Shown here piece after piece: positions 1 through 57,449 of a stretch of DNA of 57,449 nucleotides (position 1 is its first letter; every line of letters begins with the position of its first letter). The stretch covers positions 17,193,090 through 17,250,538 of the forward strand of contig NC_057751.1 of NCBI RefSeq assembly GCF_004010195.1, read 5' to 3'. Both the position numbers and the translations under genes were made by a program. Source of the stretch: Chiloscyllium plagiosum (lineage: Eukaryota). Below the pieces are notes generated by a model. The model had not been told where the DNA came from, made no database searches, and worked only from the letters and a program-made list of their open reading frames with translations.

Positions 1-13
1 GCTGCTCAATGAT

Positions 14-100
14 TTAGTTTAGTTAGAGGATATGGCGTGGCACAGGCTTGCAGGGATTAGGCGCCTATTCCGGTGCTGTAACTTTCTTTGCTCTTTGTTC
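14..100 (+). mobile_element. 3' tail remnant of a CR1-type LINE
   Basis: Degenerate gcacaggcttg...gcgcctattccggtgctgta motif followed by a (ctttgttc)-like tail, resembling the CR1 3' ends elsewhere in the window. Confidence 0.45.
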
Positions 101-164
101 AATAAGCTCCTCACCTTCATGGAATGGACAGGTAAACCCTAGTCTCAGTAATGTGTCGAATATG

Positions 165-324
165 TAAGACGAGGACTGCAGATGCTGGAAGCCGCAGTCT
201 GGATTAGCGTTGTGTTGGAAAAGCCCAGCAGGTCAAGCGGCATCCAAGGAGCAGGAAAATCGACATTTCGGGCAAAAACCCTTGATCAGGAATCAGGCTG
301 GCTTTTCCAGCAACACTCTAATCC
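165..324 (-). mobile_element. Penelope-like pLTR fragment with short inversion
   Basis: Flanked by a direct repeat gtgtcgaatatg (153-164 and 328-339). 295-325 is the reverse complement of ~200-230. A degenerate hammerhead-like motif is on - (ctgatcaagggtttttgcccgaaatgtcga). Confidence 0.65.
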
Positions 325-339
325 AACGTGTCGAATATG

Positions 340-800
340 GCTGCCTGTGGATGGGATAAACGTTCTTAGGTATTGTGCATGACGACTCAGAGTGGTTAAA
401 TGTGCGTGGATTTCATTCCTCAAACACGCAGACAGTGATAGAAGAGTTGGTAGCATCTTTTGCCATATGCTGACGCCCAAAAATGTTGGTCACAGACAAT
501 GGGCCATCTTTAACTAGCACGGATATTCAATATTTACTAAAGTCCGAATGTTTTTTGCCAAATAGGAGCTGCTACGCAACACTGATATTCCAGTGGGCTG
601 GTGGAAACAGCAATACAAACTTTGGAGCTCGGCTTTAAAAAAAAAAGCCTGCAGCTTCACTCATCACCAAATTTGTCCATTTCCTATTTGAGAACCAGAC
701 CAGTCTGCATGCATATACAGGCATAGCTCTCACAGAATTGCTACTGGGGAGAAGATTCCGCAGCAGTTCAAATCTGATCATCCCAGACCTGGGACAGCTG
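340..800 (+). mobile_element. Gypsy LTR-retrotransposon integrase core relic
   Basis: Frameshifted translation gives MLVTDNGPSLTS, SGLVETAIQTL and TGIALTELLLGRRFR, typical of the DDE integrase core of Ty3/Gypsy elements. Confidence 0.7.
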
Positions 801-856
801 GTACCATAAATCACAGGTGTCGCCCTGGATGGGTAAGCTGCATGGTCCACATGATG

Positions 857-1073
857 CTGAAAATGTGTTGCTGGAAAAGCGCAGCAGGTCAGGCAGCATC
901 CAGGGAACAGGAGAATCGACGTTTTGGGCATAAGCCCTTCTTCAGGAATCAAAGAAGGGCTTATGCCCGAAACGTCGATTCTCCTGTTCCCTGGATGCTG
1001 CCTGACCTGCTGCGCTTTTCCAGCAACACATTTTCAGCTCTGATCTCCAGCATCTGCAGACCTCACTTTCTCC
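857..1073. mobile_element. Penelope-like pLTR fold-back insertion
   Basis: 87-bp inverted arms 856-942 and 952-1038 (1 mismatch, 9-nt loop). 14-bp target-site duplication tggtccacatgatg at 843-856 and 1074-1087. Confidence 0.8.
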
Positions 1074-1475
1074 TGGTCCACATGATGTCACGTCCCATTA
1101 TGTATAATTGTTCAGAACCTGAGGTTTTCCTAAACATGCACGTACACCACATGAAAGCTGAAAACTTTCAACTGAGTCAGGAACGAAACATATCCAGTCA
1201 CTCAGAACTGCAGGAAAGGTTATCAGAATATTTATGTTTTCACCCGCCCTCTAGCATCAAAGACAAGTCAGAGTTTTTGATGTACACGACTGATTTCACA
1301 GCCTCGAGCCCTTTAACACCTAAAGAATAAGATTAATTTCTTGCGAGATGCTCCGACCAAGAGGCATGCAATGGTCTAATGCAGTCCACCCTTAATGGTT
1401 TGAGTGTAAGAGACCAGACTCAGTACGACAACAATAAAGAACAGGCCTATATCCCCGAGCTTAAAGTGAACGGGA

Positions 1476-1708
1476 AGTCGTGACAGTAATGAGGTCTACA
1501 ATGTGGACCTCATAACATATCAGCTTCCTTATTGAAGCTGTGAATCTGGTCCAGTCAGGGAGTTCTGCTGACAGATATAAACAGGACTGTCAGAGGCTCT
1601 GTTTAGTCTGACAGCTGGCTCTGAGGAAGCCGGACCAATGCCAATTACTACATACTTCTAAATAAAGGGTGACTTGGTCCGGAATATTGGCCTTGTGGAG
1701 TTATTTCA
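1476..1708 (+). mobile_element. 3' LTR of the Gypsy relic
   Basis: Purine-rich tract just upstream (1463-1475), TATA-like gatataaa ~1574-1581, AATAAA 1661-1666, ends ttatttCA. Confidence 0.6.
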
Positions 1709-1965
1709 GAGTAGATTTCACGAAAGGGCGAAAAGGAAGAGATAGCATCAGCCTTTAGTTGGGAGACACGCTACAAATTCAATCCGCTCCCAATAGGCAA
1801 TCTCAGAATGAACCTGACAATTTGCAAACTTCCCATGTGTTGTCCTTAGAAGAGCTGTTTCATTACTTGCTACTTAATAGCATTGGACGATTTAGAGTGA
1901 ATAGTGCATGCAGTCAGGTCAACATTTTTACCCATTCCCTCATCGTCCAATTGGCAGTTCTGAAT

Positions 1966-3227
1966 TAAGTCCCCTGGGCCTGATGGCATTTATCCTAGGA
2001 TTCTCTGGGAAGCAAGGGAGGAGATTGCAGAGCCATTGGCCTTGATTTTTATGTCCTCGTTGACTACAGGAGTAGTGCCAGAAGATTGGAGGCTAGCAGA
2101 TGTGGTTCCCTTGTTCAAGAAGGGGAGTAGGGATAACCCTAGTAACTATAGGCCGGTGAGTCTCACTTCTGTTGTGGGCAAAATCTTAGAGAGAATTGTA
2201 AGGGATAGGATTTATGAACATCTGGATAGGAATAATGTGATCAAGGATAGTCAGCATGGTTTTGTGAAGGGCAGGTCGTGCCTCACAAACCTTATTGAAT
2301 TCTTTGAGAAGGTGACTAAGGAGGTTGATGAGGGGAAAGCGGTAGATGTGGTATATATGGATTTTAGTAAGGCGTTTGATAAGGTTCCCCATGGTAGACA
2401 ACTGCANNNNNNNNNNNNNNNNNNNNNNNNNNNNNNNNNNNNNNNNNNNNNNNNNNNNNNNNNNNNNNNNNNNNNNNNNNNNNNNNNNNNNNNNNNNNNN
2501 NNNNNNNNNNNNNNNNNNNNNNNNNNNNNNNNNNNNNNNNNNNNNNNNNNNNNNNNNNNNNNNNNNNNNNNNNNNNNNNNNNNNNNNNNNNNNNNNNNNN
2601 NNNNNNNNNNNNNNNNNNNNNNNNNNNNNNNNNNNNNNNNNNNNNNNNNNNNNNNNNNNNNNNNNNNNNNNNNNNNNNNNNNNNNNNNNNNNNNNNNNNN
2701 NNNNNNNNNNNNNNNNNNNNNNNNNNNNNNNNNNNNNNNNNNNNNNNNNNNNNNNNNNNNNNNNNNNNNNNNNNNNNNNNNNNNNNNNNNNNNNNNNNNN
2801 NNNNNNNNNNNNNNNNNNNNNNNNNNNNNNNNNNNNNNNNNNNNNNNNNNNNNNNNNNNNNNNNNNNNNNNNNNNNNNNNNNNNNNNNNNNNNNNNNNNN
2901 NNNNNNNNNNNNNNNNNNNNNNNNNNNNNNNNNNNNNNNNNNNNNNNNNNNNNNNNNNNNNNNNNNNNNNNNNNNNNNNNNNNNNNNNNNNNNNNNNNNN
3001 NNNNNNNNNNNACAGATGTTAGGGGTAGGTTCTTTACTCAGCGAGTCGTGAGTTCATGGAATGCCCTGCCAGTAGCAGTGGTGGACTCTCCCTCATTATG
3101 GGCATTTAAGCGGGCATTGGATAGGCATATGGAGGATAGTGGGCTAGTGTAGGTTAGGTGGGCTTGGATCGGCGCAACATCGAGGGCCGAAGGGCCTGTA
3201 CTGCGCTGTATTCTTCTATGTTCTATG
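1966..3227 (+). mobile_element. CR1 LINE, 5'-truncated ORF2 (reverse transcriptase), spans assembly gap 2407-3011
   Basis: ORF 2036 encodes PEDWRLADVVPLFKKG..NYRPVSLTS..QHGFVKGRSCLTNL..YMDFSKAFDKVPH. The 3' end has a (ttctatg)n tail. Possible TSD taagt at 1966-1970 and 3228-3232. Confidence 0.93.
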
Positions 3228-3249
3228 TAAGTATGTTACGTTGGTCTCA

Positions 3250-3470
3250 GGTGATCACAGGTAATGGCAGTATATTGTTCCCCCAATGGACACCTATGAT
3301 CCCATTCATTTCAATATAATATTTTCGAAAGTTTTCCGTGAGACTAACGTTTAAATTCCAGATTTTATGTTGCACTTTTTAAATCCACCAATGTGGTATT
3401 CGAACCAATATCCCCATCAGTTTGACCTGAGCTCATGATTATGAGCACAATGACATTAACAATATGTAAC
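3250..3470 (-). mobile_element. Decayed tRNA-derived SINE (SacSINE/DeuSINE-like)
   Basis: B-box-like gttcgaatac on - and taaattccagattttat motif shared with the copies at ~8370-8640 and ~18640-18830. Confidence 0.4.
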
Positions 3471-3479
3471 TGCTGTTAC

Positions 3480-3720
3480 TCACAAATTCACTTGCTCGAT
3501 ATCATGCTTTCACTTTTTCGCTCATTCACACACTTAATCTCGCACATTGGAACCCCTTTCGAATCACATAATTACTGAAATTATAACACATACACTCACT
3601 CGCACACACGGTCCGTGACTCATACATTCACACATTCAGTCAAGTAACAACACACACATTCAATTACACACATGCATTTGCACACATTTACTCACTCCCA
3701 TTCATTACAACATGCATATT
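3480..3720. repeat. CA-rich low-complexity tract
   Basis: Dense cacaca/ctcact repeats. A TG-rich counterpart lies at ~4078-4330. Confidence 0.7.
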
Positions 3721-3885
3721 GAAAGACAGTGCACGTGAGTCAAAAAGTTGGCGCTGAAAAAGCACTTCTTCCAGAGAGTTGTGTCCGTGGAGTCCTTTTC
3801 CACAGAAAATGGTTAAAGTGCAACGTCAAATGTTTTATGAAAGATTTAGGGTGTAGGTTTGCTTGCTGAGCTGTAGGTTTGATAT

Positions 3886-3925
3886 CCAGACGTTTCATTA
3901 CCTGGCTAGGTAACATCGTCAGCGG
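3886..3925 (-). ncRNA. Minimal type-I hammerhead ribozyme motif within a Penelope-like fragment (~3849-3942)
   Basis: - strand reads CCG-CUGACGA-U-GUUACCU(AGCC)AGGUAAU-GAAAC-GUC-UGG: intact core, 7-bp stem II, palindromic ACGU stem III, 3-bp stem I. Confidence 0.65.
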
Positions 3926-4924
3926 CGATCTCCAAGTGAAGCAAAAGATGTTTAGTTTAGTTTTTCGGCCTTATATAAATTGCATTTTGGGGCAATTCGA
4001 AAGTCCAAATGGTTAACTTCTGAGCTATTTCTGTGTTTCTATCTACGAGCTATTCTTTTGTACATGCGATAGAACCTGTGTGTATGTGCATGTGTACGCA
4101 ATGTGACTGCATGCGTGTGAGAGAAACAACTGCGACGGTGTGTGTGTTTTTGATTGTGTATCAATGAGAGAGTGTGTGCATGTGTATTTGTGAGCTGTCC
4201 AATTGTGAGCATATATGTATGGTTTTGTGAATGGGAGGGTGTTTGTGTGTGCTTGTGCATCGTAGAACCATAGAATGTGTTAGTGAGAAAGTGTACGTGT
4301 GAGAGTGCGTGTATATATATTTGTGAGTTATCGAAGTGTGGCACTCCTCTCAATCCCTGCACGCTGACCTCGAAAAATGTGACTAGAACTTGTGCCTTCA
4401 TTGTCACTTTGGTCCAGCTCAATGCGAGTGTGATGATTTACAATCTGAATGCATCTCCTCAAACCACACTGACATTCATTTCTCAATTCATTCCCTCGAT
4501 GAAGGAACTCTTAACTGTGACATGTCCACACCCTTGTATATTACACGACAAGTGTGCACTGAAAGCATTTGAAATCTTTGGAAAATCTGTGTGAAGCTGA
4601 TGTACAATACTCGCTGGGAGTCTGTAATTTGGAGCATTCCAACCTGTAAGCATGTAATTGCATATTATGTTAAAGTTGTTAGAGTGAACATGTTATGCAA
4701 TTACTATTGAAGTAATCAGGCAGTTTTATTGGAAATGCATGAAAACTGATAACTTAACGGTGTACACGTAAACATCTGAATTGAAATGACATGGTGAGAC
4801 TAGCTTCAAAATTCTCTCTCTCAAGCTCGTTGTATTCAGCTTTCAGGTACAGATAAACACCACATGTGGTGACGAAATTTACAAGCGTCTAAAGCACGAG
4901 AACGTACAATACATTTGAATCGTT

Positions 4925-5660
4925 ATTAATCTGGATTAATACAATCCACTCCATAAAGGGAGTAACGAAGGACTATCTAATAAGCTACCTGGTGTGTCTG
5001 GCAATATTCTGCGATGTCATGACCAAATCCGAATACGCCAACTTTCCTTGGTCCTTTGCATGAATCCCATGTGGGCTGGTAATGAGAGTTCTAAACAGAG
5101 ACATCCACTGACTGGTAGTTGTTAAGATATAAATCCATTGAGTTTGCTAATATCATTTAAACAAGAAAAGAAATGAAGGAATGAATGAATGAAAGAAAGA
5201 AAAAAAACGAATGCATGAATACATTGTCATATGTATGTCACAGCAAAAAGAAAAACAAAAAAAAAATGCAGTGAAAAGCTTTGCAAAGTAGCCACTATCA
5301 TCTTTGTCTGGTCAGCATGTGAGAACAGACCAATCGTCTTGTGATGCATCTTTTCAACTGAGCACAAAATAATTACTGTAATAATGATGCCGACATTATA
5401 AATCAATACAGAAAAAAACCGTTCATTGTGAGCTTTGTTTTTCAACTGCATTTCGATTTTATGCCTTATTAAATAAGTATTGGAACACACAAGGACAAGT
5501 GCTTTTTGTCTATTTCCTGTGAGCTGTTCACTCCGCTGTTCTGAATAGTTACTGTGATCCTCTCACCATATATCTAATGCATTGGTGGATGCTTCATCAT
5601 TGGGATTTCGGAATCATACAAAGAGACTCCGAGGCTCCAGTAGAATAGTGAAGGAATTTT
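4925..5660 (+). pseudogene. Heavily decayed GPR139-like GPCR exon-2 relic
   Basis: Collinear frameshifted motifs match the intact paralogue at 16681-17552: GLSN..SYLVCLA (vs GLS..LYLLAMA), YANFPWSF..IPC..VLNR (vs YDYFSKSF..TPVC..LNR), IVICMSQQKEKQK/CSEK..ENRPI (vs VTICWQQKLKLKYCTEK..KNIPI), LFTPL, KRLRGS. Multiple stops and a (gaat)n insertion at ~5165-5220. Confidence 0.55.
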
Positions 5661-7199
5661 AAGAGCTAAATATCTCCTTAATTACTCACCACAGAGGGCA
5701 ATGGTCATTCATTGAGAAGTAGCTGGAGATTGAGTTTTCGTGACTGAACACCATAACATTCAGCAAAGTGCAATGATTAAAAGACGACAAAACAAAATAG
5801 AACAACCAGCAGCAACCCAGAGGGGACCATCAGAGAAAGAAACAATTGATGACTCTGATGATCCAAAGTTGACATGAATCATCCCAGCAACCTTTCATCA
5901 TCGGAACCATTAACAAGAACCCGTTGCATTCTGTCGTCTCAGTTCCGTTGTCATTGCAGCTGCTGACATAGAAGGCGCTGTTGCTGTTTGGAAATTAAAT
6001 TATGCAGGGAAACGTCAACTCTCAGATGCTTTCACCTCACCCAACCTTCCCAAGCCCACACATGACCACATCATTCTAAACTCTTTTCTTTTGAGACCGT
6101 ATATGACTAGACCTTAGTCGTTGAAACTGTTCTCCATGTCGAGAAGAAACCTGAATTGCGATCTGACAGATGTTTGCGAAATTATTAGTTGCCTGAATCG
6201 AGTAGAAGGGGGTGAACGTATGGACAAGAAATAGATGTAACCGATATAAATTGGTTTACGAAGGTAGTAGTGTGATATGAAGCAAATACATTTTATTTAT
6301 ACAGAGACTAGTGTATGGAAAAATGGTGTAGCAGGTACAATCGTGCATTTCAGAAGGACCATTGGATGCTTACTTGGATTGTATGGTCCACAAAGATATA
6401 GTGGAAAAGCAGGAGATCAGCGCTGGGGAATTGATCCAAACTAGATCTTAGAGCTGGCGTGATGAGATGAGTGGCTTCCATCTACACCGTGACTCATCTT
6501 TTGTTTTGTCTTCTCTGTTCCGCAGACCTCATTTCACCCTGCCCAACACACAGCAACAAATATCGCATTGCTTTTCCAAATATCCCCAAACAGGGGATTG
6601 AATTCGCCACCAAGTCTTTCCAAACTGTACCAACTTGAGGCGTTAATCCTTCTTCACTACTGAAGCTAAACATGCTGGACGCATGTGACAAAAGCAAAAA
6701 TTGCAAAAAAGATCATCAGTTCAGAAAGCACCCGAAGGCAGAGAGACAGAGTTATCCTTTCAGTCTCTGCTCCAACAATCGATACATGAAACTAGAGAGG
6801 AAGATCAAGAATATAAATAAAATATCATTGTCTAACATTATTACAAATTGAATGTAAATCGGGACAGAGATTAGAGTGGAAGGTCAAAAATTGAAAGGGC
6901 AAGAAAAAATATGCTCACAGAAATAGTTGAGCAGGAAACAGTTATTGGAAGGAATTGTTGAACATGATAACGGCCAATCATCCAACTTTATCCCAGTTCC
7001 ATATCTCTTCCGCCATGTCCTTTAGTTCCTTGAGTTCAGAAAAATAAATCTTCCTCCTTCTTGAAAGCATTAAATATACTGACCTTAGCCACTTTATGTA
7101 GCAGATAAATTCACAGGTTCATGAGCCTCTTGGTGAATCTCATCATTTCAACCCAGATTGCCCATTCCAGATCCTTAATCATTAATCCCTTATCTATTC

Positions 7200-7620
7200 T
7201 TCTGCATTTGACCCCAGAGAGAATGTTTTAATGATTTGAAGGTAGCTGCATGCTTTTTGCCAAGAAAAATTGGAGTTATTGGCATGAGAGTATTCGTTTG
7301 GACTCGGTAGATGAAACTACACACTAAGGCTGACACTTTGCATGCCTGCTCTTGAATTAGTTGATCGGAGAGTGCAGCAAAAAAATGAACCCTGCAAATT
7401 TTGGGCGCTGCACTTAGCCTGGAAGATTTTAATGTATAATGGAGTAATGCTTTAAATTTTATCCATTGTTTTGAATGTCCCAGGAATGTCCGATATGTCA
7501 GTATGAATATTCTTGATGCAATATCAATGTTAGCGTGCACACACCCCGGGAATACATGATGCAGAAAATGCGGAATCCTGAACCCTTTAGCTAACACGTG
7601 CTCTGATTCTTTGTTCTTCA
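7200..7620 (-). pseudogene. Possible decayed NLR NACHT-domain exon relic
   Basis: ORF 7190-7675 aligns loosely, from my memory of fish/shark NLRs, with the NACHT stretch: LAKG..F..VF, I..RI..IL, W...LL, CKVSALVCSFI (cf. C.VSDIVYSLI). Walker motifs are not intact. Confidence 0.35.
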
Positions 7621-8369
7621 AAAATGAAAACGTTGCTTCACCCTGTATCTTTTCCAGCTCTCGACCTAACCTCACAATGTCTGATACAGACAGTTTCGCG
7701 GAAATTTTAAGCTTTGTCGAATGCTGCTCTGCTCGTGTTCTAGAAATGTTTGATGTGGGCAGTTAAAATGGATTTTTAGGGCATATCTAACCCCATGCTG
7801 TATCTGCCCTGGGAGTGTTCAATGGGGATAATATTGTGGTAAACCTACTCGTTATCTAAACCCATGCTGTACATGTCCTGAGAGAATTTGATAGGGATGC
7901 TTCAGAAGGAGCACAATGTTGCATCGAAATCTATGCTGTCCTTTTCTGTGCAGAACACAGAAGGGGAAATCTATGCATGTTAAATGATTGAAAGAAGCTG
8001 CGTTCGCTATCCAACACAGTTCTGTCCCTGTCCTGAGAGCTTTAGATGGTAACGTTGCGAGGAAAGCTGTATTCTGTATTATACCCAAACCATGATTTAG
8101 CTGTGAAGGTCGTCTTGGGTACAGTGCAGAGATAACTTTACTTTCTCATTAGAAGTGTCCAGGGAGGCATATACTTTATTAATGCTGTTCTTGCCCATGA
8201 CCGTTTAAATAAATCACAGTGTAGTGTGACAACAATTCTATATCGAATTCCATGTTGTCCTTGTTTTGGGAGTGTTCGGTGTGATCTATGTACAGGAAAC
8301 GTTCTATGTTTCAGTCATTCAGGTAATGATAGTGCGACGGGCTAGATCAACATTATGCTCATTCATGCT

Positions 8370-8640
8370 TGCTTAAAGGGCAGTTTAAAAGTCAATCCCA
8401 AATCTTTGCGTCTGGAATCACATGCAGGCCAGGCAGGATAAGGATGGAAGTTTCCTTCCCTAACGAAATAAATAGATTTTTCGAATACCTTGACAGCTGA
8501 TTCATAGCTGTCATTGGACTGTGAATTTCGATTAAGTTCGCATTCCACAAACTGCCAAGGTAGGGTTTGAACCTGCTTTCTATGACATTACCCGGGGATC
8601 TGGAAAACACGCTTCCAATCATACCAGTAGGCTATCCTAA
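8370..8640 (-). mobile_element. Decayed tRNA-derived SINE (SacSINE/DeuSINE-like)
   Basis: ccaggcaggataaggatggaagtttccttccctaa and gggtttgaacctg motifs; same family as ~3250 and ~18640. Confidence 0.5.
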
Positions 8641-9540
8641 TTTTGCGTCAAACTGCTGCATCTTCCCTGAGCCGAGTGGCAGAACAGAGATTTCCCACTT
8701 TTACTTTCAGGAATGTCTACGTTCGTGCTATCTCTGCCACTGGACTTTTTGATGTGGACAATGCAGAACGAGCTTTACTTTCTCTTTCAAATTGCACTGG
8801 TAGCTTTTCTCTGCTGATCACCCAGTGCTGTAACTTTTCAAAGAGTGATGGATTGAGACACTGCTGAGAGGATATTAACATATATCAAACCAGGTGCTTT
8901 TCATATTCTGGGAATGTTAGATGCTGACTGTGCAGAGAGGTTTCCTATTTTGCAACTGCCTTGCAGTTGTTTGCTGCGTTCAGTGTAGACGATGTCCTTC
9001 TATTTAAAAGATCAGATTTCGTGTTGATCTGTATCTTATACAATGCTGAATCAGTTTGGTAGAGATTGCTGTGGCTGGAGTAGTGGAAATCTATTCAGCT
9101 ATTTGCACAGTTTTACTTTCCTGGGTGTGATTGATGTGGCACTGTATATGGAAATGTATTTTCCATTTAAAGATTAGAGAGTGTGATACTCTGCATTTCA
9201 CCCTGTGCTGTATTTCTCCTGGAAGTGTTTGATGACAACAGTGTAGACGCAGGTTTGCCTTTAGTTTGCAAGTGTGGAGACATTTACTCTGAATCTTACA
9301 TGTACCTAAACTGCAGATCCTTCGGGCAACAGTGTGGAGGGAGATTTATTTGGAAAGTATAGCCATCTTTAATGTATATCTGTCCCTGTTGTCAGAATGT
9401 TTGATGGAGGAGACTGTGAAGGGAGGTTTAATTTCAGTATAACAGTGCAGAGGGATTTTCCGTTTCAGTTTGATTCAGTTGGCAGAGCTTTACTCTGCAT
9501 TCTGCTCGGTGTGGTCCCTGTCATGAGAATGGTTAATCCG

Positions 9541-9826
9541 TAAAATCCCTGCAGTGGGGAAATAGGGCCTTTGGCCCAACAAGTACACACCGTCCCTCCA
9601 ATCCCACTACATTGACCACTGATTCATGCACCTAACCTACACCTCCCTGAACACTATGGGCAATTTAACATGTCCAATTCACCTAACCTGCACATATTTC
9701 GATTGTGGTGGGAAACCGGAGCCAACCCGAGCAGAGATGGCGAGGATGTGCAAACTCCAGACAGACAGTCGATGAACGCAAGTCCCGGGCGTTATGAGGC
9801 AGCATAGCTAACCACTGAGCCACCGT
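9541..9826 (-). mobile_element. HE1/V-SINE-type tRNA-derived SINE
   Basis: - strand starts acggtggctcagtggttagc (A-box), contains a V-domain-like tggagtttgcacatcctc..ctccggtttccc and a CR1-derived tail. Confidence 0.85.
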
Positions 9827-10369
9827 AGGGAAACAGTGAAGGGGTTCTTTATCATCAGTTTAAGAGTTGAGAGAAATTTAACCCCATGCTTTCCATATCA
9901 AAGGAGTATTTAATGGGGACAGTTTAGAGGGAGATTTACTCTGCATTTCACGTCATGTTTTCCCTGCTCTGAGAAGGAATTGCATTACACAACTTCCACT
10001 ACTATTGTGAGCAAGAATGTATATCAGGGCACAACCAAACAACCCTGAGTACGTTCTTTAAATTTGGAAATGCAATGCTTTGCAGCGAGAGGCAAAGGGA
10101 CAGTCATTGCTGAAAATAAATTGTGAGCTCCAAGATAGAAATCACAGCTTTTCCAACATCTTCTCTATTGATGCTTCTAACAAATTTTGATCACGTTTAA
10201 CATCACTATGTTATCAGACTCGCCTTTTTTTTTGAGAGAAGTAGATGTTTGTCAGAATACTTAATTGCAGTGGATTTTTAACTGATGAGGGAATTAACTC
10301 AACTGTCATGATGTGATGCTTCGAAATTCAAAAAAATAATATGAAACATGATGCAATCGCCCTGCAGGG

Positions 10370-10375
10370 TATAAA
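10370..10375 (+). promoter_or_regulatory. Candidate TATA box of the GPR139-like gene
   Basis: TATAAA about 90 nt upstream of the ATG at 10463. Positional evidence only. Confidence 0.4.
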
Positions 10376-10462
10376 CCTAAGACGTTGGGAATGTAACACC
10401 GCAGGTTTTAAGGCAGAGGGACTTGCTGCAGCCGAAAAAGCACAGCTCATTTCGCAAGGAAA

Positions 10463-10529
10463 ATGCATCTTCCAATTCAAACAATTCGGAAAGTCTTTTA
10501 CATGATCATAGGCATCATTGGAGTTCCTG
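10463..10529 (+). CDS. GPR139/GPR142-like GPCR, coding exon 1 (MHLPIQTIRKVFYMIIGIIGVP-)
   Basis: ATG at 10463, 22 codons plus 1 nt, then donor G|gtaaat at 10530. It splices in frame (phase 1) to the acceptor tttcccatag|TA at 16680/16681, completing TM1 as IGVPVNIVTIAIL. Confidence 0.88.
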
Positions 10530-11809
10530 GTAAATGTTAATAATCATTGCTGTTCTAAACTGTTTATAACCTGCTTCCTGCACTTATATCTTCACGGCTC
10601 ATGTGATATGTTGAGTTAGTATTGAGAAGGAAAATCAAAGATATTCAGCAATGGCATTCTGCTAAATTCTTGGTCCTCATTTATTTGTGTACTTTATTTC
10701 TACTGTCTTGGCTGTTTGGAGATCATAACGCTTTGTATTGTGTCAGTACTGCATTCGGTGGAACAATGCATTGAAAACATGGAACAAAGTTTTTTGAGAG
10801 AGCAAACAAATAGCGAGAATCAAACTAATGAGCTCAAACGTGAATACACACATCATTGTGCAAGGAAAGTAAAACAATATCTTTTTCGAATAGCAATATG
10901 CTGTGAATTGTGGATTTAGAAAGAAACCTTGTTACTTTTTACCCCGGTCAATGAAAGCAAACAATTGAGAAGGCATGTTGTATAATGCCTGAAATTGCAA
11001 GAAAACTTGAAATCAGAATTTAGAGATGTCTTAGTGTGGTTATGCAGGGTCGTGGTGAGTCTGCACTGGAAGTTTGTGTGCAGTTTTGGAGTCCTTGTCT
11101 CAGCTAGGGCATTTATGCTATTGAGGAAGTTCAGCAGACGATCTCGAGGCTGTGGCAGCATGTAGGAATGCATGCGAATCATTTTGAGATGAAGGATCAA
11201 TCATGATTGGGAACGGCTTGAATGGCCGAATGGCCTACTCCTCCTCTGAGCTGCTCTTTGTTGCCTTCTATGAAAGAAGGACAGTTAAAAGTAGAATTGC
11301 AATTAACTTGGTCACTACCTGTACTTAAATAAGTGACTACAAGTACCAAGTATGCTCTTGAACAAGCATCATTATATATTAGTGTTCAGTTTGAGAGATA
11401 TGTCCCCTCATCTCCTAGTGCAATTGTAGTTAGTGCTATCTGTTAGTCGCCTACATGGAGCACAGATTGTTCAGTGATGCCTAACGAAACTGCTTTAAGG
11501 CTATACATTATGCTTTTGCTATTGAAAAAAAAAATGCCGCTGAATGTGACAGCTGAGTATTGGCGATGCAGATTGGTGAGCACAAAATTTGGGCTTGCAT
11601 CATAATCGCATTACATGTGTCTTCATGCGCCATGCCAGTTTCTGTCCATTCCAGTTCTTCCAATCCACCCTAATGTATATCACAATTTCCATCTAACCTG
11701 TGCATTAAAAAGTTTTACTTGTCAAATGATTAATGCAGTGTCAAGCTCTTGATCTACATAGGCCTTTGTTGAATTCTTCTCAGAATGTACAGACTTGTTT
11801 TAAAAATCA

Positions 11810-14065
11810 TGTTTGATGGATGTCGCCGTCCAGCATTTATTACTCACTCCTGGTTGCGTTGGAAAAATGGGTGGTGCGCTGCCTTCTTGAACTGCTGCAG
11901 CCCATCTCTTCAAGTTTGACCCAAAATGCTATTACGGAGGGAATTCCAGAATTTTGACTCAGTGACACCGAAGGAACAGCGATATATTTCAAAGTCAGAA
12001 TGGTGAGTGACTTGAAGGGGAACTTGACTATGGTGAATTTCCCAGATTTCTGTTGCTCTTCAAGATGGAAATGTTCATGAACTTGCTAAGTGCTGCTAAG
12101 GGTCTTTGGTGAATTCCTGCAGTGTGTCTTGTTGATAGTACACACTGCTACTACTGAGCGTCGGTGGTGGAGGGAGTGGATTCTCGTAGCTTTAGTGCCA
12201 ATCAAGTGGCCTGTTTTATCCTAGGTGTTGTCAAATCTCTTGAGTGCTATTGAGCTGGCACTAAAGCAGGCAAAAGTGGACCATAACATCGCACTCTTGA
12301 CTTCTGCTTTGTAGATGGTGGACAGACTTTGTGGTGTCAGGAGGTGAGTTATTCACCGCAGTAAGATGAAATTCTGACGTTTGCTTGTAACCACTGTGAA
12401 CTCCAGTTGAGTTTCTGTTTAAGGATAACCCCCAGAATGTTGGTGGTTGGGGTTTCCGTGATGGAGCATCGTTGAATATGAATGGGCTGCTGTTACAGTG
12501 CTTCTTATTAGTGATGGTCATACACTGGCATTTATGTGGTGTGAAAGTAACTTAACACTTGTTATCCCAAGCCTGGATAATGTCCTATCTTGGTTCATGT
12601 GAATGTGGACTGCTTCAGTATTTGAGGAGTCACGAATGGGCCTAGACGTTCGTAAGTTCAGAAGGTACAGGCACAGAATTCGGCCAGTCGGCCCATCCAG
12701 TCTGCTCCGTCATTTGCTCATGGCTAATATGCTTCTCACTACGATTTTCGTGCATTCTCTCAATAACCAATGAATATTAACTAGTAAAAGTCTGTCTAAC
12801 TCCTCCTTAAACTTACTAAATGTTTCAGCGTGCAGCACACTTTGAGGAAGCGAATTCCGCAGATTCACAACTTTGGGAGAAGTAGATTCTCCTCAATTCA
12901 TTTTTAGATTCTTACCCCTTATCCTTAGACTATGGCTGCTCGTCCGATAGTAACCCACAAGACTGAAATATCCGCTCCACATTAATCCTATCCATGCATT
13001 TTTCATTTGAGTACCTCAATTTGAACTCGGCTCACTCATCAAAATTCCACAGAGTATTTGCCTGAACTGGCCTTTTTTTCTATTCATGCAGCAAAACCGT
13101 CATCTCTTGGATGAATCTGACGAACTTCTTCCGAACTACCTCCAGTGCCACTGTGTCTTTCCTCAAAAAGGCGTGCAAATCTATGAAGTAGGCTCCATGT
13201 GCGGTCTTACCAACGCTTTGTATGAGTGAAACAATACTTCCTAATCAATGAATTCTATTCCGTCCACTGTAAATGCCAACATTCCACTCACTTTCTTTTT
13301 AATCTACTGGACCTGCATGTTACTTTTTCGTGACTCAAGAACGAGGACAGTTGGAGTGTCATACAATCATTGGCGAACATCCCCATTCAGAATTTATTAT
13401 GGAGCGGAGGTGTTTATGAAGGAGCCTACGATGGTTGGGCATAGGATACTACCTTAAGGAACTCCTGCAGAGAAGTCCAGGAGCTGAAATGGCTAACCTC
13501 GAACAACCACGAACATCTTCCTGCGTGTCAGGTATGACACCAATCAATGACGCCCATTGACTCCAGTTTTGCTCGGCCTCTTTGATGTCCCTCCCGTTTG
13601 AATGCAGTCTTGATGTCAAGGACTGCCACTTTCACCTCATCTCTGCATATCAGTTTTTTGGTCCAAGCCTGAACTGCGTGGTCGTGGCGGAACCCAAATT
13701 GGGCATTATTGAGCATATTATTGCTGAGCAGGTGCTGCTTGATAGTACTGTTAATGACAATTCCAACCCATTAACAGATGATCGCAATTCGATTCACTGG
13801 GCAGTTAAAAAGCCGGGTTGATTTTGTCCTGCTTTGTATGGACAGCACATAGATGGATAATTTTCCACATTGCTGGGTATATTTTGGTTTTGTAACTGTA
13901 TTGCAACAGCTTGGCCAGGGCAGCAGTAGTCTCTGGAGCAAAAGTCGTCTGTACTTCTGCCGTTGTTGGGGTGGTGGTGTTTGCAGTGTCTTGAACCGTT
14001 TCTTGATATCACATTAAGTGTATCAAATTGGCTGATGACTGGTATCTGTAATACTGGCGACCACT
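11810..14065 (-). mobile_element. Decayed non-LTR retrotransposon (CR1/L2 group) in the GPCR intron, with a nested CR1 fragment at ~12650-13345
   Basis: ORF 13528-13716 gives LNNAQFGFR..AWTKKL..EVKVAVLDIKTAF (RT domains). The nested segment carries a CR1 3' end on -. Confidence 0.7.
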
Positions 14066-14567
14066 CAATGTGAAGAAATTCATGACTGAAAGCAGTCACA
14101 TGCAGAAATAACTTCAAGCAGATAGTACTTTCAACTTTTAGAGGTACTTGGTTACTAGGTCACTACTCAGATTTCCTTTAGAAGTATCGAGGTTTCCAAC
14201 AAAATCAACAGGCCTTTGCCAATTTGGCGTGGGCATGTTAAAAAAAAGACTAAGTATCCTAATTCCGTTTCTCTACATTTGACTCATAGTCTGAGTTTCT
14301 TGACATTGCAAGCACAAGTCGAAATGCATCTCCAACGTTATAGAAGCTTCAGTCTCTTCCAGGCTCACAGGCAGTGAGCTCCAGATTCCCTCGAAACTCT
14401 GAGTAGTTTTATCTTTCTCCTTTCTATTGCCCTAAAGCCATGTTCCCAGTCATTATTCCCTCCACCAAATGGACACATTCTTGCCTGCCTCCCCTATCTG
14501 TGCCCCGCAAAAACTTAAACATCCCTTTCACGTAAACTTGCATGCTCCTCTGCTCCAAGGAAAACAA

Positions 14568-15211
14568 CGTATTCAGGCAAGACGCTGCAAGCACACAGCA
14601 AACCAGGCAGCAAATGGAGGCATAAATTCGACGAATTGGGGAGATGTGAAGGCAGGGAGAGGGTACATCCTGTTTGTTCAAAGGACGGAAAGAATCCGTT
14701 TGCTAGCAGGGAGGAGTGGAATGCAGGAGAGGGGCTGGGGAAGGAGTGGGAAATGGGAAGGGAGGTTATTTGATATTCGAGAAATCAATGTTGCATCCTC
14801 CAGACTGTAGGAATCAATTGGAGAAACAACACCTCATTTTCCACCTGGGCAACCTACAACCGGCGGACACAACATTGATTTCTCTACTTTAGACAAACCT
14901 CCCTTCCCATATGCCTACTCTCGTCCCAGCCCGTCACCCTCCCTTCTTCTTCCCCTTGCCACCAACTGTCTTCATTCTTCCCAAATAGTCGTGCCCTGTA
15001 CCTGTCTTCACCTATCCCCACTTCACAACCTTGTCACTGCGACCACTTTTGTCTGCACCTCCCCTTACACCAACCCCCAGTCCTGAAGAAGGGTTGCACC
15101 AGAAACGTCAACTTCTCCACCTCCAGATGCTGCCAAGTTTGCTGTGTTCTTCCAGCCTCCTGCCTATTTACTTTCAATTCCAGCAGCAGCAGTTTTTTTT
15201 CTTAATCTAAT
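14568..15211 (+). mobile_element. Penelope-like element 3' fragment with 5' inversion
   Basis: TSD caaggaaaacaa at 14556-14567 and 15212-15223. 14813 onward encodes LEKQHLIFHLGNLQP (GIY-YIG C-terminus). Degenerate hammerhead at 15079-15114. 14568-14812 is inverted. Confidence 0.75.
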
Positions 15212-15844
15212 CAAGGAAAACAATCACAGCCTGCATTCAGCTCTCTTCCTTATGAAAATTCTCGAGTTTTGGTAACATCCACTCTTTCCATCCACTCCAT
15301 TGTAATATCCAGCACAGCGAATCCTCCAACTACACACAATACTCTTGTTGTAGCATAGTTCAACGCTTTATAGCGTTTCAGAATCATCTTCCTGCTTTAG
15401 AATTCTGTACTTTGTCTAACAAGTAAAATATGCTGTATGCCTTCCCAATCAGGGTATCTACTTTAGCCATGAAATATAGACATTGGCTGTTCACTAAGAT
15501 ATGACTCAATGCATTATTCTTGCCAATCAAGGTGGCACAGCGCGAATGCATCCCCGTATTTCAAACGTTTTTGTATTGTGATATGTCGATCAGTGCAGTA
15601 CACAGAATGGTGAAGGTGATAATATGACCAGAACTTTATGCTCCTTAATGCAACTTTTTCATGTTTATTGGTTACTGTACAAATGGCCTCCAGCTCTTTG
15701 AATGTATGTATGTTGACTAAGGAAACTTGCATTTGTATTTCAAATTCTGACGAATCTACAACCACGGTACTCCACTCACAGGGAATTGTCAATGAATATT
15801 TGGCTTCTCCGATCTCAGCAAAGGTTTGGGTTGTGTCGTAGGTT

Positions 15845-16560
15845 TCGTGCTGCTGAATAAAGAGACTGTGGAGTGTAAGTTCATAGCCCCTTGAAAGTAG
15901 AGTGGCAGCTAGATAGGATAGTAAATGAGGTGTTTGCTATGCTTTCCTTCCTTGGTCAGAGCATTGAGTATAGCAGGTCATGCTTCGGCTGTACAGGATC
16001 TTGGTTAAGTCATGCCTGGAATATTTCATGCAACTCTGATCTTCTTCCTATCGGAAGGATGTTATGAAACTTGAAAGGGTTCAGAAAAGACGTACACGGA
16101 TGTTGCCAGGGTTGGAGGATTTGAGCTATAGGGAGAGGCTGAATTGGCTGGGGCTGCTTTCGTTGGAGTGTCAATTTGGAGGGGTGACCTCGTAGAGGTT
16201 TATAAAATCATGAGGGGTACGGATAGGATAAGTAGACAAAGTCTTATCCCTGGGGTGCTGGAGTCCTGAACTAAAGTGCATAGGTTTAGGATGAGAAGGT
16301 AAAGATATAAAAGGGACCTAAGGGGCAACGTTTTCACACAGAGGGTGGTGTGTGTATGGAATGAGCTGCCAAAGGAGGTGTTGGTGGCTGAGACAATTGC
16401 AACATTTAAAAGGCATCTGATGGGTGTATGAATAGGAAGGGTTTAGAGCGATATGGGCCAAGTGCTGGCAAATGGGAAGAGATTAGGTGATGATATCTGG
16501 TCGGCATGGACGAGTTGGTCAGAAAAATCTGTTTCTGTGTTGTCCATCTCTTTGACTCTA
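15845..16560 (+). mobile_element. CR1 LINE 3' fragment in the GPCR intron
   Basis: KLERVQKRRTRMLPGLEDLSYRERL and GDLVEVYKIMRG motifs, followed by a CR1 3' UTR ending gactcta. Confidence 0.88.
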
Positions 16561-16680
16561 TTACTTTTATCACAATAGGAATTTACAAGCCTTTGAACCA
16601 AATTTGCAACACTTACTGCACCATGTCAGAAAAAGAAAACTGTATCAGTAATATCCATGTCGCATTTTTCTTTCCCATAG

Positions 16681-17552
16681 TAAATATCGTGACAATTGCC
16701 ATCCTGTCTCGGGGAAATTGCGGACTTTCTGCCTGCACGACTCTCTACCTGTTGGCCATGGCAGCGGTGGATCTGCTGTTTGTTATCACTGAGGTCATAC
16801 TCCGTAAGATCAAATACGACTATTTCTCGAAAAGTTTCTTGGATATCACTCCTGTGTGTAGTTTTCACTATGCCCTAAACCGTGCAGTCATAGACTGCTC
16901 TGTATGGTTCACCATTGCTTTCACCTTCGATCGATTTGTCACCATTTGTTGGCAGCAGAAGCTTAAATTGAAATATTGTACTGAAAAGACTGCATATGTG
17001 GTTCTAGTTACCACGGGAATTCTACTCTGCTTAAAAAACATTCCTATTTACTTTAGATTTAGATCTTCAAAAATCATCAATAATGTACCGTGGTACTGTT
17101 CTAATACACAGGCGTATTACTATGATCCCGTATGGAGAGGATTTAAACGATTTGAAAAGGTTTTAACGCCAATACTCCCGTTCTTTTTAATTACATTGCT
17201 GAATACACTGACAATAAGACACATATTAAGCTCCAGTCGTATCCGCAAGCGACTAAAGAGCCAAAGGAATGAAGAGAAAAGCAGTGACCAAGAAATAGAG
17301 AGTAGAAGACAGTGTGTAATCTTACTCTTCGCCATATCCGCCAGTTTCATACTTCTGTGGTTGTGGTATATCTTAAATTACTTTAACATTGATTCTCCTT
17401 TGGATAGTGCTGGTGAATATACTTTCAGAGTTGTTGCGTATATGTTGCGGGATTTGAATTGCTGTACAAACTCCATTATTTATGTGGCAACTCTGTCCAA
17501 GTTCAGAGAACAATTCAGAAATGTAGCGAGATCTCTTTTTTATGTAAGTTAG
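16681..17552 (+). CDS. GPR139/GPR142-like class A GPCR, coding exon 2 (TM1-TM7); full protein 312 aa with exon 1
   Basis: Open frame with LSRGNCGLS, YLLAMAAVDLL (TM2), DCSVWFTIAFTFDRFVTIC (TM3, DRF), KYCTEKTA, LNTLTIRHIL, FILLW (TM6) and NCCTNSIIY (TM7). 67+872=939 nt including stop. Confidence 0.92.
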
Positions 17553-18040
17553 CCTGTTTATAAATAAGCAAAGGAACTTAAACAACCTAAGACCCAAAGG
17601 GTAATGGACGACAAATGATAACTGAAAGACTTAAGGATAAGGTGTCTTCAGTTGTAAATTGATGGTGATGAACAATTAGCAATAAGAGAAGATTAGGTGG
17701 AGAGATGATTATCCGAAGTAAACTAGCACCAAGACCGTGCATAAAGAAAAGGTACAAAATGTTGCAAAGTAAAGTACTAACATCAGTACTTTCAGTCACT
17801 GCAATGAACAGTGACCTTATTGGGAAATAAGTGACCTTTAAAGAATAGATTCAAAAGAGCCAGAATGAAAGCGAAGGTGCTGCACTGTAGAAGAGAAATT
17901 GATGAAACAGTGTCTCATCCAACTTGGCTGGTTAGAGTCGCAGCTTCTCACATCTGTTCATGAACACAAATAACATCCCTCCTCAACAAAGACTGTGTAT
18001 TCTGAAATCTTCATCTGAACCTTCATTACTTTAACAGACA

Positions 18041-18057
18041 TTATTTATTTAAATAAA
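18041..18057 (+). promoter_or_regulatory. Candidate polyadenylation signal with adjacent AU-rich element
   Basis: ttatttattta immediately followed by AATAAA (18052-18057) and a GT-rich downstream stretch, about 500 nt after the stop codon. Confidence 0.5.
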
Positions 18058-18639
18058 GAATTATTCTGTGTTGCTTCCATCTTTTCCTGCGAGATATTGG
18101 ACAGACACATTTACAGAACACAGATTGGGGCTATGGACCATGTGCAGCCAAATGGGATTACTTTCGAACGACATTATGGTTGGCACACATATGGTTAGCT
18201 GAAGAACTGATCTTGTTCAGTACTTTTAAACGTTCTTATATATCCCAGTCTATGGACAGGATGGAAATCCCGATTTCCAATGGTTATAAGTACCTCTGGA
18301 GTGGTCCGTATTTGTTTTTAGGTGGGATAGCAGCTGGGGTAGGAATGGAGGGGATTTATGGCAAGGATAAAAAGGCTGAGATACCATTAACCATAGATCG
18401 GGTCAAAAAAATTCAACCCTATTCAAGTAAACAATCTCAGGATGAAAGTCTTCATTTGTAGAATATCTTATTTTGCCTTAAAGAGAGCTTCAAGCATTGC
18501 TTGATTCATATTAGCATTGGGTGGCTTATAGTGAATGGTGTCTATGTTGATACTGACATTCAATATCCATCTTTAAAAGTCCTGCTGACACTTATGAATT
18601 CTCCACGTTACTATTGACTTGTTTTAGATCAGGTTAAAA

Positions 18640-19070
18640 AAAAACAGATTTCTCGACTTCATGGACACCAGTGAATTAGAATTTCTTTACACGTATTTAG
18701 ATGCTGGCTATTAGAATCGCTTTTAAGTTGTAGATTTTATTTTTATTAATTTTTAATTAATATTCGAACCCATTTCCCCAAAATATTGGCCTCGACCTCG
18801 GTTTACCTTGGCCAATGACTTCACCAGTGGATAATTGCTGTTCATCACAAGGTTCCTTCTTCCATTTCATTCAATCATTTTCTCACACATTCATACACTT
18901 ACTCTTTCAAATATTCTTGCCGTTTTTACCAGATACTTACTGTCACCCTTGCTGACACATACACACTCACTTACACGCTCTCGCTTTTCTCACTCAGGTA
19001 CCAACAATCTCAGCCGTACTTTCTTAAACGTACCTTCACTTGCACACACTCTCACTCACTCACTGAGATA
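18640..19070. repeat. Decayed SINE (-) followed by a CA-rich tract
   Basis: Same arrangement as 3250-3720 (atggacacc..agattttat..tattcgaacc..caatgac..ctgtt, then CA-rich). Confidence 0.45.
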
Positions 19071-20044
19071 ATCATTTTCACATACCGTATCTCTCCTGCT
19101 GATTGCAGTGTATATAGTGAAAGGCTAAGCAGATACATGGGCTGAATATACTGCATTTGCTCCCAAATGCTATGCAATTAAGTGACCTGAAACGAAACAA
19201 ATGTGAATTGGGGATCCCTTTTATTCATCCAGCAAGTGTTTATTGTATCAAAGTGACTAGGATGCATGTTCAACCGAGTTATTCAATCGGTCATTGGAAG
19301 ATTATTTTGATTGAAATAATGTACAAGGGTATGGAAAAAAAAAGAAGTTTGACACTGGTTGATGATGCTATTTTAACGAATCAGCACTGACAATATGTGT
19401 GAATCGCATCTTTTTGCACTCTATTGAATATATGCGACTGTCTTTAAATGAATCTCAGAAGATGACGTCCAACCATTACTGTGTTAAGGACATGAAATTT
19501 GAAAACAATCACAAGAGATCAACGGCACGACAAATATGGAAGTTCGTTTTGTGATTTGTTTGAATTGAAAAGGCTTTAGCGGCAACCTGCTGGGGAAACA
19601 ACTGTATTTTAACTAAAGGTTAAAAGTAATGAGTTAACAATCGCTAAATAAGCAGAATTAGTAAATAATTGTCATTAAAGAGACCATTTAATAAATAGAT
19701 AAAACAATTGGAAATTATCATCAGTAAAATGCTGTCCTTATCAAATAACATATTCGAAGATTGAAAACGTTCTACTGATTTATCTGAAGTGTCTAGAAAT
19801 ACAAGACGAAGTACAATTCGTGAGGGGGGTTTACAGCTATTACACGGTTCATTGCACTGTCATATCGGCTGATGAGGCATAACTTCGTCTATTCAACCTA
19901 ACTGACTCCAACTATTGAACGAGCGCAATGAATGTTCCAGATTGATTCTTGGTATGGTAGGTTGAAAGTTTGAATAGAGACCTAATCGGTTAGTGTTATA
20001 CTTAATGGATATGAGAAGAATACGAGAAACGTCCAGGAACTTCC

Positions 20045-20688
20045 TGTCATGACACGGGGTAAATCCTTCGGCTAATTTTACACCAAACTCACAGAAAAGC
20101 TCACCTCACTTTGTAATCTGGAGAAGAACTATCAAATCCCAATATTTACAAAACTGATTTCTTCTTTAACTGCAAGCAAAAGATAGGGAATATTCGACAA
20201 CAATTACACTGTCAGCCTACTTTGCCTGATTGATCTATCTATCTCCCACTCTACAACAATATGACGATCCTATTAAACTCCTCAATTAAGTTGTACAAAA
20301 AGAAAATCAAATTTCAAAACCATTTAGCTGTGTCTTCCTTTTCTATCTTCCTCTGTCGGTTTTCCTGTGTCGCCATTTCTTCAGTGTTCCGCTGCATAGA
20401 TTTCATATGAAGCAATAACTTTCAGAGAGCGATTATGCGATTTTAATGCCCCAAAATTATCATCTCATTAGTTTGATGTCGTCAAAATAATAAAATTCAA
20501 ATTCAATTGGATTTAAACTGATTGGTCAAATTCACATTTGTTGTGTAATATAGCATCTCAGCTCTAGGTGTTTGATTCATAGCCAATTGCTCCATTTTTA
20601 AAATTTTCAGCACACCCCTTACTTGTTAAGGCGATGCCATGTTTAGTTCTTTCTTAATGGTACAGTACACACCATCAAGTTCATAATA
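20045..20688 (-). repeat. 3' LTR of the Gmr1-like element
   Basis: Ends tgtcatgac.../...ttcataata, homologous to the ends of 25452-26170. Polypurine tract aaaggcggagg on - immediately adjacent (20689-20699). Confidence 0.7.
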
Positions 20689-23600
20689 CCTCCGCCTTTA
20701 AGAAAGAAAACGAACCATCATAATGAAAACAATCCTTCGTTTTCTTTTATATGCAATAACCACATTACCATGACATACATATGATTTAATCTAAGTTCAT
20801 ATTGACTTCTCCCCACATATATATATAAAACATTGAACAGGCGCCAATCTCATCTATACTTCATCGGTTACATCCGCGATTATGCATCTGTTGATACATT
20901 CTTACAAACTGCAACATGTACGACGATTTATAAAATAAACGCCTGTAACTTAAGACTCCAACTATACTCTCATGTTCTTGCCTTTAAAGTATTCCAGAAA
21001 TGTAGGAACATTTTGATACATGTGCACAATCATCTCCAACACATTGTTCATGACATAAACATTAAACAGTTGTCAGGCTAGTACCAAACTGACAAGTTCT
21101 TTTTCGATCTTAGAGTATTTTTTTTAGTGGAGTTTCGTTGAAAAGTAACCAACTGGCAGTACAATTCCCTCACCATCTTCCTCTAGCAGTACAACTCTAA
21201 TGCCTATTTCGCTGGCATCTTTCAAGGTCACAAAAAGTTTGATGTAGCTAAAACTGGTGTGAAGATTAATATTGCTTTTGCACTGTCAAATGTCTCCTGG
21301 CATTGTTCTGTCCAACTAAAGTGTGTGTTCTTCTTCAACAAATCTGTTTACATTGCCACGAGACTGTTGAAATTTGGAATGCATTTTCGATAAAATCTGC
21401 TCAATCCCAAAAATCGAAGCACCGCTTTCTTCGAGGTTGGTCGTGGAGTTTTGTCGATGGCCATCGTCTTTGCATTCCTTGGGGTCACACTTCCATGACT
21501 GAATTTGCGAATTCAATTTTGTTTAAGTTTATCACCATTTTCCTTCTATCAATAAGTCAAAGAGTTCTTCTAATTGTATCATGTGATCTTCCGAGTGCTC
21601 ATTAACGATCACTACATAGACTGCACAGTTTTTTTTAACCAAGCTTCAATTCTGTTGATGAGTCTTTGGAATGTGGCGGGTTTGTTCTTCAATCCAAAGG
21701 GCATCACTTTGAATTGGTACATTCCATTTAGGGGTTATAAGCATAGAGGTTTCTTTTGCATTCTCTGATAAAGGTACCTGCCAATAGCCACGCAGTAAGT
21801 CCAACTTGAAGATATAACTGCATTTTTCAATTCTCTCTGTATAGTCCTGCAATCTCGATGCTGAGTATGAGTCCGCTAATATTACAGCTTTGACCTTCTG
21901 ATACTCCACAGAAATTTGATGAGTCCTCTCAGGTTTTGGAACAAAGACAATCGGCGAACCCCACTTGCTCTGACTCGGTTCGACAATCTCATTTTTGAGC
22001 GTGGCCTTAACTTCCTACTGGACCTGTTGGACCTGGAAAGGATTAAGCTGGTAAGGGTGCGGTTTTATCGGAACTGTATTCCCTCCGTCTCCCTCATCCA
22101 CAGTAGCATAATCCTCCCCATCTGATTCCTACATATATCCTCATAGTGTTGTCAGAAACCTTTCAGCAGTGTTCTTTGCCCCTGAGACAGGCAGCTTACT
22201 AACCTATACCACTCCTTAAGGACCGCCTCAGCGTTTAATAGATTTGGAGTCACATCAACCTCCACAACATCTAGATTTGATTCCTCACTCTGAGGGGCGG
22301 TAACTAGCTCCTTTTTTTTCCGTTTCCTTCTCCCTGTTATCAGAACGTTTCAAAATATTCACAGGACATACCCGATAAAGGTAATTTTTACAATCTGGCA
22401 TTTTTACCAAATGGTTCACTCGAATCAACTGCTTCTCAATTTGATAGGGACCACTAAATCTGGCCTTGAAGGAATATCCTGTCGCTCGTAACGATGCGAA
22501 TACGTAATCTCCACGGGAAAATATCGGAATTTCAGATTTTGGATCTGCCCTCTTCAGGTGGTGTTTCGCTAACTTACCGACCAAATCAATCTCCCCCTCG
22601 TCTCAGAGACAAAATCCAAGTGTGAGATCTCCAACCTTGGTCCTGTTAATCTCATTTTAATCAATTACAAAGGGATTCTCACTGCATGTCCAAATATTTA
22701 CTCAAATAAAGTAAACTGAGTACATTAGCGTAGGGCATCTCTAATGGCAGACAGTGCGAATGGGATATGTTTATCCAAAACATTCTGGTAACACGGACAG
22801 GATGCTCTCAACATGGCCTTCCGGGTTTGATGCCACCATTCTGAAGTGCCCTGGGGTTCAGGATGATACGCACTTGATATAACGTGCTGCATAACTTGAC
22901 TTCGTTAAAAAGCCTGGCAGTAAAATTAGAACTTTAGTCTGAACTTTAATCTCTTCACGTAGCTCATAACTCGTGAAGAAAGCTCCTAACTCTTCTCTCA
23001 CCCTTTTTGTCTTAATGCTCCATAATGGAATTACCTCCAGAAATCTGGTAAACACTTCCACGATGGTTAGCAAGTACGATCCCATTTTTAGTTTTCAGGA
23101 CGGGCCCTACACAATCAACCATAACCTATGTGAAAAGATCTTCGAATGTGGGAATTGGCAACAAGGGTGATGGTTTTTATTACTGACTGTGGCTTACCTT
23201 CCTGTTGGCATGTATAATACATATCACAAAAGTTAACCACATCCTTTTGCATCCCAAGCCAATAGAACTGTTTTCGTACTTTTGCCTGAGTCTTCTGTAC
23301 ACATAGGTCACTTCCTACAGGTCGTTCATGTCCTTCCCATAGCACTTCCTGTCTGTATGTTACCAGCAACACTTTCTGGTACACTTCTGCCCATTACTTC
23401 TCTGCACTAACCTGCAGTGTTCTCCATTTTAGTCTTAAGAATCTGTCTTTGATAAAATAACCTCCACAATATTCTCTGTCTCCTTTTATGAGCATGCATC
23501 AGCATAACGTTCTTTTATTGTTTCGCCTTTCTGCTGTAATCCCATTAACCAATCACTTCTGTCTGACTTTGCCACTCTACTGCTCGTCTCAATTATTGAA

Positions 23601-24014
23601 TATTCTATTGACCCATTTCAATTCTTATGAGATCTGGAAGTGTATTTTTAAAATCCTCCAGCAGAAGAATCTCTAATCAGGCCTCATAGGTTTAAGGCCC
23701 GCATCCATCTGTCAAATTTGCTCAGCTTAATTCTTGCAAACTCAGCATAAGTCTGACCTGATTCCTTCTTTATGCTTCTGATTCGCTGTCAAGACACTTC
23801 CGGTACAAAGTCATGAGCAATCAAAATAGCCTGTTTGACGTCTGCATAATCTCTTGGCCCGTCTTCTGACAACACTGACAATATCTCATTAGCTCTGCCT
23901 ATTAGTTTCTTCTGATCAAGCATTACCCACAAGTCCTCTGATCATCCTGTCTGCCTAACTAATTTTTGAAAAAAAAAGAAGGCTTCGATATTTTTCTAAT
24001 CAACATGTTGTAAC

Positions 24015-24740
24015 ACTAGAGTAGTGATAAATGGCTCCATTTTGGAATGGCAGGCAGTGACCAGTGGGGTACCGCAGGGATCAGTACTGGGACCACATCT
24101 TTTTACAATATATGTTAATGATATAGAAGATGGTATTAGCAATAACATTAGCAAATTTGCTGATGATACTAAGCTGGGTGGCAGGATGAAATGTGATGAG
24201 GATGTTAGGAGATTACAGGGTGACCTGGACAAGTTAGGTGAGTGGTCAGATGCATGGCAGATGCAGTTTAATGTGGATAAATGTATGGTTATCCACTTTG
24301 GTGGCAAGAACAGGAAGGCAGATTACTACCTAAATGGAATCAATTTGGGGATCTGATTGAGACGTATAAGATTATGAAAGGATTGGACACTCTGGCAGCA
24401 GGAAACATGTTTCCGCTGATGGGTGAGTGCCGAACCAGAGGACACAGCTTGAAAAAACGAGGTAGACCATTTAGGACATAGATGAGGAGAAACTTCTTCC
24501 CCAAGAGAGTGGTGGCTGTGTGGAATGCTCTGCCCGGGAGGGCAGTGGAGGCCCAGTCTCTGGATTCATTTAAAAAAGAGTTGGATAGAGCTCTCAAGGA
24601 TTGTGGAATCAAGGGTTATGGAGATAAAGCAGGAACAGGATACTGATTAAGGATGATCAGAGATAATCATATTGAATGGTGGTGCAGGCTCGAAGGGCAG
24701 AATGGCCTACTCCTGCACCTACTGTCTATTGTCTATTGTG
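24015..24740 (+). mobile_element. CR1 LINE fragment (internally deleted) inserted in the Gypsy gag region
   Basis: SGVPQGSVLGP..SKFADDTKLGG (RT catalytic motif) and a (gtctatt)n tail. Confidence 0.9.
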
Positions 24741-25428
24741 CATTGTCTAACATTTTAACATAACTCTGTATTCACCACCTCGTCTCTTCTGTTGTATCCA
24801 TGTCGTCGTATGCTGTTAATTTGACTTTCTTGATTAAGTTGCAACTTCTGAAGTTCGAACATTCTCTTCATTTTTTCTTCTCACTCCCTTTTCTCTCCCT
24901 TTCTTCTCTCTCTTTACTCAGCTGAGAACCTTTGCAGTCTTTCTTTTCCCTCTCTCTCTTTGTTTACCTTCTCACTCCATTTTCCTCTATTGTAATTTAA
25001 GTTAATTAGAACTGTGCTGTTCTTTTCTGTTTCCCAGACATACATAAGTGTATTGGTAATTCCCTGACAATTTTAGCTTTACTTTTTCTCCTTGCTTAAA
25101 CCCCAAAATAACCTCTTTATGAATTCTAAAACGATGGTCTTTTCTTTGTGAACTTTCTCGGCAAATTCTGGAAACATTTTCAAACCCCACAACCTCTTCA
25201 GTAAGTTTAGGAACCGTTTCTCTCACTTCTTCATTCAACTAACGACAAATAACAGAGAAAAGGAAAACCAATTGTCTCGTCTAAGTTTTATTTAAAGATC
25301 TAGGACACTAATCTGCAAGCGTTTACATTTGCCAGGATCTTTCCCACCAGGATCTTTCCCATCAGGATTTGCCAGGATCTTTTCAAATCTGTCCAAATCG
25401 CAGACTGGATCTGTCCCAACCTGCCCAA

Positions 25429-25448
25429 ATCAAGGACACGAACCCCCA
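25429..25448 (-). promoter_or_regulatory. Primer-binding site (tRNA-Pro-like) of the Gypsy element
   Basis: - strand TGGGGGTTCGTGTCCTTGAT directly after the 5' LTR, a degenerate form of the tRNA-Pro PBS TGGGGGCTCGTCCGGGAT. Confidence 0.6.
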
Positions 25449-25451
25449 AAG

Positions 25452-26170
25452 TGTTTTCACATGTGGTTAACTCTTTTTTTTGAATGAAAAGCATAGAACA
25501 GCTTAACTTACCCCGTAATCTGTTAAAGCAGAAGAGACAGACAACAACCCAAATTCCAATATTTTAAAACAAAACGAGCAACTTTATTCTTTAACTCCAT
25601 GAAAAAAACTTTCTACAGATGTAAAACCCCTTTCTCTCAAAGATTGGTTATCTACCTCCCATCACATAGCAACATATTACCCAATAAACCCGAATAAATT
25701 TGCAGCAAATCAGTTTTCAATACCCTATCACGGGTGTCGCCTTCGAGTGTCGAACTTCCTCTATTTGCAGATGTCCCTGGCTCGTCTTTGGTCTTCTTCT
25801 GCACACTGTTTTTGCAAGGAAAAAGTTACCTTTTCGAGAGAAGGGTTGCAGGCAGTCTGCATGACAATGGCAGGTGGTGCTCTTCTTTGGCTAACTGCCC
25901 AAAATTCCTGCTTTTTATAACCTAAACATCGGATTGTCTCAATGGTTCGATGTTGTCAAAACAGTAAAAGTGAAAATCGGTTAGGTTTATTATTTTGGAG
26001 CTTAATTTCAACTGATAGGCTGAATTCGCCCTACTGTGAAACCAAGTCAATACCTAAGGAACAGCCAAAATGTTACATCGTTAAATATTCCATCACATTT
26101 TGCGACATGCACGTTTTGCCAGCTTTTACTTTGTGTAAAACGTTCAGTACATGGCTTCAACTTCATAACA
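25452..26170 (-). repeat. 5' LTR of the Gmr1-like element
   Basis: TG...CA termini (tgttttcac.../...ttcataaca), collinear but divergent similarity to 20045-20688. Confidence 0.7.
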
Positions 26171-26231
26171 CAAATGTCCTGTTAGGTAGAACAACAGTTA
26201 TTTTAACATTTTCAGGTAACCTGGCATTTAC

Positions 26232-26401
26232 TCAAGTGCCTGTATTTTGCAATTCGAGTTATTCAGAACCGTAAACGGTAGGTTCACTTCTGTATCTCCC
26301 AGTTTATTGTTACCTTGATTCAGATCCTTCAGTGACTGGTTTCTCCCGAGAGTCGAGGCAAGCTCCTCACCACAAACATCATGATACCATTGTTGAAGAG
26401 T
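26232..26401 (-). pseudogene. NLR pseudogene, ribonuclease-inhibitor-type LRR exon (170 nt, 1-nt deletion from the canonical 171)
   Basis: cctcag|A..GA|gtaaat. With one frameshift it translates LFNNGI/DVCGEELASTLGRNQSLKDLNQGNNKLGDTEVNLPFTVLNNSNCKIQAL. Confidence 0.88.
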
Positions 26402-26557
26402 CTGAGGATCAGATACAAATACGAAAGGGAATCAGATAATAAAAGCATAATAAGAACAAATCCCAGTGAATGCTGATAACTCTGCGCTTAATATCAGTAA
26501 TAATACGAAGTGACAAACATTCAGTTATTAAAAATACACATTCAATCAGGTAGTTAT

Positions 26558-26644
26558 GGCAATTTTTGTTTCCTACAGTCTGGATTTCTTAGAGTCACAA
26601 AGAATACGTTCACTCCTGAATCTCCCAGTTCATTGTAACCCAAT
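26558..26644 (-). pseudogene. NLR pseudogene, 87-nt LRR exon with mutated donor
   Basis: tttgtttag|A TTG GGT TAC AAT GAA CTG GGA GAT TCA GGA GTG... = LGYNELGDSGVNVFFVTLRNPDCRKQKL. The donor reads ataact instead of gtaact. Confidence 0.88.
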
Positions 26645-27978
26645 CTAAACAAATGGAATGAGAAGCAAGCCGAATTAAACAACCCTTCTGATAATGCTAT
26701 TTTTGCTTTTGCAGACAGAAGAATACATATCGATACAGAAAAATTAAGTTTGCAAAATGAATGGACTAGGTTTCTCCATCGTTGACAATGAATTTTCCTC
26801 TGTTCAACTATGTTCAGTGACGCAGAGTAAATAAACTGCTGCCTCTAAAAAGCCCCAGTCTTCTCTTATTCCCTCGAGAATCATAATTGATGGCTGTTGG
26901 TTTTCACTGTTTGTTAAAGCTACACTCGCAGGTGGTTCCAACAGGCTTTATGTTCCAGTAAATTCAGATAATCACTGGTCAAAAAAATTCACAAACATTC
27001 CTTTCGAGAAGTATCTCAAATGTTAAATGAATTGTAAGAAATACCTGGTGACAATCGCTGCACTCTGCCCAGGTTCTGCCCACGGTGAGTGAAGCCTTGC
27101 CACTCTCTGCTGTGTGCCCGTTCTCAAGGGTTAATGTGTCCCAATAGTTTAACTTTTAGGGTTTAGTATTCTAGACTCTGAACCCTGAAGATTGTGATGA
27201 AACAATTTGCCCTTTTACCAAGCCAAAATTCATCCCTTGACAAGACACACCCAAATAAATTAAGTGAGCAAGGATTACGAATGTAAATTCAAATTGTTTT
27301 TCTCATTTTAAGCAAAATGGCAGTTGAGAAAAACGCTTTACCCTTTTTTGTTAGCGTTTACACTGTACAGGTACAGAATAGTTTGTTTTTATCTGGCACC
27401 TTATGAACAAGCACTCGTGCAACACCAGCAAACACTTTACCCCGAAATGACTGATGTTTACTGTATTAGCACCATCTCCATGTATTCACTCAAGGTGCTC
27501 TCTACCGTTAGGTTTTTTTTAAAGGCAAAGGTTTTTCATTACTTCAGGAGACTTATGACATAAGTAACGTACACCAGTGACGTGTACACTCCATGCATTA
27601 TGTTTCTTTTACACATTGTGTCCTGTTACACTTTGTGGACCACTTTATAAACAGGCGTAAGTACCAGTTATTGAAAAAAGTTAGTTGTATTTATTTTCCT
27701 GCATCGAGCCTTAATAGCTGAATTACAACAAAATCGCACAGATCAGCCACTCCCCGTGATCTCTACTTGCTGATTGAACACAGATATTAAAATCCCCACT
27801 AATCTTTAAAGTCCTGACAAAATTTCGAACTGAGTCCTCACTCAGCATTCCATTTGATACGGTTCGTTTTGAATCTGCTCCGTTATATAACCGAGCAGTC
27901 CATTCCTTTTATGATGGAGCAACAATATAATGCACGTCCGTTCATAAGCTCATCCACCTGTTAGACATCAGGAATTAC

Positions 27979-28320
27979 TTCAATGCCTGGCATTTGTTCA
28001 AACACATCCTGGTCATTGTAGACCTTCACAACCAATGATGCAACTTTTTAAATCAAGGGGTTTTACTGTCGCACAGAGATCAATGGCCTGGAATGGGATC
28101 AGAAATTCAATCGGGGAGAGTTGTAACTAGCTAACCCAAGTGTTTGCATAGATCTCACTGTGGTCTGAGCCAGCTCTGTATTCTCAGACTCAAATAGATA
28201 GTGACATATGTTCACGAGGTTCCTCCTTACTCTTTCAGTTTTGATATTTCCAAACTGTGCTTTTTACTTCTCGTTCACACAGTCAATCAGGCAACAGTTT
28301 GTTTGATGAAACAATGTACT
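27979..28320 (-). pseudogene. NLR pseudogene, 3' end of the large NACHT/HD2 exon
   Basis: FHQTNCCLIDCVNEK*KAQFGN..RRNLVNICHYLFESENTELAQTTVRSMQTL/LQLSPIE..IDLCATVKPLDLKSCIIGCEGLQ*../NKCQAL, then donor gtaatt at 27978. Phase 2, compatible with the next exon. Truncated upstream by the Rex1 element. Confidence 0.85.
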
Positions 28321-28329
28321 GATAAAAGG

Positions 28330-30740
28330 CATGATACAGTCTTGACACTAAACTGCTAAGCACGCCATCTCTTTCCTATAATCCGTCTCGTCGTTGTTTG
28401 AGATCTGGTCTGCACAGCGGGTTCACACAGCTACTAATTTGGCACTGGAATTCATGCAGAGTTTGCCTGCACAGTCATGTGTATGCCTTGCTGGGCACAA
28501 GTGTTGAGGATTATCACAGAGAAAGCATTATCGTTCACACTCACTGGCTGTGGCCTGTTAGTGTGGAAGTCGAGAATCCATCTGGAGAGGCAGGAGTAGA
28601 GATCTAGATCCCGGTGTTTCGAGTTGAGCTTGTTTGGAATTGTGGTATTGAAGGTGGAACTCCAGTCAATAAGTAGAAGCTGATATCAATATCTTTGTTG
28701 GGAGAACTGAGGACTGCAGATGCTGGTGGGCAGAGCCGAAAGTGTGGTGCTGGAAAAAGCATAGCAGGTTAGGCAGCATCCGAGGAGTTCGGAAATCGAC
28801 ATTTTGGATATACGACCTTCCTGAAGAAGTGCTTTTGACCGAAATGTCGATTCCCCTGCTTCATCAGTATCATTCTTGTCCAGACTTCCGGATGTGAGCG
28901 TGGGGCGAGCAAGACTGCATCTGCAATGGATATGTTCGCGTGGGCGAATTACAAGGGATCAAGGTAATCCGGAAGGCCAACCTTTCGAATCATTTCATAA
29001 TTATAGATGTCAGAGCTACTGTGTGGTTGTCGGTGAGGTGCACTTTATGACTTTTGCTTGGCACTTGTATTATTGTTGTCCCCGAGAAGTATCTGGAATC
29101 ATCAGGCCGTATTAAAAAGAGGTTAATGATTCTGTAAATTCTCAGACTTTGTGTAGCATGTGAGTACATGGCCGGAAACCTCTTCTGGACCCTGTCGCTT
29201 TCCATGGGTTTCGTATGAAGAAGGCAGATCGAACGTCTGTGGTAATGTCTTAATGTACAACTGAGTCCGAAGCTGCTGGGGCACGTGGCGTCATTTCACT
29301 GCCCTTCTGTTCAAAGCGAGCATAGAATGCACAGAGCTCATCGTGCAGGAATACCCTGTTGCCCGTGATACTTTTTAAAAATCGCTTTCTGACCTCATGC
29401 ACAGTTTGGGATTGCCGCATGGCGTTCATGATGACCTTGCTCATGTCGAGCCTGCGTTCCCTCTATATGTCAGGGTCAACCAACATAACCAACTCAGCTG
29501 TTGGCTTCACTATGGACTGCATTCTTCAGTTCAATCATGGTTTCTAGTTGAGGGATGTCCAGATCAACTTCACTGGCATGCAGTCATCTCCAAGTCTGCT
29601 GATAAAGTCTGTAACAATAGTGGCATACACGTTTAGGTTTTCTGCGGGTTTCTTGATCATGGACCTGTCCCTGATTCTCAGCAGTTCCATTGAATCACTT
29701 TTGCTTCCTCAGATCAACACTGTACTGATTTTTCACGCCACAATTTCTGCTTGGAAGCCGGGATTAGAAGGACAGTGATGTGATCTGATGTTTATAAATG
29801 CGCATTTAGAATGGAGAGTTAGACATCTTTAATGGTTGTAGCCATCTTTGATGGTCAAAGATGTTTGGACCTCTGTTCAGACAAGACATTTCTATTTACT
29901 ACTCTAGTAACACATTTTTGAGATTGACCTGTTTGAAGTCATTAACTGTGATCAACGAGACGTCCGGTTATTCCATCTCAAGACTGTTTTTAATGTTGTA
30001 TACTTCATCAAGCACATTCTTCCCTTACACATAGGGTGGAGTATAGACCGCTTTTGGGATACCAGAGGTAAGCACGCATGGTAGGTAGTAGGTATAGTAC
30101 TCTACTGGAAGGTACTTAGGTTCAGGTCGCAGTACCTCACCAGCATCGACATGGCTGAGCACAAAGTGGCGTTGATTAAAAGGTAGAAACCACAGCCCCT
30201 TTACTTGCCTGAGGACACTAAGCAGTCATTTTTTTGAACTGACAGTCAGGTGTATCCGTGGTCTGCCATGTCTCTGCGCAACAGAGCATCCAAAAGTCTC
30301 GCAATTCCCTTTTGAAAGTAAGTCTATCCTTAAGGTCATCCATCTTTATGTCCTTAGTTTGGACCTTTCTCAGTTATCGCCTCGGGACAAGACAGGTTTG
30401 GAAATCTAGAAGTTTCAAAGTCAACTGACGTCCAGCGTGGCTCGTAACTTCCCTGTGTGAGTGGGTGCTCCCAGTTGAACCCGCATGGTGGTGAGTGAAG
30501 TCAGCTTGTCTGAGAAGTACATAAGTGCTCCGATGGGCGCTGGGCTCTGAAGCTCTTTTGTGTCAGGCGTCAGTGAGGGAAACGTGAAGCTTCAGAAAGG
30601 AAGCGAGTGCATCTGGTGGCTTCGTGGGCAACAGTGTTATGAGGATTCGATCTGGTTGGGCCGCGTTGATGTCTTGTCACCATCGGGTGAGCTCTCATTC
30701 CCAAGCTGATCGGGTTGCGGTTGCAGGTTTATAGAAGGAG
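28330..30740 (-). mobile_element. Decayed Rex1/Babar-clade LINE
   Basis: VALTSIIMK*FERL, LHDELCAFYARFE and AP-endonuclease-like DFKQVNLKNVL..RGPNIFDH motifs on -. Confidence 0.72.
28700..28862. mobile_element. Penelope-like pLTR fragment with inversion
   Basis: Same family as 165-324. Inverted ggaaatcgacattt / gaaatgtcgattccc around a degenerate ctgaagaagtgcttttgaccgaaatgtc hammerhead motif. Confidence 0.6.
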
Positions 30741-31739
30741 ACAAAAGCATAAGGTGCTAGAAAGGTTGTGCAGCATCTGTGAATGAGAAATAAACGTTAA
30801 TATTGTGGGACCGGTCACCCGTCCTCAGCACTTTACAGCCTGTGCAGTTCTTCCAATTTGTATTTCATATTTGCACGGGGACGTCAGTCTTATGCTTTCA
30901 CCATTGGTATTCGCTTCTTGTCGATCAGACGGCTTTCAGACCTGCAAATATATGTGACATCTGTAAGAATGCTGTAGACCACTCCCAAAGTGTCACCATG
31001 TTCTGGCACCATTTTGGATAAGTCAGGATTATTGATTGAAAACATCAAATTGTTGAGACCTAACTGAGTTTTGTTCTGGTTTGGAAATCTGTTAAACTTT
31101 CTCCAAATGCCTGGTGAAGATGGGGGAGGGGAGGTGGTTGTGCTCTTAAATCTTGCCAAGTAATCCAAAATTCAAGCTAATTTTCTCTTGCATTTACTTT
31201 CTCGATAGCAGATGGCAAAATTTGGAATAAATTAACTAATAAATTAGAATAGCTCAGCGTCAAACATTCAAACACTGTGGGTTTCTGAAAAGGAAGTAAC
31301 AGTTCCCTAATATCCTCTGTGGATGTAAAAGTGTCACCATAGCCTTGTTTTATTTAAACTTCAAATCCACAGCCATGTGGTTGCATGCTAACTATCCTCA
31401 GAGAAATGCAGGATGAACAATAAATGTCAGCTTTGGCATTGTCAACCGTTGCCCATGAACAATTGTTGTTAATATCAGTTTATTGACTGAAGGCGGTTAA
31501 ATCACTCAAATGATCCTTCAGTCGAAATGGAAGTGAATGCACATTGGGCTTCACCGAATGAAATCTCTCAATCTGTTCATCAGAATGCTTCCTCAGCTTG
31601 CTTAGGAGAGGCAGGCTAATCGCTATTAATTACTAGTGGTTCTGTTTTGTCATCAGAATTGCTAGAGAAAAACGAATTAATTAAATACAGCCAGTCATTC
31701 AGTCCTAGAAAATAAACCCGACAAATACTGGAAACCATG

Positions 31740-32630
31740 GCAGAAAAGCAGAAAGCTGGAAGTTCAGAGCAAGCCAGGCAGCATCAGGAAGGGGCAAAGT
31801 CAACATATGGGCCTCAATCCTTCTTCAAAACTGGGGGGGGGGGGGGTCTAGGGGAACTACAGATGAAAGGAGTGAGAGGCAGGGTGGTGAGGTGGGCAGA
31901 TGTAAATACGGGTAGACGGTAGGACCTGGCTGATCGATGGGAGGAATTAATCCCGTTGGTGCCGAAATGAAGGGTCGATGAGAAGAATGGAAGAGAAGGG
32001 GGACAGTCTGGGAAGGGAGTCGGGTGATGGGAAGGGAGGTTATTTTAAATTGGAGAACTCAATGTTGAGCCCTGCGGGCTTTGTTTTCCCCAGGTAAAAG
32101 ATGAGGTGCCGTTCCTCGAATTTTTGTTTTGATTCTTTGTGGCCAAGGAGGAGGGCAAAGATGGTCATGTCGGAAATAGAGTGGGAAGCGGAATTAAAAT
32201 GTACAGCGACTGGGAAGTAATGTCAGCGCTTGTCAGGCTGGCTGAGATTCTCAGCTAATAGATTCCCTTGTTGACATTTGGTCTTCCCGATGTAGAAAAG
32301 AGTACATTGGGAGCACCAGATACAGTAAACTGGTTTGGAGGAGACGCAGATAAACCTCTGTCTCACCTGGAAGGACTGTTCGGATTTTTGCATGTCGGGG
32401 ATGGATGTAGTGTGCTGACAGGATTTGCAGCTTTTCTGGTTGCAGATGAAAGTGCCATCACGTGATTACGTTCCCAGCCTCTGCCTGTTCCCTTCCAGTT
32501 CCCTCATCGATGATTCATGCTCGCCACCGACTATATTCAGTCATCCCATCGACCAACCATTTCGTAGCCTCTTCTTAAGTTCACCTGTTTCCACCTCATC
32601 ATCCTGCCCACCCAACCCCTTTCTCTGCAG
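31740..32630 (-). mobile_element. Penelope-like element 3' part (GIY-YIG end plus pLTR) with inverted segment
   Basis: - strand KFEERHLIFYLGKTKPAGLNIEFSNL (~32045-32125), homologous to 14813-14890. 32470-32630 is inverted relative to 31850-32030. Confidence 0.7.
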
Positions 32631-33194
32631 TCATAGAGTCATACAGCATGGAATCATGACGATCATGTTCCCAACTTAATCACCTGCCTTTACAGGAAAT
32701 GAACTAAATGCCCTTTAATCTTTCTTAGTTTATCTGCATCCACGCCCGTTCCTTGACAGTATATTCTACACACGAACCACTCTCTGTGAAAACAATTGCC
32801 CGTCATGTTCGCTTGAAATCTTTCTCCTCTCACCTTAAAAAAGATACATCATATAGTTTGGAACCCACCCCACCAAAAGGCAAAGTCAGTTCTCATATAT
32901 CTTTTTCATGCCCCGCATAATTAGATAAACCTCAATAAATTCAGCTCTCAAACAACTACTCCGCTGCCTTGCTGGTCTACTTGAAACAGAAAACCTCTTC
33001 ACTTCATAAAACCGAGCATCGTTACGTTATCAATTGCAAAATTGCAAAAACCATAAAAGGAATATTTCACTTCGTGAGTCACAAATTCACTTTGAAAGTG
33101 ATATTTTATTTTCATTTGAAACTGGATGAAAAGTATTTGTATTGATTAATCTCAGGAAAAGCATGGAAAACTCTGTTGTGTTTTGTTTAATTGA

Positions 33195-36100
33195 ACATAC
33201 AACATAGAACAGAGAACAACACAGCACAGAAAAGGTCCTTTGGCCCTCAATGTTGCTGCACCCGTGAACTATTCTCAGCCCACCCCCCTACTCTATCCCA
33301 AAATCATCTACGTGCTTATCTAAGGATTGTTTAAATCTCTCTAATGTGTCTGAGATAACTACATTAGCAGGTAGGGCATTCCACGCCCATACCACTTTCT
33401 GCGTAAAGAATCTGCCTCTGATATCTGCCTTAAATCTGTCATCCCTCAATTTGTAGTTATGCCCCCTCGTACACGCTGATGTCATCATCCTAGGTAAAAG
33501 AATTTCACTGTCTACCCTATCTAATCCTCTAATCATTTTGTATGTCTCTACCAAATCCCCTCTTAGCCTTCTTCTTGTCAATGAGAACAGGTTCAAGTCT
33601 CACAACTTTTCCTCACAAGACCATCCCTCCAGACCAGGCAACAGCCTTGTAAATCTTCTCTGCACATTTTGCAATGCTTCCACATCCTTCCCGAAATATG
33701 GGGACCAGAACTGTGCACAATATTCCAAGTACGGCCACACTTGCGTTTTGTATATTTGCACATGATATTGTGACTCCAGAACTCAATCCCTCTACCAATG
33801 AAACGTAACACACCGTATGCCTCCTTGACAGCACTTTCCATCTGGGTGGAAACTTTTAGGGATGTATGTACATGGAATCCGAGATCCCTCTGCACATCCA
33901 CACTACCGAGAATCTTTCCATTGACCCAGTACTCTGCCTTCCTGTTATGATTCCCAAAGTGCATCAACTCACATTTAGCTGCATTGAATTCCACTTGCCA
34001 CCTCTCAGCCCAATTCTTCAGTTTATGCAAGTCTTCCTGCAACCTGTAACATTCTTCCAAACTGTCCACTACTCCACCGACTTTAGGGTCTGAAAAGTTA
34101 CTAAGCCATCCACCTATGCCTGCATCTAAGTCATTTATAAAAATGACAAACAGCAGTGATCCCAAAACAGATCCTTGTGGCACACCACTAGTAACCTGAC
34201 TCCAGGCTGAAAATGTGCCATCAACCACCACTCGCTGCCTTCTCTCAGAAAGCCAGTTTCTAATCTAAACTGCTAAACCACCCTCAATTCCATGCCTCTG
34301 CATTTTCTCCAACAGCCTACCATGTGGAACCTTATCAAAGGCTTTCCTGAAGTCCATGTATACCATGTCAACTGCCCTAGCCTCATCTACATGCTTGGTC
34401 ACCTGCTCAAAACCTCAATGAGATTTGTGAGACATGACCTGCCCTTAACGAAACCATGTTGACTATCTGAAATCAAATCGCTGCTTGATAGATGATTATA
34501 AATGTTATCATTTCCAAAACCTTTCCTACAACAAACGTAATCTTCACTGGTCTCTACCTACCTGGGACAGCTCTACTGCCATTCTTGAACATTTGCAATC
34601 CTCCAGTCCTCTGGTACAAAACCTGTAGACAATAACGACTCAAATATCCAAGACAAAGCCTCTGTGACCTCCTCGCTAGCTTCCCAGAGAATCCTCGGAT
34701 AAATCCCATCCGGCCCTGCGGGCTTGTCTACTTTCACGCCTTCTAGCATTGATAACACCTGTGCGTAACTAACCTCGATCCTTTCTAGTCTGAAATCTCG
34801 TACATCATTCTTCTCCTCTACAATATTATCCTTTTCCTGAGTGAAAACCGATGACAAATTTTCCTTTAGCACCTCTCCAATCTCCACAGGGTCCACACTC
34901 AACTTTCCACTTTTGTCTTTGATTGGCCCTATTCCTACCCTAATCATCATTTTATTCCTCACATACCTTTAGAAAACTTTAGGGTTCTCCTTTATTCTAT
35001 TTGCTTAGGACTGCTCGTGTCCTCTCTGCTCTTCTTAACGCCCTCGTTAAATTCTTCCCAGCTGATCTGTAACTCTCCATCTCCTCATCTGTACCATCTT
35101 GCCTCATGAACACATTAGCTTCCTTCTTCTTCGTAACAATACATGCAATTTCTGTCATAAACAACGGTTCCATTACCTTATCACTTCCTCCCTGCCTGAC
35201 AGGGACATACGTATCAAGGACATGCAATATCTGCTCCTTAAACCAGCTCCACATTTCCATTAGAACATAGAACATAGAACATAGAAGAATACAGCGCAGT
35301 ACAGGCCCTTCGGCCCTCGATGTTGCGCCGATCCAAGCCCACCTAACCTACACTAGCCCACTATCCTCCATATGCCTATCCAATGCCCACTTAAATGCCC
35401 ATAATGAGGGAGAGTCCACCACTGCTACTGGCAGGGCATTCCATGAACTCACAACTCGCTGAGTAAAGAACCTACCCCTAACATCTGTCCGAAACCTACC
35501 CCCCCTTAATTTAAAGCTATGCCCCCTCATAATAGCTGACTCCATACGAGGAAAAAGATTCTCACTGTCGACCCTATCTAAACCCCTAATCATCTTATAC
35601 ACCTCTATCACTCCGGAACTCAATTCCTCTTCCAATAAAAGCCAGTACGCCATATGCCTTCCTCACCGCACTATTTACCTGGGTGGCAACTTTCAGAGAT
35701 CTGTGTACATGGACACCAAGATCCCTCTGCTCATCCACACTACCAAGTTTCCGACCATTAGCCCAGTACCCCATCTTTTTGTTATTCTTCCCAAAGTGAA
35801 TCACCTCACATTTAGCTACATTGAATTCCATTTGCCACCTTTCTGCCCAGCTCTGCAGCTTCTCTATATCCTGCTGTAACCTGCCACATGCTTCCTCACT
35901 GTCAACAACTCCTCCGACTTTCGTGTCATCCGCAAACTTGCTCACCCAACTTTCTAACCCCTCCTCCAGGTCATTTATAAAAATGACAAACAGCAATGGT
36001 CCCAAAACAGATCCTTGCGGAACACCGATGGTGACGGCACTACAAGATGAACCTTTGCCATCAACTACTACCCTCTGTCTTCTTCCAGCCAGCCAACTCC

Positions 36101-37335
36101 TAATCCAAACCTCCAACTCACCCTCAATGCCATACCTCCGTATTTTTTGCAGTAGTCTGCATCCCCTGCATTTTGCTACCCCATTCGATGCATCCTAATT
36201 CTTGTGTAATCGCATTATAATTGCCCTTGCCACATCGATAAGTCTTGACCTGTGGCTCGTACCTATCCCTTTCCATCGCTAATCGAAACGTAACTGAATT
36301 ATGCTCACTCTCTCTAAAGTGCTCACCTGCAACTAAATCAAACACCTGGCCTGTTTCACTACCAAGCGCCAGACCCAGCGTGGCCTCCCCTCTTGCCTGC
36401 TGTTCAACATACCTTGTCAGGAAGCCCTCCTGTGCACATTGAATCACCTTGCCTGTTCTTAACAAAATATCTAAACCCTGGCATCTACAACATCCATTCC
36501 TCACCCTGCTCCATCCATGTCTCCGAAATGGCAACAACATCGACGTCCCAGGTACCTATCCATGTTGCAAGCTCACCTCCCTTAATTCGGGTACTTCTGG
36601 CGTTGAAGTAGACACACTTCAAACTACTTCGTTGTCTGCCAGCACATTCCTGTGACCCGGAAATCCTGTCCCTGTTCTTCCTACTCTCATCCTCCTGTGC
36701 ACTGCAACTACTCCTCTGGTTCCCATCCTCCTGCTGAGCTAGTTTTAACCCACTTGAATAGCACCAACAAATTTCCCACGCAGAATATATGTGCCCCTCT
36801 TGTACAAGTGAAGTCTGCCCTGTTTGTACAGGTCCCACCTTCCCCAGAATGAGCACCAATTATGAAAGAACCTGAAACCCTCCCTCCTGCAACATCCTTG
36901 CAGCAACGTGTTCAGCTGATATCTCTCCCTATTCCTTGCCTCACTATCACGTGGCACGGATAACAGACCAGAGATAACAACTCTCTTTGTTCTAGCTCTC
37001 AGCTTCCATGCAAGTTCCCTGAAATCCTGCCTTACATCGCTATCCCTCTTTCTACCTATGTCTTTGGTACCTACATGGAAAACGACTTGAGGCTGGTCAC
37101 CTTCACCGTTCGGGACCCCAAAGATACGATCCGAGACATCACGGAACTTGGCACCTGGGAGGCGACACACCACCCGCGAGTCTCGTTCGTTCCCAACAAA
37201 CCTTCTATCTGAGCCTCTAAATATCGAGTACCCAAATGACTAACACTCTCTTTCTTTCCCTACTTCCTTCTGTGCAACAGGGACAAGATCTGAGCCCCAC
37301 TACATACTTCTCGTAAGTCGTCCCCCTCAACCGTG
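33195..37335 (-). mobile_element. Near full-length CR1 LINE (ORF1 esterase region, ORF2 endonuclease and RT), decayed
   Basis: ORF1 SGNH-like LPGAKFRDV..VVFHVGTKDIG (36745-37173), endonuclease YFNARS..VVAISETW, RT SGVPQGSVLG, and a (ttctatg)-like tail at ~33195-33215. Confidence 0.9.
35262..36155 (-). mobile_element. Young CR1 LINE nested within the older CR1, 5'-truncated and internally deleted
   Basis: GVPQGSVLGPLLFVIFINDL..SKFADDTKVGG; (ttctatg)n tail; 3' end nearly identical to 3012-3227. Confidence 0.9.
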
Positions 37336-37426
37336 AAGGATCATATGTTATGGAGAATGACTGCTTGACTAGTATTCATGTAATGAAAGTTTGAAAACAC
37401 TAATTGCCACCAACCTCTTGACATTT

Positions 37427-39100
37427 ATAGAATCATGGAGTCATAGAGATGTACAGCATGGAAACAGGCCACTCAGTCTAACCCGTCCATGCCGACCAGA
37501 TTTCCGAACCCCATCTTGTCCGACCTGCCAGCACCCAGCCCATATCCCTTCAAACACTTCCTTTTCATATACCCATCCAAATGCCTCTTAAATGTTGCAA
37601 TTGTACCAGCCTCCACTACTTCTTCCACCACTTGGCAGCTCATTACATACACGTACCACCCTCAGTGTGAAAATGTTGCCCCGTAGGTCTCTTTTATATC
37701 TTTCCCCTCACACCCTAAACCTATGCCCTTTAGTTCTGGACTCCCCGACACCAGGGAAAAGACTTTGCCTATTTACCCTACCCATGCCCTTATAATTTTG
37801 TAAGCCTCAATAAAGTCACCCCTCAGCCTCCGACGCTCCAGGGAAATCAGCCCCAGCCTGTTCAGCCTCTAGCTGTAGCTCAAATCCTCCAAATATGGCA
37901 GCATCCTTGTAAAACTTTTCTGAATCTTTTCACGTTTCACAACATCTTTCCGCTAGTAAGGAGATCCAAACTTCATGCAATTTTCCAACAGTGGCCTAAC
38001 CAATGTCCTGTGCAGCCGTAGCATGACATCCCATCTCCTGTACTTAATATTCTGACCAATAAAGGAAAGCATACCAAACGCCTTCTTCACTCTCCTAACT
38101 GCGATTGCACTTTCAAGGAGCTATGAACCTGCACTTCAAGGTCTCTTTGTTCAAAAACACTCCCTAGTACCTTACCATTATAGGTCCTGCGAAGAATTGA
38201 TTTCCCAAAATGCAGCACCTGGTATTTATCTGAATTCAACTCCATTTGCTACTTCTCAGCCCATTGGCCCATCTGGTCAAGATCCTGCTGTAATCTGAGG
38301 TAACCCTCTTCGCTGTCCATTACAGCTCCAAGTTTGTTATCAACTGCAAACTTACTAGTTGTACCTCCTTTGCTCGCATCCAAGTCATTTATGTAAATGA
38401 CAAAAAGTAGAGGACCCAGCACAGATCCTTGTGGCACTCCCCTGATCACAGACCTCCAGTCTGAAAAATTACCCTCCACCACCACCCTCTGTTTTCTACC
38501 TTTGAGCCAGTTCTGTATCCAAATGGCTAGTTCTCCCTGTATTCAATGAGATCTAACCTTGCTAACCAGTCTCCCATGGGGAACCTTGCCGAACGCCTTA
38601 CTGAAGTCCATATAGATCACATCTACTGCTCTGCCCTCATCAATCCGTTTTGTTACTTCCTCAAAAAGCCCCACCAAGTTTATAAGACATGATTTCCCAC
38701 GCACAAAGCCATGTTGAAAATCCCTAATCAGTCCTTGCCTTTCCAAATATATGTACATCCTGTCCCTTAGGATTCCCTCCAACAACTTGCCCTCCACTGA
38801 CGTCAGGCTCACTGGTCTATAGTTCCCTGGCCTTCCAGTCTTCTTCCACCTCACCTGTGACGATTGGTGATACAAATATCTCAGCAAGAGGCCCAGCAAT
38901 CACTTCTCCAGCTTCCCACAGAGTTCTCGGGTACTTCCGATCAGGTCCTGGGGATTTACCCACCTTTACCTATTTCAAGACATCCAGCACTTCCTCCTCT
39001 GAAATGTGGACATTTTGCAAGATGTCACTATCTATTTCCCTACAGTCTTTATCTTCCATATCCTTTTCCACAGTAAATAATGATGCAAAGTACTCATTTA
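37427..39100 (-). mobile_element. CR1 LINE ORF2 fragment
   Basis: NYRPVSLTS..QHGFVRGKSCLINL..YMDFSKAF and GVPQGSVLGPLLF motifs; CR1 3' UTR. Confidence 0.9.
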
Positions 39101-40582
39101 CGATTTGTTCTGATTCCATGAATAAGTGCCTTCTTTGTTATTCAACCACTTCCTGGAATCATATCATTCCAATTACACCTTTCGGAATGTCAAGTATTTA
39201 GCGCCGTAACACCCGCTTCGACCTACACATGTCCAACCTTACCATATTGGACCAGTGCTGTGACACTTCAAATACTTATCCAAGAATCGTTTAAAGATTC
39301 TAAGTCTTCCCGCCTCATCTATCCTTCAAGGCAATGCATTCCAAAGCCGCAACACTCTCTCAGTGGAAACAAATGCTTCAATTCCACATTAATCCGCCTA
39401 GTTTTCAACTTAAACATACATCACCCGGACCTTTTTCGCATCCTTGCAAGTAAGTATTCCACCACCGGTTGTGACATAACAGTGGGAGCTAAACTCTGAT
39501 CAAATCCGAAGATTTATGACTCTGGATTGTGTATTGCAGACATCTACCTCGGTGGGATGAAAGGTTGCTTAATGCGAACCGTGCAGAGACAGAAAAATCA
39601 ATTTTAAAATAGCAGTGCACCTGTCTTGTGAGAACAAAAGAGGATACTGCGGACGGAGATTTACTTTACATTTAACTCAGTGCCCGAGGAGTAATTGATG
39701 GAGCCAGTGCATAGAAGTGGCGTGGAATAACCAAATGATTCACTCGACACCCAGAAATTCATTTCTAAAATCAAAGTGTTTATTGAAGTTGGTGGGAAGA
39801 AGCCCTCGGAAAATACAAACAGCTTCTTCTGCAAACAAAGACAAATGCACATTGTTCTACTGTGGTTTCATTCCATCTTTAACATTTACAAAGCAGTCAT
39901 ATTATTAATTAATTATATGCATCTCCAGTCAGTCGACTAATGTCACTGAATGCCGGAGATGGGCAGGCATGTCGTCAATCCTCAGTCTCCAATGTCTCAT
40001 GATGTTTCCCCCTCTCTCTTATCTTACTTCTTATAGATTTTCGAAATCGACACTGGATTCAAGTATATTCCTGCCTAGACATTTCCCAGCTGCACCAGAT
40101 AAACTGTCAAATAACTGGATACTTGCCTATCATCTCGGGTCAATTTAAATTGTTTATTCACCTTGTTGCAGTAAATACAATATAAACTCATTTTTACTAT
40201 CTGTTATAATATCTGTTCTAATAGAGTTATGTGATCACAACTACTGTTAAAATTCTTTTCCCAACAAAGCTATGAACATTTTCTTTCTTGCTGGATTTAT
40301 GAGACAACTCTGTCTCTATTCTTGGCTGTCTTACATAGTGTTCATTCAAACCATACTCCAATGTCTGCCAGGTTCTGTACCTACGACTCACGTCTCCACG
40401 TAATGATGTGGGAGCTGCTTTTCGTGTCTGAGGCTGGTTTGCTCGCATAAGTTTATATGAATCATTTCCCTTAATTTTTGTTTTGTATACAGATGAATCA
40501 ACAATTCCTTCAGAAACTGACATCTACGACTATTTGAAGGATACTGGAGAATACTATTAGTATTGTGGACAGATTCACTCAT

Positions 40583-40800
40583 TAAATGTCGTGTGGGTAT
40601 TTATGTCTTATGCAGACACAACTGCAGCTGCATATTCCATGTCAGTAAAGTCACCGTGGATCTACAACCATACTATTACTGTTCTTGCGAAGACTACATT
40701 AATCAAATATTTTCCCAAGCATGGGAACTACTGTTCGGCATTTTCTGCTACATTAGGCATGGGCAGCCATTAGCCATTTTGTGCTGCCCAGTCATTGGCA
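40583..40800 (+). pseudogene. Possible decayed GPR139-like exon-2 relic (TM1-TM3)
   Basis: taaatgtcgtg vs taaatatcgtg at 16681; VGIYVLCRHNCS vs VTIAILSRGNCG; VDL; TVLAK..KYFP vs EVILRK..YFS. Ends at a 69-bp satellite unit (~40810-40890). Confidence 0.4.
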
Positions 40801-40929
40801 CCCGGAACAAGCTTTACTCTACATGTAACCTCATGATGCAACTGTCCTCGAAGTGTTTGATAGGACAGTGTAAAGGGAGGTTATAAAGTAGTAGAGGGCA
40901 TGTAATCCAATTTGGTACTGGCTGGTGGA

Positions 40930-41800
40930 ATATTTTATGATGACATTGAAAAGAGAAATTCACTTGCTTTCTAAAAAAAAATCGTGGATCTTTATTCTCT
41001 ATTGAAGCATGTGTGATACCTGCATAAGATATGTTTGTTGGCGAGAGTGCAGTGAGATTTACTTGGAGAACGAACACTGTGGTGTAGTTGTCCTGGGATG
41101 ATTTTGGGGTTTTCTGATCAATAATGAAACGCATGGTGAAAATAGCACGGGAATTTCAAAAGGGTTTCTAACCATTGCTAAAGGTTTAGACGATGATCCA
41201 ACCTGAATGTCCAGAAGTCGCATGACGTTTTGCTCCCTATGAAACCTACCTATTATCCTATCGAAATTTATAATCACGTCAAATCTTTTCATGAGGCCTC
41301 AAAAGTTCGAAGCCTAGCTTGGTCCAGTGATCTGTCCTTGGCAGAGTGAAAGTTTTTTGTTGTCACAATCTAGTTGAAAAGTCTAAAATTCAAGTATTTT
41401 TCTGAAAAAAAAGAACTACTCTATTGTTTATTGACATGTTCTTTTAAAAAAAACAATGTTATGATTCTTTCAAGTCTGCAACACAGACGTAAGTATTCCA
41501 TACCTTCAAACTCTGTGTGTTAGATGGCGCAAAAGTGGCAACATTACAAACTGTTCACTTCACTCATTCAAATGCACGTGAAAATTAAGGCTAATTCAGT
41601 TCAATTCTAGATTCCAGGAATTTAACACTGGGGTTGTATCATTTCGACCTCTTGCCACTGCATCCTAATGGTCCATTTATCATTCTGGTGAATCAAAAGC
41701 ATGTGGAATCCTAATTCCAGTCTCTTTATTGCTTTTTACAATTAAACCATAAATGTTATTCCTGGGCTAAGATCAAATGGCTAAAGTAAACAAAGCTGAA
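40930..41800 (-). pseudogene. Heavily decayed NLR NACHT-domain exon relic
   Basis: Collinear degenerate motifs on -: TGIR (Walker A region), KFLE..RIELN..P*F, FEGME..ADLKR (Walker B FDGLD), IVTTK (sensor 1), LAMVRNP, RKPQNHPRTTT, SIENKDPR. Confidence 0.5.
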
Positions 41801-42189
41801 TTGCATGTCTCATTCCTTCAGAAGCATGTGCCGTGGCTTGCAGCTTGAACTGCATCTCACAATTTGTACATTATCATCTTTTCACCTCCTGCATGTGAAA
41901 TACAGAGAGATTTGTAGTGGTGCTCTTTGGTGTTTTAACTGAGGAGAACGATATGAACTAATTGGTCGAATGGTCCAACGGCACAGGGCAGAGAAGGTAT
42001 AAATTCTGTCAGCACCCGGTTGGGGGACGAAATGTGTCACAAGTTGTTTTCGCTCATGCATTCATTCCTGTGCTGTAGAAATGTTAGTTTTGATTGCAAG
42101 GAGTGGGAGTCGAGAAGGGATATCTAAAGGTATATGCGGTCACGATTGATTTAGACACAAATTACAGAATTGATTAATAGTTGTAGTGG

Positions 42190-44700
42190 AATAGAATCAT
42201 ATAGCACTAATACAGATCCTTCACTCCACCAGTCTATGCCAAGCATAATCCAAAACTACATGAGTCCGACTGGCCTGCGCCTGACTCATATCTCTTCAAA
42301 TACTTGCTATTTGCATAGATCCATAAATATCGTTTAAACTTATCGCGGTAACCTCATACACCACTACATCTGGTGAACCTCTTTCTGTGCAAATAGACTT
42401 GGATTTCATGTCTCTTTTCAAATCGTTCTGCACTTACATAAAAAAAAAATGCTTTTAAAATCTTGAATTGTCCCACCGGAGGAAAAAGACAACTAAAATT
42501 CACCTTATCTCTCCCCCTGATTACTCTATACACCTGTATAACGTCAGATCACAACCTCCTACGCTCGTTAAAGAAAACGTGTAAACCTATTCTGTGTCTC
42601 TTACGAAGGCAAACCCTTCATTCCTAATGACATTGTCGTGCCCCTTCCTACCAGGTCGACCAGAAGAGGCCTCGCCAGCATCTTCTACGTTTGCTGCATA
42701 TCACATCAATTCCTATATTCTCAGATCTCAACAATCAAGAGAAACCTGCTGAATACGTTCCGCACAGTAGTATCTAAATGTGATGCAATATTTTAAAAAT
42801 TATGTAACTGAATCACTAGGCCTTTCTCTTCTACTTCATAGCGGAAGGATTTGCCTTTAATTGGTTAAGTCTCATCAATGCTTATTTTTAAATTAAGTTC
42901 AATTTACAATTCTTTAACCCATTGACCAAATTGATCAAGACCTCATTCAAATCTTAGATAGACTTATTTTTAGTCCACTATACCACCAATGTGTATCATT
43001 CACACATTTTTAAACCATGCTTTCTGTAGTCCACTCTGAATAATTTATATCAATGAAAAACGGAAGTAGACCCAACACCAATCACTGTGGATCACCGCTG
43101 ATCACAGGTCTCAATCCGGTAAACAAATCTTTGCCATAATTCCGGCTCTTCTGTTTTTAAGCCAATTTTGTATCCAATCGGCTAGCTCACATGGAATACC
43201 ATGTGATCTAACTTTAGTGATTAGTGTATCAAATCAATTTTATCAAAGGCTTTACAAAAGTCTAAGTAAAGAACACCTATCACTTTGCACTTATCAATTT
43301 TCTTGGTTAATTGCTGAAAAACATTAACCAAGTCTCACACAATGCTGTGTTGGACACCCTAGTGCTTCCTTACCTCTCCAAGTTCATTTAATTGATATCT
43401 TTCAGAATCTCGTCCCAAACGTACCCAATACTGAAGTCAGACTCAGAAGCGTATAGTTCCAAATCGTCTCCTTACAAACCCTCTTAAAGAAATGCACAAC
43501 ATTTACCACTGTCCAGTCATCCTATACCTTTATTGTAGTTATATGCGACATGAATATTTTGCAAACGGCCCACAATTTCCTCTCTAACTTAGAACAAGGT
43601 TGTGGGCCACAAAATGTCGGGTGCTGGATACATTTCCAACTTTATATTTTCTAAGATATCCAGTAATTCCTCTTTGGCAAAGTAAACTTTTCTCTAATCC
43701 TCAATGCTGATTTCCTTGAGTTCTCCAGCCGCTACTGCTTTCTCCACTATAATAACTGATGTAACATATTAATCCAATACCTCTCCTATCTGTTTTGGTT
43801 CAACATAAAGATGGTCTGTTTCATCTCAAGGCCCGAGTATCTCTCTATTTCTTAGCCTGCTCCTAATGGTCGCAATCTCTTTGCATTATCCTGAATATTA
43901 TTTGCCGAGGTTATATCATATCCTGTCTTTGCCTTCCTTTTAGGGATGCCTAGATATTGTTTATACTGTTCAAGAACATCAGTTGAATCCAGTTGTTTAT
44001 AGTCAAGTTATGATTCCTTTTGTGTTCTTGATGAGAACTTTAATGATATTATTCATTTTTTCCTAATAATTACAGCCTTACATTTTACTCTAACAGGAAC
44101 ATGATGACTCTAAACACTCATTACCGCTCATTTGAAATCTTTCCTCTTACCAGATGTCTTTTTATTTGCGAACAGTCTCCTCTAATCAGAGTTTGGATGT
44201 TCTTGTCTTGTACCGTTTAAATGAGAATCAAAGTGCTCTCCATATGATCAATTCACTTTGTTGTCCTGTTCCAATATCCAAGAGAAGGTGACATTAGGTT
44301 TCTCTGCTCGTCACACGTATGTTTTGAGAAATAAAGTTTTCTTCAACACATTTAGAAAAATTCCTCTTGCACCGTTAAAATTAGAGCCAAAGTATTCCCC
44401 ATGTGATCACTTAATTTCGTGTCCTGTCCTATTAGACAAGAGAAGATGAAGTTATGCTGCTCTGCTCGTCACATTTATGTTTTGATAAATAGAGTTTTCT
44501 TGAAAACATTTAGCAAATTTTACACCATCCAAATCTTTAACACCATGGTAGTCCCAGTCAATGTTTGAAAAATTGAAATCATTACATTAATTACAACCTT
44601 ATTCTTCTTACATATATCTGAGTTTTCCCTAAATATTTGATTGTCAATTTCGTGCTGATTATTTAGCAGTTTGTATATAGACAGTCCCATCAAGGTTATT
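42190..44700 (-). mobile_element. Old, highly decayed CR1 LINE
   Basis: Degenerate CR1 3' end and RT/endonuclease nucleotide motifs (e.g. cccaacaccaatcactgtggatcacc, ttatcaaaggctttacaaaagtc). Confidence 0.7.
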
Positions 44701-44913
44701 TTCTTTTAATTTTTAATTTCAGTTGAAATTCACTGCTCTGGGTTAATCGAACGATTCACGTGTATCTTGATCAATTTCCAGACTTCAATCAGAGTGACAG
44801 GAATATACAAAAAGAATGACATCTCAAGCCAACCACTGAATTATAAATCCGAAGCCTTGCTCACAATCTGACATAGATGGTTCATATAGAATCAGGCTTA
44901 CTTTATTCCGAAA

Positions 44914-45193
44914 GGGCAGCACGGTGGTTAGCACTGCTGCCTCACAGCGCCTGAGGCCCGGGTTCAATTCCTGCCTCAGGCAGGACTGTGTGGAGTTTGC
45001 ACATTCTCTCCGTGTCTGCGTGGGTTTCCTCCGGGTGCTCCGGTTTCCTCCGACAGTCCAAAGATATGCAGGGTAGGTGAATTGGTCATGCTAAATTGCC
45101 CGTAGTGGTAGGTGTATGGGTGGGTTGCGCTTCGGCGGGTCGGTGTGGACTTGTTGGGCCGAAGGGCCTGTTTCCACACTGCAAGTAATCTAA
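44914..45193 (+). mobile_element. HE1/V-SINE-type SINE
   Basis: tRNA-like head (tggttagc..ggttcaattcc), V-domain gtgtggagtttgcacattctc..ggtttcctccgggtgctccggtttcctcc, CR1-derived tail. TSD tccgaaa at 44907-44913 and 45199-45205. Confidence 0.92.
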
Positions 45194-45817
45194 ATATGTC
45201 CGAAATGATAAAATTTTAAAACAGCAAAATGCAAGCCAAGTATTTCATCGGAGAATATTGTGTGCCCATCTTGCTGTTCTGATTAATAGAAAACTCCCAT
45301 TTTCATTCCTTGTTACAATCCACGAATTGTACACTTTAAACTAATTGTTTGTTGCTCGCTGTGAGAAGTGTGACAGCTCCGCCTGACATCGAACATACAA
45401 GAACATCAGTTGAAATCTTGCTCTCCTGAAACATGTGTTTCCTGCTTCTTTCTTTTTGTCTCGTGACCGTTCCGTCAGGTGGGAGTCGAGTGAAAAGGCT
45501 GAGAGTGTTTTATTGATTCCTAAACCATACCCAAAAGAAGTGTGCATGCATGCGATCATTTCATTGTAGAAATGGTGCATGGACAGACGCATAGCATAGA
45601 CAGACGCACGATAACTGGCTATTCACCTACCCAGGCAATCAAATACGTCACTTGCCTCACTTCTCCCCCAGAAACCTGCTTGTAATTCTCTGTCAGTGAT
45701 TTATCCAGTTCCTCTTTGGATAATAAATTATTCTGTCCAATGCTGGAAGTCACTGATCTCTATGTGTGTGCTCAGATGCCCTTGTATTCAAATTACACAG
45801 AACACTGACATGCTGAA

Positions 45818-46075
45818 TTAGATTACTTACTTGCAGTGTGGAAACAGGCCTTTCGGCCCAACAAGGCCACACCGACCCTCCGAAGAGCAAGCCACCCAGA
45901 CCTATGCCCCTAACCTGCACATTTCTTTGGACTGTGGGAGGAAACCGGAGCAAAGCCACGCAGCCGTGGGGAGAATAAGTAAACTCCGCACAGACCGTTC
46001 CCTGAGGCGGGAACTGAACCCAGATCTCTGGCGCTGTGAGGCAGCAGTGCTAACCACTGTGCCACGGTGCCACCC
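45818..46075 (-). mobile_element. HE1/V-SINE-type SINE
   Basis: - strand gggtggcaccgtggcacagtggttagcactgctgcctcacagcgcc..., V-domain and tail. Confidence 0.9.
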
Positions 46076-47119
46076 AAGAAGATGCAAGCACATTGGCTTT
46101 GAAGAGCAAGGACACATTGCCAAGTCTGCTTTACTGAGATCGACATAAATAATCCAATGGGCCACTTTCATCTTCAGATTAATTACGAACATTTATGAAA
46201 AGCAGGACTGTAAGAATGAATACACTTTCGTGTTCTGTCCAAATCAAACATTGATATACTTGAGAACAGAAACGAGTCTGGTGTTCGATGTGACTTGGCC
46301 AACATCTTGCGACTTTCACCATGAATTTGGAGTATCCAAGCATGAAGAATATCCTCCTTGCACCTATTCTGTACAGATCTGTTGCAGTTGCATTATTTTA
46401 AATCAGATCTCTTCGAGTTCTTCTGAATTCCAGTCAATTCCCTAAAAGATGTAATCTGTCCTCAGACGTCATCCTCGACATCTTTAGCATCAGCCTCGTG
46501 ACTGTCTGCTGCACTCTCTCTGTGGCAAGTCCTTCATTTCTTAGGCAGGGAAAGAAAAACAACAAACTTTCTATTTGCCAATGAGCAGAAGCACAACTTA
46601 CTCAAGCTTTCCTCGTAAGAGTGTCCCTCCACACCCACTGTCATTCTAGCGAATCCTCACTGCACTGCATTGAATGCCAGAACACCTTTCCTGATATCAG
46701 AGGTATAAAACTGTTCACAGCTTTGCAACTGTGATCTGAGTAGTGTTGTGGGATTGGAGTGCCTTTATTAGGTGGAGACTCAGAAAAACAGCATGGTAGA
46801 GTGGATAGATGCAACTATTTTCACATCATACCCAATAGTGAGCAGTATGATTATGAGGTGTACATAAGGCAACAAAAAGAAAATAAGAGCTGGAATGGTC
46901 GGTCTGGCCCCTCGACCCTGTTGTGCCATTCCAAAGGATCTTGGCTATTTTTACAGACCTCAAACCCACTTTCTTGCACTTTTTCCAACACACTGGATTC
47001 CCTTACTGGATCAAGAATCGATCTCAGCTTTAAACATACACAAGTTTTGTGTTGGAAGGAGGTACAAAGAACTCAAACTGTGTGTGAAAAGAAATTCCTC
47101 CTCTACTCAGTCTTAAATT

Positions 47120-47880
47120 AGGGTGTGCTGTCCGTATCCTTGGAGTGTTTGATGTAGACAGTGTTAAAATAACTTTTCTCTGCATCTCTTGTCATACTGT
47201 CCCAGTCCTTGGAGTATTTGATGTGGACCTTGTCGAAAGAGCTCTTCTCTGTATTTAACCAGGTCCTGTATGAACCCTGGGAGTTTTTACTGAGCACAGT
47301 GCAGAGCACTATTTATGCTGTATCAATCCTCGTTCTCTCCCTGTTCTCGCAGAGTTTGATGAGGACAGTGTCGAGACATTTTTACTCTGTACGTAGTCAC
47401 ATTCTGTCCCAGTAATTGGAGTGATGAATGAGGGACAGTACAGAGAGAGATTTCCTCTGCCTTTAACCCCCTCCTAACCCTGTAATGGGTTTGTTAGATG
47501 GGAACAGTTTAGAGGCAGCTCTGCTCTGTATCTAAACCCATATTGTTCCAGCCTTGGGAGTATTTGATAGGGACGGTGGACAAGAAGATTTAATGCATAT
47601 CTGACCCAATGCTGTCCCTGTTCTGGGAGTTTTGGTGGGGGACCTCTACTCGTGTATTACATTGTATCCAACGCCGTTTTATTCATATCACATATTATTT
47701 GATGGGGATAGTGTCAGGAAGGTATTATCTGTATCTAACACGATCTCGTAACTGTCCTGGGAGAGTTTGATGAGGACCATGTCGAAGAAGCCTCACTTAA
47801 TATCCAAATATACACGAACCCTGTCATACCAGTGTTTGATGTGGAAAGTCGGAGGGAGGTTTACCACAAAGATCTACATA
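47120..47880 (+). repeat. Degenerate 69-bp tandem satellite (~10 units)
   Basis: Same unit as 7630-9975; period 69 between 47525 and 47594. Confidence 0.82.
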
Positions 47881-50800
47881 GTGCATGAGTAGACACATCG
47901 GCCCTCTGAGCCTGCGCCCTTCAATAGTAAAACTGTCTTCACTTACAGCATCTGTATCTCTGTATTCCCTTCCTACCCAGTTTTCTTTCGATACTGCTGT
48001 CCTGGTTTCATCTGCCACCACCTTTGGCAGCACCTTCCAGAAACTCACCAATCTTTGTGAAAACCTGCCTCGCACATCTCTTTTATACTTCCGTTACACC
48101 CCCTCCCCGCCAACCCACAGTTTGATCCTATGTTCCCTAATAAGTGCATTCTCCATCCTGAAAAATGCCCCATACATTACGCTGTATTCATGCCATTCCA
48201 AATCTTTCAGGCTTCCAGCATGTCGCCTCTCAACCTCCTGTATTCAAGCAAAAAAATTCTATCCAACATTTTTTCACGGCTACAATCCTCCATAGAAGGC
48301 AACATCTGGCAAACCTTCACTGCACCTCTGCAAAACATCAACATTCTTCTGGTCGTGTGAAAATCTTAACTGTACACAATATTCCATGTGTGGTCTAAAT
48401 GAAGTTCCACAAAACTGCAGCATAAGTAGACTAACCTTATACTCAAAGCCTCTTCCAATGAAGGCAAGCCGGCTATTGGCCTTTTTTTAAAAGCATTACC
48501 TAACTACACTGCCACCCTCAATGATCTGTGGAACTGGACACACACAAACATTGATTTGTCCTTGGGATCTTTGTAACCGCGGTCATAAAGACAAATGCGT
48601 GAAGGGTCGAGACAGAGACGACCCGTTCTCCCAGCTTTGGTTCTTTCTAGGTTAGTTTAACTGTGGCAGTCAGAAACTGCTGCAATTCAGAAAGGTCCCA
48701 GGCTTCAGCAGAAGGCACTTGACTAACTGTTCTCTCGGGGATCTCCTGAGAAGTGATTCCATCCTTCTTGTAAGAACTTTTGTTTGAATTAAGCTTATTG
48801 CCATGTGGTGTGTTTGTGGGATGCTGCTCATTTGGAAAAGCTCCTTAATTAAATTGCTGGATCGGGTCGGTAAAGATTTCCAATAGTTAAGGAACTCCAA
48901 GTTCCGTTTTCTTTGTTCATGTTTCAACTGGAGCATTTGAATAAACTGCATTTTGCTGAAAGCTGAATGGTTTGATGAGTTACATCAAACTTGGATTTTC
49001 CACTTCACATCTACCGTTAAATTGAGAGAAAATTTAAAGTCTAGGGTAACTTGTTAAAATATTTTGAGGGTGTCTGTCTTGTTCTGGAATACTCTGCATG
49101 TAAATAAGCCTGAAGGTTCTGCCATTCAGTTTTCAATTTTCATCACTACTTGACCTTCCAAAATGCAACACCACACATTCGTCAGAATTAAACACTAGCT
49201 GCCATACTTCTGCTTACCCTCCAATTAGCCATATCCTTTGACAATCCTCCTTCATAATAATGACACCATCAATCAGTTATCGTTCCAAACTTACTAATCA
49301 GACCAGGTATATTTTCCTCCAACTCAGTTATGTCGATCATGAAAGCAAAAGTCCCAATAATAATTCCTATGGTTTAACTTCAGTATCAGACCTCCATTCA
49401 TGAAAACATCCTTCCATCTATCTGATATGCCTAAGCTGGCTCTGCATCCATCTTGCCAGCTCACTCTTGATGCGAAGTGACTTCACTTTTTCTACTGGTC
49501 TGCCATGAACTATTTTGTTAACCTTTGCTGACGTCCATATGAGCTTTTCCCTGATCAATCATCTCTGTCACTTCCTCAATAAAAGGCGATCAATTTATTG
49601 AGGCGCGTTCTCCCTCGCACAGAAAATTGCTGTCCATTGCGAATAATTCAATTTACTTCGAAATGTGTGTCCAACTTGTCCTGAAAAATGTTTTTTTCCA
49701 AAAGATTTCCTATAAAAGATGTTACATTCGCAGGTCTGTATTTTTAAGGATTATCCCTAGGACCCTTCATAAACAATGGACAGCTTAGCTATTCTCCAGT
49801 CCACGGAGACATTTCCTGTGCCCAAGGTGATACAAAGATAGATTTTAGGGCTCCATCAATTACTTCACCTGTCTCCCTCCATATTCTGGGGTAGATTCCA
49901 TCCGGACCTGGGGACCTAACTACCTTAATACTTTTTATGACGCACAATAAATCATTTTTTTTTATCGCAACTTGGTGTAAAACGTCGACATTCCCTTGTC
50001 TGAGATCAATTACTTCATTTTGGTGAACACACACACAAAGCGTTCATTTTAGACATTACATCTCCTTTGTCCATCCATGTGCCAACCCTTTCCGTAGCTA
50101 TCTTTTTGCCTTTTTTATATGGATAAAAATACTTGGTAACCTTTTAAACCTGCTTGCTAATGAATTTTGATGACCCCTTTTAGCTTTTCTAATGTCGTTT
50201 TAAAATTGTTTCGTTCTTTCCATATATATTTCAAGGGCTCTGTTATTCCCTGTCCCCCTATACCTTCTGTGTGCTTCCTTTTCCTTCCTGACAAAGTTTA
50301 CAGCATCCCTGTTGATCCAACGTTCAGGCACCTGACCATGCCGATCCTTCAATCTTGCAGGAACATTCTGCTCCTAAACTCATATCAAACGCCGTTTCAA
50401 ATACTCCCCCATGTTCGATGTTGGTTGCCCATCAAACAGCTGCCTGCTATCAACTATTCTCCAGTTCCTGCCCCAATACTGTTGCTATTGACCTTCGTCC
50501 ACTTTAACATTAACATTTGGAGACTGCTGTTGTCCCTGTCTGTGAAGACTTTAAAACGCATGGCATTATGTTCACTACTCCCGAAATACTCCAGTCTTGA
50601 ACCTCCATTCATCTGGCTGGGTCCAGTAGAATCCCTTCCCTGCCGAGACTGTTTACATGTGTCAAAATTCTCCTGTATGGTTTATAAAAACTCAGTCCCG
50701 TCCAAACTCCTACAATGTGATGAGTTCCAGTCAATCTCGGCGAAGATAAAATCAACAATTGCAAAAACCTCGCTGTTTTTCCATTTTTAGAAAATCTGTC

Positions 50801-51200
50801 GACAAATTCTCCTCTACCTCGCACTGTCTGTTGGGATGTCTGCTATATACCACCAGGATTCTGATTCCACCTTTGCTATTTCTGAGGTCAAAGCAAATTG
50901 CCTCACGCATGCGTCGTCTACAGTGACCTCCTCCTATACATCTGTGAGATACTGGTTTACCAGTAAAGCAAATGCCCCACTCCCTTAAGCCGCATTTCTT
51001 TCACACCTGAAATGTAGATAAAAGAAAGATCTGGAACACGTTCCGGTTGCAAGTCTTGTCACTCAAACAAGGTTCTGTTTCACAATAATTTCTCAGCACT
51101 GACGAAAATGTCTAAGTTCATCCATCATAAGTTCATCTACTTTGCCTATTACACTTCACGCTTTGAAACACATGCATTTCAGTCCACCTTCCAAACACTC
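47880..51200 (-). mobile_element. Old decayed CR1 LINE fragments
   Basis: MRGRFSQRLVSFW and SPGPDGIYPRIWRE motifs; interrupted at ~48572-49092. Confidence 0.72.
48572..49092 (+). mobile_element. Probable solo LTR
   Basis: Starts TGTAAC, has an AATAAA at ~48940, and interrupts the CR1. No internal coding sequence. Confidence 0.4.
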
Positions 51201-51629
51201 TTCTCACCTCCGATGTGTTGGTGGACCGGTGTTTAGATACTCAACAATGGCATTGTTCTCAACCCACTGCAAATATAAAGTAGTCCTCACTCACTTATTT
51301 CCAGTAACACCAGTGAGCCAGTCAGCAATGATAAATTGAGGAAAATGATCTCTGAATGGAGAGCAGGAACACTTCCTGAGAAGTTCAACAAACATTAAAC
51401 ACAGGTCAAAAGTACTAGAAGTGTCACAGCGGGAACCTCTCCCAGGTGTGAAATGCATTGTAACTCTCCATCAGCATTGCTCAACAACTATTCTGAGGAT
51501 AGCTTCAAAACATGAGTGCAGACTGATGCAAAACTCACTCGACAATGTCTCCATCAAACACTTACAAGACACAAAAAGCACGGAGATTTGTACTGCGTAA
51601 AGCACTCTTGACACTGTCACGATCAACTA

Positions 51630-53830
51630 GTTTCGAAAGAATGAGCTGTGGTCAGCCACAGAGGCAGACTGCGAAGTGTGATCTTCATTGATAAACTCAG
51701 TCAAACATTCTGGAAAGAGTGGCATGAGGTCGGCATTGCAGTGACAGAGTTCTGGAAGAGACCTTGCTGCGAGCAGCACGGAGAAGCAACCTGGAAAGAT
51801 TGGACAGCAGTTTACACACAATGCAAAATCCTCGGGAGAGTGCCATGCCGTGATTAACACATTGATACAATCCACAAAAAATCGTCTTCATTCAGCTATT
51901 GGGTGAAACCGTCCATGAGCTGCACCTGAAGTTTACATTGTCGACAAACAGTCGGAGAAGAGTGACTTAACGTCAGCCTCTCAGTGAAGATGTCTGGAAA
52001 AGTTCCCTGTCGTGAGCCTCGCAATGAAGCCGTCCGGCAAGAAACTCATGCTGTTAATAGGACAGTGAATCAGTCCTGGAGGAATGGTCTACAGTCGGCA
52101 TCTCAGAAGAGCAGAGTGGGATCAAAGTCTGGTCGTTGGCTTTGCAGTGAATCATGCGAGGAGATTTGCTTCAAGAGTGTGTGGCGGTAAAACAACCCAG
52201 GAAACATGGCCTGAAGTCAGCATTGAAGTACAACAGTATGTGAGATGTGGTCTGCAGTCATCATCACAGGGTAATTGCCTGTCAATGGTAGCCAACGGTG
52301 AGCAACATAATGAATCAAACGAGGTAAAGTGTCCTACAGTGTCCGTCAATGCAAATTAGTCAGCAAAGTGAGGCCCGGACTCAACATGGCACTGAGGGGG
52401 ATTGGCCTGTCAATAGCATCATAGCGATGCTGCTTGAGAAGAATCGCTGCCACCGGGTGTCATAATGAAACAGTTTGTAAAGGGTAACTGCAGTGTGCCA
52501 TCGTGGAAAGTCTGTGAAAAGTGCTTTGAAGTTAGTTTCTCAGTGGAGCAGGCCAGGAAAATTGTCTGGCAGTGAGCATCGCACGGGCAGTCGAAGAATA
52601 GGGTGGCTGAGGTCTGCATGGCAGTGAATCAGTCTGGGATTAGCGACCTGAAGGTAGCAAATCAGTGATGCAGACTGCGAAATGTGGCGTGCAGGGACGA
52701 ATGCAGTTAAATAGTGTGTTAAGAATGGTCTTCAGTCAAGATTGCATGCAAAATGATTGTTCAGAGCGGCCTGCGGAGAACATCACCGTCATTAAGACTA
52801 GGACGGATGGCTCTGTGGTCAAACTTCCAGTGAAAGAAATTGTGAGTACAGCTTGCAATGAATATTACTGGGTAAAATTTTGCAAGGCGTGGACGACAGT
52901 CAAAGCAGACGTGAGGGAGATTGGACTTCAGGCAGAATGATATTGATGCAGTCAGGGAGGTGTGGTCTGCAGTGTGCAGCCCAGGAAAAAGATCTGGGAA
53001 GAGCGGTTGAAGCTTGTAATGCAGGAAAGGGAGACTGGGAAGATCGGGCTGAAGACACCATTTGAGTGAGGCAGTCTGGGAAGAGTGGTCTGCAGTCAAC
53101 ATGGTGGTTAAACAGACTGGGAAAGGGACCTGCAGTCAACAGCTCAGTGTCACATTCGATGATTTTAGGATTTCAGTGGAGCAGTCCGGGAAGAGTGAAT
53201 GTGTCTGGGAATAGTGGCCAGCAATCCGCATCACAGTGAACCAATATGGGATAACTGGCCTCAGTGCAAATCACAATGAAAATATCTGGCAAACGTGGAC
53301 TGCTGTTTGCATCATAATGTATCTGATAAGGATGAGCGACCTTTGTATTCATTGTAGAGAAAATGCCTGAAAACAGTGGACTGCAGCACTCATATCAATG
53401 AAATCGCCTACAATGATTAGCGTGTGTCAAAATTATAATGATGCATTCAAGGAAGTGATGTCTGCAGCGAACAACTCAGAGAAGCAGTCTGGAAGAGTGA
53501 TCTGCAGTCAACATCACAGTAAAACAGGCATCAAAGAGAGGTCTGAAATCGATATTGCAGGGAGTGAAGGAATCGAGCATGAATGGCCTTCGGTTCCCAT
53601 CTTTATGAACCGTCGAGGAAGACTAGCAGTCTTGGAAACGGCGACAACTGTTCGCACCGCAGTGAAATAAATGGCAAAATGTCGCCTGCAGTGAGCATCT
53701 TCAGAAAGCAAACGAGTAAGATTTGACTGCAGTGAGCATTGCAGAGAAGCAGTCTGGCAGAATCAGAGTGAAATAGTGTGAGAAGTTGGGCCCGCAGTCA
53801 GATTCACAGTGAAGTAAACTTGGAAGAGTT
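51630..53830 (+). repeat. Degenerate ~41-bp tandem satellite
   Basis: Unit approximating cagtctgggaagagtggtctgcagtcaacatcacagtgaaa; periods of 40-41 at 53072/53113 and 53461/53501/53542. Confidence 0.78.
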
Positions 53831-53834
53831 GCTT

Positions 53835-54256
53835 GTGGGGACCCTCTCGGTCATGGCTGACCATGGGTCGCATCCTTGTTATTCTTGCTTTCTGCTTCAC
53901 TGGAGCAACGTTGCTTGTGACTGAAATGACAGTCCTGGTCGCACAGGTCACATCTGTATGTGGTCGTTGATCTGCTAAAATGGCTGTACTCATGCCTATT
54001 TACTGCAATACTCCTCAGCTTCTTTTCCCCTCTTTTGAGGTGTTGGTTCAGGGTCCTTCTCCATCTCGTGCAGTCAGCTGCAAGCCTCCACCAGGACTTC
54101 ATTCCGATTTCAAGCGTCTTCTTGTACGTCATATTGACGTCCTTGAAACCTTGTTTGGGACGCCCAGTAGGTCTCTTCCCAGTAGCAATCTCACCATGAA
54201 GGATATCCGTTAGAATGTGGCCTTCCTCCAAGTTTTGGTCTTGACCCCGCCAGCAT
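53835..54256 (-). mobile_element. RTE-clade LINE 3' end
   Basis: DILHGEIATGKRPTGRPKQGFKD..WWRLAADCTRWR..CDLCDQDCHFSHKQRC, the RTE C-terminus with a zinc finger. Confidence 0.88.
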
Positions 54257-54756
54257 NNNNNNNNNNNNNNNNNNNNNNNNNNNNNNNNNNNNNNNNNNNN
54301 NNNNNNNNNNNNNNNNNNNNNNNNNNNNNNNNNNNNNNNNNNNNNNNNNNNNNNNNNNNNNNNNNNNNNNNNNNNNNNNNNNNNNNNNNNNNNNNNNNNN
54401 NNNNNNNNNNNNNNNNNNNNNNNNNNNNNNNNNNNNNNNNNNNNNNNNNNNNNNNNNNNNNNNNNNNNNNNNNNNNNNNNNNNNNNNNNNNNNNNNNNNN
54501 NNNNNNNNNNNNNNNNNNNNNNNNNNNNNNNNNNNNNNNNNNNNNNNNNNNNNNNNNNNNNNNNNNNNNNNNNNNNNNNNNNNNNNNNNNNNNNNNNNNN
54601 NNNNNNNNNNNNNNNNNNNNNNNNNNNNNNNNNNNNNNNNNNNNNNNNNNNNNNNNNNNNNNNNNNNNNNNNNNNNNNNNNNNNNNNNNNNNNNNNNNNN
54701 NNNNNNNNNNNNNNNNNNNNNNNNNNNNNNNNNNNNNNNNNNNNNNNNNNNNNNNN
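54257..54756. other. Assembly gap of exactly 500 N (probably a placeholder-size scaffold join)
   Basis: Round length, with an abrupt shift to CpG/GC-rich sequence on the right side. Confidence 0.8.
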
Positions 54757-55181
54757 AATGAAAGGAAACAGGGCGCGAGAGATTTGCGGTCTGTCTCGTC
54801 ACAAAAACCTCGCCTGCACCAACACCCGCCGCCCCCCTCCACCCACCAAACCGAACTCAAACGCGTGACAGGTATCCCCTGCTTTTCCAAAGCTCGCTTT
54901 AGGCCGCTGCGCTTGTGTGGAAAACTGACACTGGTGCCACGGTTCAACTAAAGCAACCCAAAGAGGATTTTCGCGAAAAAGACCAATTAATGTCCCCACG
55001 TAAACGAAGGCTTCGTCGCCTGACGCCCTTTTGGCTCCCAAAAAGGGATTTGCTCTGCTTTCGAAACCCGCATTCCCGAGGACGGGGCTGTCTCGCTCAC
55101 GTCCCTCAGCCGAGGAAGGTTGCCCTGGCGACGGAGGAGCGAAAGGCCGATCCCTGGGACTGACGGAGACGAGCCGGGTCA

Positions 55182-55382
<201 letters not shown>

Positions 55383-55498
55383 TCAGAATCGTCGGAGTGC
55401 ACACTCATGAAGCCCCGACGCCATCCCAGAGGGCGGGAAAATGCCCCCCCCTCGCCATTTCGGCGTGCTGCGGCCTAGCGAGCCCAAAAAAGCCTTAC

Positions 55499-55579
55499 CT
55501 CAGAGCTTGATCGAGAGACATCTCGCAGAAGTCAAACAGTTGCAGGTATTCCTCAGCCAACATTTGACTGAACTCGTTG
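55499..55579 (-). CDS. PSD4: PSD/EFA6 Sec7 exon (NEFSQMLAEEYLQLFDFCEMSLDQALR)
   Basis: ctctag|C...AG|gtaagg, 81 nt, phase 2-2; matches the PSD-family NNEFS..AEEYL..FDF..LDQALR. Confidence 0.93.
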
Positions 55580-55608
55580 CTAGAGCGACGGAGGGGAAAA
55601 AAAATACT

Positions 55609-56026
55609 GTCAAGTCACAGGTAGATAGGATAGTGAAGAAGGCGTTTGGTATGCTTTCCTTTATTGGTCAGAGTATTGAGTACAGGAGTTGGGAGGTCAC
55701 GTTGCGGCTGTACAGGACATTGGTTAGGCCACTGTTGGAATATTGCGTGCATTTCTGGTCTCCTTCCTATCGGAAGGATATTGTGAACAGGTTCAGAAAA
55801 GATTTACAAGGATGTTAGAGGGTTTGAGCTATAGGGAGAGGCTGAATAGGCCGGGGCTGTTTTCCCTGGAGCGTCGGAGGCTGAGGGGTGACCTTATAGA
55901 GGTTTATAAAATCGTGAGGGGGCACGGATAGGGTAAATAGACATGGTCTTTTCCCTGGGGTGGGGGAGTCCAGAACTAGAGGGCCATAGGTTTAGGGTGA
56001 GAGGGGAAAGATATAAAAGGGACCTA
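55609..56026 (+). mobile_element. CR1 LINE 3' fragment in the PSD intron (runs into gap 56027-56288)
   Basis: LYRTLVRPLLEYCVHFWSP and RRLRGDLIEVYKI motifs. Confidence 0.9.
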
Positions 56027-56288
56027 NNNNNNNNNNNNNNNNNNNNNNNNNNNNNNNNNNNNNNNNNNNNNNNNNNNNNNNNNNNNNNNNNNNNNNNNNN
56101 NNNNNNNNNNNNNNNNNNNNNNNNNNNNNNNNNNNNNNNNNNNNNNNNNNNNNNNNNNNNNNNNNNNNNNNNNNNNNNNNNNNNNNNNNNNNNNNNNNNN
56201 NNNNNNNNNNNNNNNNNNNNNNNNNNNNNNNNNNNNNNNNNNNNNNNNNNNNNNNNNNNNNNNNNNNNNNNNNNNNNNNNNNNNNNNN

Positions 56289-56420
56289 AGAGAGAGAGAG
56301 ACAGAGTGAGAGAGGGGAAGAGAGCGAGGGAAGGGGAAGAGAGAGAGAGTGAGAGAGATCGAGGGAAAGAGAGAGTGAGTGAGACAGAGAAAACCAGAGA
56401 GTCAGTAAGAGAGTGAGAGA
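56289..56420. repeat. (GA)n-rich microsatellite
   Basis: Direct inspection. Confidence 0.9.
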
Positions 56421-56559
56421 GCTCGGGCACAAGGTTTGGTAATCCACCCATTCAGCAGAAAGCCGTGGAAAATCATTGAGGTCCCAACAGCCAGAGGGAT
56501 AGATGTCCCATGGTAGATATCCCCCACCCGCTCCCCCTTTCGGAGATGGGTGGACCTAC

Positions 56560-56733
56560 TTCTTATCCAGGTAGGGGGCCACCTCAGTCCTCTGGAAACC
56601 GTCCAGATGGTACAGTTTCGATGCCAGTTGCTTGGCCACCTCCCGGTCCTGCCTACCGCCATTAGCCAGCAGAGCCTTGAGGTCAGCCGTTTCCATGATG
56701 ACGCCCGTCTCCATGTCCATCCCCACCAGGTTG
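56560..56733 (-). CDS. PSD4: PSD/EFA6 exon entering Sec7 (NLVGMDME..LANGGRQDREVAKQLASKLYHLDGFQRTEVAPYLDK)
   Basis: ttaacacag|C...AA|gtaggt, 174 nt, phase 2-2. LASKLY and EVAPYL resemble PSD4 (LASRLY, EVAAYL) more than other PSD paralogues as I recall them. Confidence 0.92.
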
Positions 56734-57134
56734 CTGTGTTAAGGCAAACAGGAAAGGCCAAAGGTCAGGGCAGAGGCACAGAGAAAGAGAGAGAGAGACG
56801 CCAATAGTCCAGGTTCAAATCCCGCCTTGGCTAACTTACCACAAAAGGCCTGTCTTTCTCAACTTCCTAGGCCTATTGAGTGCTCATACTAACCCGCCAC
56901 CTGTCACCCCTCTCCCTCTGTGGTGTAAAATTCCAAGCAGTGGAATGTCTGTGTTAAGGCAAACAGGAAAGGCCAAAGGTCAGGGCAGAGGCACAGAGAA
57001 AGAGAGAGAGAGACGCCAATAGTCCAGGTTCAAATCCCGCCTGGGCTAACTTACCACAAAAGGCCTGTCTTTCTCAACTTCCTAGGCCTATTGACTGCTC
57101 ATACTAACCCGCCACCTGTCACCCCTCTCCCTCT
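56734..57134. repeat. Tandem duplication of 186 bp of intron including the splice acceptor
   Basis: 56734-56919 and 56949-57134 differ at 2 positions; 29-nt spacer. Confidence 0.92.
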
Positions 57135-57171
57135 TTGTCTCTCTTTCTCTCATTCTCTCTCAATCTCTCTC

Positions 57172-57449
57172 ACATTCCCAAAAAGATGTGCAGGTTAGGT
57201 GCCAAATCAGGGGTAAATATAGGGGAGGGGAATGGGTCTGGGTGGGTTGCTCTTCGGAGGGTCGGTGTGGACTTGTTGGGCCAAAGGGCCTGTTTCCACA
57301 TTGTAGGGAATCTAATCTAATCTAACCTCGCACTCTTAGATTAGATTACATTACTTACAGTGAGGAAACAGGCCCTTCGGCCCACCGAGTCCACACCGAC
57401 CCTCCAAAGAGCAACCCACCCAGACTCATTCCCTGACATTTACCCCTTC
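57172..57449. mobile_element. Two SINE 3' fragments tail-to-tail (57172-57325 +, 57336-57449 -)
   Basis: HE1-type tails ending (tctaa)n on opposite strands, separated by cctcgcactc. Confidence 0.85.

What the first reader, a model, noticed from the sequence alone, without database searches (positions are those of the whole stretch)
4925..41800. Repeated convergent GPR139-like(+)/NLR(-) cassette: a candidate co-duplicating receptor cluster
Three times in succession a + strand GPR139-like gene or relic is followed by a - strand NLR relic: 4925-5660 with 7200-7620; the intact gene 10463-17552 with 26232-28320; and 40583-40800 with 40930-41800. The 69-bp satellite recurs near the first and third pairs. 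Seen: the middle pair is clear; the outer pairs are degenerate by-eye matches. Established: NLRs are innate immune sensors, and mammalian GPR139/GPR142 respond to aromatic amino acids. Inference: the two families expanded together as one birth-and-death unit, hinting at an immune or chemosensory role for the orphan GPCR family. I am not aware of this linkage being described, but I cannot search.
Basis: partly seen in the sequence, partly recalled or inferred. Interest (0 to 1): 0.75.

Follow-up and report, generated by a model that had tools for sequence, protein, structure and literature searches.

The report
Shark receptor cluster carrying dead NLRs
This window holds one intact GPR139-like receptor gene and one broken immune-sensor (NLR) gene rather than three repeated pairs; the two families share the same gene-dense neighbourhoods across this shark genome, and the already-dead NLR was likely copied as a passenger in large duplicated blocks.

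Summary
Only the middle pair is real: an intact two-exon 312-aa class-A GPCR (10463-17552, +) and a truncated, disabled NLR (26232-28324, -). The four outer 'relics' score at background (z at most 1.4 against 17-45 for true relics), as do the paralogues tested; 40583-40800 is a dispersed repeat. The window lies in a 1.25-Mb mosaic of segmental duplications with 44 GPCR hits (16 with an open exon 2) and 11 NLR relics, all dead. GPCRs and NLRs were copied together in blocks, but the NLR already carried shared stops and frameshifts (dN/dS 0.76-1.4), only 2 of 11 NLRs face a convergent GPCR (4.6 expected), and the second convergent pair joins genes of different age (dS 1.27 against 0.35). What survives is regional linkage: 31 of 44 shark-expanded NLR loci, but 0 of 19 conserved NLR loci, lie within 250 kb of a listed GPR139-like gene. 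This resembles zebrafish chromosome 4 and mammalian NLRP3 among olfactory receptors, and says little about receptor function. The scan noted this GPCR expansion often on other DNA; my look-ups found no note on its NLR linkage. In passing: 39 near-identical 'copies' of window DNA ending at 47921 are probably assembly artefacts.

The parts
10463..10529 (+). GPCR exon 1 (ATG to phase-1 donor)
16681..17552 (+). GPCR exon 2; with exon 1 an intact 312-aa class-A receptor of the elasmobranch 'GPR139-like' family
   Evidence: dN/dS 0.16-0.24 against three intact paralogues
17908..20438 (.). low-copy spacer between GPCR and NLR, four copies in the cluster, which marks the duplicated block
20650..26170 (-). 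decayed LTR-retroelement-like insertion directly 3' of the last surviving LRR exon (limits approximate); junction shared by four other NLR relics
   Evidence: Integrase_H2C2 E=2e-12, RVT_1 E=3e-4 below cut-off; dispersed genome-wide
26232..26401 (-). NLR LRR exon B (relic)
26557..26644 (-). NLR LRR exon A (relic)
27980..28324 (-). 3' end of the NLR NACHT exon (end of HD2, first LRR); 2 stops and 2 frameshifts; the 5' part of the exon is deleted at about 28330
4925..5660 (+). claimed GPCR relic 1: not supported; low-copy non-coding DNA with two paralogues in the cluster
7200..7620 (-). claimed NLR relic 1: not significant; one short weak match at 7306-7351 not seen in two paralogues
40583..40800 (+). 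claimed GPCR relic 3: part of a dispersed repeat, no GPCR similarity
   Evidence: 28 of 40 scored matches cover this part only, on many chromosomes
40930..41800 (-). claimed NLR relic 3: not supported; low-copy non-coding DNA with five old paralogues in the cluster
7784..9920 (.). diverged 69-bp satellite array
47124..47800 (.). second 69-bp satellite array, not adjacent to any GPCR/NLR pair

Best explanation
The window is one piece of a shark multigene cluster in which an intact GPR139-like receptor gene lies tail-to-tail with a broken NLR gene, and the pair was likely copied passively inside large segmental duplications after the NLR had died. Shown: one real pair, ten more NLR relics and 43 more GPCR hits nearby, block duplications holding both gene types, lesions shared between NLR copies, neutral NLR and purifying GPCR divergence, regional co-location genome-wide. 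Inferred: unequal crossing-over between abundant repeats drives the duplications; selection keeps a subset of GPCR copies; the expanded NLR clade and the GPCR family share the same duplication-prone chromosome regions, and one GPCR branch probably moved between chromosomes in blocks that also held NLRs.
For: Map of 1.25 Mb: 44 GPCR rows, 16 with an ORF of at least 285 aa, 10 NACHT-exon loci and 1 LRR-only relic. All 10 NACHT loci carry 2-13 stops and 2-24 indels and form one clade, support 1.00. Window relic and its copies share lesions: 2 frameshifts and 2 stops with the copy at 17.696 Mb; that copy shares 4 frameshifts and 2 non-CpG stops (one beside the P-loop) with the copy at 18.142 Mb. 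dN/dS 0.76-1.4 for 9 relic pairs, 0.21-0.35 for 5 intact NLR pairs, 0.16-0.46 for 10 intact GPCR pairs. Duplicated chains hold GPCR and NLR in several arrangements, mostly same-strand. Nearest 3' GPCR convergent for 2 of 11 NLRs, 4.6 expected; distance not shorter than random, p=0.20. Of four copies of the spacer block only the window keeps the pair together: one is split by 88 kb with both genes dead, one has the NLR without a same-age GPCR (dS 1.27 against 0.34-0.36), one has a dead GPCR (dS 0.25) and no NLR. Regional linkage: 31 of 44 against 0 of 19 within 250 kb; 22 of 44 against 0 of 19 without the query picked beside an NLR; 12-15 of 22 against 0 of 16 neighbourhoods; no closer than random within contig C46, p=0.32.
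Against: Outside the mapped block convergent neighbours outnumber same-strand ones (9 against 4 within 100 kb, p=0.27; 14 against 6 within 250 kb, p=0.12; incomplete GPCR list). In 5 of 7 NLR copies whose 3' flank I fetched elsewhere (two of the five are duplicates of one block, three were chosen because I had seen the arrangement) the nearest GPCR is convergent at 7-38 kb, including an intact/intact pair 10 kb apart on C46; the other two had none within 37-40 kb. One GPCR branch is far more often near NLRs than another (18 of 52 against 4 of 60 outside C46, p=3e-4, clusters not independent). An assembly gap lies beside the GPCR of the second convergent pair, so that join is uncertain. One genome only.
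Confidence: 0.8

Rival explanations
1. An ancestral convergent GPCR/NLR block was the unit that seeded NLR copies on new chromosomes, and intact pairs are kept together by shared regulation; the window shows a decayed descendant.
For: Convergent GPCR 3' of NLRs on C46 (3.05, 3.52, 3.56, 7.79 Mb) and C42 (18.65 Mb); 9 against 4 and 14 against 6 convergent to same-strand; enrichment of one GPCR branch near NLRs.
Against: Not significant; partly chosen after seeing the pattern; between NLR and GPCR at those loci only repeats align with the window's intergenic DNA; two intact NLRs have no GPCR within 37-40 kb; 9 of 11 are same-strand in the fully mapped block.
Confidence: 0.13
2. One reading: three successive convergent cassettes inside this window.
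For: A short in-orientation NLR-like match at 7306-7351 exceeded all 300 null tiles; the satellite lies next to the first position.
Against: No signal at the other three positions or in the 7 to 9 paralogous stretches tested; no homology among the three segments; 40583-40800 is a dispersed repeat.
Confidence: 0.02
3. The regional co-location is pure coincidence of two abundant families, with no shared history.
For: The GPCR list is incomplete (197 positions; about 8,000 first-look candidates per search), so much more than 1.7% of the genome may lie near a copy.
Against: Conserved NLR loci as control give 0 of 19 within 250 kb; shared duplication chains are seen directly.
Confidence: 0.05

Closest known systems
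Zebrafish chromosome 4 NLR-B30.2 array (bioRxiv 10.1101/022061; passages read)
   Same: An expanded NLR family interspersed 'in an irregular pattern' with other large multigene families in a duplication hot spot.
   Different: There the neighbours are multi-zinc-finger genes and RNA arrays and the NLRs number in the hundreds; here the neighbours are class-A GPCRs and all 11 NLRs of the mapped block are dead.
Mammalian NLRP genes beside olfactory-receptor clusters (NLRP3 at ZNF496-OR2B11-TRIM58; non-eutherian NLRP-OR52I1; bioRxiv 10.64898/2026.04.26.720791; passages read)
   Same: NLRP-type genes embedded among members of a large class-A GPCR family.
   Different: Single NLR genes in conserved synteny, with olfactory receptors; not a jointly duplicated mixed array and not GPR139-like receptors.
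Whale-shark NLRP-related expansion (PMC8455134; passages and section 40 read)
   Same: A shark-expanded NLR clade under birth-and-death evolution; the clade here is probably the same (not tested by a joint tree).
   Different: The passages read give no genomic context and do not mention a GPCR linkage.
Human GPR139 (PDB 7vug, 9m42) and GPR142
   Same: Best PDB match of a close homologue (E=3e-7, full length); databases name the family 'probable G-protein coupled receptor 139'.
   Different: The window's own exon-2 protein matches GPR139 only at E=0.003, behind galanin receptor 2; it is one of hundreds of copies, not an orthologue, so the aromatic-amino-acid ligand (recalled) cannot be carried over.

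Membership tests
Selected co-duplicating convergent GPCR/NLR cassette | Several copies of the pair inside the window | tested here: not met
Selected co-duplicating convergent GPCR/NLR cassette | Both genes copied within one block at least once | tested here: met
   window 17.185-17.247 Mb against 17.572-17.722 Mb at 80-81%, now split by 88 kb; other chains with same-strand GPCR and NLR
Selected co-duplicating convergent GPCR/NLR cassette | Both genes functional when copied | tested here: not met
   shared frameshifts and stops, dN/dS near 1 in NLR copies
Selected co-duplicating convergent GPCR/NLR cassette | Convergent adjacency enriched over a null | tested here: not met
   2 of 11 in the mapped block, 4.6 expected; 9 against 4 elsewhere, p=0.27, incomplete list
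Selected co-duplicating convergent GPCR/NLR cassette | Matching divergence of paired genes | tested here: not met
   GPCR dS 1.27 against NLR dS 0.34-0.36 for the two convergent pairs
Selected co-duplicating convergent GPCR/NLR cassette | Same pairs kept in other elasmobranchs; co-expression | not testable with these tools
   no relative genomes held; no RNA test obtained
Mixed birth-and-death multigene cluster | Intact and dead copies side by side, made by segmental duplication | tested here: met
Mixed birth-and-death multigene cluster | Unrelated expanded families share neighbourhoods | tested here: met
   31 of 44 against 0 of 19 within 250 kb
Class-A (7tm_1) GPCR | PF00001 over cut-off, DRY-like and NPxxY-like motifs | tested here: met
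   63.8 bits, cut-off 30.5; DRF and NSIIY in the translation (motif names recalled)
GPR139 orthologue | High similarity to GPR139, single copy | tested here: not met
   E=0.003; 135 of 135 scored genome matches are 53-100% identical family members
NLR (NACHT-LRR) | NACHT, winged helix, HD2 and LRR exons | tested here: inconclusive
   Only the HD2 end and LRR exons survive in the window and give no Pfam hit; its copy at 17.696 Mb spans nearly the whole exon and the intact relative L044 has PF05729, PF17779, PF17776. A relic of an NLR, not a functional one.

The most novel reading that the evidence does not exclude
One branch of the huge shark GPR139-like family and the shark-specific NLR expansion spread across chromosomes together from an ancestral tail-to-tail block and share regulation in barrier tissue, which would make that branch a set of surface innate-immune or microbial-metabolite sensors linked to inflammasome-type NLRs.
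Probability: 0.1. Interest if true: 0.65.

Novelty: new member of a known kind. Interest (0 to 1): 0.3.

Why it matters
It removes a claimed functional cassette and replaces it with a measured, apparently unreported regional linkage between the shark NLR expansion and a very large orphan GPCR family. That linkage helps to map where shark gene families are born and die, and singles out one GPCR branch for expression tests, but by itself it does not tell an immune from a chemosensory role. The side result warns that this assembly contains near-identical dispersed 'copies' that mimic a young mobile element.

Tried and rejected
Pfam scan of all six frames of the claimed relics found nothing relevant, but it also missed the true relic, so it is no test. 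A repeat-like match between NLR locus L036 and window 42179-42566 first looked like a shared NLR intron; no NLR sequence lies where it would predict. Collinear DNA between the window's intergenic region and the NLR loci at C46 7.79 Mb and C42 18.65 Mb is the dispersed LTR-like element with different junctions, so it is not counted as shared descent. An apparent shared stop at codon 397 is an alignment artefact beside an 11-bp deletion, and the one at 507 is ambiguous in the 18.142-Mb copy; both dropped for that copy. Expression: no RNA holder listed; two single-cell RNA runs (about 2 and 6 in 100 of each read) laid no reads, which is no test. A LINE-tail-like hairpin at 47870-47930 does not fold better than shuffles. 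The 3' flanks of further intact NLRs (C7, C37, C12, C46 10.8 Mb) were not obtained, so orientation there rests on the incomplete list. Literature: ten searches; none listed a paper on a GPR139-like expansion in sharks or its linkage with NLRs; the library lacks most subscription papers, and I opened no supplements, where gene-family tables may mention it. PMC11979771 and bioRxiv 10.1101/2022.10.17.512540: term searches only; no NLR mention in either, and their GPCR passages do not concern this family.
Full report
Setting. The window is G000:C42:17193090-17250538 in a 3.56-Gb genome. The best 120 of 840 protein matches to its receptor all come from sharks and rays, so this is an elasmobranch. 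Labels such as G209 or N221 give the place on C42 in kb above 17,000.

What is in the window. Exons 10463-10529 and 16681-17552 join over GT..AG sites to a 312-aa ORF with Pfam 7tm_1 at E=2e-17. On the - strand, 27980-28324 matches a DNA profile of seven intact NLR exons at E=1e-47, followed by two LRR exons. This relic has 2 stops and 2 frameshifts in 116 codons, has lost the 5' part of its exon at about 28330, and its last LRR exon abuts a dispersed LTR-retroelement-like insertion.

The four outer relics. tblastn with ORFs of 30 GPCR loci and of 21 NLR loci, protein profiles and DNA profiles gave no significant hit at any of them. Profiles that included the local decayed copies scored known weak relics at 44 and 101 bits, but the claimed ones at background; the one exception is 1.9 bits over 46 bp at 7306-7351, above all 300 null tiles (best 0.6) yet absent from both paralogues. 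Smith-Waterman against shuffles gave z from -1.0 to 1.4 for the four positions and seven paralogous stretches, against 45 and 17 for controls. 40583-40800 belongs to a dispersed repeat (28 of 40 scored matches). The three claimed cassettes share no significant DNA similarity. The satellite array lies beside the first position, but 5.3 kb from the third, and occurs at 9 places in the 1.65 Mb fetched.

The wider cluster. In 17.11-18.36 Mb (67 kb of it N) I found 44 GPCR rows, 35 longer than 380 bp and 16 with an ORF of at least 285 aa, plus 10 NACHT-exon loci and one LRR-only relic. All ten NACHT loci are disabled and form one clade against seven intact NLRs (support 1.00). A repeat-filtered self comparison shows a mosaic of duplicated chains at 66-95% identity, several holding both gene types, mostly on the same strand. 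So joint duplication happened.

Was the pair the unit? The block GPCR-spacer-retroelement-NLR has four copies by its spacer. The window keeps the pair. The copy at 17.572-17.722 Mb (80-81%) has both genes dead and split by 88 kb. The copy at 18.14-18.15 Mb has the NLR and the spacer, but homology stops 370 bp short of the receptor's end; the convergent receptor there (G1161) lies 7 kb on, behind repeats and an assembly gap, and differs from the window's receptor by dS 1.27 while the NLRs differ by 0.34-0.36. The copy at 18.23 Mb has a dead receptor at dS 0.25 and no NLR. N221 and N695 share 2 frameshifts and 2 stops; N695 and N1141 share 4 frameshifts and the stops at reference codons 126 and 447, which are not CpG sites. 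dN/dS is 0.76-1.4 for nine relic pairs, 0.21-0.35 for five intact NLR pairs and 0.16-0.46 for ten intact GPCR pairs. The NLR was therefore dead before these duplications (inference from shared lesions), and selection acted on the receptors. The nearest 3' GPCR is convergent for 2 of 11 NLRs, with 4.6 expected, and is not closer than random (p=0.20).

Genome-wide. I took positions on contigs C1-C51 from three GPCR searches (197 positions; unplaced scaffolds and the mapped block left out) and two NLR searches. The 44 loci of the expanded clade were chosen by about 40% identity or more to the query, with two at 34% and two; a second expanded group on C46 at 8.5 and 9.7-10.75 Mb was left out; 19 other, conserved-type NLR loci served as control. 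Within 250 kb of a listed GPCR lie 31 of 44 against 0 of 19 (p=8e-8); without the query picked beside an NLR, 22 of 44 against 0 of 19; by neighbourhoods 12-15 of 22 against 0 of 16. Within C46 the NLRs are no closer to GPCRs than random points (p=0.32). The linkage is thus regional. Against a purely passive reading stand a non-significant excess of convergent neighbours outside the block (9 against 4, p=0.27; 14 against 6, p=0.12), convergent receptors 7-38 kb from five of seven NLR copies fetched elsewhere, three of them chosen for that reason, and a difference between receptor branches (18 of 52 against 4 of 60 near an NLR outside C46, p=3e-4 with non-independent clusters).

The receptor's name. 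A close homologue's best PDB match is GPR139 at E=3e-7; the window's exon-2 protein reaches only E=0.003 and ranks galanin receptor 2 first. All 135, 131 and 133 scored matches of the three searches are family members, from about 8,000 first-look candidates each. It is a large elasmobranch family related to GPR139, not its orthologue. Earlier notes of this scan describe the same expansion and suggest a smell-receptor role (unchecked here); look-ups for the NLR linkage returned nothing.

Comparison with what is known. NLRs interspersed with unrelated expanded families are described for zebrafish chromosome 4 (bioRxiv 10.1101/022061, passages), and NLRP genes beside olfactory receptors for mammals (bioRxiv 10.64898/2026.04.26.720791, passages). 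A shark NLRP-related expansion is described in PMC8455134 (passages and section 40). My ten searches listed no paper on the GPR139-like/NLR linkage. This is a new instance of a known kind of mixed cluster.

Side result. Window DNA ending at 47921 has 39 matches at 99% on most chromosomes, all ending at that base and starting at variable points; one reaches back to 36445. In 5 of 5 copies examined the 3' side continues into the same position of a LINE and its tail; these tails are 97-98% alike (one pair identical) although the captured parts give equal scores; the three 5' junctions seen also read as LINE coding sequence (my reading). In four other runs contigs cross 47921 without that junction among the loose ends shown, and depth over 46100-47920 is mostly 2-40 (one bin with a repeat reaches 87) against 230-1630 for the true repeat next to it (contig depth is a rough measure). 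Mis-filled gaps inside LINE copies are the likely cause (about 0.8); a very young transduction family private to the assembled animal is the rival.

Verdict. Observation partly confirmed, interpretation partly supported. One real pair, no repeated cassette, passive co-duplication of a dead NLR, and a real but regional linkage of two expanded families. Interest 0.3.

Noticed in passing
window 36445-47921: 39 dispersed matches at 99% that all end at 47921 and run into the same LINE position; other runs show single-copy depth and no such junction. Probably assembly gap-fill artefacts that mimic a young 5'-truncated retro-element.
   Followed up: yes
   Followed up: no
G000:C46:3.03-3.07 Mb (L213-L215): An intact GPCR exon and an intact NLR exon face each other 10 kb apart; the best place to test shared regulation.
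   Followed up: partly
G000:C42:17.5449-17.5462 Mb (L130): A truncated NLR relic abuts directly on an inverted copy of the window's GPCR exon 1 region (83%), a rearrangement breakpoint joining the two families.
   Followed up: no
G000:C42:17.550-17.574 and 17.642-17.667 Mb: A 23-kb inverted duplication at 94.6%, each arm with one intact and one dead GPCR facing each other.
   Followed up: no
window 51347-54256: A diverged array of about 41/81-bp units; the stretch has 97% copies at 17.298-17.301 and 17.316-17.319 Mb.
   Followed up: no
window 856-1038 and 57228-57433: Near-perfect inverted repeats (87 bp at 99%, 98 bp at 90%) with 9-10 bp spacers, apparently head-to-head short repeats.
   Followed up: no
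window 7193-7762 (-): A 190-codon stop-free frame overlapping the claimed first NLR relic; no Pfam match.
   Followed up: partly
G000:C46:9.7-10.75 Mb: A second, more divergent expanded NLR group of about a dozen loci (about 30% to the query), also among GPR139-like genes; left out of the counts.
   Followed up: no
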